A stretch of 51,191 nt of DNA from an uncultured bacterium (GTDB lineage Bacteria > B130-G9), in the NCBI GenBank assembly GCA_965372715.1, contig CBDVDH010000022.1, positions 1-51,191 on the forward strand. The letters are read 5' to 3'. Position 1 is the first letter of the stretch. Each line of letters starts with the position of its first letter. Both the position numbers and the translations under genes were made by a program. The notes under the pieces were generated by a model. It saw only the letters and a list, made by a program, of their open reading frames with translations, did no database searches and was not told where the DNA came from. Shown piece after piece: positions 1 to 51,191 of the stretch.

Positions 1-275
1 TCATAACAGAAAGCGAAAATAGCATCAAGTGAAATGTGTTACACTACACTAGGATCATGGTTGCCCCTTTGCATCGCCTCGGCTGAAGCCGGGCGATGAG
101 AGACCTGCCCCCCGATGTAAGCGATGACATTCTCCAGAACCGACGGAGAGGATGGTTGAATCAACTCATCTGCATCGCTACAATCCTCTCAGACGATTAC
201 AGGAGTATCTCTGCGATGTTTGGCATTTCCTTCTTCGTTGGAGCCAAACCGCTCGCGATCCAAATGTGAAGGAGC

Positions 276-1490
276 ATGAACATGAGATTCACAACCCTAT
301 TCGTGGCTTTGGCCGTCACTCTTCTGGTGTGCACGACAGCAACAGCCGAGCCAACAATCACCATTTACACGGACGCCGACACATATCAATCCGGTGACAC
401 TATTGAGGTGAGCTTATCGGCTCAAAGTGATGACCAAGCGATGTCAGTCGCTGTCTATGTTGGGATCATCCTGCCAGACGGAGACATCTGGTCCACGCAA
501 TACGATGGCTGGAGCCATTCTATCGAGCCCTGGATCCCGGATATCTTTGTCCCAGCCTGGTTCGAGATGGAGCCTACTACTTTCTGGACATTCGATCTTC
601 CATGCGGAGCGCCACCTATAGAAGAGGCAGGAGATTACAGTTTCGCCGCGGTTCTCACGTATTCAGGAACGTCCGATTGGATGTCCGAGCTGAGCCTGGC
701 GCCATTCTCGTATGAAGCCGGGCCTTCGGCGGATATCCCGATGGTCTGCATCCCGGCCGGGTCATTCCTGATGGGTTCGCCGGTCGGTGAGGCGGGGCGT
801 TTTTCAGATGAGGGGCCGCAGCGGACGGTGAACATCTCGGCGTTTGAGATGTCTGAGACGGAGGTGACTGAGAAGCAGTGGGAAGACGTCGTGGGCTGTA
901 ACGATTGTTCCTCCAAGTGTGGGGACAGCTATCCTGTGGAGAATGTTACCTGGTTCGACTGCGTGAGTTTCTGCAACGAGCTATCCGAGATCCACGGCTA
1001 CACGAAGTGCTACGCGATCACGAATATCGGCTATAGCGGCAATCATATCATATCGGCGGACGTGACGTGCAATTTCGAGGCGAACGGCTTTCGCTTGCCG
1101 ACGGAGGCCGAGTGGGAGTATGCGTGTCGTGGAGGGACGACGACTCGTTTCTATACGGGCGATTCGGATTCAGATCTTGCTCGAGCGGGCTGGTATGATT
1201 GTTCTCAGAAGCACGAGGTTGCTCAGAAACAGGGAAATGGTCTTGGCCTCTATGACACTCATGGAAACGTATGGGAGTGGTGTTGGGATTGGTATGATGA
1301 AGGTTATTATGGGACGCAGCCTGATCCGGATAGCGATCCTGCGGGCCCTGGCAGTGGCGCCACTCGGGTCCTGCGCGGCGGCGGCTGGGGCAGCAGCGCC
1401 CTGTACTGCCGATCGGCTTGCCGAAGCTGGGATGAGCCGAGCTACCTGATCACCTACTACGGCTTGCGCGTTTGTAGCTCAATTCGTTGA
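276..1490 (+). CDS. Exported formylglycine-generating-enzyme (FGE-sulfatase/SUMF1, CLec-fold) domain protein with an N-terminal ~120-aa Ig-like domain
   Basis: Signal peptide ending ATA-EP; motifs IPAGSFLMGS, TEVT, PVENVTWFD, FRLPTEAEWEYACRGG, GLYDTHGNVWEWCWDWY, RVLRGGGW; AAGGAG RBS. Confidence 0.9.
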   Translation: MNMRFTTLFVALAVTLLVCTTATAEPTITIYTDADTYQSGDTIEVSLSAQSDDQAMSVAVYVGIILPDGDIWSTQYDGWSHSIEPWIPDIFVPAWFEMEPTTFWTFDLPCGAPPIEEAGDYSFAAVLTYSGTSDWMSELSLAPFSYEAGPSADIPMVCIPAGSFLMGSPVGEAGRFSDEGPQRTVNISAFEMSETEVTEKQWEDVVGCNDCSSKCGDSYPVENVTWFDCVSFCNELSEIHGYTKCYAITNIGYSGNHIISADVTCNFEANGFRLPTEAEWEYACRGGTTTRFYTGDSDSDLARAGWYDCSQKHEVAQKQGNGLGLYDTHGNVWEWCWDWYDEGYYGTQPDPDSDPAGPGSGATRVLRGGGWGSSALYCRSACRSWDEPSYLITYYGLRVCSSIR

Positions 1491-1665
1491 TTACTCGTGC
1501 GCCTCCCTGCATCGCCAGAAGCTACATTCGATGAGGGATCGATCTCCAAATCGCCGAGGACCACTCCCTATACTACTGATCAATCTTGAATCGCATGTCC
1601 TGCCTTATTACTATGGTAACTCTATCTACGATGGCACATTCATGAGGCAATAAGGAGGCGAGGTA

Positions 1666-2121
1666 TTGGAACACTGGCATATATGGGTAATTGCGGGAAT
1701 TGTCCTGCTGATCGCGGAGATATTCACGCCGGGCTTCGTGCTGGCGTGTTTCGGCGTGGCGTGCCTCGTAGCGGCAATCTTCGCCGCGTTTGACTTGGGT
1801 CTGACAGTTGAGGTCATCGTCTTTTGCGTCGCGTCAGTAGTTGCCTTCTTTGCAGTCAGGCCGCTCTTCGCGAAGCGCTTTTATCGCTCTGACGATGAGG
1901 CCACGAAGACGAATGTGGATGCGCTTGTGGGCAAGGTGGGTATGGTTGCGGAGAGGATTGACCCCGATGTCAATGTGGGCAGAGTTGTCTTAGGAGGCGA
2001 CAATTGGAGAGCCATCTCGGTGGATGGCGCCGTGATAGAGCTGAGCGAGAAGGTCGAGGTCGTTCGAGTTGAGGGAACCAAACTGTTCGTCAAGAAAGTT
2101 CTGAAAAAAGAGGAGGAGTAG
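1666..2121 (+). CDS. NfeD-like membrane protein (stomatin operon partner)
   Basis: TTG start after TAAGGAGG; hydrophobic N-half (LLIAEIFTPGF); C-terminal OB-fold motif LVGKVG..GRVVLGGDNWRA; directly upstream of SPFH gene. Confidence 0.9.
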   Translation: MEHWHIWVIAGIVLLIAEIFTPGFVLACFGVACLVAAIFAAFDLGLTVEVIVFCVASVVAFFAVRPLFAKRFYRSDDEATKTNVDALVGKVGMVAERIDPDVNVGRVVLGGDNWRAISVDGAVIELSEKVEVVRVEGTKLFVKKVLKKEEE

Positions 2122-2123
2122 CT

Positions 2124-3131
2124 ATGGGAGCCGGTTTGGGCATTCTAATTGCGGTTGTTATTTTCATCATCATCTTTGCGGCTAAGGGGCTTGTCATCGT
2201 CCAGCAGGCAGAGACGCTGGTCATCGAGCGGCTCGGTAAGTTCGACCGATTGCTCACGTCGGGCATCAACATCATCTGGCCGATCGTTGACAGGCCGAGG
2301 CAGATAGAGTGGCGCTATACTCGGGAGGACCACCGCGGCGCCAAGATCGTCTTGCGGCGCCAGGTCAAGAGGATCGACCTTCGCGAGACGGTCTATGACT
2401 TTCCTCGGCAGAACGTCATCACGAAGGACAACGTCGTTACCGAGATCAACGCGCTCTTGTATTTTCAGGTCACCGATCCGATGAAGGCTGTTTATGAGAT
2501 AGCGAACCTTCCCGAGGCGATAGAGAAGCTGACGCAGACGACGCTCAGGAACGTCATCGGCGAGCTCGACCTGGACCAGACGCTCACGTCTCGGGACACC
2601 ATCAACACCAAGCTCCGCGAGATACTGGACGAGGCGACCGACAAGTGGGGCGTCAAGGTCAACCGCGTCGAGCTTCAGGACATCAATCCGCCGAAGGACA
2701 TCCGCGACGCGATGGAGAAGCAGATGCGGGCCGAGCGCGACAGGCGGGCGGTCATCCTCACTGCGGAGGGCGAGAAGAGGTCTCGCATTCTGGAAGCGGA
2801 AGGCTACAGGGAGGCGAAGATCAACAAGGCCGAGGGCGAGAAACGCGCGAAGGTCCTGATGGCGGAGGGGCAGGCCGAGGCGCGCGTGAAGGTCGCCCAT
2901 GCGGAGGCCGAGGCGATCGGCATGGTGACCAAGGCGATTGCGGAGAGCAAGGGCGACCCCGCCAATTACCTCATCGCGGTTCGCTACATCGAGACGCTGA
3001 AGGAGATGGTGTCCGGCAAGGACAACAAAGTGGTCTATATCCCGTTCGAGGCGACGGGCGTCCTGAGCTCGATAGGCGGCATCAAGGAGATGCTGGAGGG
3101 CGTTAGCAAGAAGAAGGAGAGCTGGGAGTAA
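2124..3131 (+). CDS. SPFH/band 7 (stomatin/QmcA-like) membrane protein
   Basis: N-terminal TM; ERLGKF, QNVITKDNV, TTLRNVIGELDLD, WGVKVNRVELQDI, AMEKQMRAER motifs. Confidence 0.95.
   Translation: MGAGLGILIAVVIFIIIFAAKGLVIVQQAETLVIERLGKFDRLLTSGINIIWPIVDRPRQIEWRYTREDHRGAKIVLRRQVKRIDLRETVYDFPRQNVITKDNVVTEINALLYFQVTDPMKAVYEIANLPEAIEKLTQTTLRNVIGELDLDQTLTSRDTINTKLREILDEATDKWGVKVNRVELQDINPPKDIRDAMEKQMRAERDRRAVILTAEGEKRSRILEAEGYREAKINKAEGEKRAKVLMAEGQAEARVKVAHAEAEAIGMVTKAIAESKGDPANYLIAVRYIETLKEMVSGKDNKVVYIPFEATGVLSSIGGIKEMLEGVSKKKESWE
2934..3033 (+). repeat. 100-bp direct repeat, copy 1 (inside SPFH gene)
   Basis: Matches 3530-3629 at 93/100 by manual alignment. Confidence 0.9.
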
Positions 3132-3174
3132 GTGTGGTTCATAGACCGGACGTCGTAACCATACGCTGGCCGAT

Positions 3175-3200
3175 GTAGGGGCGCGGTCTCAGACCCGCCC
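3175..3200 (+). repeat. GTAG-type REP hairpin
   Basis: GTAGGGGCGCGGTCTCAGACCCGCCC; near-identical to copies at 6043 and 42734. Confidence 0.8.
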
Positions 3201-3237
3201 TCTCTTCTCTGCAAAAGGGGCAAGAGGGAGATAAGCA

Positions 3238-3444
3238 ATGAAGTTCGTCGTAACGCTGGAAAGGGTTGAGGACGGCATGATGGTCGTCGAATGCCCCTCA
3301 ATCCCCGGATGCGTTAGTCAGGGCAAGACAGAACGAGAGGCGCTTGACAGTATCAAAGACGCCATAGGGCAATGCCTCGAGGTCCGCGCCGAACGGGGCA
3401 TGCCGCTTACGGTATCCATCCGTGAGGTCGAGGTTCTCGTTTAG
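3238..3444 (+). CDS. hicB: HicB-family antitoxin (short form)
   Basis: EDGMMVVECPSIPGCVSQGKTEREAL..IKDAI RNase H-like HicB signature. Confidence 0.85.
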   Translation: MKFVVTLERVEDGMMVVECPSIPGCVSQGKTEREALDSIKDAIGQCLEVRAERGMPLTVSIREVEVLV

Positions 3445-3500
3445 TGCCGAAGCAGCCTCTGTTAAGCGGGCGCGAGGTCCCGAAGGCTGATGAATCCCTG
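3444..3500 (+). pseudogene. Truncated HicA toxin 5' remnant
   Basis: GTG overlaps the hicB stop (TAGTG); translates MPKQPLLSGREVPKADESL, like HicA N-termini; similarity ends before the GSH motif. Confidence 0.6.
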
Positions 3501-3529
3501 CACACACTATACACGGGCGCGAGTCGGCT

Positions 3530-3629
3530 GCGATTGCAGAGAGCAAAGGCGACCCCGCCAAGTGCCTCATCGCGGTGCGCTACATCGAGACGCTGAAGGA
3601 GATGGTGTCCGGCAAGGACGACAAGGTGG
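3530..3629 (+). repeat. 100-bp direct repeat, copy 2 (displaced SPFH gene fragment)
   Basis: Encodes AIAESKGDPAKCLIAVRYIETLKEMVSGKDDKV; 7 mismatches to 2934-3033. Confidence 0.9.
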
Positions 3630-3719
3630 CGGGTGGTGCGGGTTTTTGCCAAGCCTCCGTTTTTATATCTGCGAATGAACCAGAAAGCGGCTTAGGGCAA
3701 TTACAGAGAGGACGGACGC

Positions 3720-4937
3720 ATGGTTTATGATGTTGAAGAGTTGCGCAAACAGTTCCCGGCGATATGTCAGACATTTGACGGGAAGCCGCTGGTTTATCTC
3801 GATAGTGCATGTACGACGGCGATCTGTCAGGCAGCAATAGACGCTCAGCAACGTTACTACACACAGTTCCCAGGCTGTGTGGGTCGCGCGGACCACAGAT
3901 TTGGCCACCTCGCGACAGACGCCTGGAACGAGGCGCGAGAGTCGATAGCAGGCTTGCTGAATGCCAGCTCTGCAAGGGAGGTCGTGGTCACCAAGAACAC
4001 GACGGAGGCGATCAACGTCATCGCCCAAGCCTTCCCCTTTGAGAAAGGTGACCGTGTGCTGGTATCGGACTTCGAGCACAACTCGAACACCCTTCCCTGG
4101 CTATGTTTGAGAGATAAGGGCAAGATAGAGCTCTCGTTCGTTAGAATGAAGCCGGACTCGACGTTCGATTTGGAGGCGTTTTCCTCGATGGTGGAAAACG
4201 AGAGGCCCAGGCTCGTCAGCGTTTTGCACAAGTCAAACCTGACCGGGGTGGAGTTCCCAATCAAGAAAATCGCAGAGATCGCTCACGAGCATGGCGCGGT
4301 AGTAGTCCTCGATGCGGCGCAGAGCCCACTGACATCAAAGATCGACGTCCAGGATTGGGACTGCGACTTCCTGGCGTTTTCATCCCACAAGGCGATTGGG
4401 CCTTCAGGAGTGGGCGTTCTCTACGGCAAGTTTGCCCTACTAGAGAAGCTGGGCCACTGTCTCGTGGGAGGCGGAACTGTGCTTTGGATATCCAAGACAA
4501 AGGGGGTCATTCCCACGGAGCTGCCGTGGCGCCTTGAGGCGGGCCTTCAGAACTGCCCCGGCGTGATGGGCCTCGCCGCGGCGCTCAGGACGATTGAGGC
4601 ACTCGGACAGGACAAGATCAAGTCTCACGTCGCCGCACTGAACGAGTTCACGACGACTCGCCTGCTCAAGATACCTGGCCTCTCTATCGTGGGGCCACAG
4701 AACGCACGCGAGCGAGGTGTGATACTGTCATTCCGCGTCGAGGGAATAGAGGCAAGACCGCTGGCAAAACGGCTGAATGACGAGTTCAACGTCATGGTGC
4801 GCGCCGGCAAGAACTGCGTCCACTACTGGTTCAGCACTCGCGGCGGCGATGACGTTGTCCGCGCCTCGTTTGGCCCTTACAACACCCTGGAGGAATGCCA
4901 GGTATTCTGCGAGGCGATGGAGGCCATCGCCGGGTAA
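3720..4937 (+). CDS. SufS/CsdA-like cysteine desulfurase (class V PLP enzyme)
   Basis: VYLDSACTT, NTTEAIN, EHNSN, DAAQS, SSHKAIGPSGVG (PLP Lys), VRAGKNC (catalytic Cys), VRASFGPYNT. Confidence 0.85.
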   Translation: MVYDVEELRKQFPAICQTFDGKPLVYLDSACTTAICQAAIDAQQRYYTQFPGCVGRADHRFGHLATDAWNEARESIAGLLNASSAREVVVTKNTTEAINVIAQAFPFEKGDRVLVSDFEHNSNTLPWLCLRDKGKIELSFVRMKPDSTFDLEAFSSMVENERPRLVSVLHKSNLTGVEFPIKKIAEIAHEHGAVVVLDAAQSPLTSKIDVQDWDCDFLAFSSHKAIGPSGVGVLYGKFALLEKLGHCLVGGGTVLWISKTKGVIPTELPWRLEAGLQNCPGVMGLAAALRTIEALGQDKIKSHVAALNEFTTTRLLKIPGLSIVGPQNARERGVILSFRVEGIEARPLAKRLNDEFNVMVRAGKNCVHYWFSTRGGDDVVRASFGPYNTLEECQVFCEAMEAIAG

Positions 4938-5035
4938 GTTGGCAGTTGGCAGTTGGCGGTAGGGGCAGGTCACCGCACCTGCCCTGTCCAATTGAATCAC
5001 CGAGGGCGGACATTCGCCGCGCGGCGAACCCGTAC
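4938..5035. repeat. GTTGGCA heptamer x3 followed by an inverted REP pair
   Basis: gttggca repeats 4938-4957; GTAGGGGCAGGTCACCGCACCTGCCC 4959-4984; GGGCGGACATTCGCCGCGCGGCGAACCCGTAC ending 5035. Confidence 0.7.
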
Positions 5036-5068
5036 AGAAGCCTCCGGAATGAGAGCAACAGACGTGAC

Positions 5069-5614
5069 ATGACATCTAGAATTGCGACGCGCAAATCGCT
5101 GAATATCAGGCCGACTACGGGCCTCGTGAGAAAGGTTCTGTTCGACACAATCGCCGAGCACGTTTCTGGCGCGGCCTTTCTCGACCTCTTTGCGGGGACG
5201 GGTTCGGTCGGGCTCGAGGCGCTGAGTAAGGGCGCCTCGTCTGCGACGTTTGTGGAAAGGGACCGGGCAGTCGTGAGGGCGCTTCGGTCAAATATCGAGG
5301 CGGCCGGGGTCGCCCGGAGCTGTCGCGTGTTCCCGATTGACGCGGTCTCGTTCTTGAAGAAGAGAGACGACCCGTCCGAGTTCGACATCATCTTCGCCGA
5401 TCCCCCTTACCAGCGGGGCTACCTCAAGATACTCGTTCACATTCTTCTCCGCCCCGAGCGCCTACCCACGCGGGTGCTTGCGATACAGACCTCAAAGTTC
5501 GAACTCGCCGATGTCAAGCTCCCGGGTGGGTTCGCAATTCGCCAGAAGACGATCGGCGATACGGTGCTGCTCTTGGTCACCGATACAGAAGGAGGAGTAA
5601 GATGCCTCTCATAA
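5069..5614 (+). CDS. rsmD: 16S rRNA (guanine(966)-N2)-methyltransferase RsmD
   Basis: IRPTT..VRKVLF, FLDLFAGTGSVGLEALSKGA, FDIIFADPPY; start moved to ATG 5069 because the upstream ORF extension is REP sequence. Confidence 0.9.
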   Translation: MTSRIATRKSLNIRPTTGLVRKVLFDTIAEHVSGAAFLDLFAGTGSVGLEALSKGASSATFVERDRAVVRALRSNIEAAGVARSCRVFPIDAVSFLKKRDDPSEFDIIFADPPYQRGYLKILVHILLRPERLPTRVLAIQTSKFELADVKLPGGFAIRQKTIGDTVLLLVTDTEGGVRCLS

Positions 5615-5638
5615 CCACACGGATCACTGGAGAAGATC

Positions 5639-5974
5639 ATGCCTGCATCTGAGGCCGGAACGATGAACCTTATTATCGGGCTTGCGACGATGGTGCTATC
5701 GATACCACTTATCCTCCGGTTGATTCCTATGAACTATGCTTATGGTATTCGGCTGTGGATATTGAAGGTCTGGGATTCTGAAGAGAATTGGTATGAGATC
5801 AATGCCTACGGCGGCAAATGGTTTTTCGCGGCCGGGGCTGTAATTGCGGCGGTCGGGGGACTCGTGCTGAAGATTGACGTCCACGAGGAATGGGTCCTAA
5901 AGGTGCTCTCTCTCTCCCCGCTTCTATTTCTGGTCGCGATCATACCGGTCGTCATCTATAGCAGGAAGTTGTGA
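5639..5974 (+). CDS. SdpI/YhfL-family small membrane protein
   Basis: Three TM segments; IPMNYAYGIR...SEENWYEINAYGGK motif. Confidence 0.7.
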   Translation: MPASEAGTMNLIIGLATMVLSIPLILRLIPMNYAYGIRLWILKVWDSEENWYEINAYGGKWFFAAGAVIAAVGGLVLKIDVHEEWVLKVLSLSPLLFLVAIIPVVIYSRKL

Positions 5975-6042
5975 GCTCGATGGATTCCGGCGCTTCGTGG
6001 AGGTGGTGCTTAGACGCACGGCCATAATGGACCGAACGGTGC

Positions 6043-6118
6043 GTAGGGGCGGTGTCTCAGACACGCCCTCCTTTGATTTGACCGAACGTATCAAGGGCGG
6101 CTCGTGAGCCGCCCCTAC
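6043..6118. repeat. Inverted GTAG-REP doublet (REPIN-like)
   Basis: GTAGGGGCGGTGTCTCAGACACGCCC ... GGGCGGCTCGTGAGCCGCCCCTAC. Confidence 0.8.
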
Positions 6119-6178
6119 ATTGATAGCCAACAGCCAAGCGAATCTAAGCGATACGGTGTAAGGAACAGGGACCTCAAT

Positions 6179-6925
6179 GTGAAGTTCATGATCATAGATG
6201 ACAGGTCCGGACGAGCGTCTGCTGGCCTGATACTGTCCGTCGTGCTCGCGGCGGGGATCATCGCGCTGGTTGTGTATTTCGCGGTTGGGCCTCAATCAAG
6301 TGAGCCGAGCGGAACCGAGACGCGGGGCGGCATTCCAGCAAGCCCTTTGCTGGGGGCGGTCGAGGCGACGAGGCAGCAGGTTGACAAAATGAGTAGGCAG
6401 CGGAGTGGGCTAGCCCAAGCCGTTGGGGTGGCCGGCGCCCAGTTGAATGACGTCGCCTGGCGAGCGGAGAGGGATTGCCGCGACATCGCGACGGCGCTTT
6501 CGGCCTTTAAGACGGACATAGGCACTTGGCCTGTGAAGAGCGCAGCCGACGAGGACGAGCCGGTCGATTTCCTTTACGGCGTCGGCAGCTTGCCGAAGTT
6601 CACCGAAGGCGCCCGCGAGTCGTGGGGCGCTCGGTCGGAGGACCTGCACTCGTATCTGGTCAGCAATGGCCCAGAGAAGAAGGCGTGGTATGACTACTTC
6701 AAGAATGTGTCTGGCCGCTTTGATGGCTGGAACGGGCCGTATCTCCCGCGCGAGCTCGCCGACCCCTGGGGCCGCGCCTACGTCATATCGGTATCGGGCT
6801 TCGAGGGCGGCACAAAGCCGGGCAACAACGTCTGGCGCCTCTCAGCCGGCCCCAACGGCATCGTCGAGACGCCCGCGTCGGCAAAGGAGCTCGAAGGCGA
6901 CGATGTGGGTGTCTGGGTCAGGTGA
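6179..6925 (+). CDS. Membrane-anchored protein with GspG/pseudopilin-like C-terminal domain
   Basis: N-terminal TM; IATALSAFKTDIGTWP, WNGPYL, DPWGRAY, LSAGPNG..ET, GDD motifs of T2SSG; start uncertain (GTG 6179 or ATG 6188). Confidence 0.7.
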   Translation: MKFMIIDDRSGRASAGLILSVVLAAGIIALVVYFAVGPQSSEPSGTETRGGIPASPLLGAVEATRQQVDKMSRQRSGLAQAVGVAGAQLNDVAWRAERDCRDIATALSAFKTDIGTWPVKSAADEDEPVDFLYGVGSLPKFTEGARESWGARSEDLHSYLVSNGPEKKAWYDYFKNVSGRFDGWNGPYLPRELADPWGRAYVISVSGFEGGTKPGNNVWRLSAGPNGIVETPASAKELEGDDVGVWVR

Positions 6926-6964
6926 GTGTCGGCAGTGGGCGGTTTTTTGTGTCGAACGCAGCGA

Positions 6965-7339
6965 TCATCTTTTCAAGTCCAGGTCTATGCAAAGGGCAAT
7001 AGATTTGCAGATGTTCGAAACCATTTCGTCGGGCAATACGCCGAGGCGCTTGACAAATCGCTTCACTGATATGGATCGGACCTGAAACGCGTCGGCCGCG
7101 GAGACTTTTGACAGGCCATTCTGCTTATCGGGATAGATGCGTGTCATCCAAGGGAAACCTGCGTATTCATCTTCCCATCGGGTTACGGGCACAATGATTC
7201 GTAAGGGCAGTCTTCCGGTCTTGACAGAGCTCATAACCAGGGCTGGGCGCCGCTTCGATATCTCAGCCCCCCTCGTAGTGCCGAGATCAACGAGCCAGAT
7301 CTCGCCCCTATTCGGAGTAGTCCTCAAAATCCTCGCCAT
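6965..7339 (-). CDS. PemK/MazF-family toxin
   Basis: RGEIWLVDL...GAEISKRRPALVMS, IVPVT, NGLSKVS.AD.FQVRSIS..RF..RLG. Confidence 0.9.
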   Translation of the reverse strand: MARILRTTPNRGEIWLVDLGTTRGAEISKRRPALVMSSVKTGRLPLRIIVPVTRWEDEYAGFPWMTRIYPDKQNGLSKVSAADAFQVRSISVKRFVKRLGVLPDEMVSNICKSIALCIDLDLKR

Positions 7340-7610
7340 CCAAACACGTAAACTCCGTCAAAGACGGATCGTTCTCATAACACCGGGCCGCGAGGTCCGC
7401 GGCAGCCTCCAAGTAAGGCCAGCGGTCCTTCGCAGACATGGCGAGCAGCTTGTCCAGAAGCTCCGTATGCCGCCGAGTAATCTCGGCTTCCTTGACCGCG
7501 TCAAATTGAGGCACCGTCTGTTCTGACGCAGTCCCGGCCACCGACGATCGCTGGCGGGGTTCCTGCAAGACATCCTGCCCAGTCTGAGGCCCATCAGGCG
7601 AATGGGACAT
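7308..7610 (-). CDS. Putative antitoxin upstream of MazF
   Basis: ATG 7610 with AAGGAGG RBS; acidic C-terminus LEAAA...YENDPSLTEFTCLDGEDF; overlaps the toxin start. Confidence 0.65.
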   Translation of the reverse strand: MSHSPDGPQTGQDVLQEPRQRSSVAGTASEQTVPQFDAVKEAEITRRHTELLDKLLAMSAKDRWPYLEAAADLAARCYENDPSLTEFTCLDGEDFEDYSE

Positions 7611-7805
7611 ACTGCAATCCTCCTTTGCTGATTTGAGAACCGCAGAGAATATGGAGTATGATGCGCGGAATGTCAAGAATGCTATGGCAAAAGGCTTCCT
7701 GCATATTTGGAACCGGGACAGAGTGAAACGGTGCCGGCGGAATCCGGGCGAGAGTTTGTCTCACAGCTGCACTTGAGGACGCATACCTGCCGAGCTCGCG
7801 GCAGC

Positions 7806-7837
7806 AAGAAAACAAGGGGGACGACGGAACGCCCCCC
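7806..7837 (-). terminator. Intrinsic terminator after ppdK
   Basis: Minus strand GGGGGGCG-TTCCGT-CGTCCCCC followed by TTGTTTTCTT. Confidence 0.65.
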
Positions 7838-7931
7838 AGGGTTGATCTCAACTTGATGGCTGCTTATTGTATTCAACAGCAGCAACGCCGTGACGCCAGA
7901 ATGGCAGGCTAGAAAGCCCGCCCCATACTAT

Positions 7932-10562
7932 TTATTTATCGAACTTGACTACGGCCTGGGCTGCGGCCAGGCGGGCCACAGGGACCCGGAAGGGGGAGCA
8001 GCTGACGTAGTCCATGCCGACCTTGTGGCAGAACTCGACCGAGCGGGGCTCGCCGCCGTGCTCGCCGCAGATGCCGATCTTGAGCTTGGGGTTGGTTGAC
8101 CGGCCGCGCTCGACGCCCATCCTTACCATGTCCCCGACCCCCTCGACATCGATGGACTGGAACGGGTCGTCCGGCAGGATACCCATCTTGAGGTAATCGG
8201 CGATGAACCTGCCGGCGTCGTCGCGGCTGTAGCCGAACGTCATTTGCGTCAAATCGTTCGTCCCGAAGGAGAAGAACTCCGCAACCTCTGCGACCTTGTC
8301 GGCGACCAGGCAAGCCCTGGGTATCTCGATCATCGTCCCGACCATGTAGCCCACTGCGATGCCTTCCTTTGCCAAGACTTCCTTCGCGGCCTTGTCGATG
8401 ACCTTCTTCTGGTTTTCGAGCTCCTCGACCTTGCCAATCAGAGGCACCATTACCTCAGGAAAAACCTGGACGCCCTCTTTCTTGACCTTGCAGGCCGCCT
8501 CGAAGATGGCCGTCGCCTGCATCTCGGTGATCTCCGGCATGGAGATGCCCAGCCGGCACCCGCGATGGCCGAGCATGGGGTTCATCTCCCTAAGCTCCTC
8601 CACCTTGTTCCTGAGGTGCTCAAACGAAACACCCATGTCGTTCGCCAGCGCCTCGATGTCCGAATCATGGGAGGGCAGGAACTCGTGCAGCGGCGGATCG
8701 AGCAAACGTATCGTGACCGGCAGGCCGTCCATCGCCCTGAAGATGCCAATGAAGTCCTCGCGCTGCATCGGGAGGAGCTTCGCAAGCGCCGCCCGTCTTC
8801 CCTTTTCGTCCTCGGCCAGGATCATCTCCCGCATCGCCGGGAGGCGGTCCGCCTCAAAGAACATGTGCTCCGTGCGGGTCAAGCCAATGCCCTCAGCGCC
8901 GAAGTCTCTGGCGCGCTTGGAGTCGCGTGGGGTATCGGCGTTCGTCCGGACGCCTAGTTTCCGAATTTCGTCCACCCAGCCCATGAACTTGCCGAAATCG
9001 CCTGACATCTCCGGGTCAACTAGCTTGGCAGCGCCGGTGGCCACCAGCCCGTTGGCCCCATCCAGGGTGATGACATCGGCTTCCTTGAGCACCAGGCCAC
9101 CGACCGTGAGGGTTCTCTTCTCCTCGTCAATGACGAGCGCGCTCACGCCGGCCACGCAGCACTTGCCCATCCCACGCGCCACCACCGCCGCATGAGAGGT
9201 CATGCCCCCGCGCGCGGTCAATATGCCCTCCGAGGCGATCATCCCGCCGACGTCCTCGGGTGATGTCTCTGCCCGGACCAGAACGACTTTCCTTCCCGCC
9301 TCTTTTGCTGCAATGGCATCGTTCGCGGTGAAGACGATGCCGCCCACCGCCGCGCCAGGCGACGCGGGCAAGCCCTTGGCGATCACGTTCAGCTGCTCGT
9401 TGGGATCGATGCCTCTATGGAGCATCTGCTCGATGTGGTCGGGCTCCACACGGAGCATCGCCTCGTCCTTGGTGATCATGCCGCTCTCGACCATGTCAAC
9501 GGCGACCTTGATGGCGGCGGCGCCGGTTCGTTTGCCGCTTCTCGTCTGAAGCATGTATAACTTGCCATGCTCGATCGTGAACTCAACGTCCTGCATGTCG
9601 CGATAGTGCTTCTCGAGCCGCTCGCGGATGTCCAGCAATTGCTCGTATGCGTCCGGCATCTGCTCTGCGAGCTTTGAGATCTCCTCCGGGGTGCGGATAC
9701 CAGCCACGACGTCTTCGCCCTGAGCATTCATTAGGTATTCGCCATAGAACTCGTTGGCGCCGGTCGCGGGGTCCCTCGTGAACGCCACGCCAGTGCCAGA
9801 GTTTGAGCCCGTGTTGCCGAAGACCATCACCTGAACGTTGACCGCAGTTCCCCAATCCTCGGGAATGCCATACTTCGCTCTGTAGGTCTTCGCTCGCTCG
9901 TTATACCAGGAGTTGAACACGGCGTTAATGGCGAGCTTCAGCTGCTCAATCGGCTCATCAGGGAACGGCTTGCCGGTGCGCTCCTCGACGAGCCTCTTGC
10001 CCGCCTCAGCGATGGCCTTGAGGCTGTCGGCGGAGAGCTCAGTATCGAGCTTCGCTCCCTGCTTCTCCTTCTGTTCCTCTAGGATCTTCTCAAATTCGGA
10101 ATGCGGCACGCCCAGCACAACATCGCCGAACATCGTCACGAACCTTCTGTAGCTGTCGTAGGCAAAACGGGCATCGCCGGCCTTCTTCGCTAGTCCCTCG
10201 ACTGTCTCGTCGTTGAGGCCCAGATTCAGAACCGTGTCCATCATGCCCGGCATCGAGACCCTCGACCCGGAGCGAACCGAAACCAAGAGCGGGTTTTTGG
10301 CCTCACCGAACTTTTTGTCCGTGAGCCGCTCGACCTCAGCGAGGTGCTCCTCAACCTGCTTCCACATGCCGCCCGGATAACTCCCGCCGCTCACAAAGAA
10401 CTTGATACAGGCCTCGGTGTCAATCGTGAAGCCCGGCGGAACAGGGATACCCAGCCGGGTCATTTCCGCAAGGTTCGCGCCCTTACCTCCGAGCAGGTCT
10501 TTCATATCAGCGCCGCCCTCGGCGCTCCCGCCGCCAAAAGCATAAACATACTTCTGTGCCAT
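7932..10562 (-). CDS. ppdK: Pyruvate, phosphate dikinase
   Basis: LLGGKGANLAEM, SVRSG..SMPGMMDT, GGMTSHAAVVARG (phospho-His), FSFGTNDLTQ, GICGEHGG; start MAQKYVY with GGAGG RBS. Confidence 0.98.
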   Translation of the reverse strand: MAQKYVYAFGGGSAEGGADMKDLLGGKGANLAEMTRLGIPVPPGFTIDTEACIKFFVSGGSYPGGMWKQVEEHLAEVERLTDKKFGEAKNPLLVSVRSGSRVSMPGMMDTVLNLGLNDETVEGLAKKAGDARFAYDSYRRFVTMFGDVVLGVPHSEFEKILEEQKEKQGAKLDTELSADSLKAIAEAGKRLVEERTGKPFPDEPIEQLKLAINAVFNSWYNERAKTYRAKYGIPEDWGTAVNVQVMVFGNTGSNSGTGVAFTRDPATGANEFYGEYLMNAQGEDVVAGIRTPEEISKLAEQMPDAYEQLLDIRERLEKHYRDMQDVEFTIEHGKLYMLQTRSGKRTGAAAIKVAVDMVESGMITKDEAMLRVEPDHIEQMLHRGIDPNEQLNVIAKGLPASPGAAVGGIVFTANDAIAAKEAGRKVVLVRAETSPEDVGGMIASEGILTARGGMTSHAAVVARGMGKCCVAGVSALVIDEEKRTLTVGGLVLKEADVITLDGANGLVATGAAKLVDPEMSGDFGKFMGWVDEIRKLGVRTNADTPRDSKRARDFGAEGIGLTRTEHMFFEADRLPAMREMILAEDEKGRRAALAKLLPMQREDFIGIFRAMDGLPVTIRLLDPPLHEFLPSHDSDIEALANDMGVSFEHLRNKVEELREMNPMLGHRGCRLGISMPEITEMQATAIFEAACKVKKEGVQVFPEVMVPLIGKVEELENQKKVIDKAAKEVLAKEGIAVGYMVGTMIEIPRACLVADKVAEVAEFFSFGTNDLTQMTFGYSRDDAGRFIADYLKMGILPDDPFQSIDVEGVGDMVRMGVERGRSTNPKLKIGICGEHGGEPRSVEFCHKVGMDYVSCSPFRVPVARLAAAQAVVKFDK

Positions 10563-10643
10563 TTCTTGGCTACCTCCGATGAATTGATTACTTGAACAGA
10601 GATTCGACTTGCAGTCCGGCATAATCAGGTTGCCGAATCAGAG

Positions 10644-12803
10644 TCACTTTCTCTCAACAACTATCCTGGAAAAATCAGCAATAGAGCCAAACATTCTCGT
10701 CAATCTGGCAAGCAACGCAAGTCGATTCTGCTTGAGCTTGCCGTCATCGACCATGACCATTACGTGGTCAAAGAAATCATCGATAAACGACCGGAGTCCC
10801 GCAATCAGCCTGAATGCGTCAAGGTATTTGCAGCTCCTAATGCAATCATAGACGGTATCCTCAATCTTACTGATCTCGTCGAACAGACGCACCTCTTGCT
10901 CCTCAACGAGAAGCCCTGTATCGAGTTCGCCCCAATTCTCGCCTCTTAGGATGTTCGAGGCGCGCTTGAGGCCGGTTGTTAGCGCCTCGAACTGCTCATC
11001 CTTCGAGAACTCCTGAAGAGCTAGGGCCCGTGCCCTGAGATCAACCACATCGTCGCACGGATGCGAGATGACTGCCGCTGCCAGGTCCTGACGCAGCGAT
11101 TCGCGGCTTGTGAGGCTGAACGATAGTCGCTGCTTGATGAAGGTCAGTATTTCCTGGGCCAGTCCATCTCTGGGCTTCATTAGGCCGTCTTTCTTGAGCT
11201 TCTCGATCGTCTTGTCAAGCGCAGTCAGGAGCGAGAGCCTGTATCCGGCGTCAAGCAGGATCGACACGATGCCCTGGGCCTCTCGCCGCAGTCCGAACGG
11301 GTCTTGGGAACCCTTTGGGAAGTAGCCCGCACCCAGGAATGCGCAAAGGCTATCGAGCTTGTCAGCGAGTGCGAGTACCCTGCCGCTGTGCGTCTTGGGC
11401 GGCTTGTCGTCCATGCCGCGCGGCCTGTAATGCTCGGCTATCGCGTCGCCGACCGCAGCGGGTTCACCTTGAAAACCAGCGTATATTCCGCCCATGACGC
11501 CTTGAAGCTCCGCAAACTCGCCGACCATGTGGCTAACAAGGTCGGCCTTGCACAGCTCGCCCGCCCGCCCGCAGTGAGCCGCGAACTCCTCGAGCGACAT
11601 CCCATCAACTGAATCGCAGCCGGCGAAGACCAGCGACGCTATCTCCGGGGCAAGCTTGGCGAGGCGCTGGGACTTCATCAGAAGATCACCTAGCCCCTTG
11701 TGCAGCGCCATGCCTTGAAGCCTCGGGAGCAGCTCTTCGAGCCGCGTTTTCTTGTCCTCAGCAAAGAAAAACGCCGCGTCCTCAAGCCGTGCCTCGAGCA
11801 CCGCCTCGTTGCCTCCTCTTACCGTCTCCTCTTGGGCCTCGGGATTGGCCAACAGCGCAACGAAGTGGGGCAGCAGCTTTGAGGCCGACTCATCTGGGTT
11901 GAACCCCCCAGATGGCTTGGCGAAGTACTTGGGCCTCGTCGCGAGGAAGTACTGATGATGCCAAAGACAGGTCGTTAGGACGGGTTCCGGCAGTTCAAGG
12001 AAGCGTGCGTCGAAATCGCCGAACGTTACGCGCGGCGAATCGACCGAGTCGGCCAGGATCGACAGCATCTCATCGTCGCAGACGACCTCGCAGCCGAGCT
12101 CCTGTTCTATCCTTGTTATGCCCGCACGGATGCTATTTACGCGGCATTCGTGGCTGACAGCTATGAGATTCTTCGCCATTTGGGACTCATACGAGCCGGC
12201 GTCCGCGATCCTGATCTCCTTGTCGCCCTGAGTCCAGATGCCCCTTGACACATTCGACGACTCGATGCCGAAAACCGAGCATCTGACGAGTTCATCGCCC
12301 AGAAGAGCGACCAGCCAGCGGACTGGTCTCCCGAACGCGAATCGTTGCTCGGTCCAGCGCATCATCTTGGGGAACGAAAACGACTCGACGAGCGATGTGA
12401 CGATCTCAGGCAGAACCTCAACGGCTGGCTTGCCGAGCTCCACCTTCCTGGCCGTAACATACTCGCCCTTGTCGCTCTTGACGGACCCAAGCTCCTCAAC
12501 GGGGACACCAACAGACCGCGCGAAGCCAATCGCCGCCTTCGTGGGCTTGCCATCTGCGTCGTAAGCAACGCGCAGAGCCGGTCCGTTCACAACCTGAGTG
12601 GAATCCGATTGCTGCACAGCACAGCTATCGACCACGAAGGCGAGCCTACGAGGGGCGCCATAGACCGACAAGCCCTCGGACTCGACGCGATGCTTCCTGA
12701 AGAGCTCAGGAACCGTTCTCTGAATGTGCTCCCGGCCGTATTTGACAAAGCCGGGCGGCAGGTCCTCCACCCCAATCTCGAAAAGAAACGGTCTGTAATC
12801 CAA
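10644..12803 (-). CDS. glyS: Glycine--tRNA ligase beta subunit
   Basis: FLFEIGVEDLP, FPKMMRW...FGRPVRW, KADLVSHMVGEFAELQGVMG, EHYRP, DPFGLRR, FFDHVMV..NRLALL. Confidence 0.96.
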   Translation of the reverse strand: MDYRPFLFEIGVEDLPPGFVKYGREHIQRTVPELFRKHRVESEGLSVYGAPRRLAFVVDSCAVQQSDSTQVVNGPALRVAYDADGKPTKAAIGFARSVGVPVEELGSVKSDKGEYVTARKVELGKPAVEVLPEIVTSLVESFSFPKMMRWTEQRFAFGRPVRWLVALLGDELVRCSVFGIESSNVSRGIWTQGDKEIRIADAGSYESQMAKNLIAVSHECRVNSIRAGITRIEQELGCEVVCDDEMLSILADSVDSPRVTFGDFDARFLELPEPVLTTCLWHHQYFLATRPKYFAKPSGGFNPDESASKLLPHFVALLANPEAQEETVRGGNEAVLEARLEDAAFFFAEDKKTRLEELLPRLQGMALHKGLGDLLMKSQRLAKLAPEIASLVFAGCDSVDGMSLEEFAAHCGRAGELCKADLVSHMVGEFAELQGVMGGIYAGFQGEPAAVGDAIAEHYRPRGMDDKPPKTHSGRVLALADKLDSLCAFLGAGYFPKGSQDPFGLRREAQGIVSILLDAGYRLSLLTALDKTIEKLKKDGLMKPRDGLAQEILTFIKQRLSFSLTSRESLRQDLAAAVISHPCDDVVDLRARALALQEFSKDEQFEALTTGLKRASNILRGENWGELDTGLLVEEQEVRLFDEISKIEDTVYDCIRSCKYLDAFRLIAGLRSFIDDFFDHVMVMVDDGKLKQNRLALLARLTRMFGSIADFSRIVVERK

Positions 12804-12913
12804 TTGCCAGCAAACCTCTCAACACTAAACCATTGGCTTACATATATGCCTCAACAGAGCACACAACACAACCGGTTTGGGAGGGCTGTTGCCTCTGGCG
12901 GGCCAGTAGTCCC

Positions 12914-12981
12914 GTAGGGGTGTTCGCCGCGCGGCGAACTGCACCCTTCTACCTTTAGGGCGGAGCAAGCACCGCCCCTAC
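12914..12981. repeat. Inverted GTAG-REP doublet
   Basis: GTAGGGGTGTTCGCCGCGCGGCGAACTGCACCC ... GGGCGGAGCAAGCACCGCCCCTAC. Confidence 0.75.
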
Positions 12982-13019
12982 GATGCCCGATACCGCATCA
13001 TGACGCAGGCGCCGCCGGA

Positions 13020-13430
13020 TCAATCGACCTCGATCGTGAGCGTCTCGAACTTGCGGTCGAGGGGGCCGATGAGCTTGCCGGTGTTGCGGCCGGTCATGCA
13101 GGCCCAGAACGTGTAGGCACCGGGCGGGATGCTTGAGCGAGGCGCGGAGATGATGGTTGCGGTCTGGTTGTGCCCAGGGCGCAGGTTGACCTGGACGGGA
13201 GCAGGCTCCAGCTGCCAGTTCGGCCAATAGAGCAGCTGCCCGTTCAGCTCAAGCGCCACATAAACGTCAACGCCAACGACCGGTCCATTGTTTATCACCT
13301 GCGCCTCAACCGAGATGCTCGCCGGGGTCGGACCCGCGTAGTCCGCGTCTTCCCCAGCACCCAGAACTGCCTGCGGTTGGTCCCAGCGCTCGCTGCTGAG
13401 ATTCACGAAGATTGCCATCCGATGTCTCAA
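13020..13430 (-). pseudogene. Probable C-terminal remnant of an exported protein (lineage-type surface domain)
   Basis: NNGPVVGVDVYVALELNGQLLYWP...PPGAYTFWACMT resembles the C-terminal repeats of the 3728-aa protein; no signal peptide or clear RBS. Confidence 0.5.
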
Positions 13431-13464
13431 TATGGAACTGCTAAGAGAGCACCAAAGATACCTA

Positions 13465-13494
13465 TTGACGACCGCCGGGTGAAGAGTTTATGAT
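13465..13494 (+). promoter_or_regulatory. Sigma70-like promoter for the HEPN cassette
   Basis: TTGACG-N18-TATGAT in an AT-rich flank. Confidence 0.5.
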
Positions 13495-13596
13495 AACGAT
13501 GATGATTAACACCATGATTCATATTTTGCAGACGTTAACATACATAACTTGATTTGTGTTCGGTACCCAGGGGTAGAATAGAACTCAAGTAGGGCA

Positions 13597-13977
13597 ATGA
13601 CCCAGGCCAGTGAGCTCCTCAGAATCGCAGCGGTGCGCCTTAAGGACGCAGCCGTCCTTCTTGCCGCGAGGAGATATGACGGTGCAGTTTACTTGTGTGG
13701 CTACGCGGTCGAATGCGCCTTGAAGGCGCGAATCTGCCGAACGTTGCGATGGCAAGACTATCCCTTAACTAAGGGCTATAAGAGCTTCAAAGTGCATAAC
13801 CTCGGTGTGCTGCTGCACCTGACAGGCCGCGAGCAGATCGTGAAGAGAAACTACTTTTTCGAGTGGTCGGTGGTCGCAAAATGGGACCCGGAAGTGAGGT
13901 ATAGAATCGGCACGGCAACAAGAACGGAGGCGGAGCTCATGATTTCGTCTGCCACGACTCTTCTGAGGAAGATATGA
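13597..13977 (+). CDS. HEPN domain protein
   Basis: RLKDAAVLL...YDGAVYLCGYAVECALKA...HNLGVLL...W.PEVRY. Confidence 0.85.
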   Translation: MTQASELLRIAAVRLKDAAVLLAARRYDGAVYLCGYAVECALKARICRTLRWQDYPLTKGYKSFKVHNLGVLLHLTGREQIVKRNYFFEWSVVAKWDPEVRYRIGTATRTEAELMISSATTLLRKI

Positions 13978-14411
13978 AAGAACTAGCTGAGAAGTTTCGT
14001 TTGATGGAAATAGAGATCTCGGCTGAGAAGGGGCCATTTGTCCTTTTTGGCCTTTTCCTCCCGGAAGAAGCACCTGGGGTGTGGGACCTGCTGGTGGCAG
14101 CGCCCTGGATAGAAGGGGGCAAGGAGGAGGCTTTGCGCTACATCTCGGGCAGAGTGACCGCCTCACTGTCGCAGGACGAGCTTTTGAGGCTTTCCCGCAT
14201 CATCATTCTCGAGCCCAAGGACCCGGCAATCGCCGCGCTGCAGGCGGTTCACGTGGAGCACGGTGTGGCGGAGGTGGAAAACTGTAACTTCTCGGGGCTC
14301 GAAATCAGGCACGCATATCTAATCACTGTAAGATGGGGCGATCAAGAGCCGCAGAGCCGCGGGGAGAGGCACGCCAGTGCTGCCCCCGCTGAGCCGACTG
14401 TGCCTACCTAA
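13974..14411 (+). CDS. HEPN partner; possibly a degenerate minimal nucleotidyltransferase (MNT)-like protein
   Basis: ATGA coupling to HEPN; LFGLFLPEEAPGVWDLLV loosely resembles the MNT LFGS...DxDLLV motif. Confidence 0.6.
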   Translation: MKELAEKFRLMEIEISAEKGPFVLFGLFLPEEAPGVWDLLVAAPWIEGGKEEALRYISGRVTASLSQDELLRLSRIIILEPKDPAIAALQAVHVEHGVAEVENCNFSGLEIRHAYLITVRWGDQEPQSRGERHASAAPAEPTVPT

Positions 14412-14598
14412 AGGCCGCGACGCCAGGCCGCCGCTGGTGGAGATGTGGCCGCCGATCAAGCCTTCGGCGTCCATGCGGGCCAGGGTTATGGGATCGCGCA
14501 TACTCCCGCCGGTGGCGGAAGCCGTGTCGGTGCCAGCAAAGTAAGTGTAGTCCTGCGTTGAGGCTGGCATCGTCTAATCCTCCCTGGTGGCTAAATCA

Positions 14599-14658
14599 TT
14601 CATTCTATTATGAATGAACATCCAATACAACACTAAGCTCTCGGAACACAGTTGTCAA
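14599..14658 (-). promoter_or_regulatory. Sigma70-like promoter with downstream palindrome
   Basis: Minus strand TTGACA(14658-14653)-N17-TAGTGT; TTCATTC-N6-GAATGAA at 14599-14618; AGGGAGG RBS before ATG 14570. Confidence 0.55.
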
Positions 14659-14747
14659 GTTGAATTCGCCACGACACAAGGAGCGCTCAACAGCGGCATT
14701 ATCTGCGAGCTTCCCACGGAGAGCATTGGCAGAGCGCGAGACCGCGG

Positions 14748-15782
14748 CTAAGCGAGGAGCTCCGCTATCTGGATGGCGTTGAGGGCGGCGCCTTTGCGTA
14801 GGTTGTCCATGACTGACCAGAGGTTGACGCCGAACTCGACGGTGTCGTCGAGCCTGATTCTGCCTACGAAGACCTCGTCCCGGTCGCTGCATTGTGAGGG
14901 GAGCGGGTAGTCGTTGACGTCTTCCTCGCGGTTTGCCATGCCGAGCCGCGACTCCAACACACCGTCGATGACTTCAACGCCGGGGAAGTTGGACAGGGCG
15001 TCCCGGACCTCTTCGCACGAGGCGCGGGATTTGAGCGTGATGTTGAGGGACTGGCAGTGGCAGTTGAAGACGGGTACCCTGACGCAGGTGGGTGAGATGA
15101 GGACGTCGTCCCGGCCGAGTATCTTCGCCGCCTCTCGCTTGAGTTTCGTCTCTTCGCCGGAGTAGCCGTCGTCGTCGAAATCGCCGATGTGAGGCAGAAG
15201 ATTGAAGCCGATGCGGTGAGGATACGCCTCGACAGTCGGCTCTTTGAGCGAGAGCATCGCCAGCGACTGGTTGGCGAGTTCGTCGAGGGCCTTCTTGCCG
15301 GAGCCTGAGACCGACTGGTATGTCGAGACGACGACGCGTCGGACGCCGAACTTCAGGTCAAGCGGATGAACAACCATCAAGAGCTGTATCGTCGAGCAGT
15401 TAGGGTTTGCGATGACGCCCTTGTGCTCGTGCGCCGACTGGCCATTTATTTCGGGAACGACGAGCGGGACGTCTGGCGCCATCCTGAAGTGCGCGCTGTT
15501 GTCGATGACGATTGCGCCAGCCTTCGCGGCCACGGGCGCATACTCGGCGCTCGCCTCGCAGCTTGCGGCGAAGATGGCGAAATCGACGCTGTCAAAGGCG
15601 TCTTTTTCGAGGCGGTGGACGACGTATGGTTCGCCGCGAAACTCGACGATGGTTCCCACGGATTCTTCCGTAGCGAGTGGGGTGAGCTTGCGAAGCGGGA
15701 AATCCCTCTCCTCAAGGATGTTTAGAACCTCCTTGCCGACGAGTCCCCTGGCCCCGACGACCGCGACGTTCTGTCGGTTCAT
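14748..15782 (-). CDS. asd: Aspartate-semialdehyde dehydrogenase
   Basis: VAVVGARGLVG, IDNSAHFRM..DVPLVVPEIN, IANPNCSTIQ, STYQSVSGSG, DNLRKGAALNAIQIAE. Confidence 0.97.
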   Translation of the reverse strand: MNRQNVAVVGARGLVGKEVLNILEERDFPLRKLTPLATEESVGTIVEFRGEPYVVHRLEKDAFDSVDFAIFAASCEASAEYAPVAAKAGAIVIDNSAHFRMAPDVPLVVPEINGQSAHEHKGVIANPNCSTIQLLMVVHPLDLKFGVRRVVVSTYQSVSGSGKKALDELANQSLAMLSLKEPTVEAYPHRIGFNLLPHIGDFDDDGYSGEETKLKREAAKILGRDDVLISPTCVRVPVFNCHCQSLNITLKSRASCEEVRDALSNFPGVEVIDGVLESRLGMANREEDVNDYPLPSQCSDRDEVFVGRIRLDDTVEFGVNLWSVMDNLRKGAALNAIQIAELLA

Positions 15783-16588
15783 AGGACCTCTTCTTCTGGG
15801 GCCTCTCGGTGAGCCCGCTTTTTGAGCACGAATGTCTCGATCAGACCCCAGACGAGATATCCGAGGATCAGGAAGAACGGAACGGTCCCGGGGGACGAGG
15901 CGATGACAATGACTATGCCGACGATGGTAACTAGCGTGCCAAACGGGTGCATCTTTGCGAAGTCCAGCTGCTTAAAGGAGCGGTATTTGACGTTGGAGAT
16001 CATGAGGTATGAGACGCCGGCGAAGAGCAACAAGAAGAGTACCTTGGCAAAGGTCCCGATTGGCTCGCCATCGGCAAGCGTTACCGATGTCGCGACGAAG
16101 AGTCCAGCGGCGGGTGTGGGCAGGCCAAGAAAGAACTTAGGCTCGACAGCCTTGCAGCGTGTGTTAAACCTCGCCAGCCTCAGCACGCCGCAGATCAGGT
16201 AGGCGAACGCGATGATCCAGCCGATCCTGCCGAAGCCGGCAAGCGCCCAGTTGTAAGCGAGAATGGCCGGCGCAACGCCGAACGACACGACGTCCGCCAT
16301 CGAATCGAACTCAACGCCAAACTCACTCGTGGTCTTAGTGAGTCTAGCGACTCGGCCATCCAGGGCGTCGAGTCCGGCCGCAACGATTATCGCAACAGCC
16401 GCGCCAAAGAACATGCCTTTCATTGCCCACATAATCGCGTAGAACCCGCAGAGCACGTTGGCGGTCGTCAGGATGCCGGGCAGAAGGCTAATGCGGATTT
16501 TGATCTTCTGGACTGTGGCCCGCCTTTGCGCCCTTCGCTTCTCGCCCCTGGCCGTTGAAACTGAACCCTTTGTCCCACGTCTTGCCAT
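15779..16588 (-). CDS. pssA: CDP-diacylglycerol--serine O-phosphatidyltransferase
   Basis: CDP-alcohol motif DALDGRVAR...FG.EFDSMADVVSFGVAP; RLARFN; FLGLPTPAA; next to psd. Confidence 0.93.
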   Translation of the reverse strand: MARRGTKGSVSTARGEKRRAQRRATVQKIKIRISLLPGILTTANVLCGFYAIMWAMKGMFFGAAVAIIVAAGLDALDGRVARLTKTTSEFGVEFDSMADVVSFGVAPAILAYNWALAGFGRIGWIIAFAYLICGVLRLARFNTRCKAVEPKFFLGLPTPAAGLFVATSVTLADGEPIGTFAKVLFLLLFAGVSYLMISNVKYRSFKQLDFAKMHPFGTLVTIVGIVIVIASSPGTVPFFLILGYLVWGLIETFVLKKRAHREAPEEEVL

Positions 16589-16600
16589 GATAGAGTTACC

Positions 16601-17281
16601 TCATCCGGTTCTCTTTCGAGCCACGTGCGTTGTCGATTGGTGTTCCGCCCGCCACCGACCGATGACGTCCAGGCCCGCTTTCACCTTCTCCCCGACACGC
16701 ACGGAAACAGCGTAAGTGGAAGGTATCAGAACATCGACGCGAGAGCCGAACTTTATCATGCCAATCCTCTGACCGGCCGTAACGCTATCGCCCCTCTTTA
16801 GCCGGCACACGATGCGCCTTGCGACGAGGCCTGCGATCTGGGTGCAGAGTATGTTCTCGCCGAAATGGTCCACGAGCTTTATGGTTGCGCGTTCATTGAC
16901 CTCGCTCGCTCGCTCCCTGAATGCGGCCAAGAACCGGCCGTCGGTGTGCTGCACACCGGCAACGCTGCCCGTGACCGGTGAGCGGTTGACGTGACAATTG
17001 AAGACTGACATGAACACGGACACTCTCGTTTTGGGTTGTTCGCGATTCCCCGAGGGCTTTGCCTCACTCACGCTTATGACCTTCCCGTCCGCGGGCGAAA
17101 GCAGAACGCCGGCTTCTGGGCGCACGTTGCGCTCGGGGTCGCGAAAGAAGCAGCCCACCAAAATGCAAATTGCGAAGGCAACCGCCGCAATGATATAGCA
17201 CTCCAAGAACACTAGCAGGGCCGAAACCAACAGGAGGCCCAATACGAACGGAAGGCCATCCGCGGCCATAGGAAATCGCAT
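16601..17281 (-). CDS. psd: Phosphatidylserine decarboxylase proenzyme
   Basis: FFRDPER, SPADGKV, FMSVFNCHVNRSP, QIAGLVARRI, IKFGSRVD cleavage motif; start at MRFPMA. Confidence 0.93.
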   Translation of the reverse strand: MRFPMAADGLPFVLGLLLVSALLVFLECYIIAAVAFAICILVGCFFRDPERNVRPEAGVLLSPADGKVISVSEAKPSGNREQPKTRVSVFMSVFNCHVNRSPVTGSVAGVQHTDGRFLAAFRERASEVNERATIKLVDHFGENILCTQIAGLVARRIVCRLKRGDSVTAGQRIGMIKFGSRVDVLIPSTYAVSVRVGEKVKAGLDVIGRWRAEHQSTTHVARKRTG

Positions 17282-17431
17282 TATGTGTTGAATCCTGACC
17301 GAAATCTTAGAATCTATTGCTGTTCTTCCGCCATGGAGAACGGCCGGCGGAAGCCCAAAACAGGACAAGGCCAGCACTAGATAAGGATGCAGCCTTGCCG
17401 CGCCACACACTCGAACTATGAGAATAACTCG

Positions 17432-17671
17432 CTACGAGGCGTTCTTCTGCTCCTCTGCATATTGTGTCATCATCTGATACATCTCATCTTTTACCCTCAA
17501 CTTCATCTTCTTGAGCCTTTTCTCTTCTATCTCCTTGTCCGGGGATGGATCTGGACTCTCGGCTAGCGCGACTAGATTCTTGTCAAGCGTAACGTGCATC
17601 TCCTCGAGCTTCCTGAAGTTCTCTGATTTGGCTCTCAAAGCTTCGCGAAGTGATGTATCGTCCATCTTCAT
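17432..17671 (-). CDS. DUF465/YdcH-like small coiled-coil protein
   Basis: F.KL...H..LD......EIEEKRLKKMKLRVKDEM; AGGAGG RBS. Confidence 0.75.
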   Translation of the reverse strand: MKMDDTSLREALRAKSENFRKLEEMHVTLDKNLVALAESPDPSPDKEIEEKRLKKMKLRVKDEMYQMMTQYAEEQKNAS

Positions 17672-17769
17672 TCAAAAAGCCTCCTGTTTTTATGGTTACT
17701 TATGGCATTAGCATATACGTAGCGTTGTGAATCATCCTGGGAGCATCTCTGAGGTCATCTCGCGAAACA

Positions 17770-18030
17770 CTAGTCATCGCTGGAGTCCTCAAGTAGCTCG
17801 TAGCATTCCCCGGCCCGTGCCTTGCTGAACGACTTCTCAGGCAGCTCTAGCACTTTGAGTCTCGTAACGTGCCCGCGATTGCTTATCTCAAGCTCGTCGC
17901 CGACCTGCACCGCTCGCCCGGCCTTTGCGGTGTTGCCGTTTATCTTCACGCAACCCTCATCGCATAGCTGCTTCGCGACCGAGCGGCGCTTCGACAAACA
18001 ACTGGCCTTAAGGAATAGGTCAAGGCGCAT
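17770..18030 (-). CDS. RNA-binding S4 domain protein (Hsp15/YabO-like)
   Basis: MRLDLFLK....KRRSVAKQLCDEG.VKING..AKAG..V.VGDEL. Confidence 0.9.
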   Translation of the reverse strand: MRLDLFLKASCLSKRRSVAKQLCDEGCVKINGNTAKAGRAVQVGDELEISNRGHVTRLKVLELPEKSFSKARAGECYELLEDSSDD

Positions 18031-19045
18031 TGAGCATGATTTTAATGTAGCTTTTCGCCCTAAGTTCCTTGATAAGAGCGTCGTATCGTTTCTCGAAGTC
18101 CCGAACATAGAGCGTTTCTCGTATCTTTCGTTTGAGCTCGGGACTTATCTCGAAGCCGCCGCCCCGTCTTTCGAGCAATCGGACGATGTGAAACCCCATC
18201 GGGCTCGTAATAATGCCGCTCACATCACCGGTTTCTAGCTGAAAAGCCACCTCGGCCAACGACGGAAACATCTCATCCTTGCTCAGAAATCCCAGGCCAT
18301 CGCAGCCTCTCAGCGCATTATCAGCTGACTGGCATACCTTGTCGAACGGTTCGCCCAACTGAAGCCGCTCCAGGACCCGTTCGGCGTCAGACTTGGCGGC
18401 CGCAACACTCAACTCGTCGTCAGGGTCCGCGACCTTAAAGAGTATCTGGGCGAAATTGACCTGCTCGGCCGAGGCCAAGAGCCCCTTGTTCTCCTCCGTA
18501 TAAGCAACGATCTGGGCATCAGAAACGTCGATCATCGCCCGAACCCTGGCATCGAGCACCGCCTGTTCCATGTACTCATCGACATACAGCGCCTTCAACA
18601 CAGGAAGCGTGAAGCCCTCCCGGGCAAGGACTTGGTCAAACTCCTCGGTCGTCTCAATGCCAAATCTCTCCATGGTTCGATCGATTCGTTTCTGAATGAG
18701 TGCCTCATCCGGTTTCAGGCCGATTCGTTTGGCCTCTGAAACCATCAGACGTCTGTCGATGAGTAGGTCCAGCATCTCCCGTTTTCGCTTTTTCAGCTTC
18801 TCGGCCCTCTCGCTGGAGGGTATCTGCTGCATCAGCGAGAGATAGTCACGGTCTGCGGACAAGGCCTGTTCCAGCTGGTGCTTGGTTACCACCTGATCGT
18901 TGGCTATCGCAACAATCCTGTCCGCGAGCTGCCTCTGGGCCGGCTGCTCCGCGAGAAGCACGTCTTGCGAAAGCATAGGGGCCAGCGTGACCATCAGCCA
19001 AAGCAATGACAGCCGCGACAGTATCGCTCTTGACGCGATGATCAC
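18020..19045 (-). CDS. SurA-like parvulin peptidyl-prolyl isomerase
   Basis: DRIVAIANDQVVT, LDLLIDRRL (SurA_N); GLGFL, SPMGFHIVRL (rotamase); GTG start overlaps the upstream TGA, GGAGGAG RBS. Confidence 0.85.
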   Translation of the reverse strand: MIIASRAILSRLSLLWLMVTLAPMLSQDVLLAEQPAQRQLADRIVAIANDQVVTKHQLEQALSADRDYLSLMQQIPSSERAEKLKKRKREMLDLLIDRRLMVSEAKRIGLKPDEALIQKRIDRTMERFGIETTEEFDQVLAREGFTLPVLKALYVDEYMEQAVLDARVRAMIDVSDAQIVAYTEENKGLLASAEQVNFAQILFKVADPDDELSVAAAKSDAERVLERLQLGEPFDKVCQSADNALRGCDGLGFLSKDEMFPSLAEVAFQLETGDVSGIITSPMGFHIVRLLERRGGGFEISPELKRKIRETLYVRDFEKRYDALIKELRAKSYIKIMLNAP

Positions 19046-19962
19046 AGAATCTCCTCCGGGAATACCTGAAGCTGCCACTTTGATTTGAGCTCCTTCACCC
19101 ACTCATCATACCGCGACTTGGCTTTGCTGTCAAAAACCCTAGCTCTGACTTTCTCCTTGACCTCGGCGAAGGGCCCCACCCGTGCCTCCTGTATCTTGTC
19201 CACCTGGAAGATGTGATAACCGAAAGACGTGTGAATAACCTTGCTCCGTTCGCCCTCGGAGAGCGAGAATATCGGGGTCTCCATTTCTGGCGGAAGGTCG
19301 CCCTTTCTGACCCAACCCAAGTCCCCGCCCTGCGCGGCCTCGGGCGCCGCCGAATACTCGGCCGCCAGGCTCTCAAAACTCCGCTTGCGACGTGACAGAA
19401 GCCGCAGCAGCTGGTTCGCGGTCTCGCTGTTTTTCACAAGTATCTGACGCGCCCTGACCCTTCGAGGCTCCTCAAACTCCGAACTACCCTCATCGTAGTA
19501 GTTCTTTAGCTCGGCCTCGGATATCTCCACCTTGCCCGTAACGTTCGCCTCTATAAGCTTCGAGCGTATCAGGTCGGCCTTGGCCTGACTCAACCAGTCA
19601 GCGTAGCTGAGACCACTTCGCGAAAGATACTGCTCAAAATGGTCTGCCCCGTAGGCATCCTTGAGCTCCTGAACGTAGGCTGCGAGCTCCGCGTGTGTGA
19701 ACTCAACGCCGCTCGTCTCGGCCTCCTGCATCATGACCTCTTGAAGCGCCATCTCCTCCAGATAGACCGACGCCTGACGGTAACTGGCTTTAACGAGTCT
19801 GGCCAGAAACTCGTCCCGTGTTATCACCTGGGACCCGAACTTGGCAACTAGCCTTCGAGGCGGCGCGACCGGCTTCTCCTCGCTACAGCCCGTCGCAATA
19901 CACAGCAAGACCACTAGAATGCCGATCGGCCTAAATACGCCTCTGCGAGGCGCCAGACTCAT
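19042..19962 (-). CDS. PrsA/PpiC-type foldase lipoprotein
   Basis: Lipobox-like IATGC; RARQILV, FESLAAEYS...GGDLGW, TSFGYHIF. Confidence 0.88.
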   Translation of the reverse strand: MSLAPRRGVFRPIGILVVLLCIATGCSEEKPVAPPRRLVAKFGSQVITRDEFLARLVKASYRQASVYLEEMALQEVMMQEAETSGVEFTHAELAAYVQELKDAYGADHFEQYLSRSGLSYADWLSQAKADLIRSKLIEANVTGKVEISEAELKNYYDEGSSEFEEPRRVRARQILVKNSETANQLLRLLSRRKRSFESLAAEYSAAPEAAQGGDLGWVRKGDLPPEMETPIFSLSEGERSKVIHTSFGYHIFQVDKIQEARVGPFAEVKEKVRARVFDSKAKSRYDEWVKELKSKWQLQVFPEEIL

Positions 19963-19964
19963 GC

Positions 19965-21069
19965 CTACTTCCGCGCCTCCTCCGTCAGATATGCCCGGAC
20001 GAATGGGTCTATGCGGCCGTCCAGGACGGCATCGACGTTCCCGACGTCAACGTTGGTTCTATGGTCCTTGACCATTTGGTATGGCTGCAGCACGTAGGAG
20101 CGGATTTGGCTGCCCCAGGCGATTTCTTTCTTGGCGCTGTGTTCGTCCTGCTCAACCTGTCGCCGCTTGTCGAGCTCCAGCTGATACAGGTTCGATTTCA
20201 GTATCTTCATCGCCACCTCTCGGTTGCGATGCTGCGAACGTTCGTTCTGGCACTGAACGACCACGCCGGTCGGGATGTGCGTCATCCGGACCGCTGAATC
20301 GGTCGTGTTGACGTGCTGACCGCCTTTGCCGCTCGCGCGGAATGTGTCGATGCGAAGGTCTTTTTCATCGATGTTGATCTCAATCGAGTCATCCACCTCG
20401 GGTGTAACTGAGACTGCCGCAAAAGATGTGTGGCGTCGGCGGTTGGCATCGAACGGCGATATCCGAACAAGCCGGTGGACCCCGGTTTCGCCCTTCAGGT
20501 AGCCATAAGCATGAAGACCCGTGATCTGAATGACCACGCTCTTGATGCCCGCCTCATCCCCCGGGAGACGGTCGAGAATCTGGGACGAGTAACCGTGCGT
20601 CTCCGCCCAGCGAGCGTACATCCGCATCAGCATCTCCGCCCAATCCTGCGCCTCGGTGCCCCCGGCGCCGGGCTGAATCTGAAGGATAGCGTTTCGCTCG
20701 TCACTCTCGCCGGAAAGAAGCGCCTTGACCTCCATGTCAGAGAGCTCCTCGTCTATTGCACTGATTTCATCCGCTGCTTCTTTGAGAACAGAGGCATCGT
20801 CCTCCGAGGCGCCGAGCTCGACCATGACTGAAGCGTCCTCGAACCGACTATTAAGAGCTGAGAACTCCTCTACCCGCTTGGCAAAGACGGCCCGTTGCTT
20901 CATGAGCTCCTGCGCGGCGGCGGGGTCCGACCACAGGTTCTCCGACTCGAGCTTCTCGTCGAGCTCCTTGATCCTCTGCTTGGCGGCATCTACGTCAAAG
21001 ATACCCCCGTATCGTCTCAATACGAGCCGAGAGCTCCTTGAGCTTGTGCTCGATCTCCTGCGCTTCCAA
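19965..21069 (-). CDS. prfB: Peptide chain release factor 2, expressed via programmed +1 frameshift
   Basis: TTG 21069 (GGAGG RBS) gives MEAQEIEHKLKELSARIETIRGYL, then CTT-TGA-C at 21000-20994; +1 frame contains GAGGTEAQDWA, SPF and GGQ. Confidence 0.96.
20994..21009 (-). promoter_or_regulatory. prfB +1 frameshift cassette
   Basis: Minus strand CGGGGG-TAT-CTT-TGA-C: internal SD-like sequence, slippery Leu codon, UGA. Confidence 0.93.
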
Positions 21070-21128
21070 TCACAGCCTCCCCAGAATGTTTGGTCAAATC
21101 AATCTCAGCCTCAATCCCTGCCGCCCGA

Positions 21129-21746
21129 TCAGTAGCCAACGAGAAACTCGGCGCACCGAATTGCGATCGGAAGAATAAACAGCCCGAATACCCCCAGATA
21201 CAACAGGCCGAAAAGAATTAGAAAGCCGAATCGCTCGAGCTTCATGTATTCAATCGCGAGGTTTCTTGGCAGAAGTCCCGTAACTATACGGCTCCCGTCC
21301 AGCGGCGGAATCGGTATCAAGTTGAAAAAGCCGAGGACCAGGTTCACCAACATGAAGAAGAACACAAATTCCAGCAATATAGACTGTCCGGACGTCAGCG
21401 GCGCAAGCAGCCTGAAAAAAGCGGCGGCTATTGTCGCCAGGATGAAGTTCGCAACCGGCCCAGCCATCCCGACCCACATCATGCCTTTGAGCGGATTGCG
21501 AAAGTAGCGTGGGTCAACGGGAACGGGCTTTGCCCACCCGAAAATCACGGGGGAATGGGCGAGATATAGCATGAGCGGGAACATGATCGTGCCGAAAAGG
21601 CTGATGTGCTTGATGGGATTTAGCGTCAGGCGCCCGAGCTCCTCCGCTGTCGGGTCGCCCAAACGTTTTGCGACATAGCCGTGAGCAACTTCGTGACACG
21701 TCAGCGCAAGTAAGAATGCTGGGATGCCCAGCCAAAGCCCCTGCAC
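21129..21746 (-). CDS. Site-2 protease (peptidase M50)
   Basis: HEVAH, GDPTA..GRLTLNP, GWAKPVPVDP, AGPVAN, NLIPIPPLDG. Confidence 0.93.
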   Translation of the reverse strand: MQGLWLGIPAFLLALTCHEVAHGYVAKRLGDPTAEELGRLTLNPIKHISLFGTIMFPLMLYLAHSPVIFGWAKPVPVDPRYFRNPLKGMMWVGMAGPVANFILATIAAAFFRLLAPLTSGQSILLEFVFFFMLVNLVLGFFNLIPIPPLDGSRIVTGLLPRNLAIEYMKLERFGFLILFGLLYLGVFGLFILPIAIRCAEFLVGY

Positions 21747-21935
21747 TACGCTGCACCCCGCACGAAACCAAACGTCGAAAGTCCGCCTTTCACAACTCCA
21801 ACATGACAGAATACCTCGGCTCTGTCAACATTCGCTTGTTGACCCAAAATGCCAAAACGCTCTCGGTCCCAAATGACGCTCTGCATAGTATCGTTTTCGC
21901 CCAAAAGGAAAACCAGCCGGACGCCGATATGTGCC

Positions 21936-22013
21936 GGATTGGGGATTGCGGATTGACTTTCGACTTTCGACTCGAAACTTTGAACTTGGAACTTTGAACT
22001 TTGAACTTGGAAC
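21936..22013. repeat. Heptamer tandem tract
   Basis: GGATTGN x3, then TTTCGAC x2, TCGAAAC, TT(T/G)GAAC x5. Confidence 0.85.
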
Positions 22014-22022
22014 TCCACACCG

Positions 22023-22051
22023 TTGACAGCGGGCGCGCCCGCAAGTAGTAT
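22023..22051 (+). promoter_or_regulatory. Sigma70 promoter of the tldD operon
   Basis: TTGACA-N17-TAGTAT; spacer contains the perfect palindrome GCGGGCGCGCCCGC. Confidence 0.7.
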
Positions 22052-22104
22052 AGATTGTCTTGTATGCTTGTAGGTTGTCAAATTAGGGTTGTAGGAGGGA
22101 TTCG

Positions 22105-23547
22105 ATGAAGGATTGGCTGCGAGGCGCTGTTGACCACGCGTCGAAGCTCGGCGCGTCCTATGCGGACATAAGGCTGCTTCACCTCGTCACCGAGAACATC
22201 CAGGTCAAGAACGGGACCGTTGAGGCAATCACGTCCCGTGAGACGAGGGGATTCGGTATTCGCGTTATTGCGAACGGTTCGTGGGGCTTCGCTAGTAGTT
22301 CGCTGGTCAACGAGAATGAGATGAAGCGCATCGCCGGTCTCGCGGTGCAGATTGCGAAGGCGAGTTCGACGTTGAAGAAGGACGACGTTGTCTTGGCTGA
22401 GACGGACATACGCCAGGACAAGTATGTAACACCAATCAAGAAAGACCCTTTCAGCATTCCGTTGAAGGCCAAGCTGGCGGTTCTCTTGGAGGCGGATAGG
22501 GCTCTTCGCGCGAGAAACGGCGTGAAGATCGCTGAGACGAACATGCGGTTCTTTAGGACCGAGAAGACGTTCATCAGCAGCGAGGGCGCCGATATAGATC
22601 AGGTGATATACGAGTCAGGCGGCGGGATAGCTGCGACGGCGATAGATGGCGACCAGATGCAGATTCGCTCGTATCCCAATAGCTTCCGTGGCAACTACGG
22701 GACGGCGGGTTACGAGTTTGTCGAGGGGCTTAGCCTCGTAAGCCACGCGCCTCGTGTTGCGGAGGAGGCTGTGGCGCTGCTTACGGCGAAGGAATGCCCA
22801 AGCAAGACGACCACGCTGGTCATCGGCGGCTCCCAGCTCGCGCTTCAGGTGCACGAATCGTGCGGCCATCCGATTGAGCTGGACCGCGTCTTTGGGATGG
22901 AGGCGAGCTACGCGGGGACGAGCTTCATGACGCCAGAAAAGCTCAATAGTCTTCAATATGGTTCGAGCATCGTGAATATCTATGCTGATGCCACGACGCC
23001 GGGGGGATTGGGCACGTTTGGCTACGACGACGAGGGTGTCAACGCGCAGCGCACTCCGATAATCAAGGAAGGGCTCTTCGTGGGCTATTTGACGTCTCGG
23101 GAGACGGCGATCAAGCTCGGCCAGAGAAGCAATGGGACCTGCCGCGCCGACGGCTGGTGGAACATTCCGCTAATCCGGATGATCAATGTGAACCTCGAGC
23201 CTGGCGATTGGGAGTTTGACGACCTGATCAGGGACACAGACGAAGGGATTTTGGTCGAGACCAACAAGAGCTGGAGCATCGACGACAAGCGGCTGAACTT
23301 CCAGTTTGGATGCGAGGCGGGCTGGGAGATAAAAAACGGCGTGCTGGGTGACATGGTCAAGAATCCTACGTACACAGGAATAACTCCCGAGTTCTGGAAC
23401 TCATGCGATGCGATATGCAACAAGAAGCACTGGGTGGTTTGGGGAACTCCCAACTGCGGTAAGGGTGAACCTCCTCAGATTGCGCACGTTGCGCACGGGA
23501 CGGCGCCGTCAAGATTCAGAAACGTAAAGGTAGGTGTGAGCAAATGA
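22105..23547 (+). CDS. tldD: TldD metalloprotease subunit
   Basis: YADIR, GFGIRV..NGSWGFAS, HESCGH (HExxxH), YDDEG, NCGKGEP. Confidence 0.93.
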   Translation: MKDWLRGAVDHASKLGASYADIRLLHLVTENIQVKNGTVEAITSRETRGFGIRVIANGSWGFASSSLVNENEMKRIAGLAVQIAKASSTLKKDDVVLAETDIRQDKYVTPIKKDPFSIPLKAKLAVLLEADRALRARNGVKIAETNMRFFRTEKTFISSEGADIDQVIYESGGGIAATAIDGDQMQIRSYPNSFRGNYGTAGYEFVEGLSLVSHAPRVAEEAVALLTAKECPSKTTTLVIGGSQLALQVHESCGHPIELDRVFGMEASYAGTSFMTPEKLNSLQYGSSIVNIYADATTPGGLGTFGYDDEGVNAQRTPIIKEGLFVGYLTSRETAIKLGQRSNGTCRADGWWNIPLIRMINVNLEPGDWEFDDLIRDTDEGILVETNKSWSIDDKRLNFQFGCEAGWEIKNGVLGDMVKNPTYTGITPEFWNSCDAICNKKHWVVWGTPNCGKGEPPQIAHVAHGTAPSRFRNVKVGVSK

Positions 23548-24884
23548 TCGGGAAGGAAAGAGCTCTTAAGATACTACATGAAGTCATTGCGATGTCCGAC
23601 GGGGACGAAACCGATGCGATGCTCACCTCAAAACAGAGCTCGCTGACACGGTTTGCGAACTCGACCATTCATCAGAATGTCTCGCAGTCGTCGTCGGACG
23701 TAAACATCAGGGTCGTCAAAGGAAAGCGAATTGGCGTCGCCTCGACCGACCGGATTCACGACGAGGATAGCCTCCAGAACCTCGTCAAGACGGCGTCGAT
23801 GATCGCAGACTTCCAGGAGGAGAACCCCAACTATCGGGGTATGCCGGGCCCGGCGCCGATCCACGACGTAAATGCGTTTTGTGAGGCGACGGCAGCTTAT
23901 TCCCCGTCTCAGCGGGCAAACGCCGTGAAGACACTGGTCGATATCTGCGACAAGGACTCCATCATCGCCTCTGGCTCGTTTAAGACTGAGGAGGGTGAGC
24001 TCGCGATAGCGAACTCCAACGGCGTGGCTGCGTATTTTCCGAATACAGCGGCGGAGGTCTCGACCGTTGTGATGAAGGGCGACCAATGTGGCTATGCGGC
24101 GGCGAGCTCAAACCACGTGGCCGACATAGACATAAGGAGCATCGCAGAGGAGGCGGCCAGCGTCTGCCGCCGGAATGCGAACCAAGTCGAGGTGGAGCCT
24201 GGCAAGCACGACGTAGTGCTTCACCCTTACGCTGTCGCGGACTTGATCTCAATGATGTGTGCGCTGGAGTTTGGCGCTTTGTCGATGCAGGAGGGGCGCA
24301 GCTTCATGAGCGAGAAGATGGGCCAGAAGGTTTTCAGCGACAGTCTCACAGTGTGGGACGATGGCCTGGACGCATCGGGCATGCCGCTGCCGTTTGACTT
24401 TGAGGGCGTTCCGAAGCAGAAGGTCGTTTTGATCGAGGATGGCGTGGCCAAGAACGTGGTCTATGACACGGCGACAGCTCGCAAAGAGGGTAAGGAATCG
24501 ACGGGCCACGGACTGCCCGCCGGCAACACGTGGGGCCCCGTGCCGATCAACATGTTCATGAAGCCTGGCTCCGACACGCTTGATGGTCTTGTATCGAAGG
24601 TCAACCGGGGCCTCTTTGTGACGAGATTCCACTATATCAATCCGTATCTTGACTTGAAGAGGGCGGTCTTCACGGGAATGACACGGGATGGCACGTTCAT
24701 GATCGAGAACGGTTCGATGACGAAAGCGGTCAAGAACCTACGGTTCACGATGAGCATGATCGACGCGTTCAATAGCCTGGACGGGCTGACCGAGGAGACC
24801 ATGTTCATAGGCGGCTGGTTTGGCATGAGAGTCCCTGGCGCTCTTATCCGAGGATTCAATTTCTCGGGCAAGACCCAGTTCTAA
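23544..24884 (+). CDS. pmbA: TldE/PmbA-family subunit
   Basis: LTRFANSTIHQN, PFDFEGVP, TGMTRDGTF.IENG, NLRF; no HExxxH; coupled to tldD. Confidence 0.88.
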   Translation: MIGKERALKILHEVIAMSDGDETDAMLTSKQSSLTRFANSTIHQNVSQSSSDVNIRVVKGKRIGVASTDRIHDEDSLQNLVKTASMIADFQEENPNYRGMPGPAPIHDVNAFCEATAAYSPSQRANAVKTLVDICDKDSIIASGSFKTEEGELAIANSNGVAAYFPNTAAEVSTVVMKGDQCGYAAASSNHVADIDIRSIAEEAASVCRRNANQVEVEPGKHDVVLHPYAVADLISMMCALEFGALSMQEGRSFMSEKMGQKVFSDSLTVWDDGLDASGMPLPFDFEGVPKQKVVLIEDGVAKNVVYDTATARKEGKESTGHGLPAGNTWGPVPINMFMKPGSDTLDGLVSKVNRGLFVTRFHYINPYLDLKRAVFTGMTRDGTFMIENGSMTKAVKNLRFTMSMIDAFNSLDGLTEETMFIGGWFGMRVPGALIRGFNFSGKTQF

Positions 24885-24938
24885 TGCCGCAACGCGGAGC
24901 CTCAAGTCCTGAAGCAGGCAGACCTCATTAGGGACCGC

Positions 24939-26144
24939 GTGCAGCGCCGGGTAGGCCGAGCGACCCATACCTCAATCCGCGTGCTGCACACCAATTTCCA
25001 CCTGGGTTGGGGTGGCCAGGCGGCTCGCGTCTTTTTCTTGTGCAAAGGCCTTCGAGACGTGGGAGTCGATGTTGCGGTCGCTGCGCCAAAGGGAAGCGTC
25101 CTGGCCGAAAAATGCGGCAATGCAGGAATCCACGCCCTCGGCGACGTTCGCTTCTCAAAAGGATTTCAACCGGCCGATTTCTGGCAAGACGTGCGGTCGA
25201 TTAAGAGGTTTATTGTCGCGAACGGCATTAACATCCTACATACGCATGGCTCGCAGGACACTTGGTCGGGCTCTGTGGCCGCTGCCCGCTGCCCGAGGCG
25301 CTGGCGGCCGGCAGTTGTCCGGACGAGGCACAACACGTTCCCGGTCAAATACAGCCTTGTGAACAGATTCCTCTATCGCTGGCTGATCGACCGGCTCATC
25401 ATCGTCAGCGACAGCGTGATGGAGCGATACGCGAAGTTCATCGAGAGCGGCGTCATCATGCGGGAGCGGGTCTCGACCATCCACAGCTGCATCGAGGTGG
25501 GAAGGTTCGACCCAGAACAGATAAACAAAAGGGAGACGAGGGATGCGCTTGATATACCATGCGATGCCCCGGTCATCGTTGCGGCGGCGAGACTTGCGCG
25601 GGAGAAGGGCCACAGCTTCCTGCTCCAGGCGGTGGCCTCGCTGAGGTCTGAGTTTCCAAACGTGGTCGTTCTTCTCGCTGGCGAGGGCAATCAGGAAGAG
25701 ACGCTAAAGGCGCAGACGCGGGAGCTGGACCTATCCGACAACGTCCGTTTTCTTGGCTTCTGTGAACACGTCCCAAAGGTGCTGGCCGCGGCCGACGTCT
25801 CCGTCCTCCCATCAATTGACTGCGACGCCTCGTCTGCCTCAATCAAGGAGGCGATGGCGATGCAGGTCCCTGTGGTGGCGACGAGCATAGGCGGAGCGGC
25901 GGAGATAATCGACCATGAGGCTGATGGTCTAATAGTGCAGGCCGGCGACGCCTCAGCTCTGGCGGGTGCGATTAGGCGCCTGCTGAAGGACCCCTCGCTT
26001 CGGAGTAAGATGGGTCGGGCTGGCAGGTCGAAGGTGATAAGGAGGTTCACCGAGCAGAAGCTCGCAAGCGACACAATGGCCGTCTATCGGGAGATGCTGG
26101 AACCTGAGTTTGTAGGGGCGATTCACGAATCGCCCTTTGCATAA
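24939..26144 (+). CDS. Glycosyltransferase family 4
   Basis: GWGGQ, ILHTHGSQD, ARLAREKGH, EAMAMQVPVVAT.IGG; start approximate. Confidence 0.9.
   Translation: MQRRVGRATHTSIRVLHTNFHLGWGGQAARVFFLCKGLRDVGVDVAVAAPKGSVLAEKCGNAGIHALGDVRFSKGFQPADFWQDVRSIKRFIVANGINILHTHGSQDTWSGSVAAARCPRRWRPAVVRTRHNTFPVKYSLVNRFLYRWLIDRLIIVSDSVMERYAKFIESGVIMRERVSTIHSCIEVGRFDPEQINKRETRDALDIPCDAPVIVAAARLAREKGHSFLLQAVASLRSEFPNVVVLLAGEGNQEETLKAQTRELDLSDNVRFLGFCEHVPKVLAAADVSVLPSIDCDASSASIKEAMAMQVPVVATSIGGAAEIIDHEADGLIVQAGDASALAGAIRRLLKDPSLRSKMGRAGRSKVIRRFTEQKLASDTMAVYREMLEPEFVGAIHESPFA
26112..26135 (+). repeat. GTAG-REP hairpin inside the GT4 3' end
   Basis: GTAGGGGCGATTCACGAATCGCCC encodes VGAIHESP. Confidence 0.75.
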
Positions 26145-26160
26145 TCGATGAAGTCAAAGA

Positions 26161-27279
26161 GTGATGCCTGACGCGAAAGGCCGTGTCGTTCGGATTGTGT
26201 CGGACTTGCCCTACGGCGGAGTGGAGCGGCGCCTTCTGTCGGTTCTGCCCCGGCTTCGGGACATTGGTTGGCTCGTGTCCGTCGTTTGCATCCGAGAAGC
26301 CGGCCAAATGGCGCCGCTGTTTGAGCGCGAAGGCATATCAGTTTCCGTCATCCCGTTCAGGTCGCGCTGGTCACCTCGCTCGCTGAATCAGCTGGCGCGA
26401 TGGCTGAGAGGGGGCCGTGTTGACATCGTCCATACCCACATGTATCGGTGCAACACATCGGGGACCGTCGCGGCGCGGCTTGCCCGCGTCAAAGTGGTGA
26501 TCTCGAATGTCCACAACGTCAACGAGTGGGATGACGCAAAGCAGCTCCTCGCAGATAGGATGCTCGCTCGCTACAAGGACAAGATCGTCGCCGTGTCGGA
26601 GGGTGTCAGGCGAAACTACCTCGAAAGGACCCGCATCTCCCCCCTCAAGGTCATCACTATCCACAACGGCGTGGACCTGAAACCCTTCCAGGCCGCCGTC
26701 TTCGAGCCCGAACTCGCAACTGAGCTTGGCGTTCGAGAGGGCGAAAGAGTCGTCGCCGTCTTCGCAAGGCTCGTCGAGCAGAAGCGCCACGTTGATTTCT
26801 TGACGATGGCGGCAGACGTGCTCAAAGTGCTTCCGAACGTGAAGTTCCTCGTCGCCGGCAAGGGCAAACTGCGAAAGGAGCTCGAAGAGAAGGCGGCCGA
26901 ACTTGGCATATCGAAGCGAGTGATATTCGCTGGACACCGGAGCGACGTTCCCGGCTTACTCGCGCTGACCGACGTTGTCGCGATGTGCTCGGACAAGGAG
27001 GGTTTCTCAAACTCGGTCCTCGAGTCGATGGCGGCTGGGATTCCCGTCGTTGCGACCGATGTTGGGGGAAATGCCGAGGCGCTCGTCGATCGCGAGTCTG
27101 GGTTCATCGTGCCCGCTCGCCGGCCCGACGCTCTGGCGAAGCGAGTCCTCGCCCTTCTGACCGATCAAGTGCTTTACAGAAGTATCTCAAGCAAGGCCAA
27201 AGACCGCGCCTCGCACTTCAGCGTCGAGCGAATGTGCGAGAAGACGGACAAGCTATACACCGCGCTTTTGAAAGGATGA
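26161..27279 (+). CDS. Glycosyltransferase family 4
   Basis: YGGVER, DIVHTH, IHNGVD, ARLVEQKRH, EGFSNSVLESMAAGIPVVATDVGG. Confidence 0.92.
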   Translation: MMPDAKGRVVRIVSDLPYGGVERRLLSVLPRLRDIGWLVSVVCIREAGQMAPLFEREGISVSVIPFRSRWSPRSLNQLARWLRGGRVDIVHTHMYRCNTSGTVAARLARVKVVISNVHNVNEWDDAKQLLADRMLARYKDKIVAVSEGVRRNYLERTRISPLKVITIHNGVDLKPFQAAVFEPELATELGVREGERVVAVFARLVEQKRHVDFLTMAADVLKVLPNVKFLVAGKGKLRKELEEKAAELGISKRVIFAGHRSDVPGLLALTDVVAMCSDKEGFSNSVLESMAAGIPVVATDVGGNAEALVDRESGFIVPARRPDALAKRVLALLTDQVLYRSISSKAKDRASHFSVERMCEKTDKLYTALLKG

Positions 27280-27340
27280 AGGATGAAGGATGAAGCGGGA
27301 TCGCTACAATTGATGATTCAGCCTTCATAATTCATCCTTT
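27271..27340. terminator. Inverted heptamer repeat between convergent genes (possible bidirectional terminator)
   Basis: AAAGGATGAAGGATGAAGGATGAA (27271-27294) versus reverse complement of 27317-27340, 21/24 match. Confidence 0.55.
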
Positions 27341-30300
27341 CGAGTCTGGAGGCCGTCAAAGAATCTCGAGAGGGCTTTGATCTTGCTTTTGGCCCCTTGC
27401 TTCTCGAGAACGTCCACGGTGTGTCGCACAAACCAGGAGATGTCTAGGCCTAGCTGGACACCGCGCCTGATCTCTTCCGACTTTATTCGCCCAAAGATGC
27501 TTTCAAGGCCTTCTAGCACGCGGTCGAGATGTTCGTCAGTGCCCTCGAACATGCCCAGGAGGCACAGTGCCTTGACCAATCGCACAAGCGAGGTTGGCCG
27601 CTGCGCGATGTAGCTCAGCCCCTCCGCGACGTGAGGTGGCAGGGCTTTCTTATGGGCCTCATGGATGCACTGTCCCAGGACGATCAGCAGGTCTTCCTCG
27701 GGCCACGTTCTCCGCGACTTCAGCGACTCGTCGTCCGGCATCTCAAAGGCTCGGCAGACGTCGAGGCCGTCGTTGCAGGCAGCCTCACACAGTTCGTATT
27801 CGGCCCGGTCAAAATGGACTAGCGCCTTCTCCACGAGGGACCGCGCAAGGAGGACTTGCAGGCCCTTTTCTCGACAGAACCGAACCGACTTTTCGGCGGG
27901 GTTGAGGTCTTCCTCCCCCCTGCCTGACAGGCGAGCCGCCCGGGCCAGAAAAAGCAGGTACCGAGGCCTGTGGAGGAGCCAGCCGGACATCTCAATTAAC
28001 GGCTGAACCTTGGACAGCTGCTCGTCCGCGTCGAAGGTCCTGCCGACCGCGAGCGCCCACTCACAGCGGTCAAGAAGGCCGCTTATCTTGAGATGATTGG
28101 GCCCAAACCGCTCGGCCTGCTGGGTGAGTTGATCGGATATCTTGCCCGCCAGCTCGAATCTCCCGCAGTAGAGGAAGACCTTTAGCAGGCTCCCGAGCGC
28201 TTCCAGTTTCTGTTCCTTGTGCGAGGAGCTCGTTGCGCCGCTGAGCGCTGGCCTGAGCATCACCAAGACGTCCTCGGATGGCATGAAGAGGGTCTTTGTG
28301 TCGGCGAGGAACCTATGCGCCGCGCTCTGAAGCTCGGACGCCTCCATCTTCGTGGCCAACTCCAGATACCGCTCGAACATCTTGTGTGCTTCGCCCAGCC
28401 TGCCCTGATAGAAGCTCGTCTCGCCAAGAACACGTAGTGACCACGCTAGGTTGTAGTCATCTTGCTCCGAGACCGCCAGCTGCTGCGCTTTTTCCCCCAA
28501 TTCACGTGCCTGAGCGAGTTCGCATCGGAATAGACTCACAAGCGCGAGGTTGACAAGTGAATCGAACTCGAGGCGTTTCGACTCGGCCGATTCGGCTATC
28601 CGAAGGGCATCATCGAACGACTTCCGAGCGGCCTTCAACGAGCCTACGTGTACGTCCAACGTGCCCAGGTTTATCAGGCACTGGCCAGTTAAGGGCTTAT
28701 CACCGATTCTCCAGGCGATGTCAGCGGCGCGCCTGAAATGGCCCCTGGCTGTATCCCAGTTGCCCTCGTGCTCGTGAAGAAGGCCGATGTTGTTGTGCGT
28801 CCTTGCGACGAAAAGGTCATCCGAGGCGCGGCGCGCCAGCTCTATCTGTTCCTCCAACACATCGATCGAGCGCTTGAGATTACCCGTCAAGTAATGGACC
28901 TGAGCAAGGTTGTTCATCAGGCCCAGGAGCTCCTGAGCGTCGGGTTCGTCCTGCCATTTCTTCAACAGCTCAATACAGCGCTCGAAAAGGTCGATCGCGT
29001 CGCTATTGGCGTAGATCAGAGCTACCTGGCGAGCCGCCTCCCTCGTGTGATAATATGCCTTCTCGAAATGGCCCGCTCGTTCGTGGTGGTACGCAAGGAG
29101 CGCCGAGCGACTCCTGTCTTTGTCACCCAGGAAGCTCTCAAGAAACGCCGCCGCTCTAGAGTGCAGCGCCCGGCGCCTGCTTTTCAGGAGACTGTCGTAG
29201 ATCGCGTCCCTAAAGAACGCCCGACTGAACGAATACGATGCTCGCCCGTTCGAGGATTCCTCCGTCAGGATCTGAAGACCGACCAACTGTGAAGCACACT
29301 TACGGGCGGTATCGCGGTCGAGGCCAGAGGTAAGCTCCGACAAGACCTCGAACGGCGTGTCGGACCCAAGAACGGAGAGCGTCTGCAGGAGCTTTTTTTG
29401 GGCGCCCTGAAGCCGGTCAATTCTCGCCATGACCATCCCCCGAAGGCTATCGGGAAGCTGCGCCTCGTCGGGGTGGCCGGTTATCTTCCAGCGCCACTCC
29501 TCCCGTGCGAGGATTCCTTTATCCATCAAGAGCTTGACCATCTCCTCGACGAACAGCGCGTTGCCTTCACACTTGCCGAGGATTAGTTCCCTGACCTTGG
29601 TGAGCGCCTCGTAGTCATCTGTCTTGTCGAGGATTGAATACACCAATCTCTGCGTATCCCTTTCCGAGAGTCTGCCCAGTTTGATCTTTTGTGCATGGTC
29701 CAGGTCGTCCCATACCGGCGGGGAATATGGGCGATACGACGTGCAGAGAATCAGTCTGGACGAGGAGAAGCGCTTTAGGATATGAGAGAACAGGTCCAGC
29801 GACGCCCGGTCGCACCACTGAAGGTCATCTACTACGATCGCAACCGCGGCCTGCGAAAGCAATCCCCCTACCAGGCTTTCCGCTGCATGGTAGATGCACT
29901 TCTGGATTTCCTCGCCTTGCAGACCTTGAAACTCCGCCTCCTGGGTGCCGCCTCTGACGACAAAAGAGAGCCCCGTCGCGATTGGGCACTGCCCGTGCGA
30001 TGGAGGAACAGCTCCCAAAGCGCCCTCAACGTGCGCCGCAGTGACCATCTTGGCCTCCGGCTCAAGACCCAGTATCTGCCCGAACAATTCCGCGACCGGG
30101 GCGTATGGCACATTGCGTTGATACTCAAGCGATCTTGCCCAGAACCACCTTATGCCGGCAGGCTCCATCTCACGCTGGCACTCCGATAGGAGTCGCGTCT
30201 TGCCAATGCCAGCTGGCCCCTCGATGGCAACCATCGTCGCCCTTCCCTTAAGCGCCTGCTCGACCGTGCGCTTAAGACTCTCAAGCTCCTCCCGCCTGTT

Positions 30301-31134
30301 GACGTAAGTCGTGAAACCGATTTCCTGAAGACCTCTCGTCGTCGCGGCCCTCGGCCTCGCCGAAAGAACCCGATATACGCCGATCTCACGCGCCAAGCCC
30401 TTCACCGAATGTTTCCCCGCGTCCTCAAACTCGAATAGCTGCCGTGTGGCGCTGTAAACTGACTCGGAAACCATCACCGACCCGGGCTCGCAGAGCTTCT
30501 GCATTCGCTCAGCAACGTTCACGACCCTCCCCATCGCCGTGTAATCACGTTTCGCTTGGGACCCCACCTCACCAGTGATGACTAGACCGCAGTTTATTCC
30601 TACCCTCAGGCGGACGGGCTCCGAAATGGGGAGCTCCATCGTCTCAGCAAGCCGATGTGCTGCCTGCTGCATCTCGAGGGCGGCTCGAACCGCTCGCTCA
30701 GCGTCGTTTTCGTGTGCGTGAGGGGCGCCGAAAAGCGCCATTATGCAGTCGCCAATGAACTTATCCACCGTGCCATCATACCTAACGATCGGCTCTGTCA
30801 GGACGTGGAAGCACTGATTCATAACATCTCTGAACTCCTCCGGGTCCAGCGCCTCCGACATCGGGGTCGAACCCACGATGTCGGCAAATATGACCGCGGT
30901 GATTCTCCGCTCGCCCGCGAGTTCAGGGGCCGACGGTGGGGCTGGCGCGGGTTTGGGCGAAGCCTTCGGCGGCGCGACCGCTCCCGTCAGAGATGCCCCA
31001 CAGTGGCGACAAAAGCGGCTGTCGGGAGGGTTTTGCCCTTGACAGGACGGACAGACCGCGATGAGCTTCGCCCCGCATTTGGCGCAGAACTTGCCACCCT
31101 CCTGGACGGCCGCGCCGCATTGGTTGCAGTGCAC
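27325..31134 (-). CDS. Double Zn-ribbon / class III adenylate-guanylate cyclase / AAA_16 (STAND-like) NTPase / TPR protein
   Basis: Four CxxC; FADIVGST, DKFIGD, DYTAMG, VNVAER; Walker A GPAGIGKT; Walker B IVVDDLQW; EGNALF; TPR motifs (HNNIG, LINLG). Confidence 0.92.
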   Translation of the reverse strand: MHCNQCGAAVQEGGKFCAKCGAKLIAVCPSCQGQNPPDSRFCRHCGASLTGAVAPPKASPKPAPAPPSAPELAGERRITAVIFADIVGSTPMSEALDPEEFRDVMNQCFHVLTEPIVRYDGTVDKFIGDCIMALFGAPHAHENDAERAVRAALEMQQAAHRLAETMELPISEPVRLRVGINCGLVITGEVGSQAKRDYTAMGRVVNVAERMQKLCEPGSVMVSESVYSATRQLFEFEDAGKHSVKGLAREIGVYRVLSARPRAATTRGLQEIGFTTYVNRREELESLKRTVEQALKGRATMVAIEGPAGIGKTRLLSECQREMEPAGIRWFWARSLEYQRNVPYAPVAELFGQILGLEPEAKMVTAAHVEGALGAVPPSHGQCPIATGLSFVVRGGTQEAEFQGLQGEEIQKCIYHAAESLVGGLLSQAAVAIVVDDLQWCDRASLDLFSHILKRFSSSRLILCTSYRPYSPPVWDDLDHAQKIKLGRLSERDTQRLVYSILDKTDDYEALTKVRELILGKCEGNALFVEEMVKLLMDKGILAREEWRWKITGHPDEAQLPDSLRGMVMARIDRLQGAQKKLLQTLSVLGSDTPFEVLSELTSGLDRDTARKCASQLVGLQILTEESSNGRASYSFSRAFFRDAIYDSLLKSRRRALHSRAAAFLESFLGDKDRSRSALLAYHHERAGHFEKAYYHTREAARQVALIYANSDAIDLFERCIELLKKWQDEPDAQELLGLMNNLAQVHYLTGNLKRSIDVLEEQIELARRASDDLFVARTHNNIGLLHEHEGNWDTARGHFRRAADIAWRIGDKPLTGQCLINLGTLDVHVGSLKAARKSFDDALRIAESAESKRLEFDSLVNLALVSLFRCELAQARELGEKAQQLAVSEQDDYNLAWSLRVLGETSFYQGRLGEAHKMFERYLELATKMEASELQSAAHRFLADTKTLFMPSEDVLVMLRPALSGATSSSHKEQKLEALGSLLKVFLYCGRFELAGKISDQLTQQAERFGPNHLKISGLLDRCEWALAVGRTFDADEQLSKVQPLIEMSGWLLHRPRYLLFLARAARLSGRGEEDLNPAEKSVRFCREKGLQVLLARSLVEKALVHFDRAEYELCEAACNDGLDVCRAFEMPDDESLKSRRTWPEEDLLIVLGQCIHEAHKKALPPHVAEGLSYIAQRPTSLVRLVKALCLLGMFEGTDEHLDRVLEGLESIFGRIKSEEIRRGVQLGLDISWFVRHTVDVLEKQGAKSKIKALSRFFDGLQTRKDEL

Positions 31135-31156
31135 CTAAACGCCACCTCGAATAAGA

Positions 31157-34100
31157 CTACTCATCTGAAAGCGTGAACCACGCTTCGGCGATTCTGCCCG
31201 AAGGTGATTCGGCGCCCGGCACAAGAAGCGCCGCCTGAATGCAATAGACGCCGCTCGCAAGCCCGGCGGGAAGCGTAGTCTCAAGAATGGGTATCGCGCC
31301 ATACTTGGCTCCCTCAGGCAACGGGCTGAAGCTGTACGCGGGGTTCACGATCATGTCGAGGCCCGGAAGGTAAAAGAACATCCCGTCGGGCGTCACAACC
31401 CAGCTATAAAGCTCCAGGTAGATGTCGGGGCCGAAATTCTCCACGCCCACCGCGGCGATGAATTCGTCGCCCGGCCTGAAATCGGTCTTGTTCACCGACA
31501 TTGTCAACTTGACGTTGAATATCTCGAAATCGGCGGATGTTGTGTTGCTAATTCTCTCCGACAGACCGTGCTCGTTAAGGAACGCCGACCATGTGTAGCG
31601 CCCATCAGGGAGCCCCTCTATCATCGTGATCCTGAACATCTCGTAGTCGGTATATGAGAAGCCTGCTGGGACGCTCAGGGCATAAGGAGTCGGCGCCGTC
31701 GTGAGGCCCGGGAGGTAGAGCGACGCCGCATCCGGCAGAGTCACATACACGTAAAGGTCCGCGTCGATATCATCTCCCGGATTTGACAGAGAAAGGTTGA
31801 CGATCATCTCGTCTCCCGGAATAAACACGGTGTCGTTGAGGGTCAGGTCCAGGTCGAGATCGGGACGTCTTACCGTGAAACTGCTGGTCGCTATCTTGCA
31901 GACCGTGTCCCACGTGCCGGGCTCGGTCAAACCCGCGAACCACACGTAGTCCCCGAGCGCCCAGCCGGCTGGTATCGTGAAGGAGTGAAGCTCGAAGTCC
32001 AAGAACGAGCTGTGGCCCGGAAACGGCGTCAGTGAAAACGGCGCCGCATCCGTACTCATGTCTGGCCAAAAGAGTAGATCGCCTCCGGAGGTCAGGACGC
32101 AAGCATAGAAGTCGACGTCAGCGGACTCTCCTCTGTTCGTCGCATCGACCACTACGGTCTGTACATCCCCCACCTGGTAACTGTCTCTGTCGGTTCTCAC
32201 CTTGATCGAGAAATCTGGAATCGTAGTTACCACAGGCCCTTCGTAGGCGCCGCTTTCAGGACTCATAACCCACTCGGCCGACGAGCTCTGGAACTTGAAA
32301 GCGAAGGTGTGATATCCGGCTGAAAGCCTCGTTGAAAACTCGTACACGCCGTCGTTCGGAGCGCCCTGAATAAGCGACATAACGCGCGCCTGATTTCCGT
32401 CGATCACGACGTTCATTTGCCGAGGCGCAGCGCCCCCTGAGTGGATATAGTTGACACAATAGGTGAAGTCGGTCGCGGGCGAGCCAAACCCGGGCTCGAC
32501 ATACGGATTGGAAAGCCTCGGGGCGTCCGCTGAACCGGAAATCGTGAAAGCGCCGTCGTGCGGCTCGGTCGAATTGCCGGCCGGGTCCCTCGAGGACGCC
32601 TCGAACTCATAGGCGCCCGGCTCGAGGCCGCTGAGTTCGACCCTGTGATCGGTCGAGTGCTCATAGCTCGCCCATGTGAACTTCTCGGTGTCCTCTTCGG
32701 CCCGCCTCCAATAGACCAGATGGGTATCAGCAATCTCGCCGGTTGTCCAGACGATTGCGAGCAGCGCGGGACCCCGCCGCGTCTCCACGTCAGGCCCGGA
32801 CGTGAACGACGGTGAAAGCACGTCGTCTTCCCAACTAGAACTGAACGTAGTTGACGCGGACCACGAGGTATTCCCGCTCGAGTCAGCGGAGCCAACCTTG
32901 CATTCGTATTCAAGACCCGCGTCGAGGTCGCCCAGCCAACCCGAGTGCTCCTGCTTGTTCTCAGACCCGGCCCAGCTGCCCTTGCTCCTTTGCCGAGAGC
33001 CCTTCTTCCAGAACTCGATCCTGCTGTCGCCTGGCTCCGACGTCCGCCAGTCGATGCGTACCTTACCCTCCGCATTATACGAAAGTCCTACGCCGGATAT
33101 CGTGGGCGGCTGGGTGTCCGGGTCCGCAAGCGTCGTGAATGCGCCACTCTCGGGTGAGGCCAGGGAATTGCCCGATGGATCCGTTGACGAGATGATGTAT
33201 CTATACGTTGTGTTCGGCCTGAGATTGCCTAAGAACGCCTCGTGCAGGCGCCTAAATCGACCGTCCCGCCACGCCTGCCCCTCCTCGGGTCCCGACATAG
33301 CCTCCCAAAACACAACCCTCGTGTCGCTCACTCGGTTGGTTACCCACTCGATCTTCGCGAGCTTGTCGGTCAAGTAGGCCACTTCCGGACCCGAAACGCA
33401 GAACAAGCCGGCCCTGTCGGACGTCGCCAACGTCGTGAACGTCAGGTCTGCCGACGAGCTCGGGCCGTTATCCATGAGGTCCATGCAGAACACCTTGTAG
33501 TGATACTCCGTGGCGGGTAGGAGGCCCGCCAAGAAGACGCCGTGAACCAGCGAGGTGCGGCGGTCGCTCGCTGTTTGCCCGTAACTGTCACTCGTCCCGA
33601 ACTGTACCCAAGACAGGGCAAGTTCATCGACTGTCCAGCCGATGACAGCTATCGAATCGCTAACATAGATGGCGCGTGGTCCCTCGAGAATTTCCGGAGG
33701 TAGCGTGTCGGGCATCTCCAGAGTGGCGAATTCAAAGGTGCTCGATCGGACAGTATTGCCGGACATATCGGAGCTGATGACCCGCGCGTGATACGTCATG
33801 TTCGGCGCCAGGCCGCTCATGAACATCGCGTGTCTGCGACGATACTCATCGTCGGTCTGGACGACCCTCGTCGTTCGACCCCGGGCGCCATCTCCTGGAG
33901 AAGCCGAGAGCTCTGCCGAACTCGTCGCGGGTTCATCCGTGGCCCATACGATCGTTATGCTTGTCTCAAACACCGTAACCGCCGGCCCCGCGACGATTAT
34001 CGGCGGCGAGCTGTCAGGCTCTAGCAACGTAACAAAGACCCGCCAGCTGCTATATGTTGGACCGTTGCCGGCCTCGTCCTTTGACCCGACGCGGTAGTGA

Positions 34101-37100
34101 TAAGTGGTGGCCGGGGCAAGACCCCGCACGCAGACCGTGTGGAAGCACCGCATGACAGTGGACTCCGTTGCCGACGGAAGGCCGCCCTCAGGGGAATACT
34201 CGACCAAGCTATCTGAGGGCTCGTTCGTCAACCACTCGACGACAGCCACGTTGTCGCCAGCGGCACATGAAATCGAGCCAGGGATTATCATAGGGGCCGT
34301 CGTATCCTCAACCGTGAAACTGTATTCAAATCGGTCCAGGCAGTTGCGCCGGACGGACGTGTCGCACACTGAGACCGTGACCTGCACGACCATTCTCTCG
34401 GGAAATGGCCGCATCGGGGTGACGCTAACGTGATACCCACCCGGGGTCGCCATCACCGACGGAGTTGCCACAACGCCACCAACCGTCATCTCAATTGACG
34501 ATGGGTCAACGCCAGACATGTCGTCAACGATTCTCAGCGAGATCGTCGTATCAGACGGCACGTCCGTCTCGCCCGGCGCTGGTGCCATATCCCTACAATA
34601 TGGCGGGGCGCCATCGAACGAGCTAACATTTGGCCCGGCATACTGACCTGCATCTGGCAGCCTATCGGAGGCGCCATTCAAGTCCTGACACCTGAAGAAG
34701 AAATCGTGGGCGCCTTCAGCGAGTTTCCTGGTATAGAGATATCGCATATCATAGGGGTCGCACGTCGCCGGCGTTGCGGGGACCATATCGAGCGCCGCGC
34801 CGTCGATAACCACTTGAACACCGAGCGGCTCGTCGCCGTCGTCATCATGATAATCGACCGAGAACTCGAACACCGTCTCAGTGTCGCCAACGGTCGGCGC
34901 CACTTTGCCGTCATCGAGCGCCGGGACCGAGTTGACAGCCGGCCCCGAAAACGCGCCGGCCGTCGGCAGCCTGACATCAAGCCCGTAGGCGTCAACGAAG
35001 TAGAAGAAGAACGTATGGATTCCCCCCGCGAGGCGGGTCGTATGGCTGTATGTTCCATCGGCAGGGTCCCCACTCGCTAGCGTCATCGGCCAGGCGACCC
35101 CATCCAAGACCACTGTACTCTCGGAAGGCGGCGCGCCGTCAGCATCCCTGTAAACAACCGAAAACGTATAGTCCAAATCGGGTGTCCCGGTTTGCGGGTT
35201 CACTCGCCCGATCGACAGCACCGGCTGGCTTCTATCAACCGCCACAACGCAGTCGGCATCCCCCGGCGCATCCTCTTCGTTGCCCGCGTTGTCAGTGGCC
35301 CTTGAGTAAAAGCTATAGATGCCGTCGCCGTCGGCCGGTATGAAAGACACTACCCCTGATGGGTCACGAGACCCCAGCCCAGTCTCGCGCCACGCCCCGT
35401 CGGCATACTTACACCAGAATCTAACCGAGTCGAGCCCCGATAGCTCATCGGACGCCGTGAAACTCAAATCAATCGATGACCCGGTCACAAAACTACGAGA
35501 CGAGCAGCTCGAGACAGGCTTGACCGTATCATACGTTGCCCAACAGCAGGGGTCGGGAGGGACGGTCACGTTGCCGCATCTGTCCCCAGCCCCCACGCAG
35601 AACTCATACCGACCATCCCCGTCCGGGGGCACAAAGGCGAACACGCCGATCGTTGCAGTTGTCGCCTGCGAGCCATCCCTCCAGCCGTCAGAGGCGTATC
35701 GGTAGTAGAGCTTCGCCCAATCTAGCCCGGCGAGGCGCTCGTCAACTGCGAAATCGACCTCAATCGTGCTCAAGCTCGCATAGGCCGGAACCGTGCAGGA
35801 GGTCGTTGGCGCTGCCGCATCGTAGATGGTTTCCGCGTCCGGAGTCGCTGGCGGCAGCTCGTTGTTGCCCGCGTTGTCTGTCGCACGCGCGAAAAAGGAG
35901 TATCTGACGTGCCTCTCGGCTGGGAATGGCACATTATAGGCGAATGAGGCAACCGTTCCCGCTGTGCTCTCGCCGTAGGGACGCCAGGCCCCGTCGAGGT
36001 CCGAACTGTGAAACAGGCCTACGGCTGCTACGCCTGATCCACCGTCGCTGGCCTCGAAACGAACCTCAAACGTGGCCGTGCTGGCGAACTCCGGGGCGTA
36101 GCAAATTGAGGAGGGGCTGCTCATGTCCAGAAGACATGAACAATCCGCGTCCGCGGGGAAATCCTCGATATTGCCTGCGAAATCGTGGGCTATCGTCGCG
36201 AACCCATACACCCCCTCGGTGGCAAACGTTACGCCAAAAGTCCCGACTGACACATCAGGCTTCGAGTCCGAGAACACCCACCCGTCGCCATCCTTGAGAT
36301 AGAGCTCAACCTTGTCTATCCCGGACAATGCGTCTTGCGCCTCATAATCAACGTCGAATGCAGAGGACTTTGAGTATTGCGGGGCGTAGCAGACGGATGC
36401 CGGCTCAGTGGCGTCGAGAAGACAAGAGCAGTCGGGCTGACCAGGGAGGCTCTCATCGTTCCCCGCTAGGTCATAGGCCATCGTTGCGAACTCATAGACC
36501 CCCTCGCCAGCAACCGCCACCTCAAATGTGCCCGAGGCAGCGCCCTGCGCCTCGTCCGAGAGCACCCACCCGGAGCCATCCCTGAGGTAGAGCTCAACTC
36601 GATCGATACCGGACGAATCGTCTTGCGCCTCGAACGAAACGGATATCGGCGAGGTGGATGCGAAGGCATCGCAGCTCGCCTCCGACGTGGGACCGGAATC
36701 ATCGTAAAGCGTCTGGGAGTCGGGAGCGCCAGGCGCCCCCTCAACGTTGCCGGCGTGATCGTGGCCGATCGTGAAGAGCTCGTAGTACCCAGCATCCGTG
36801 GCAACGAAGTCGAATACCCCCACTGTGCCAGCAGTGCTTGTCCCCCATAGAATAGGTCCTGAGTCTGCGCCGCTATGAGTGTAATAGAGCTCAACTGACG
36901 CGATGCCGGCAGTTGTGTCGGTTGCCACGAACCTCACGATGATCGATGCGGACGTTGAAAAGCCTGGCGAGGAACATGTCGATTCCGGCTCCATAGTGTC
37001 GTACATCGTGCTAGCGTCGGGGGTGGCAGGCGGCTCCTCCTCCCAACCCGCCCGGTCGAACGCGAGCGTGTAGAAGTCATATTGACCGTCCGCGTCTGCG

Positions 37101-40100
37101 TCCAGAAACCCGGATGTTCCGTGATCCTCAGGGATGAAGTCGAATGTGCCGACGGTGCACTCGGTCGAGACGTGGCCGCTAAAGGTCCACGTGCCATCGT
37201 TGAGGCGGTACCACAGCTCGACGTTCTTGACGCCGCACTCCGCGTCCTCTGCGGAATAGGAGATGGCTATCGTAGCGCCAGACACGTATTGGGGGGAATC
37301 GCAGTCGGACGCTGGGCGCTGCGTGTCATAGACCGTCTGGCTGTCGGGCGTTCCATCGAAATCCTCGTCATTCCCCGCGCGGTCCCTCGCCTTTGTTGCG
37401 AAGGAATACTTGTCGTCCCCGGGTGGGTTGAAGCCGACGGTTCCGCTTTCCTGATCGTTCACGCTGTCGAACACAGCCCACGCCGTGCCCTCTGTCTTCC
37501 ACAGAAGATCGAGCTGAGCGATGCCTGAATGGGCATCTGCGGCAACAAACGTAACCGCAATCGTCCCACCAGTTACAAACTCAGGCGAAGTGCAGGCCGA
37601 CGTGGGGGCCACGTTGTCGAACAACGTCTCCGAGTCGGGTTCGCCGGGCGGGTCCTCCACATTCCCGGCATCGTCATAAGCGATGGTGTAGAAGCCATAA
37701 GTGCCAGGCGCTGCGATTGCGTCGAAATCGAAGCAGCCCGTCTCGTCAGGCACGTCTCCGAATAGATGATACTCGTCTCCCTCAAACCGGTAGTAAAGCT
37801 CAACCTTTTGAATACCCGCGCCCCCATCACCATCAGCCTGATAGTTAACCTGGATGGGCACATCCTTATCGTACTGAGGCGAGTCGCAGGATGATGTTGG
37901 CTTTGTGCTGTCGTAAACCGTCGTGCTGTCCGGCGCCCCCGGTGGGTCCTCCACGTTACCCGCTCGGTCCGTGGCGCGGGTGTAGAACTCATATTCGCTC
38001 TCGCCGGGCGGCGTGAAAGCAAAGGTTCCTTCAGTCTCATTCGATATCGAGTCGTAGTAGGTCCAGCCGCCGCCATCCTTGTTGAACCAAAGTGCAACCT
38101 CAGCCACGCCGCTGCCGCCGCCATCGGCCACAAAATCCACGTCAAACGGGGAAGTCGACACGAAGGGGGCAGATGAGCACTCGGAAGTAGGCTTCGTCGT
38201 ATCGTAAATCGTGTTGCTGTCCGGGGATGCCGGTGGGTCCTCTACGTTGGCGGCTCGGTCCTCAGCACGGGTATAGAACTCGTATTCACCTTCGCCTGAA
38301 GGCGTGAAAGCAAAGGTTCCTTCAGTCTCATTCGGTGTCGAGTCGTAGTAGGTCCAGCCGCCGCCATCCTTGTTGAACCAAAGTGCAACCTCAGCCACGC
38401 CGCTGCCGCCGCCATCGGCCACAAAATCCACGTCAAACGGGGAAGTCGACACGAAGGGGGCAGATGAGCACTCGGAAGTAGGCTTCGTCGTATCGTAAAT
38501 CGTGTTGCTGTCCGGGGATGCCGGTGGGTCCTCTACGTTGGCGGCTCGGTCCTCAGCATGGGTGTAGAACTCGTATTCACCTTCGCCTGAAGGCGTGAAA
38601 TCGAACGTGCCCTGGGTTGCGTCCGATATCGTTTCGTAGTAGGTCCAGCCGCCCCCGTCCTTGTTGAACCAGAGCACGACCTCGGCCACGCCGCTGCCGC
38701 CGTCATCGGCGTCAAAATCAACACCGAAGGGCGAGGCGTTTGTGAACTGGGGCGATGTGCAGCTCGAGGTCGGCTTCGTGGAGTCGTAGATCGTCGTGCT
38801 ATCCGGGTCGGGCGGGTAGTTCTCCTGGTTGCCCACGCCGTCAGTCGCACGTGAGCAGAAGTGATACTCGCCGTCCCCGTGAATCGGATCGCACCGGGCA
38901 GCGCCGGTCGTGGCCGTTGTGGAGTAGAACTCCGTCCACCCGCCGTCCTGGAACGCGTAATAGAGAAACACAGTATCTATTCCCGCCCCGTGGTCCGAGG
39001 CCTCGAAGTCTACCGGAATATCTCCAGATGAGAAGTACGCCGGCGAGTCTGTTTCTGATTCGGGAGCTGTATCGTCAACGACTGGCCCGTCATAGACGCC
39101 GCTGTCTGGGTCGCGGTCCCATCTGCCCGTCGGGCTTTCCGCATAGAAATAGAACTCGTGGGCGCCTTCATCGAGGCCGCTGGCCTGATATCGATAGAGT
39201 CCGTCGTTCGCATCGCCATCCTTGAGCGACATGCGGAACGGGGAGCCGTCGATGTACACCTGTATCACGTCCGGAGCGACGGTTGACTGGTAGTTCACGT
39301 CAAAAAGGTAGTTGGAGTAGCCACGTCCCTGGTCAGGATCAACGTTGCCGCCACTGAGCTCCAAGTCCGCCTCGCTGAACTTGTAGAGCCTCGTGCCCAC
39401 TTCGAGATAGACCGAGCCATCAGGGCCGATTGCCGGGGATGAATCGGCATTCAGGCTGGCTACATTGTGCGTCCACCGGAGCGTCCCGTCCGGGTTCAGG
39501 GATTTCATACCGTCATAACCGATGTAGATATAGCCGTCTCGGTCAACCGCCGGGGTGCTGTGCAAGTCCATCCCGCCGGTGTAGGACCAGAGGAAGGAAC
39601 CGTTCGAAGCGAGACAGAACAGCTTGTCAGTCCCCTTAGGTATGAGGATTCTGTCGCTGAGGCCGAGGGCTGGGGACGCTGTAACGTCGCCGCCATCGCA
39701 CTCGTAGGTCCAGTTCAGCGTTCCGTCAGGCTCAAAGCAGAACACGACGCCGTCGTCGGTCAAGGTTAGGATGTCACCTGTCGAGTTCACGAGAGGCGTA
39801 GTTGAAATGCCCTGCTCAAGGTCCTTATACCACACGAATGAACCATCGCTTTGGAGGCTGAAGAGGAAGCCGAACGTGTTGCCGAAATAGAGCCGTCCTC
39901 CAATGCCAATGGCCGGCGGCGCGACTATCTCGTGCCTGGAATTGAAGGTCCAGTCGAGGGAGCCATCGCTCTCAAGCGCAATGAGCCAGTCACCTCTCCC
40001 GAAGTAGACTTGCTCATCGGCACTGAGCGCAACCAGCCCCCCGGAATCGTCATCCACGCCGTAGGACCAGCGGAAGCCGCCGTCCGACGCAAGCGCGTAA

Positions 40101-42343
40101 ATACAACAATATTGCGACTTCAAATAGACATTGCCGCTTCGCGCGATCGACACATTGGTGTAGTCGGCCAGATTGGCGTCATAGCTCCATTGAGTTGCGC
40201 CAGCCGAGTTGAGGCAATACAGCCAGCCCGTTGAGTTCTCGCAATAGAGATTCCCGCCCATATCGACGACCGGCATGCGGTCATCCGCAAAGCCGTTCTT
40301 CGACCAATCGACGTTGTCGCCGGGGCAGCCCAGCGCGGGGGACCGCGATCGCCGGGTGGCTCCGCATTTGAAGACCGGCCAGTGCGCCACCTCAACGCTC
40401 AGATAGTATTCACCCGTGGCATTTGCGCCGTCGCTGTGTTCCACCGCCAGGAAATAGGTTCCGTCGGACTGACAGGTCCATCCTATTACAGAGCCACCGG
40501 CAAGGCCCGAGCCGCCGTCGAAAGCGAGCTCCTCTGCGCAGCTAGGATCGTAGATGTAGAGGTCTGTATCGCAATCTGAGGAGGCCAGGGCCGTGCGTGC
40601 GAAGTATGATATGTATTTCTGCGCCTCGAACTGGACCCAATCCACGTCGCCAGGGAGGAGCGTCCTTTGCTGCGGCGTGCCGTCCGTCTGAATAGTGCGC
40701 CCGTTGCCTTGGGCCTCAGCACAGCTATCGTCCGGCTCGTAGTCGTCGCCGTCGTTGTCAACAATTGGCCCGGAGAAACGGCCTGAAGAAGGAAGATAGA
40801 CGAGAGGAGCGCTGCTCTTGTCGCGCGCCCTGAAATTGAACGCCCCGACACGCTCCGGACCCATGATTCCATCGGCGTAGTATAACCCGTCGTGGGCGGC
40901 GCCCGTATGAAGCGTCATGTCGTAATCAGTGCCGTCGCCGAGAACGATGTTGACCCGTATCAGATTTGGCGTCCTTCCCGCCGGACTGTGGTAATAGACC
41001 CAATATGTGTAGGAGTCCGAATCGGCGCCAGCACTCGGCGTTACTCGGCCATTAGATAATCGTGGCAGAGACTCGACGCAATAGACCTTGTTGTCGCTGG
41101 AGCCAAAGAGCACCGTCTCATACGGGCCGATTGCGGGGCAAGCGCAGATGTTGTCACCCGTTTGGTATGACCATTTTGTGAGGCCGAAGGAGTTGACAGC
41201 GTAAAGCCATTCGTAGTTGTAGTCGAAGTAGATCGAGCCATCACCATCAATCGCTGGGGACGTATCTACGGGGTCGGCAAGAGCAAGCGACCACCTCAGC
41301 GTTCCGTCTGACCGCAGGACGCAGAGGTCCGTTACAGTGTTACCATCAGTTGCCCCCAAGACGATGGCGCCGTCGGAGTCAACGGCCACGGAGCCGACAA
41401 CATTGCTGGTGGACCTGGTGTCGAAGCTCCAGTCCAAGGAGCCCCCGGAGTTCAGGGCTATAAGTTTATTGTCAGCTGAGCCGAAGTATAGGCATCCGCC
41501 ATCCTCGCTCAGTGTTAAGACGCCATCCACCTCGCCTCCGGTGTTATATGACCAGCGATAGCCGCTGGACGAGTTGAGCGCATATATCTTGTCCTCGTTG
41601 GTTGCGAAATAGACGAAGCCGTCGGATGTTACGGCTGGCGTCTGGGTGAGCCACGTCCGATATGAGAGCGCGTAGGACCAGTCGAAGTCCCCCGACGAAT
41701 CGATTGCGAAGAGATTTTCCTCGAAGCTCGCATAGACCGTCCCGTCATCGCCGACCGTCGGGCCCGTGAAGTTGCCGCCGCTGCCCATGTAATAGAACCA
41801 ATCGCGGGATCCGCCTGAATCGATGGCGTAAAGGTAACCTTCCGCCACTGTGTGGGCTGCTTCGCTGTCGTCGGAGAGTGCCGGGAATGTCGCTGCATCG
41901 TTGAACGTATAGCTCCAGGCCTTGGTCCCGTCGTCGATATCTAGCCAATAGAGATAGCCTGGGTAAGAGCTTGGGGCGGTGCAGAACGCGACCTTGTCGT
42001 CGCCAGAAATGGCGATACTGTCCACCGGGTCATCCCCCGCGTCGTAGGTCCAGCGCAGCCTCGCGCTCTGTGAGCCGCGCAGGCCCGAGCGCGCGCTGTG
42101 CGCTCCATCGTATCCGAATTGCTGCCAATACGGCGATGCAGTCAAGGGCTCAAAGGCGACTGATACATCTGAGCATTGGTGAAGTTCGGAGGCAGAGAGT
42201 GGCTCAGTTTCGGGCGGCGAGTATCCGGGAAACAACAGTCCAGTGAGCGCAGCGCCAATGATGATTATCAGAATTGGAATAGACAGCCTTCGCCATCTTT
42301 TCTCGAAGAGTATCGACATCGGTGTAACCCTCCCAGGCTTCAT
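31157..42343 (-). CDS. Giant (3728 aa) exported multidomain surface protein: 2 PQQ-like beta-propellers, PPC-like domain, 13 ~97-aa Ig-like repeats, 6 FN3-like repeats, 3 C-terminal lineage-type domains
   Basis: N-terminal basic+hydrophobic segment; repeated SPAI..DG.IY.G...LYA....G...WSY; DxxxPxSxC...ATDxAGNxE repeats; WxTxE.. FN3 repeats; 11-kb uninterrupted ORF. Confidence 0.9.
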   Translation of the reverse strand: MKPGRVTPMSILFEKRWRRLSIPILIIIIGAALTGLLFPGYSPPETEPLSASELHQCSDVSVAFEPLTASPYWQQFGYDGAHSARSGLRGSQSARLRWTYDAGDDPVDSIAISGDDKVAFCTAPSSYPGYLYWLDIDDGTKAWSYTFNDAATFPALSDDSEAAHTVAEGYLYAIDSGGSRDWFYYMGSGGNFTGPTVGDDGTVYASFEENLFAIDSSGDFDWSYALSYRTWLTQTPAVTSDGFVYFATNEDKIYALNSSSGYRWSYNTGGEVDGVLTLSEDGGCLYFGSADNKLIALNSGGSLDWSFDTRSTSNVVGSVAVDSDGAIVLGATDGNTVTDLCVLRSDGTLRWSLALADPVDTSPAIDGDGSIYFDYNYEWLYAVNSFGLTKWSYQTGDNICACPAIGPYETVLFGSSDNKVYCVESLPRLSNGRVTPSAGADSDSYTYWVYYHSPAGRTPNLIRVNIVLGDGTDYDMTLHTGAAHDGLYYADGIMGPERVGAFNFRARDKSSAPLVYLPSSGRFSGPIVDNDGDDYEPDDSCAEAQGNGRTIQTDGTPQQRTLLPGDVDWVQFEAQKYISYFARTALASSDCDTDLYIYDPSCAEELAFDGGSGLAGGSVIGWTCQSDGTYFLAVEHSDGANATGEYYLSVEVAHWPVFKCGATRRSRSPALGCPGDNVDWSKNGFADDRMPVVDMGGNLYCENSTGWLYCLNSAGATQWSYDANLADYTNVSIARSGNVYLKSQYCCIYALASDGGFRWSYGVDDDSGGLVALSADEQVYFGRGDWLIALESDGSLDWTFNSRHEIVAPPAIGIGGRLYFGNTFGFLFSLQSDGSFVWYKDLEQGISTTPLVNSTGDILTLTDDGVVFCFEPDGTLNWTYECDGGDVTASPALGLSDRILIPKGTDKLFCLASNGSFLWSYTGGMDLHSTPAVDRDGYIYIGYDGMKSLNPDGTLRWTHNVASLNADSSPAIGPDGSVYLEVGTRLYKFSEADLELSGGNVDPDQGRGYSNYLFDVNYQSTVAPDVIQVYIDGSPFRMSLKDGDANDGLYRYQASGLDEGAHEFYFYAESPTGRWDRDPDSGVYDGPVVDDTAPESETDSPAYFSSGDIPVDFEASDHGAGIDTVFLYYAFQDGGWTEFYSTTATTGAARCDPIHGDGEYHFCSRATDGVGNQENYPPDPDSTTIYDSTKPTSSCTSPQFTNASPFGVDFDADDGGSGVAEVVLWFNKDGGGWTYYETISDATQGTFDFTPSGEGEYEFYTHAEDRAANVEDPPASPDSNTIYDTTKPTSECSSAPFVSTSPFDVDFVADGGGSGVAEVALWFNKDGGGWTYYDSTPNETEGTFAFTPSGEGEYEFYTRAEDRAANVEDPPASPDSNTIYDTTKPTSECSSAPFVSTSPFDVDFVADGGGSGVAEVALWFNKDGGGWTYYDSISNETEGTFAFTPPGESEYEFYTRATDRAGNVEDPPGAPDSTTVYDSTKPTSSCDSPQYDKDVPIQVNYQADGDGGAGIQKVELYYRFEGDEYHLFGDVPDETGCFDFDAIAAPGTYGFYTIAYDDAGNVEDPPGEPDSETLFDNVAPTSACTSPEFVTGGTIAVTFVAADAHSGIAQLDLLWKTEGTAWAVFDSVNDQESGTVGFNPPGDDKYSFATKARDRAGNDEDFDGTPDSQTVYDTQRPASDCDSPQYVSGATIAISYSAEDAECGVKNVELWYRLNDGTWTFSGHVSTECTVGTFDFIPEDHGTSGFLDADADGQYDFYTLAFDRAGWEEEPPATPDASTMYDTMEPESTCSSPGFSTSASIIVRFVATDTTAGIASVELYYTHSGADSGPILWGTSTAGTVGVFDFVATDAGYYELFTIGHDHAGNVEGAPGAPDSQTLYDDSGPTSEASCDAFASTSPISVSFEAQDDSSGIDRVELYLRDGSGWVLSDEAQGAASGTFEVAVAGEGVYEFATMAYDLAGNDESLPGQPDCSCLLDATEPASVCYAPQYSKSSAFDVDYEAQDALSGIDKVELYLKDGDGWVFSDSKPDVSVGTFGVTFATEGVYGFATIAHDFAGNIEDFPADADCSCLLDMSSPSSICYAPEFASTATFEVRFEASDGGSGVAAVGLFHSSDLDGAWRPYGESTAGTVASFAYNVPFPAERHVRYSFFARATDNAGNNELPPATPDAETIYDAAAPTTSCTVPAYASLSTIEVDFAVDERLAGLDWAKLYYRYASDGWRDGSQATTATIGVFAFVPPDGDGRYEFCVGAGDRCGNVTVPPDPCCWATYDTVKPVSSCSSRSFVTGSSIDLSFTASDELSGLDSVRFWCKYADGAWRETGLGSRDPSGVVSFIPADGDGIYSFYSRATDNAGNEEDAPGDADCVVAVDRSQPVLSIGRVNPQTGTPDLDYTFSVVYRDADGAPPSESTVVLDGVAWPMTLASGDPADGTYSHTTRLAGGIHTFFFYFVDAYGLDVRLPTAGAFSGPAVNSVPALDDGKVAPTVGDTETVFEFSVDYHDDDGDEPLGVQVVIDGAALDMVPATPATCDPYDMRYLYTRKLAEGAHDFFFRCQDLNGASDRLPDAGQYAGPNVSSFDGAPPYCRDMAPAPGETDVPSDTTISLRIVDDMSGVDPSSIEMTVGGVVATPSVMATPGGYHVSVTPMRPFPERMVVQVTVSVCDTSVRRNCLDRFEYSFTVEDTTAPMIIPGSISCAAGDNVAVVEWLTNEPSDSLVEYSPEGGLPSATESTVMRCFHTVCVRGLAPATTYHYRVGSKDEAGNGPTYSSWRVFVTLLEPDSSPPIIVAGPAVTVFETSITIVWATDEPATSSAELSASPGDGARGRTTRVVQTDDEYRRRHAMFMSGLAPNMTYHARVISSDMSGNTVRSSTFEFATLEMPDTLPPEILEGPRAIYVSDSIAVIGWTVDELALSWVQFGTSDSYGQTASDRRTSLVHGVFLAGLLPATEYHYKVFCMDLMDNGPSSSADLTFTTLATSDRAGLFCVSGPEVAYLTDKLAKIEWVTNRVSDTRVVFWEAMSGPEEGQAWRDGRFRRLHEAFLGNLRPNTTYRYIISSTDPSGNSLASPESGAFTTLADPDTQPPTISGVGLSYNAEGKVRIDWRTSEPGDSRIEFWKKGSRQRSKGSWAGSENKQEHSGWLGDLDAGLEYECKVGSADSSGNTSWSASTTFSSSWEDDVLSPSFTSGPDVETRRGPALLAIVWTTGEIADTHLVYWRRAEEDTEKFTWASYEHSTDHRVELSGLEPGAYEFEASSRDPAGNSTEPHDGAFTISGSADAPRLSNPYVEPGFGSPATDFTYCVNYIHSGGAAPRQMNVVIDGNQARVMSLIQGAPNDGVYEFSTRLSAGYHTFAFKFQSSSAEWVMSPESGAYEGPVVTTIPDFSIKVRTDRDSYQVGDVQTVVVDATNRGESADVDFYACVLTSGGDLLFWPDMSTDAAPFSLTPFPGHSSFLDFELHSFTIPAGWALGDYVWFAGLTEPGTWDTVCKIATSSFTVRRPDLDLDLTLNDTVFIPGDEMIVNLSLSNPGDDIDADLYVYVTLPDAASLYLPGLTTAPTPYALSVPAGFSYTDYEMFRITMIEGLPDGRYTWSAFLNEHGLSERISNTTSADFEIFNVKLTMSVNKTDFRPGDEFIAAVGVENFGPDIYLELYSWVVTPDGMFFYLPGLDMIVNPAYSFSPLPEGAKYGAIPILETTLPAGLASGVYCIQAALLVPGAESPSGRIAEAWFTLSDE
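38010..38600. repeat. Recent 291-bp (97-codon) tandem duplication inside the giant gene
   Basis: 38010-38309 versus 38301-38600 differ at about 4 positions by eye. Confidence 0.9.
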
Positions 42344-42656
42344 AGATTCTCCACAATGTTAATCATTATGGTAAGTGGGGACTGACACTGAGTCAAACCC
42401 GCAAAGGGCAGGGGTTATATCTGAATCGCAGGTGATTTCTCTTCTGCCGCTGGTTCCCTCAAGAGGAATACGATGGACAACGTGCGTCCGACGCAACGGA
42501 TTCCGTTCTGAAAGCGACAACACGGCCCTGAAAGCGCCAAACAGGTACTTGCGTGTAACGTGCTATCCCTTCATGGCCACCGGGTGCTTTTGGACGCTCC
42601 CTGGAGGCTGGGACATAAGTCGATTGGCGAGGATTTCGTTGTCCATTCACAGACTA

Positions 42657-42685
42657 ACGATACAGGAAACACGGCCGATTGTCAA
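42657..42685 (-). promoter_or_regulatory. Sigma70-like promoter for the giant gene
   Basis: Minus strand TTGACA(42685-42680)-N17-TATCGT. Confidence 0.55.
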
Positions 42686-42733
42686 GATCAACGCGGCGGT
42701 TTTCATTTGCGACGCGATTGTCGGAATCGGCCT

Positions 42734-42839
42734 GTAGGGGCGGTGTCTCAGACCCGCCCGCCTACATGAATCCCTGCGGATACGAGGCATCTCATGCGAC
42801 CATCAATTCGAAAGGGCTGGTCTGAGACCACGCCCCTAC
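42734..42839. repeat. Inverted GTAG-REP doublet (REPIN-like)
   Basis: GTAGGGGCGGTGTCTCAGACCCGCCC ... GGGCTGGTCTGAGACCACGCCCCTAC. Confidence 0.85.
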
Positions 42840-42990
42840 ACAACCGCAACGACTTATGTCCCGGCCTCCCTGGTCCGTGGGTTGACACCTTGCGCTTCGT
42901 TCTTGGGCGCGAGGGGTTGACCCGGATGACAGAGCGTGGCTAATCTTTCTATGAAGAAAGACTGTCGGCTTCAGGTCTGGAGGGAGTTAA

Positions 42991-45900
42991 ATGAGATGCG
43001 TTCGCTGCGGGACCGAACTGTCCGGAGGCGCCAAGTTCTGCCCGGAATGCGGTGAGAAGCAAGGACCCTCGAGGCGGGCCATCTTTAGCGAGCGGGAGAT
43101 AGCCGATATCCGAGCTCACTTTGAGACGGACGAGTATCTTTCCAGGCTTCGGGACATGGCTCGGGACGGGCTCTCGATTGAACGAAGAGACATCGCGGTA
43201 ATGTTTGTCGATGTGTCGGGCTTCACTCGCATGTCTTCGGTGATTTCGCGGGAGCAGCTCAGGCTGGTGATGCACGATGTCTATTCGGTCATGACCGAAG
43301 GGATCACCAAATTCGGGGGCTACATTGACAAGTTCTTTGGAGACGAGGCGATGGCCCTCTTTGGTGCGCCGATCGCGCTCGAACACCCTTGTGACAGGGC
43401 CATAACGGTTGCCAGCGAGATAGCGATTGGACTAGGGGGCGTGAACTACCGTTTCAGGGACATACTGCCTGCGCCTCTCTCGATACACGCTGGCATTGCC
43501 TTCGGCGAGGTGGAGGCGGGTCGATTCGGCGATTCGAGGGAGCTTCAATACACGGTCTTGGGCGAGGCCGTCAACCTCGCCAAGCGACTGACTGATGCGG
43601 CGCCCGCGGGTGCAGTCTTTGTCTGTGAGCAGACCCGAGAGCGGGCTTGCGAGCGTTTCGAGTTTGAGGGCCTCGGAGAGCTCCAGCTTGAGGGGATCGA
43701 TAGACCAACCCGCGTCTTTCGGGCGCGGGGTCCTAAGACTGCGAGGACGGAGCACCCGAGATTCGGACGCCTGGACGCTCCCATGATCGGCCGTAATGCC
43801 GAGCTGGGCAAATTGAAATCAGCGTTTGAGAGCCTCTTACGTTGCTATCCGGACCCCAAGCCTTGTGAGCCCGGGGAGCGCGCCTATCGTCATGTTTCGC
43901 GCATCTTCGGAGTTGCAGGCGAGGCTGGCGTCGGCAAATCGCGTCTGAAGCGTGAGTTCAAGCATCACTTACGTGCTCTTCTGGGAGAGGACGGCTTCAC
44001 CTGGCTTGCTGGAAGCGCCTGGACCATTGGCCAGACGCCTCTTTACTGGTCGTTAAAGGCGACTATCTCGTCCGGCGCAGGCTTTGACATGACTGGCTCT
44101 CAGCAAGCGATCCGTGACCGCCTTCTGAAGCTTCCGGTTCTTGAGAGCGACAAAGAGGAGGTGCTTCCCTATCTGTTTCACCTCTTTGGTCTTGAGGATG
44201 AGAAGGGCCGTCTCGCCCAGCTGGATGCGAAGACGATCAAGGAGAATCTATGGTTGGCGGTCAGGCGTCTTTACGGCCGATGGACTGAGATCAAGCCTAC
44301 TGTTCTTGTTTTTGAGGATATGCAGTGGGCAGACGACGGAAGCGCGGACTTTGTTGACTATTTGTCAGATTTCGTCAGTGATTTCCCGATGCTCGTCATC
44401 CTTCTTTATCGCCCGGAGTTTACGCCAAGTTTTGCGAGGGCCAAGAGGGTTCTGTTTACCCAGGTCCGGCTGTCGCCGCTTTCCTCCTCAGCGGAGAGAG
44501 AGCTCTTGGACTCGTATATCCATCCCGGGGCAAGAGAGCAGGTTTTCGTACGAAAGCTGCTGGAGTACTCAGAAGGCAATCCTCTTTTTCTGGAAGAGTT
44601 GCTTCACCTGATGTACGAGCAAGGCAAGCTAGAGCAGCACGATGGCATGCTGCGCCTCACGCAGGATGTGGAGAAGATGCCTCTGCCGACAAGGCTCTCA
44701 GAGGTGCTGTCCGACCGCATCGACACGTTGTCTAAGCGCGATAAGAGGGTTGCGTATTGTGCGGCAGTTATCGGTCGTGCGTTCCCTTATAGCCTTTTGG
44801 CTGACGTTTACGACTCACTCGGCGGCCTGGAGGACGTTTCGGATTCCCTGGATGCGCTCGTCAAGCGAGACATCATCTTCAAAAAGCCCGGCAGTTCAGA
44901 GCCGGAATATGTCTTTAGGCACGCTCTGATACGGAAGATACTCAACCGTCGTCTCATGGAGAGTCTCCGTCGAGAGCTCTGTAGGCTTATCGCGGTCCGG
45001 GTGGAGGAGCTCTACTGTGACCGGATCGAGGAGTTTTATGAGATGCTTTCCGGCCACTGGGAGCTGGCAGGCGATGCGAGTCGGGCAACGCGCTATTCCG
45101 CCCTATGGGGAATCTACAATCTAAAACGGCAGAGACATCTCTCGGCGCAGGAGGCGTTTGAGAGGTACGGGCGTCTGTCAAAGGACTTGACTGAGAAACC
45201 ACTTTCGCCAGAGGAGCAGGAGGAGGTTCTAGTCAGTCGAATAGAAGTTCTTCAATTTCTGGGGCGCTACGAGGAGTCTTTTGAGCTGTGCCACGCCCTC
45301 CTTTCAAGCGCGGGCGAGGACCCAGCGCGAATGGCTCTCGCGCTCTCGAAGGAGGCCAAATCGAGGCTCTTCATGGGCGACTACGACCGCTCGTTGGCCC
45401 TTGCTCAAGAGGCGCTCAAGAACGCTAGGGCAGGCGGCGCCGCCAAGACCGAGGGAGACGCCTTGAACATAATGGGCAACGTCTTCTCCTGCCGCGGCAA
45501 CGTTGACGAGGCGCTTAAGAGCTATGACGAGTCGGTCGCCATAGCCCGTCGTCTGAACGACCGTTGGCTGACCGCCGGGCTGCTCAATAATATCGGCCTC
45601 GTTTACAGGCGTCGAGGAGAATATGACGAGGCGCTTCGCCACTTCGAGGAATCACTTCACATAGGCCGTGAGATATCGGACCGCTCCCGCATGGGCCACT
45701 GCCTCAACAATATCGGGGTCGTTTACTTTGCCCAGGGCAATTTCGATTCTGCTCTTCGATACTACCTGCCGTCGCTTTCGATAAAACGAGAATTGGGTGA
45801 CCGGCGGGGTGTTGCGACGACGCTGCACAACATCGGCGAGATATACAGTATTCGCGGAAAGCACGACGAGGCCCTCAAGTCCTTAAGCGAGGCACTGTCT

Positions 45901-46395
45901 ATATCTCGCCAGTTAGGTGATCGGGCGGGTATCTCGTTCACACTCTCCGGCATAGGAAACGTCTTTGCTGAGACAAACAGATGGGATGAGGCGCAAAAGC
46001 ATGCTTCAGAGGCCGAACGTATATCCAGGGAGATCGGGGAACTGCGCGCGCTTGTCGAATCACTCATTGTGTTGTCGAACGTGAGCATTAGCGCCGGCGA
46101 TTGGGATGCAGGCCTCAAGCAGGCGCAAGAGGCCCTGCGAATATCCGAGCAGAATGAGCCCGAGGCGGCCATCAACTGTCACCTCGCCTTGGCTAAGGCT
46201 TATCTTGGTATGGTGAGGTGGTTTGATCAGAGAAGAAGCGGTCAGGAGCCTCCCCTTTCACGCGACGAGGCCCTCACCAACGCTAAGGCTCACGCGAAGC
46301 AGGCTGGGGAACTCGCCAACAGCAAGGGGATGAGGGGTTATTCAGACAAGGCCGACGGGCTATTGGCACAGCTCGGCAAGATGCGCGGCTCGTAA
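42991..46395 (+). CDS. Zn-ribbon / class III adenylate-guanylate cyclase / AAA_16 (STAND-like) NTPase / TPR protein
   Basis: CVRC..CPEC; MFVDVSGFT, DKFFGD, YTVLG, VNLAKR; Walker A GEAGVGKS; Walker B FEDMQW; EGNPLF; TPRs LNNIG; GGAGG RBS. Confidence 0.92.
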   Translation: MRCVRCGTELSGGAKFCPECGEKQGPSRRAIFSEREIADIRAHFETDEYLSRLRDMARDGLSIERRDIAVMFVDVSGFTRMSSVISREQLRLVMHDVYSVMTEGITKFGGYIDKFFGDEAMALFGAPIALEHPCDRAITVASEIAIGLGGVNYRFRDILPAPLSIHAGIAFGEVEAGRFGDSRELQYTVLGEAVNLAKRLTDAAPAGAVFVCEQTRERACERFEFEGLGELQLEGIDRPTRVFRARGPKTARTEHPRFGRLDAPMIGRNAELGKLKSAFESLLRCYPDPKPCEPGERAYRHVSRIFGVAGEAGVGKSRLKREFKHHLRALLGEDGFTWLAGSAWTIGQTPLYWSLKATISSGAGFDMTGSQQAIRDRLLKLPVLESDKEEVLPYLFHLFGLEDEKGRLAQLDAKTIKENLWLAVRRLYGRWTEIKPTVLVFEDMQWADDGSADFVDYLSDFVSDFPMLVILLYRPEFTPSFARAKRVLFTQVRLSPLSSSAERELLDSYIHPGAREQVFVRKLLEYSEGNPLFLEELLHLMYEQGKLEQHDGMLRLTQDVEKMPLPTRLSEVLSDRIDTLSKRDKRVAYCAAVIGRAFPYSLLADVYDSLGGLEDVSDSLDALVKRDIIFKKPGSSEPEYVFRHALIRKILNRRLMESLRRELCRLIAVRVEELYCDRIEEFYEMLSGHWELAGDASRATRYSALWGIYNLKRQRHLSAQEAFERYGRLSKDLTEKPLSPEEQEEVLVSRIEVLQFLGRYEESFELCHALLSSAGEDPARMALALSKEAKSRLFMGDYDRSLALAQEALKNARAGGAAKTEGDALNIMGNVFSCRGNVDEALKSYDESVAIARRLNDRWLTAGLLNNIGLVYRRRGEYDEALRHFEESLHIGREISDRSRMGHCLNNIGVVYFAQGNFDSALRYYLPSLSIKRELGDRRGVATTLHNIGEIYSIRGKHDEALKSLSEALSISRQLGDRAGISFTLSGIGNVFAETNRWDEAQKHASEAERISREIGELRALVESLIVLSNVSISAGDWDAGLKQAQEALRISEQNEPEAAINCHLALAKAYLGMVRWFDQRRSGQEPPLSRDEALTNAKAHAKQAGELANSKGMRGYSDKADGLLAQLGKMRGS

Positions 46396-46413
46396 GGCTG
46401 TTTGAGATGGGAC

Positions 46414-47280
46414 TCAGAACTCGATGCCCAGAGGCGGGATAGCAACCCGGAAGAGGTAACTGTGCATCAGGTGCAGCGAGTGGAATAAAACGCACCACCT
46501 CATCCTGCCCGTCCTGAATAAGATGACGCTGGCAAAAAGACCCCAGATTGCCATGCACACGACGGGGAACCAGCCGAGATGCCCCCACTGGTGGAAGTGC
46601 CCATATCCAAACAGGAAGCTGGAGCCGATTACGGCAGGCCATCTGCCCAAGAGATACAGCAGTGCAATGAGGATAGCACCGCGAAACAGCAACTCCTCGC
46701 CCAGCGGGACTATGATGAACCTGCTGACGGCAATGAGCCCGGCGGGACGTGTTTTCTTGGGTATAATGTCATATACCTTAATCGTATATGCCGACATGCG
46801 CTTGGAAACGAGTTTTCCGTGAGGTAGCATCGCCTTCTGGATGCCGATGTAGGCCCCGGTGTATATCAAGGAACACACAACGAGGAGTTTGACGGCGCTT
46901 CGCCAGGGCATTTTTCGACCCAACGTGCGATAAAGCACCTTGAGATCGCGACGGAACAAGGCCCAAGAGAAGACCGCCCAAAGCCCCGCCCGAAAAGCGA
47001 TCAGAACCTCCCTTCTGCACCCCTTCACTTTCCAGCTCAGGCATAGCGACTCAACAGTCCAGCGGTGCAGCGATGAGCCTTCGAAAGCCTCGGCAATCCA
47101 ATTCGCCACAAAGTAAGCAAAACACACCTTGAGAAGCGCGCACAGGAACCGGTAGATATGCCGTGCAGAAGGGCTGGGGTCGCTAGGCTCCGTCAACTCC
47201 CACCCTTCGTGGAGGCCCAGCCATTGGCGCGATGCTCGCCAGGCATCGATTGCTGACGAAAAACGCGACTTCGCTTTCAA
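46414..47280 (-). CDS. CPBP (CAAX protease/Abi) intramembrane metalloprotease
   Basis: Multiple TMs; PLGEELLFRG, LFGYGH, FHSLH; start approximate. Confidence 0.85.
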   Translation of the reverse strand: MKAKSRFSSAIDAWRASRQWLGLHEGWELTEPSDPSPSARHIYRFLCALLKVCFAYFVANWIAEAFEGSSLHRWTVESLCLSWKVKGCRREVLIAFRAGLWAVFSWALFRRDLKVLYRTLGRKMPWRSAVKLLVVCSLIYTGAYIGIQKAMLPHGKLVSKRMSAYTIKVYDIIPKKTRPAGLIAVSRFIIVPLGEELLFRGAILIALLYLLGRWPAVIGSSFLFGYGHFHQWGHLGWFPVVCMAIWGLFASVILFRTGRMRWCVLFHSLHLMHSYLFRVAIPPLGIEF

Positions 47281-47309
47281 TGTGTTTGCGTCCTAGTTGC
47301 GTCGGGGGT

Positions 47310-48014
47310 TTATGGGATGATCTGAAGCCTCTTGACGAAGCGTTCGAGGCGCGGCCGCAGCGCGAGCAGCTCTTCGCCGTCCATTGGCTCAACCGTAGCA
47401 AGGGACGGGTCTAACGTGTTCTTGTTCCTGAAGTTCTGGATTGTCCAGACGTCCGCGCCTCGTATCGCCTCGCCAATCCGGTCGAGGTCGTCAAACGTGA
47501 GAAACTTCGGGCAGAATGTGGTCCGAAACTGATGCGGCAGGCCGCAGCTCTTCATGATTTCTATCGATTTCTCAATCGCCTCGAGCGACGCGGTCACGCC
47601 AGTTACAGCGTCCATCTTGGCCCGTTCGAGCGGCGCCTTGACGTCCATGACGGCGTAGTCGAGAAGCTTCTTCTCGATCAGGCTCCTAAGAACGTCCGGC
47701 CTTGAGCCGTTCGTGTCGAGCTTCACCTTGAGGCCGTATTTGTGGAGCGATCTCAAGAGGTCAGGCAGCGTCGGGGAAAGCGTTGGCTCGCCGCCGGTCA
47801 CAACCACGCCCTCGATCCACTTCTTCTGCCTTCTGAGCCTCGGGAATATCTCGGCCTCAGGAATCCTGGGGACCTTCTCGGGATGCAGCACAAGCTCCGC
47901 GTTGTGGCAATAGGGGCATCGGAAGTTGCAGTTGGGCAAGAATATTATCGAGCAGACCGCGCCCACCCAATCGAGAAATGAGACCTCCACATAACCGCGG
48001 ATGTTGTAGTTCAC
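47310..48014 (-). CDS. nrdG: Anaerobic ribonucleotide reductase-activating radical SAM protein (NrdG-like)
   Basis: SFLDW.G, CNFRCPYCHN, GVVVTGGEPT, VKLDTNGS.P, MDVKAP, FRTT. Confidence 0.85.
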   Translation of the reverse strand: MNYNIRGYVEVSFLDWVGAVCSIIFLPNCNFRCPYCHNAELVLHPEKVPRIPEAEIFPRLRRQKKWIEGVVVTGGEPTLSPTLPDLLRSLHKYGLKVKLDTNGSRPDVLRSLIEKKLLDYAVMDVKAPLERAKMDAVTGVTASLEAIEKSIEIMKSCGLPHQFRTTFCPKFLTFDDLDRIGEAIRGADVWTIQNFRNKNTLDPSLATVEPMDGEELLALRPRLERFVKRLQIIP

Positions 48015-48063
48015 GTCATCTGTACCGAATTATCCCTCTCACGAATGCATGAACGCGATTCCT

Positions 48064-48232
48064 GTAAGGGCAGACCTGCGTGAGGACGGGCCATAATTGC
48101 CGGGCAACGTTGTGTAGGGGCGGTGCTTGGAGGCTGGGTCATAAGTGGCCGCCCGCTCAGTGTAGGGGCAATCCCCCCGCGGTTGCCCTTTACGATCAAT
48201 AAGATAGGGCAGGCGCGGGGGCCTGCCCCTAC
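48064..48232. repeat. Cluster of intact and degenerate GTAG-REP hairpins
   Basis: GTAAGGGCAGACC (48064), GTAGGGGCGGTGCTTG (48114), GTAGGGGCAATCCCCCCGCGGTTGCCC (48162), GGGCAGGCGCGGGGGCCTGCCCCTAC (ends 48232). Confidence 0.75.
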
Positions 48233-48265
48233 AGAATGCCATGAATCCATTTGCGACCTAGCCTC

Positions 48266-49279
48266 CTATGGTACGACGCGCGCAGCAGTTCTGAAGAGAA
48301 CCAAGCTGACAACTAGCAGACAGAGCCCCGGCAGGACGAAATACGGCATGAGCTCCTTGAACGTCGAGAAGCGCTTGCCCTCGAGCTCGGACTTCTCTGT
48401 CTCGCTTATCTGTTCGTATATGCGTTTCAGGGATTCAGCATCCGTGGCGCGAGAATACCTTCCGCCTGAGGCGCTGGCGATGCCTTTTAGTGTTTTTTCG
48501 TCGAGTTTCGTCAGGACGGGTCTGCCGTCTCTGCCGACGGCGTATCTCTTGCCCCATCTCTTGTCATAAATGGGGATTCTCGCGCCGCCCCTCTTGCCGA
48601 CCCCTACGCAGTAGATTCTAACGCTCATCGTCTTTGCCATCTCGGCGGCGGTCAGCGGGTCTATCTCTCCCCTATTGTTCTCGCCGTCGGTCAAAAGGAC
48701 GATGATCTTGGACTTCGCCTTCGAGTCCTTCAGCCGATTGAGGGCCGTCCCGAGGGCGTTTCCGATAGCGGTCCCGTCCTCAACCATATCGAAATCCACC
48801 GACTCGAGCAGGGAGATAAGCATGTCATAATCCAGCGTCAACGGACATTGAGTAAAGCTCTGGCCAGCGAAGCTCACGAGGGCTATCCTGTCGCTTTCCC
48901 TGCTCTCGATGAAGTCCGCGACGACCTGCTTGGCAACAAACAGCCGATTGTTGGGCTGGAAGTCCTCTGCTCGCATGCTTCCGGAGATGTCGAGCACCAG
49001 GACAATATCCCTCCCCATCGCGCTGACGGGCTCGTCGTATTTGACGAGTTGCGGCCTGGCTGCGCCAAGGACCAGCAGCGAAAGTGCGCAAAGGAACAGG
49101 GCAAGCGTCAGGATATACCGCAGAGGATACGTGGGCCTGCTCCGACCGCCAAAGAACGAGGTAACGTGGGAATACCTGAGCGAGCCGGCAATCAGATGCC
49201 CGACTCTAGTCAGTGCAAGCCACAACAATGGGACGAGCGCCAAAAGCCCCAGCAAGTAAGCGCTCTCAAACCTGAACAT
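48266..49279 (-). CDS. BatA-like von Willebrand factor A membrane protein
   Basis: MFRFESAYLL N-terminal TM, AARPQ, MIDAS DISGSM, PLTLD, GTAIG, LLTDGENN, LDEKTLKGIA..GGRY.RA. Confidence 0.88.
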   Translation of the reverse strand: MFRFESAYLLGLLALVPLLWLALTRVGHLIAGSLRYSHVTSFFGGRSRPTYPLRYILTLALFLCALSLLVLGAARPQLVKYDEPVSAMGRDIVLVLDISGSMRAEDFQPNNRLFVAKQVVADFIESRESDRIALVSFAGQSFTQCPLTLDYDMLISLLESVDFDMVEDGTAIGNALGTALNRLKDSKAKSKIIVLLTDGENNRGEIDPLTAAEMAKTMSVRIYCVGVGKRGGARIPIYDKRWGKRYAVGRDGRPVLTKLDEKTLKGIASASGGRYSRATDAESLKRIYEQISETEKSELEGKRFSTFKELMPYFVLPGLCLLVVSLVLFRTAARVVP

Positions 49280-49473
49280 ATCCTTCTCCGAGACCGCCAA
49301 TCTGAAATGGGTAAACAAATATAGCTGCGCAAGCGGTCCAATTCAACCTGTGGGAGTTCGCCTCATAATCAGATTGATGCTGATTGGTTTCGCAGAGACC
49401 ACTGGTTTTGCCTTTGCAGTCGGCGATTGTTACGACCGCGGTGCCCTTCATGAGTCTCACCCGTTGGGTGATT

Positions 49474-49645
49474 TGGACTGCGGCGGCTTGACGCCGCTTT
49501 CGCTGGCCGCGGCTTGACGCGGCATCCGCTTTGATCGGCAACAGCCTACTCCCCGGGTGGCCGCCTCCAAAGTCGAAGGAGGGGTCTATCAGAGGGTGGT
49601 GTCGAGCCACCACCAAAGAAAGCGGCGTCAAGCCGCCGCACTCCA
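49474..49645. repeat. Inverted 28-bp repeat pair (second REP-like family)
   Basis: TGGACTGCGGCGGCTTGACGCCGCTTTC and GAAAGCGGCGTCAAGCCGCCGCACTCCA, 27/28 complementary. Confidence 0.85.
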
Positions 49646-49817
49646 TAAAACAGAACCAGCTTCCATCAATGTGATTACTGGGAGTTCCTAGGACGCAAAC
49701 AGTCGAAAGCGTTGTGTGTGCAAAAGCCTCTGTCGAGGGTGGGTCGGAAGTCCGAAGCTGCCTACGCGCGAGAATCCACACGCCGACATGCTTCGCCCCT
49801 GATATGCGGCGAATCGC

Positions 49818-50708
49818 TCAGCTACGCTTGCTCTTCTGGACGTCAAGTATTAGCTTGACCTGACCAACCGGAACCCGAAGGCTCCTTGCAATTGCCTCAA
49901 CGTCCAGCCCTTGTCGCGAGAGGTCCATCACCAGTTTCTTGGTTTTCTGCATCTCCTCCTCGTCGCTTCGGACTTCGCTCGGCTCGGCCTCCTTCTTCTC
50001 GGCGAGTGCGACAAATGGGCGAATCTTGGAAACGGGCGTCTTCCCGCGGGCAACAGCCGGCGGCGCCTCCTTGCGCCTGCCCGAATCCGAAGTCTTCCGA
50101 GGCGCCTGCGGACGTGTGCCGTCCGATTCTGTCTGAGTGCGGCGGGGTCTTGGAGTCTCGGAACCAGCAATCGATGGTGCTCGAGCCAGCGTCCCTTCTT
50201 CGGCGCCTGGGACGGGCCTCGCCCGCTCAAGAGTCGTTCGCTCGACACTGGATCCTTTTGCCGCGGCGACCCTTTCCGCGGGTCTATCCCTCGTCGGCGC
50301 AGCAGCCTCCTTACGTTCTTGGTGTATCCCCGGAGGCTTCTCGCTGCTTATCTCAGACGATTCCGCCGCAAGCTCGAATCTGTCGGAGCGCCTTACCAAC
50401 TCCATCAAGAGCCGGTCCGCCCGCTGGATTGTGCGCATCAGCTCGTCCCGCTTCGCACTCGTATCATCCTGTATTCTCGAGGCGACGCGCTTATACTCGT
50501 CGATGAGATGCTCCATGCTCCTCGTGAGCTCGGCGACGCTGGACTCGGAGTCAAGCAGCTTTGACATGTCTTTGCGGATGCGTCTTTTTTCCGCAAACAC
50601 AAGGAGTATAAGGACGAGAAGCACAACGTCGAAAAGAAAAAGCAGAGCGTAGGTCAAGACCATCATAGAAGACATAACTAGCCGCAAAGAAAATCCAGCG
50701 TCAACCAA
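49818..50708 (-). CDS. TM + coiled-coil + C-terminal HTH-like protein (DUF6115/DUF2802-like)
   Basis: N-terminal TM, coiled coil, low-complexity linker, GLDVEAIARSLRVPVGQVKLILD; start may be at MSSMMV. Confidence 0.65.
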   Translation of the reverse strand: MVDAGFSLRLVMSSMMVLTYALLFLFDVVLLVLILLVFAEKRRIRKDMSKLLDSESSVAELTRSMEHLIDEYKRVASRIQDDTSAKRDELMRTIQRADRLLMELVRRSDRFELAAESSEISSEKPPGIHQERKEAAAPTRDRPAERVAAAKGSSVERTTLERARPVPGAEEGTLARAPSIAGSETPRPRRTQTESDGTRPQAPRKTSDSGRRKEAPPAVARGKTPVSKIRPFVALAEKKEAEPSEVRSDEEEMQKTKKLVMDLSRQGLDVEAIARSLRVPVGQVKLILDVQKSKRS

Positions 50709-50742
50709 AAAACTACTATTGGACCGGGTAACGCTATCAGAG

Positions 50743-51063
50743 CTAGACGGTTATGTCTATCAAATGCTCGCCCTCTTCGCTGGCGAACATCTCCTCGTCG
50801 AAGCTGTCGTCGGTCTGCTCTTCCTCAGAGCGAGACTCCTCGTCGTTAGCGTGTTTCTTGCCCTCTTCACGCTCGTCAATGCGGCCGTCTTGCTCAGACT
50901 GGTCGGTCTTCAGAACCTCGTGGGCGCGGTGATCATCCTGCTTGGCAAGCTCCGCGGCGAAAAGCTGCTGGTTGGCATCGCCCAGATGCGATTGAACCTG
51001 CGTCACCCTCTCCGCGGCGACGGTCTGAGCAAGCGAAGTCTGCAAACTGACTGGTTCGACCAT
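50743..51063 (-). CDS. Small acidic hypothetical protein
   Basis: PVSLQTSL.Q N-terminus, GEHLIDITV C-terminus; GAGGGG RBS. Confidence 0.65.
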   Translation of the reverse strand: MVEPVSLQTSLAQTVAAERVTQVQSHLGDANQQLFAAELAKQDDHRAHEVLKTDQSEQDGRIDEREEGKKHANDEESRSEEEQTDDSFDEEMFASEEGEHLIDITV

Positions 51064-51147
51064 TTATCAATACCCCTCTACACGAGACTCTACGGAGGTC
51101 TTGGGGGGAAACTTTAGAGGCTGAAGCACGATTCGGTGCCGTGTCTC

Positions 51148-51172
51148 GTAGGGGCGGTGCTTGCCCCGCCCC
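51148..51172 (+). repeat. GTAG-REP hairpin
   Basis: GTAGGGGCGGTGCTTGCCCCGCCCC; related to the copy ending at 12981. Confidence 0.7.
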
Positions 51173-51191
51173 TCATGTTCGGTTCACATCA

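What the first reader, a model, noticed from the sequence alone, without database searches (positions are those of the whole stretch)
1365..1490. 3' end of the exported FGE-sulfatase/CLec gene looks like a DGR variable repeat (possible remote target)
Seen: the final codons read CGG GTC CTG CGC GGC GGC GGC TGG GGC AGC AGC GCC CTG TAC TGC CGA TCG GCT TGC CGA AGC ... AGC TAC CTG ATC ACC TAC TAC GGC TTG CGC. Most positions that are Asn (AAC) in typical DGR templates for this fold (RGGSWNNN.xNCRSANRN...NNNxGFR) are NNC codons here, whereas Tyr/Asp codons just upstream are TAT/GAT. Established: FGE-type CLec domains are common DGR targets and adenine mutagenesis converts AAC to NNC. Inference: a surface ligand-binding protein diversified by a DGR located elsewhere. 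I found no TR or RT in the window, and high GC3 alone could partly explain NNC codons. An imperfect hairpin lies at 1504-1538.
Basis: partly seen in the sequence, partly recalled or inferred. Interest (0 to 1): 0.72.

Follow-up and report, generated by a model that had tools for sequence, protein, structure and literature searches.

The report
Orphan retroelement-type variable tail on lectin gene
The last 105 coding bases of this secreted lectin-fold gene carry the footprint of a diversity-generating retroelement, whose template exists in two related genomes, but this genome's assembly holds neither template nor reverse transcriptase and this copy looks frozen.

Summary
Gene 276-1490 (+) encodes a 404-aa protein with an FGE-sulfatase domain. 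Its best solved relative is TvpA, the Treponema protein diversified by a diversity-generating retroelement (DGR).

Segment 1365-1469 is rich in codons ending in C. Two-fold codons run C:T 10:1 there against 49:53 upstream.

Two related genomes of the same phylum (probably Candidatus Coatesbacteria), G005 and G006, carry AAC-rich template repeats (TR) homologous to this segment. Against the G005 TR, 23 of 35 adenine sites differ but only 9 of 70 other sites. Across 17 family tails, the third base of AAC-aligned codons is better conserved than synonymous sites of scaffold codons. The family is therefore DGR-written.

For this copy, activity is not shown:
- The 95.9%-complete assembly has no TR and no DGR reverse transcriptase.
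- The copy has about 7 private non-adenine differences.
- It lacks the hairpin conserved downstream of sister tails.
- Bases 1188-1462 are 273/275 identical to a gene in another genus, with no adenine-site difference.

The 1504-1538 hairpin is no better than chance and resembles a dispersed repeat.

Verdict: a new member of a known kind, most likely an orphan or frozen variable repeat. The scan found similar orphan cases on other DNA.

The parts
276..1490 (+). Gene for a 404-aa protein: predicted signal peptide, about 130-aa N-terminal module, FGE-sulfatase/C-type-lectin domain and variable tail.
   Evidence: ORF. Pfam PF03781 at aa 156-399. Best solved relative is TvpA 2Y3C, E 2.4e-37. The signal peptide (aa 1-25, MNMRF...ATA|EP) is read by eye and was not run through a predictor.
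741..1472 (+). FGE-sulfatase domain.
   Evidence: Whole-genome Pfam search places PF03781 at C22:741-1472, E 1.4e-46.
1365..1469 (+). DGR variable-repeat homologue: 35 codons, RVLRGGGWGSSALYCRSACRSWDEPSYLITYYGLR.
   Evidence: It aligns without gaps to the G005 template repeat, with 23 of 35 adenine sites and 9 of 70 other sites differing. Codon and composition shift. Same scaffold as 17 family tails.
1470..1490 (+). Tail and stop codon. GTTTGTAGCTCA resembles the 3' continuation of the templates (GTTTGCAGCTCA) more than the tails of most sister genes do.
   Evidence: Side-by-side print of the tails.
1188..1462 (+). 275-nt block that is 273/275 identical to a gene in another genus (G002:C27). 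It covers the variable repeat plus 177 nt upstream of it.
   Evidence: Sliding identity, alignment and boundaries, shared 40-mers. The same protein block is seen in 1 of 49 aligned homologues, P0004.
1504..1538 (+). Imperfect hairpin 14 nt after the stop. Probably a degenerate relative of the genome's dispersed hairpin repeat, not a DGR cruciform.
   Evidence: Fold z = -0.3 and -1.0. Arms compared by eye with the repeat copies.
45..102 (+). Copy of a dispersed REP-like hairpin repeat upstream of the gene, close to the contig start.
   Evidence: The 16-mer at 85-100 has 37 matches in the genome at 2 or fewer mismatches, against 1 for the reversed control. 23 copies at 1 or fewer mismatches are aligned.

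Best explanation
Bases 1365-1469 are a DGR variable repeat by descent. The gene belongs to a family of secreted N-module plus FGE-sulfatase (C-type-lectin fold) proteins in this phylum, probably Candidatus Coatesbacteria. The ligand-binding tail of these proteins has been written by mutagenic retrohoming: an AAC-rich template repeat is transcribed and reverse-transcribed with errors at adenines, and the cDNA replaces the 3' end of the gene. That gives NNC codons on a fixed RV.RGG..W...A..CRSA.R....P.......GFR scaffold.

Shown: the template exists in two related genomes, and the family tails carry the adenine-specific, third-base-conserving signature.

Inferred: this particular copy is no longer being rewritten, or at least has not been recently. 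It is an orphan or frozen allele that now changes by ordinary substitution and by recombination with related genes. I infer this from its non-adenine drift, its missing 3' element, its allele shared with another genus, and the absence of template and RT in the assembly.

The protein most likely acts as an exported binding protein, not as a formylglycine-generating enzyme.
For: 1. Fold and closest relative. PF03781. TvpA, the DGR-diversified Treponema protein, is the best solved match at E 2.4e-37, against 1e-23 for true FGEs.

2. Templates in relatives. G006:C128:287-381(-) and G005:C247:7370-7477(-) read RV[KI]RGGSWNNNAQNCRSANR..NNPRNRNNN(N)GFR. They are 87/92 identical to each other.

3. The template core is a real DGR template. 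A 35-nt core of this template occurs in 4 metagenome contigs. In all 4 an RT ORF with YxDD lies immediately 5' of it.

4. This tail against the G005 template. 23/35 adenine sites changed against 9/70 other sites, Fisher p = 6e-8. AAC-aligned codons changed at positions 1/2/3 in 8/6/2 of 12.

5. The family. In 17 tails the mismatch rate is 0.62 at adenine sites and 0.12 elsewhere. AAC codons mismatch at 0.70/0.46/0.10 by position, while adenine-free codons mismatch at 0.07/0.03/0.24. 200 of 204 residues at AAC sites are reachable by adenine changes alone.

6. Near-perfect template/target pairs exist. G005:C32 has 24 adenine and 2 other mismatches. G006:C94 has 15 and 1.

7. Evidence for stasis of this copy:
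- It has 8-9 non-adenine mismatches, about 7 of them private relative to the sister tail on C55.
- Its allele is shared with G002:C27 with 0 adenine-site differences and 3 other differences over the 105 nt. The shared block is 273/275 identical.
- The conserved 3' hairpin GCGAAGGGTC...GACCCTTCGC follows 12 sister tails but not this one.
- The own genome has no template repeat.
- It has no RT by RVT_1 or by a DGR-RT profile.
Against: The assembly is a 112-contig draft, 95.9% complete, so absence of template and RT is not proof.

In G005 the template lies 95 nt from a contig end. None of the 7 genomes of the phylum shows a DGR RT, although G005 and G006 have near-perfect template/target pairs. 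The RT therefore seems to escape these assemblies systematically.

Two other tails in this genome are as faithful to the template as live-looking targets elsewhere: C55 with 3-4 non-adenine mismatches, and the C12 fragment with 0 of 15. A DGR may therefore be present here and unassembled. Its template could differ from the G005 and G006 templates and fit this copy better.

The block shared with G002 could be an assembly artefact, or so recent that it says little about long-term activity.

Adenine-biased differences are partly expected for any homologue of a template, because AAC codons sit at the selected variable positions. The third-base argument is the stronger one, and for this single copy it rests on 12 codons.

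No read-level data cover the segment.
Confidence: 0.6

Rival explanations
1. Active remote target. A TR-RT cassette of this organism exists but was not assembled or binned, for example because it broke at repeats or sits on a mobile element. It still rewrites 1365-1469 in trans.
For: Remote targets are documented for FGE-type DGRs: 45 of 372 DGRs have non-adjacent targets, and Treponema has seven (Wu et al. 2018, PMC5758913, passages read).

The G005 template sits 95 nt from a contig end, next to a repeat. No genome of the phylum shows a DGR RT, yet G005 and G006 have near-perfect template/target pairs.

The tails on C55 and C12 of this genome are faithful to the template.

The tail after 1469 resembles the template's 3' continuation.
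Against: This copy has 8-9 non-adenine mismatches to either known template, about 7 of them private relative to C55. By the criterion quoted in PMC5758913 (only A-to-N differences, with minor exceptions) it would not be assigned to such a template.

It lacks the 3' hairpin that follows sister tails.

The allele in G002 has no adenine-site difference.

RTs of this DGR class are easy to detect: all 120 listed relatives carry PF00078. None is in the assembly.
Confidence: 0.2
2. No DGR involvement. The motif is just the conserved C-terminus of the FGE-sulfatase fold. The NNC codons reflect GC3 bias, and the tail differences reflect ordinary positive selection on a binding site.
For: The RV.RGG...CRSA.R...P...GFR scaffold belongs to the fold itself (alignment).

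The genome prefers C in two-fold codons, at 65.8%. Against that background I estimate by hand, with no call behind it, that 10 of 11 is only weakly unusual (about p 0.07).

The assembly has no template or RT.
Against: AAC-rich non-coding homologues of the tail exist in two related genomes.

In 17 family tails the third base of AAC-aligned codons is better conserved (0.10 mismatch) than the third base of adenine-free scaffold codons (0.24), while positions 1-2 vary at 0.70 and 0.46. This is the reverse of ordinary coding divergence.

200 of 204 residues at those sites lie in the set reachable from AAC.

The codon shift is significant against the same gene's upstream part, p = 0.009.
Confidence: 0.06
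3. Recombination is the operative diversifier for this copy. The binding-site cassette 1188-1462 was recently imported from, or exported to, a related genus by homologous recombination within the conserved family framework. No retrohoming was involved.
For: 273/275 identity over 1188-1462 with G002:C27. The rest of the two genes is 40-88% identical (60-nt windows over 301-1187), and the flanks are unrelated. The block extends 177 nt upstream of any homology to the templates, so template-derived cDNA cannot explain it.

Smaller exact shared segments occur between other family genes: a span of 71 nt (7312-7382) between C79 and L114, and others.
Against: Among the loci I held there is only one large block.

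An assembly chimera across a repeated family cannot be excluded, and I could not check whether the two genomes share a source.

This explains how the allele arrived, not how the NNC-type tail arose. It therefore complements DGR descent rather than replacing it.
Confidence: 0.35

Closest known systems
Treponema denticola TvpA and its DGR (FGE-sulfatase-type CLec1 targets, 'category b' of Wu et al. 2018, PMC5758913)
   Same: [quoted passage not shown] TvpA is the best solved-structure match, E 2.4e-37, aligned through RVLRGGSW...C. Both families have many paralogous or remote targets. The scaffold and AAC-type template are like those in the related genomes.
   Different: No cognate template or RT is found in this genome's assembly. 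This copy has non-adenine drift. It carries an N-terminal module that is also fused to other secreted proteins of the phylum.
DGR cassettes with RT-TR order (architectures A2 and C of Wu et al. 2018)
   Same: The 35-nt template core shared by G005 and G006 recurs in 4 metagenome contigs, each with the RT ORF running into the template. The same order is seen in control loci L062, L071 and L080.
   Different: In G006 no RT lies within about 850 nt upstream of the template. An IS200-like gene and the target lie there instead. In G005 the 95 nt upstream hold a REP-like repeat and then the contig ends. No accessory gene was seen beside either template.
Formylglycine-generating enzymes (SUMF1/FGE, e.g. 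PDB 2AFT, 1Y1E, 6MUJ)
   Same: Same Pfam family, PF03781. The C-terminal scaffold aligns.
   Different: The matches are much weaker, E 1e-18 to 1e-23 over part of the domain, against 2.4e-37 for TvpA. From the Wu et al. passages I read, TvpA has no formylglycine-generating activity. I did not check the catalytic residues here.
Orphan DGR variable regions reported earlier in this scan (e1-5069696, e1-1165950)
   Same: Variable-repeat footprint at the 3' end of a lectin-fold gene, with no RT or template nearby and no sign of current variation.
   Different: Those are different organisms and gene architectures. Here the template can be shown in related genomes. I did not re-test those notes.

Membership tests
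DGR variable repeat (target of mutagenic retrohoming) | The variable repeat lies at the C-terminal end of a C-type-lectin / FGE-sulfatase fold protein. | tested here: met
   PF03781 at aa 156-399. Best solved match is TvpA 2Y3C.
DGR variable repeat (target of mutagenic retrohoming) | A cognate template repeat in the same genome that differs from the variable repeat only at template adenines. | tested here: not met
   BLAST of 1330-1500, a 'match-or-A' sliding scan of the whole assembly, BLAST with both related templates and motif scans find only coding tails. The assembly is 95.9% complete in 112 contigs, so absence is not proven.
DGR variable repeat (target of mutagenic retrohoming) | A DGR-clade reverse transcriptase in the genome. 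| tested here: not met
   RVT_1 gives 0 matches at E <= 0.01. A profile of 4 DGR RTs gives 0 matches. In the 6 relatives only group-II-intron-like fragments and a 523-aa RT that is not DGR-like were found.
DGR variable repeat (target of mutagenic retrohoming) | Adenine-specific mismatch pattern against a template of the family. | tested here: inconclusive
   23/35 adenine sites against 9/70 other sites changed versus the G005 template, p = 6e-8. But 8-9 non-adenine mismatches exceed the 'minor exceptions' allowed in PMC5758913, and the template is from another genus.
DGR variable repeat (target of mutagenic retrohoming) | AAC-to-NNC codon signature: positions 1-2 variable and position 3 kept. 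| tested here: met
   This copy changed at positions 1/2/3 in 8/6/2 of 12 AAC-aligned codons. The family of 17 tails mismatches at 0.70/0.46/0.10, against 0.07/0.03/0.24 for adenine-free codons.
DGR variable repeat (target of mutagenic retrohoming) | A 3' target-recognition element: an IMH and a nearby GC-rich hairpin or cruciform. This is recalled from work on Bordetella phage BPP-1 and was not read here. | tested here: not met
   Sister tails are followed by a conserved hairpin GCGAAGGGTC..GGGC-loop-GCCC..GACCCTTCGC in 12 loci, with no covariation. This copy lacks it. Its own hairpin is not better than chance. Whether the conserved hairpin has this role is inference.
DGR variable repeat (target of mutagenic retrohoming) | Hypervariability of the repeat within populations. 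| not testable with these tools
   Only two low-share runs were found, held as contigs, with no cover over 1401-2400 and 0.25 mean depth in the 1301-1400 bin.
Formylglycine-generating enzyme (catalytic FGE) | Catalytic cysteine pair and copper site (recalled). | not tested
   Only relative similarity was measured: true FGEs match at E 1e-18 to 1e-23 over aa 257-399, and TvpA at 2.4e-37.

The most novel reading that the evidence does not exclude
This phylum (probably Coatesbacteria) runs a dispersed, multi-target DGR whose parts are uncoupled. Chromosomal template repeats carry a conserved element of about 143 nt on their 3' side and have no RT beside them. Up to dozens of paralogous lectin-tail targets are each marked by a conserved 3' hairpin. 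The RT is supplied in trans from an element that never bins with the genome. Finished variable cassettes are in addition passed between genera by recombination. On this reading, window 1188-1462 is such a traded cassette.
Probability: 0.12. Interest if true: 0.6.

Novelty: new member of a known kind. Interest (0 to 1): 0.33.

Why it matters
FGE-type lectin tails are the largest known class of DGR targets, so another one is ordinary.

Three things give modest value:
1. It places DGR templates and a large target family in this phylum. My one literature search pairing 'Coatesbacteria' with DGRs found 2 papers holding both terms. In the one listed and read, the passages do not attribute a DGR to this phylum.
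2. It shows how to call a variable repeat when the cassette is missing, by using templates from related genomes together with the third-base test.
3. It warns that absence of an RT in draft genomes is weak evidence. All 7 genomes of the phylum lack a DGR RT, yet two have templates with near-perfect targets.

Tried and rejected
- Reads. The look-up of sequencing runs gave two marine-sediment runs with 0.14 and 0.05 of the sampled words, both held as contigs. Laid on 1-3000 they give exact fragments at 231-393, 560-750 and 1054-1206, almost nothing over 1301-1400 (0.25 mean depth) and nothing over 1401-2400. This says nothing about variability.
- Avd. A PF05635 hit at G000:C13:48103-48402 stands alone beside a formiminotransferase-like gene, with no RT. 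I rejected it as a DGR accessory gene.
- RT hits in relatives. L108, L110 and the hit on G006:C96 are group-II-intron-type fragments. L109 and L111 hold a 523-540-aa RT with FIDDY, followed in L111 (G002) by a four-helix-bundle protein. None is DGR-like.
- Rfam. The element just 3' of the G005 template gives a full-length but sub-threshold RT-14 match, 33.1 bits against a gathering score of 48.1, E 0.17. Nothing appears at genome scale in the 7 genomes, and there is no RT-motif hit in 6 control DGR loci. I kept this only as a weak lead. Weinberg et al. 2017 (PMC5737381, passages read) tie only RT-10 to a DGR.
- Viral contigs. Three scans, with the template core, a degenerate template and the 3' element, each gave 0 hits.
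- Big-database search with a DGR RT whose template shares the core: none of the 120 listed carries a Coatesbacteria name, and most carry no name at all.
- Positional orthologue. The same-genus genome G004 has, upstream of the NfeD/SPFH pair, a gene with the same N-module fused to beta-helix repeats and a run of N, not an FGE gene. In G005 the contig ends there. G002 and G006 have other genes. No orthologous tail could be compared.
They served as controls. My self-BLAST detector flagged 7 of 115 loci: L047, L062, L071, L080, L091, a short dubious pair in L105, and L115.
- A first BLAST for near-identical blocks returned nothing, because the alignments extended over whole genes and fell below the 95% filter. 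I replaced it with 40-mer sharing.

Full report
**What is at the coordinates**

The window is contig C22 of a 3.56-Mb, 112-contig genome, 95.9% complete. Names on its closest protein relatives place it in Candidatus Coatesbacteria.

ORF 276..1490 (+) encodes 404 aa. By eye it starts with a signal peptide. An N-terminal module of about 130 aa follows, and it recurs fused to other proteins. Then comes a PF03781 FGE-sulfatase domain, aa 156-399, E 8e-47.

The best solved relative is TvpA, the DGR-diversified protein of Treponema denticola (2Y3C), at E 2.4e-37. True formylglycine-generating enzymes reach only 1e-18 to 1e-23.

**Is the codon pattern more than chance?**

- In 1365-1469, 60% of codons end in C, against 29% upstream.
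- Two-fold NNY codons run C:T 10:1, against 49:53 upstream (Fisher p = 0.009). The genome-wide figure is 65.8% C.
- Adenine falls from 21% to 13% (all).
- The hairpin at 1504-1538 folds as described but scores z = -0.3 and -1.0 against shuffles.
- Its arms look like a degenerate copy of a dispersed hairpin repeat. That repeat has 37 matches in the genome at 2 or fewer mismatches, against 1 for the reversed control, and one copy lies at window 45-102.

**Template and RT in this genome**

- BLAST of the segment finds only paralogous gene tails.
- A sliding scan accepting 'match or adenine in the other copy' at 85% or more finds only the segment itself. The shortest of the four windows also gave one A-rich chance hit on C19, with 21 of 56 bases matching.
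- BLAST with the templates later found in relatives finds only coding tails.
- Motif scans for AAC runs find nothing template-like.
- RVT_1 gives no match at E <= 0.01.
- A profile of four genuine DGR RTs taken from control loci also gives none.
- RTs of this DGR class are easy to detect: all 120 listed relatives of one such RT carry PF00078.
- A PF05635 (Avd-like) gene on C13 stands alone.

**The family**

The genome has 15 PF03781 matches. Six genes (C22, C49, C98, C55, C79, C23) share NVWEWCWDWY..YYG..PDPDSDPTG..RV.RGG followed by a hypervariable tail on a CRSA.R...P...GFR scaffold.

In 50 aligned homologues the consensus shows 'x' exactly at the tail positions, while the rest averages 60% column identity.

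All 7 genomes held for the phylum have the family, with 3 to 34 matches each at E <= 1e-40. These are matches, not copy numbers, and some cover only the N-module.

**Templates in relatives**

A self-BLAST detector for repeat pairs with at least 75% of mismatches at adenines of one copy flagged 7 of 115 loci. These were five distant control loci, one short dubious pair, and L115 from G006.

In L115, 287-381 (-) reads RVKRGGSWNNNAQNCRSANRNRNNPRNRNNNGFRV. It lies 845 nt downstream of a 405-aa family gene, 69% identical to ours, with an IS200-like gene between them.

A second template lies at G005:C247:7370-7477 (-). It is 90% identical to the 131-nt G006 query over 110 nt and 87/92 identical over the template core, and sits 95 nt from the contig end.

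A 35-nt core common to both occurs in 4 metagenome contigs. In all 4 an RT ORF with YxDD runs into it. The RT-then-template order is known (Wu et al. 2018, PMC5758913, passages read).

Both templates are followed by a conserved element of about 143 nt, 86% identical between them. A second copy in G005 lies on the other side of a small two-gene module. Its Rfam RT-14 match is sub-threshold and did not replicate.

No DGR RT is found in any of the 7 genomes.

**This tail against the templates**

Aligned in frame without gaps to the G005 template, 105 nt:
- 23 of 35 adenine sites differ, against 9 of 70 other sites (p = 6e-8).
- The 12 AAC-aligned codons changed at positions 1/2/3 in 8/6/2 cases.
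- The 15 adenine-free codons changed at position 3 in 5 cases, and at positions 1-2 in 1 of 30.

For 17 family tails:
- Mismatch rates are 0.62 at adenine sites and 0.12 elsewhere.
- AAC codons mismatch at 0.70/0.46/0.10 by position.
- Adenine-free codons mismatch at 0.07/0.03/0.24.
- 200 of 204 residues at AAC sites can be reached by adenine changes alone.

These 17 are the tails that aligned without gaps over at least 90 nt, among the phylum loci L113-L167 plus the own genome. The two templates were removed, and tails with indels or shorter alignments were dropped. An earlier count that wrongly kept the G006 template gave nearly the same figures.

A third base that is better kept than synonymous sites of the scaffold is the reverse of ordinary divergence, and is what repeated resetting from an AAC template predicts. 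The family is DGR-written.

**Is this copy live?**

Ranking by non-adenine mismatches:
- G005:C32 has 2, out of 26 mismatches in total.
- G006:C94 has 1 of 16, against its own genome's template.
- G000:C55 has 3-4.
- A fragment at G000:C12:10897-10960 has 0 of 15.
- C22 has 8-9, about 7 of them private relative to C55.

Sister tails are followed by conserved words and then a conserved hairpin, GCGAAGGGTC..GGGC-loop-GCCC..GACCCTTCGC. It is present in 12 loci from 6 genomes and shows no compensatory changes. C22 lacks it.

Most telling, the G002:C27 gene carries the same allele. P0004 is the only one of 49 homologues to do so. Over the 105 nt, 0 adenine-site states and 3 other sites differ.

The identity is a block, window 1188-1462, at 273/275, with both differences synonymous. 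The rest of the two genes is 40-88% identical (60-nt windows over 301-1187), and the flanks are unrelated. The block starts 177 nt upstream of any homology to the templates. It is therefore recombination or an assembly chimera, not retrohoming. Since it arose, no rewriting has been fixed in either copy.

**Verdict**

I am about 0.9 confident that the segment is a DGR-type variable repeat by descent. I put about 0.2 on it being a currently active remote target, and about 0.6 on the reading given as best: an orphan or frozen allele, now moved by recombination.

Absence of the RT from all seven draft genomes, two of which have templates with near-perfect targets, shows that the absence here is weak evidence.

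Two earlier notes of this scan describe similar orphan variable regions on other DNA. I did not re-test them.

Noticed in passing
window 1188-1462; L114 (G002:C27): A 275-nt block is 273/275 identical between genes of two different genera. The neighbouring parts of the genes are 40-88% identical (60-nt windows) and the flanks are unrelated. This is either recent recombination or transfer of a binding-site cassette, or an assembly chimera.
   Followed up: partly
window 45-102 and at least 23 other places in the genome (e.g. C2:94071, C34:91 and 348, C52:21): A dispersed REP-like hairpin repeat, consensus about GGGGGTTAGGACAATGATAGCC..TGCATCGCCTCGGCTGAAGCCGGGCGATGAGG. Several copies lie at contig ends. 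A related copy lies just upstream of the G005 template at its contig end.
   Followed up: partly
G000:C12:10897-10960 (own genome, outside the window): An isolated 3' half of a family variable repeat with the family's 3' flank but no FGE domain upstream (stop codons in frame). All 15 differences from the G005 template are at adenines. It looks like a truncated target remnant.
   Followed up: partly
L137:2367-2428, L114:2748-2809, L151:158-219, L154:1660-1721 and 8 more loci: A conserved hairpin lies about 55 nt after the stop of family genes in 6 genomes: a 10-bp outer stem GCGAAGGGTC/GACCCTTCGC, an inner GGGC/GCCC stem and a 4-nt loop. It is preceded by CACTTGC-like words and shows no compensatory changes. 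It may be a DGR target-recognition element or a terminator.
   Followed up: partly
L159:7218-7365 and 6476-6589; L115:127-272: A conserved element of about 143 nt lies immediately 3' of both templates. In G005 a second copy lies on the other side of a two-gene module (86-aa and 78-aa ORFs that look like a toxin-antitoxin pair by eye). The Rfam RT-14 match is weak, 33 bits against a threshold of 48.
   Followed up: partly
L115:557-976 (+): An IS200/IS605-type transposase-like ORF (139 aa) sits between the target gene and the template in G006. The family name is by eye and no profile was run.
   Followed up: no
L111:784-2355 (-) and 2-787 (-); L109: A 523-aa reverse transcriptase with a FIDDY motif, present in G002 and G003; in G002 (L111) it is followed by a protein containing a four-helix-bundle (Avd/23S-IVP-like) region (the L109 neighbour was not examined). 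It is not DGR-like. It may be a defence-type RT.
   Followed up: no
L186:1870-3780 (-) (G004, same genus): At the position syntenic with the window gene (upstream of NfeD/SPFH), G004 has the same N-terminal module fused to parallel beta-helix repeats, with a run of N. The N-module is therefore a shared leader domain of different secreted proteins. There is an in-frame stop near its start.
   Followed up: no
window 1666-3131: An NfeD-like membrane protein (151 aa) and an SPFH/band-7 protein (335 aa) lie directly downstream. The SPFH protein is 86-96% identical across the phylum. The names are by eye.
   Followed up: no

Follow-up and report, generated by a model that had tools for sequence, protein, structure and literature searches.

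Class III nucleotide cyclases work only as dimers, and the class IIIb adenylate cyclases among them carry a Lys plus a Thr at the base-specifying positions, a pair that points to ATP, not pyrimidines, as substrate. CyaB of Pseudomonas aeruginosa, which serves surface sensing, and CyaC of Spirulina are class IIIb enzymes, whose regulatory parts are membrane/MASE or other sensors.

The association of a cyclase domain with a STAND NTPase and TPR repeats in a single protein is already known. In Mycobacterium tuberculosis, the cytoplasmic proteins Rv0386, Rv1358 and Rv2488c (∼1100 aa) carry a cyclase, an AAA_16/MalT-type STAND NTPase and a TPR-like region in that order (10.1101/2024.03.06.583649; see also PMC2447327). 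In the accessible part of the former source, Rv0386 is described as class IIIc, and no giant-gene partner is reported for these proteins (10.1101/2024.03.06.583649). ADCY10 (sACfl) and the bacterial sAC-like cyclases also combine a class III cyclase with a following predicted STAND P-loop module; in the portion of the report available, its authors found no sACfl-specific regulator, and the role of the module is unknown even in mammals (PMC12802110). For STAND proteins such as PH0952 (6mfv; MalT/AfsR clade), whose effector is a DNA-binding domain, the available part of the published description states that the inducer drives opening and multimerisation and that the TPR sensor is autoinhibitory (PMC6468293). 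Finally, most giant genes of the Omnitrophota are followed by c-di-GMP-binding pilZ genes, according to the available part of West-Roberts et al. (10.1101/2023.11.21.568195).

The cyclase–STAND–TPR proteins of the locus

The window analyzed here is the whole stretch of 51,191 nucleotides of contig CBDVDH010000022.1 (GCA_965372715.1; source genome G000 in the comparisons below). It contains a giant gene flanked by two cyclase genes, termed cycA and cycB, with the following features.

27325-31134, minus strand: cycA, ORF of 1269 aa
30385..30897, minus strand: cycA cyclase catalytic domain, residues 80-250 (PF00211)
29749..30303, minus strand: cycA STAND NTPase core, AAA_16, residues 278-462 (Pfam, Walker motifs)
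27328..29187, minus strand: cycA all-helical TPR-like sensor solenoid, ∼residues 650-1269 (Pfam and model)
31135-31156, minus strand: giant-cycA spacer, 22 bp, from the giant stop codon to the GTG start of cycA
31157-42343, minus strand: giant gene, ORF of 3728 aa
42991-46395, plus strand: cycB, ORF of 1134 aa
46414-47280, minus strand: gene P0004 for a CPBP (Rce1-like) intramembrane protease, 288 aa (PF02517, E 1.3e-13)

An ORF check reproduced all four genes, with the positions, strands and 22-bp gap given in the initial annotation, including the CPBP gene that converges on cycB across an 18-bp gap. The giant-cycA spacer contains a ribosome-binding-like GAGGTGG 9 nt 5' of the cycA GTG, no terminator-like site was detected in it by sequence scan, and it looks like an operon junction.

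The cycA product matches double (DZR) zinc ribbons, Guanylate_cyc (105.2 bits; 110 bits for PF00211 in the whole-genome profile search; cut-off 21.9), AAA_16 (73.4 bits; cut-off 32.6) and TPR_12. Alignment to CyaB (3r5g) and within the family identified the catalytic set D85, K125, D129, T199, N206, R210 and K245, which includes the two metal-binding Asp (D85, D129) and the transition-state N206 and R210 of class III cyclases. All five cycA orthologs of the family alignment keep the catalytic and switch residues, and the class IIIb pair K125 and T199 is present in 5/5 cycA and 3/3 cycB orthologs; the predicted product is cAMP. Among solved structures, those closest to the cyclase domain are CyaB (3r5g, E 2.2e-34) and CyaC (1wc0, E 3.4e-27), with which all catalytic residues align, including the Thr at the second specificity position; in place of their regulatory parts, cycA has a STAND-TPR switch. 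The catalytic domains of ADCY10 match cycA at E 4.5e-12, but where sAC carries a tandem pair of catalytic domains, cycA and cycB each have a single one.

In the NTPase region of cycA, Walker A reads GPAGIGKT and Walker B VVDD. The C-terminal solenoid gave TPR_12, TPR_MalT and LGN/Pins TPR matches, and helix-pair repeats are apparent in an AlphaFold model of residues 265-1269 (pLDDT 83.1, pTM 0.70), in which the last ∼125 residues are of low confidence. The best Foldseek matches of this model were the STAND-TPR structure 6mfv (PH0952, E 1.8e-13), Avs3 (8dgc) and Apaf-1 (1z6t). As modelled, the core of NBD, helical and winged-helix parts followed by a repeat sensor resembles the solved STAND proteins; unlike repeat arms keep the TM-scores against PH0952 low (0.29/0.41). 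In contrast to PH0952, the effector of cycA is an enzyme. Hydropathy analysis revealed no hydrophobic or membrane segment in either cyclase, and cycA is a predicted cytoplasmic protein.

The cycB product likewise combines a zinc ribbon, Guanylate_cyc (58.6 bits), AAA_16 (45.3 bits) and TPR_12 (201 bits). It retains the six canonical catalytic residues, with Glu at the position of K245, and its Walker A and B motifs read GEAGVGKS and ED. The two proteins are 23% identical over ∼1000 aa (E 2e-57) and, on sequence, are distant paralogs with unlike repeat regions. Pfam matches and residues, together with the predicted fold of cycA, thus uphold the earlier description of both flanking genes as intact class III cyclase/STAND NTPase/TPR proteins, each with the class III catalytic set and Walker A/B motifs (GxxGxGK[TS], hhhh[DE]D) and with strongly differing TPR regions.

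Neither protein fits the Rv0386 or the TIGR03903 type. They differ from the Rv0386 type of cyclase-ATPase-LuxR regulator in their N-terminal zinc ribbons, in their Lys/Thr pair and in the lack of a C-terminal LuxR HTH: no HTH family was found among the Pfam matches of cycA or cycB, and the cycA C-terminus is modelled as a helical solenoid. The best NCBIfam model, TIGR03903 (TOMM system kinase/cyclase fusion; E 4.6e-88), extends over the cyclase, NTPase and TPR regions, but the scores of 296.4 and 205.9 bits lie below its cut-off of 705.75 and the match begins at model position 249; no kinase domain was found by Pfam in cycA or cycB, and no thiazole/oxazole-peptide genes occur nearby.

Genome G000 encodes eight cyclase-domain ORFs in 3.56 Mb, seven of them STAND-type, and cycB belongs to a clade of five paralogs. 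Catalytic residues have been lost in some members of this clade, named here by contig (C60, D85C; C39, K125N; C8, T199A), and the Ala at the T199 position of the C8 paralog is found in both G000 and G001. The C5 paralog is the only one in G000 with two cyclase-like stretches.

The resemblance to Avs and NLR-like proteins raises the question of a conflict or anti-phage function (the initial annotation had named phage sensing as one option), in which the STAND module would sense a phage or prey protein and fire the cyclase as an effector, as in Pycsar. The Avs-like STAND-TPR architecture, with Avs3 as the second Foldseek match, is consistent with such a role, as are the match of the cyclase domain to PycC models in PADLOC (E 3.2e-21) and the weak match of the adjoining GT4 gene to the GT4-conflict family (E 1.2e-7). 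However, the PADLOC matches are confined to the cyclase and TPR parts, with no defence NTPase model among them, and the Lys/Thr pair points to ATP instead of pyrimidines. No cNMP_binding effector gene is present in the window, the two of the genome being located on contigs C80 and C21. The neighbours (TldD, PmbA, glycosyltransferases and a release factor) are housekeeping genes, the locus is syntenic, with a stable cyclase position, across three genera, and the cyclase tree follows vertical descent. On this evidence the locus is assigned neither to Avs-like defence NLRs nor to Pycsar, and we regard a defence function as highly improbable.

The giant surface protein and its sister

The giant envelope protein has a short cytoplasmic tail, one membrane segment, ∼13 OmpL47/Big-type and further fn3-like repeats, and a repeat module at its C-terminus; Pfam assigned two PQQ-like beta-propellers in addition to Big/fn3-type repeats. 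Two of its parts are of particular relevance here.

42230..42286, minus strand: residues 20-38, the only hydrophobic segment (Kyte-Doolittle scan, N-terminus alignment)
31163..38584, minus strand: residues 1254-3727, the C-terminal two thirds, common only to the giant on contig C8 within G000

The hydrophobic segment follows the motif KRWRR and is a predicted signal anchor. Profile searches of the giant yielded no RTX/HemolysinCabind match, and no ABC, MFP or TolC genes were found among the window ORFs scanned. With neither RTX repeats nor type I secretion genes found in these searches, and with an N-terminal signal anchor instead, the protein is not classed as a giant adhesin of the RTX/LapA type, which is defined by RTX repeats at the C-terminus, a neighbouring type I secretion system and c-di-GMP control through LapD/LapG.

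The closest paralog of the window giant is the C8 giant, and vice versa (40% identity over 2560 aa, 1614 bits, versus 788 bits for the next paralog), and in a family-wide search full-length matches to residues 2400-3728 were restricted to window-type and C8-type giants. The sister giant also has a cyclase neighbour: a C8-type cyclase gene lies 288-424 bp upstream of it in G000, G001 and G006. The clade of this cyclase is sister to the cycB clade (SH-aLRT 98 in a quick tree), and the C8 module, in which a cycB-type cyclase precedes the sister giant, suggests that a unit of cyclase plus giant was duplicated long ago. Because the C8-type giant lacks a cytoplasmic tail and carries what looks like a cleavable signal peptide, direct contact between giant and cyclase cannot be general.

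Gene neighbourhood across the family

Conservation was followed in a family sample of seven genomes in four genera, which are not independent of each other, and in metagenome contigs. The giant gene followed by cycA on the same strand was observed in all five carriers, namely G000, G001, G003, G004 and the metagenome contig L033, which together comprise every genome or contig with either gene and represent three genera plus the one metagenome contig. The gap between the two genes is 22 bp in G000, G001 and L033, 17 bp in G003 and 23 bp in G004. Identity of the giant orthologs in the four other carriers ranges from 48 to 95%, and that of the cycA proteins falls to 58%. The three genomes of genus g2 (83-95% complete) lack cycA (E<=1e-40) and a window-type giant; they retain the TldD-PmbA-GT4-GT4 block, and other genes occupy the syntenic place of the pair. 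Judging from the sequences, the giant and cycA were lost or gained as one unit, at a synteny breakpoint. Moreover, the 5' flank of the giant differs among G000, G001 and G003, while the giant-cycA pair is intact.

A rival reading is that the pair represents an inherited neighbourhood with no shared function, produced by a slowly rearranging stretch and one old segmental duplication (C8) in a genome rich in both kinds of gene; we consider this possible, though somewhat unlikely. The synteny between G000 and G003 on the cycA side spans ∼17 genes, unrelated housekeeping genes included, so that by itself the conserved giant-cycA adjacency argues only weakly for a function. In G000, 17 ORFs of >=2000 aa occur together with the eight cyclase-domain ORFs, and unrelated genes surround four of the seven cyclase-STAND genes. 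Furthermore, a set of 44 cyclase-STAND-TPR relatives at a greater distance (27-32% identity) had no ORF of >1400 aa in the flanks examined, so that the tie between giant and cyclase is lineage-specific; no description of such a pairing was found in the literature searched.

Against a merely inherited neighbourhood stand the common strand and the 17-23 bp gap in 5/5 carriers, the joint presence or absence of the two genes where synteny breaks, and the fact that one giant subfamily (2 of the 17 giants) has neighbours from two cyclase lineages, cycA and the C8/cycB type, that share only 23% identity. Three of the seven cyclase-STAND genes adjoin an ORF of >=2000 aa, versus 23 of 2164 ORFs generally; in a random-placement permutation that ignores paralogy, P was 3e-5 for at least three such adjacencies and 0.0023 for at least two. 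The adjacency thus exceeds what chance would give, the option that the initial annotation had left open. That annotation had allowed the linkage to be discounted if cyclase paralogs were abundant and randomly placed and linkage to the giant were not conserved: the paralogs are indeed numerous and over half of the STAND-type genes are placed among unrelated genes, whereas cycA and the giant have stayed linked. The proposal that the giant is linked non-randomly to a cyclase-STAND gene is accordingly sustained for cycA.

The junction with cycB presents a different picture. The giant and cycB are separated by 647 bp, and within this spacer lies a multi-copy element that coincides with a synteny breakpoint.

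42604..42868, no strand assigned: MITE-like dispersed repeat, ∼265 bp, with terminal inverted repeats (arms at 42594-42622 and 42850-42878)

This repeat gave 103 blastn HSPs in the genome, with at least 14 other copies of >=250 bp at 85-95% identity among the matches listed, and no Rfam match. Metagenome contig depth is ∼950 at the repeat versus 5-8 in its flanks.

It was suggested initially that the giant and both cyclases constitute one three-gene sensing system, with the NLR-like cyclases acting as a pair on an adhesin. The arrangement is present in the G000 contig as assembled, and the sister clade of cycB adjoins the sister paralog of the giant, which would hardly result from random joining and is suggestive of an ancestral unit of a cycB-type cyclase plus a giant. 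In addition, the equivalent of Lys245 is present in cycA and absent in cycB, an asymmetry that resembles that of some asymmetric cyclase pairs. However, in G001, a member of the same genus (85-95% nucleotide identity), the giant and cycB lie on different contigs with different neighbours, and the breakpoints, at window positions 42612 and 42902, fall at the edges of the repeat. There, the gene upstream of the giant encodes 728 aa and matches no Pfam family, and cycB adjoins an FHA-GAF-cyclase operon; collinearity with the window runs from 42902 to 47182, and the CPBP gene travels with cycB. In G004, cycB adjoins a radical-SAM paralog, so that each of the three genomes with cycB has a different gene upstream of it, and in G003 the giant-cycA pair is present but a cycB-type gene is absent. 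None of the metagenome contigs compared bridges the giant-cycB junction. The neighbour relation of cycB to the giant is found in this assembly only; it is either a relic of the old cyclase-plus-giant unit or a repeat-mediated join. Of the three-gene neighbourhood, then, the giant-cycA half is conserved and the giant-cycB half is confined to G000, the bracketing of the giant by two cyclases does not hold as a unit, and the changing placement of cycB lends no support to a pair of cyclases acting together. We consider the three-gene system very unlikely.

Possible function of the giant-cycA pair

In our estimate the chances are about even that the two-gene, operon-like pair, i.e., a giant anchored surface protein followed by the STAND-gated adenylate cyclase cycA, is a functional unit of the kind set out below. 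The estimate draws on which genes are present, on their catalytic residues and predicted fold, on the conservation of adjacency and spacing, on the presence or absence of both genes together, and on enrichment; from these we infer co-transcription, a cAMP product, the mode of activation and a functional tie to the giant. The mechanism assumed for cycA is taken from the available part of the PH0952/STAND description (PMC6468293). The TPR solenoid would keep the NTPase closed until a cytoplasmic ligand or protein opened it; ATP-dependent oligomerisation would then unite the cyclase domains, and cAMP would be produced. Co-transcription with the giant would couple the cAMP input to production of the surface structure, and this coupling could regulate, or feed back from, an envelope or attachment apparatus. 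In such a system cycB would not be needed. In line with this reading, 3 of the 19 neighbours of the other giants in G000 are signalling genes as well, comprising one GGDEF protein and two kinase-like proteins, a small cNMP-binding gene described below is paired with a gene for a secreted protease, and the giant-pilZ arrangement of the Omnitrophota offers a published precedent (10.1101/2023.11.21.568195).

A bolder extension, which we think rather unlikely, is that cytoplasmic NLR-like adenylate cyclases are dedicated monitors or controllers of single giants, each giant of this subfamily having one private STAND-gated generator with cNMP output, as part of a wider second-messenger rule. The cyclase would in that case sense a cytoplasmic cue of the production, export or mechanical load of its giant, and would signal via an MscS channel gated by cNMP and a small protein that binds cNMP. 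If true, a wider and undescribed rule would emerge, whereby the giant surface proteins of uncultured bacteria have nucleotide second-messenger enzymes of their own, possible cases being cAMP here and c-di-GMP in the Omnitrophota. The giant-pilZ arrangement is similar in that a giant gene is followed by a nucleotide second-messenger component, but, as far as the available part of that report describes it, it differs in phylum, in messenger (c-di-GMP), in encoding a receiver instead of a cyclase and in having no STAND switch (10.1101/2023.11.21.568195).

As for the output of the giant-cycA pair, the likely receivers of cAMP would be the only two cNMP-binding proteins of G000, an MscS-type channel and a stand-alone protein of 156 aa. 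The gene for the latter overlaps the end of a gene encoding a 1344-aa M4/M36-like secreted protease, and this gene pair is kept in six of the seven family genomes.

The conserved pair of the giant gene and cycA

The window is an entire contig (C22) of a 3.56-Mb genome (G000; 112 contigs, 95.9% complete). All four genes considered in the initial annotation lie exactly where it had placed them.

27325-31134, minus strand: cycA, cyclase-STAND-TPR gene (1269 aa)
31157-42343, minus strand: giant surface-protein gene (3728 aa)
42991-46395, plus strand: cycB, second cyclase-STAND-TPR gene (1134 aa)
46414-47280, minus strand: CPBP/Rce1-like gene, convergent with cycB

The product of cycA carries a double zinc ribbon, Guanylate_cyc (105 bits), AAA_16 (73 bits) and TPR_12/TPR_MalT modules, and that of cycB a zinc ribbon, Guanylate_cyc (58.6 bits), AAA_16 (45 bits) and a strong TPR_12 match (201 bits); the two are only 23% identical across ~1000 residues. 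No hydrophobic segment was detected in either cyclase, and both are therefore predicted to be cytoplasmic. The giant possesses a single such segment (residues 20-38, preceded by KRWRR), with no similar segment further on, and is therefore a predicted N-terminally anchored envelope protein. Its body is composed of two PQQ-like propellers, ~13 OmpL47/Big-type repeats, fn3 / purple-acid-phosphatase-N-like repeats and an unassigned C-terminal repeat module.

The family was sampled in seven genomes (G000-G006) from four genera, the next available relatives being related only at the level of domain. In every carrier (5 of 5), the cycA ortholog was located directly after the giant ortholog, on the same strand and at short distance.

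Distance between the giant gene and cycA in the five carriers
G000: 22 bp
G001 (same genus): 22 bp
G003 (genus g3): 17 bp
G004 (genus g4): 23 bp; the contig of the giant stops within the zinc-ribbon start of cycA
L033 (metagenome contig, cycA 84% identical): 22 bp

Ortholog identity drops as low as 48% in the giant and 58% in cycA. The gap contains GAGGTGG 9 nt ahead of a GTG start and no terminator-like site; the junction is operon-like in its sequence. Genus g2 is represented by three genomes (95, 83 and 87% complete), in which cycA was not found at E<=1e-40 and the best match to the N-terminal 1250 residues of the giant was a 33% paralog; at the syntenic place, orthologs of G000 C87:547-2194 come after the TldD-PmbA-GT4-GT4 block. 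The giant and cycA thus occur together in every carrier and are missing together from genus g2.

The 5' flank of the giant differs among G000, G001 and G003, while the pair itself is intact in all three. On the cycA side, the neighbors comprise TldD, PmbA, two GT4 glycosyltransferases, a release factor, SurA-like proteins and phospholipid enzymes. Synteny between G000 and G003 extends over ~17 genes on this side, so that adjacency by itself says little about a common function.

The cycB side and a sister module

The initial annotation had treated the giant and both flanking cyclases as a candidate signaling system. Conservation of this three-gene neighborhood was confined to the giant-cycA half (5 of 5 carriers): cycB has other neighbors in G001 and G004, and no cycB-type cyclase at all was found in G003. 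The further suggestion that the two cyclases may act as a pair thus found no comparative support. In G001, which is 85-95% identical to the window at the nucleotide level, the gene adjoining the start of the giant encodes 728 aa without a Pfam family, and cycB and the orthologs of G000 C40:51-2550 (an FHA-GAF-cyclase gene and a BFN-domain gene) are divergently oriented. A radical-SAM paralog lies upstream of the G004 ortholog of cycB (70% identical). The upstream contexts in G000, G001 and G004 are all unlike, giving three contexts in three genomes. The radical-SAM gene of G004 was also considered as an ortholog of the C40-type gene and rejected, with only 42% identity and the true ortholog located elsewhere at 85%.

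Collinearity between G001 and the window breaks at 42612 and restarts at 42902, across a dispersed repeat.

42604-42868: MITE-like dispersed repeat (265 bp), with 29-nt inverted arms at 42594-42622 and 42850-42878

The repeat yielded 103 blastn HSPs in G000; among the matches listed were at least 14 further copies with a length of 250 bp or more (85-95% identity), several of them at contig ends. The element is not present at the G001 junctions, and the giant-cycB spacer had no match in Rfam. Contigs of four metagenome runs were aligned on 41000-44000, where pieces from related strains (~90-96% identical) cover both flanks of the repeat. None of these contigs bridges the giant-cycB join: all flank contigs end at 42603/42604 and at 42868/42869/42902, and summed contig depth is ~950 in the repeat versus 5-8 in the flanks. 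The join may be explained by a repeat-mediated rearrangement or as a product of assembly.

The relationships of the genes on either side of the join bear on this reading. The closest paralog of the giant within G000 is encoded on contig C8 (C8:18812-31342), with 40% identity over 2560 aa extending to the C-terminus and a score of 1614 bits (788 bits for the next paralog). In a family-wide search, full-length matches to the last 1329 residues of the giant were obtained only in window-type and C8-type giants. The C8 giant is preceded, on the same strand and at a distance of 318 bp, by a cyclase gene (C8:31661-35113), which is itself the closest paralog of cycB (50.7% identity, full-length). The same cyclase-then-giant order was found again in G001 (contig C18) and G006 (contig C128). 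C8-type giants had no match in G003 or G004. In a quick IQ-TREE analysis of 21 rows, from which an incomplete cycB-like partial of G004 (C113) was left out, the cycB and C8 clades were sisters (SH-aLRT 98), and no G004 cyclase among those placed belonged to the C8 clade. Since the sisterhood of the cyclases is congruent with that of the giants, a purely random giant-cycB join is unlikely, and G000 may preserve the relic of an ancestral unit of a cycB-type cyclase and a giant. Under either reading, the comparison of genomes indicates that adjacency of cycB to the giant is dispensable; the unit of study should be the two-gene pair rather than the three-gene bracket.

A genome-wide search with PF00211 matched eight ORFs in G000. 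Seven are cyclase-STAND genes (cycA, cycB and those on C8, C39, C60, C75/C26 and C5) and the eighth, on C40, encodes an FHA-GAF-cyclase. The cycB clade consists of five paralogs, 42-51% identical over their full length, while cycA represents a separate lineage with 22-25% identity to this clade. The following paralogs are split or divergent in layout.

C75:11819-13237, plus strand: N-terminal 473 residues of a cycB-clade cyclase, at a contig end
C26:45634-47742, minus strand: C-terminal 702 residues of a cycB-clade cyclase, at a contig end
C5:38059-41382 (locus L005), minus strand: 1107-aa paralog with two cyclase-like stretches, then AAA_16

The query ranges of the C75 and C26 pieces overlap (1-473 and 471-1130), and the two are probably one gene split by assembly. 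The C5 paralog has its cyclase stretches in tandem, as in soluble adenylyl cyclase; its gene adjoins that for LptE. Radical-SAM genes were noted near several cycB-clade cyclases: in the window as the second gene downstream of cycB (47310-48014, minus strand), and upstream of the C39 paralog (L003:10788-11849) and of the G004 cycB (L014:287-1702). This recurrence may be due to chance, given the many radical-SAM paralogs in the genome.

Giant genes are also numerous in G000, with 17 ORFs of at least 2000 aa (on contigs C8, C18, C9, C12, C1, C17 and others), including tandem arrays of four consecutive genes on C18 and two pairs on C8; OmpL47/Big-type repeats are common to most of them. When ORFs of 150 aa or more are counted, a giant is the neighbor of 23 of 2164 non-giant ORFs and of 3 of the 7 cyclase-STAND genes. 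Under random placement, which ignores shared ancestry, the probability of three or more such adjacencies is 3e-5, and that of two or more is 0.0023. A conservative count reduces the adjacencies to two events, one for cycA and one for the cycB/C8 type, and the same 2 of the 17 giants are concerned in both.

The cyclase-STAND switch and its possible cAMP circuit

Of the solved structures, those of P. aeruginosa CyaB (3r5g, E 2.2e-34) and of CyaC (1wc0) come closest to the cyclase domain, and every catalytic position aligns with them. In an alignment of 19 cyclases of the family, all five cycA orthologs retain D85, K125, D129, T199, N206, R210 and K245, together with a GK[TS] Walker A motif and DD in Walker B. 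The three cycB orthologs retain the equivalents of the first six residues, with Glu at the K245 position and ED in Walker B. Partial degeneration is evident in other paralogs of the cycB clade: D85C in C60, K125N in C39, T199A and a Walker B EN in C8, and T199A and R210K in C75. Judged by these residues, the cycA and cycB enzymes look functional.

Residues 265-1269 of cycA were modeled with AlphaFold on the basis of a 37-row alignment (mean pLDDT 83.1, pTM 0.70). The model comprises a P-loop core, a helical/winged-helix part and helix-pair repeats up to residue ~1125, beyond which the tail is also helical, at low confidence. A Foldseek search with this model returned the STAND-TPR protein 6mfv on top (E 1.8e-13), followed by Avs3 and Apaf-1. 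The Pfam and motif evidence and the predicted fold together thus confirm the cyclase-STAND-TPR assignment made in the initial annotation.

Only two cNMP-binding proteins are encoded in G000. The second lies beside a protease gene.

C80:7281-8921, minus strand: first cNMP receiver, 552-aa ORF
C21:80-547 (locus L117), minus strand: second cNMP receiver, 156-aa stand-alone protein
C21:528-4562, minus strand: secreted M4/M36-like metalloprotease gene (1344 aa)

The G001 ortholog of the first receiver (L009:8012-9649, minus strand; 546 aa, 96% identical) combines an MscS-type channel with a cNMP-binding domain; its gene is situated ~6 kb from the FHA-GAF-cyclase gene and from cycB. The gene for the 156-aa receiver overlaps the end of the protease gene by 20 nt. 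This protease-then-receiver pair is kept in six of the seven family genomes (G000, G001, G002, G003, G005 and G006) and was not found in G004 (86% complete); judging from gene order, cyclic-nucleotide signaling is here linked a second time, and again in conserved fashion, to a large exported protein. Among the immediate non-cyclase neighbors of the other giants, 3 of 19 are signaling genes: REC-GAF-GGDEF beside the C12 giant, and HATPase_c kinase-like and STAS-HisKA genes beside the C17 and C9 giants. The receivers and signaling neighbors fit a putative surface-linked cAMP circuit.

Class III cyclases work as dimers. By analogy with the mechanism established for STAND proteins, as described in PMC6468293, the TPR arm would autoinhibit the NTPase until a cue opens it; ATP-dependent multimerization would then bring the cyclase domains side by side, and the resulting cAMP would be read by the MscS-type channel and the small 156-aa receiver. 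In the C8-type giant, the signal peptide looks cleavable and a cytoplasmic tail is absent, so direct contact between such a tail and the TPR arm cannot be general.

The cyclase-STAND architecture is already known from Rv0386-type cyclases, the STAND module of full-length soluble adenylyl cyclase (sAC) and TIGR03903-like proteins. Unlike the Rv0386-type enzymes, however, cycA and cycB lack an HTH; they score below the cut-off for TIGR03903 and carry no kinase, and they fail the defining features of the Avs and Pycsar families. In the literature searched outside subscription journals (on the architecture or its linkage to giant genes, Rv0386-type cyclases and sAC/STAND), no description was found of a conserved pairing of a cyclase-STAND gene with one for a giant surface protein; here the pairing is restricted to a single small family of uncultured bacteria. 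For mammalian full-length soluble adenylyl cyclase, PMC12802110 reports that no regulator specific to the STAND-TPR half was found. Genomic leads to the purpose or input of a cyclase-STAND switch are few, and a conserved, closely spaced partner gene is one of them; this lineage provides two paralogous examples together with a natural control genus in which both genes are absent. In Omnitrophota, most giant genes are followed by pilZ genes, according to 10.1101/2023.11.21.568195. With the giant-cycA pair, cAMP, the predicted product of cycA, joins the few second messengers that have a genomic link to giant surface proteins.

Defense and distant relatives

The initial annotation had also raised phage sensing among the possible cues, a reading disfavored by the results: PADLOC matched the cyclases only with PycC (cyclase domain) and TPR models, and the neighbors are housekeeping genes. 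The giant-cycA locus is not a defense island.

A metagenome search with the cycA alignment recovered 80 loci, of which 45 long matches were analyzed and 35 (cyclase domain only, or short pieces) were dropped. Only the ortholog L033 has a giant neighbor; in the other 44 (27-32% identity), no ORF of >1400 aa was present within the flanks examined. Adjacency to a giant is thus not a general rule among distant cyclase-STAND-TPR relatives. Pfam analysis of 57 immediate neighbors of at least 150 aa from 40 loci (without L033 and the near-duplicates L051, L059, L071 and L075) revealed mostly housekeeping genes. A GDSL-lipase-like gene adjoins the cyclase in 10 of the 40 (L058, L062, L064, L066, L067, L069, L072, L076, L078 and L080). 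It was rejected as a general neighborhood rule, the 10 loci probably being close kin of one another. The GDSL-lipase-flanked relatives belong to one clade, 29-32% identical to cycA.
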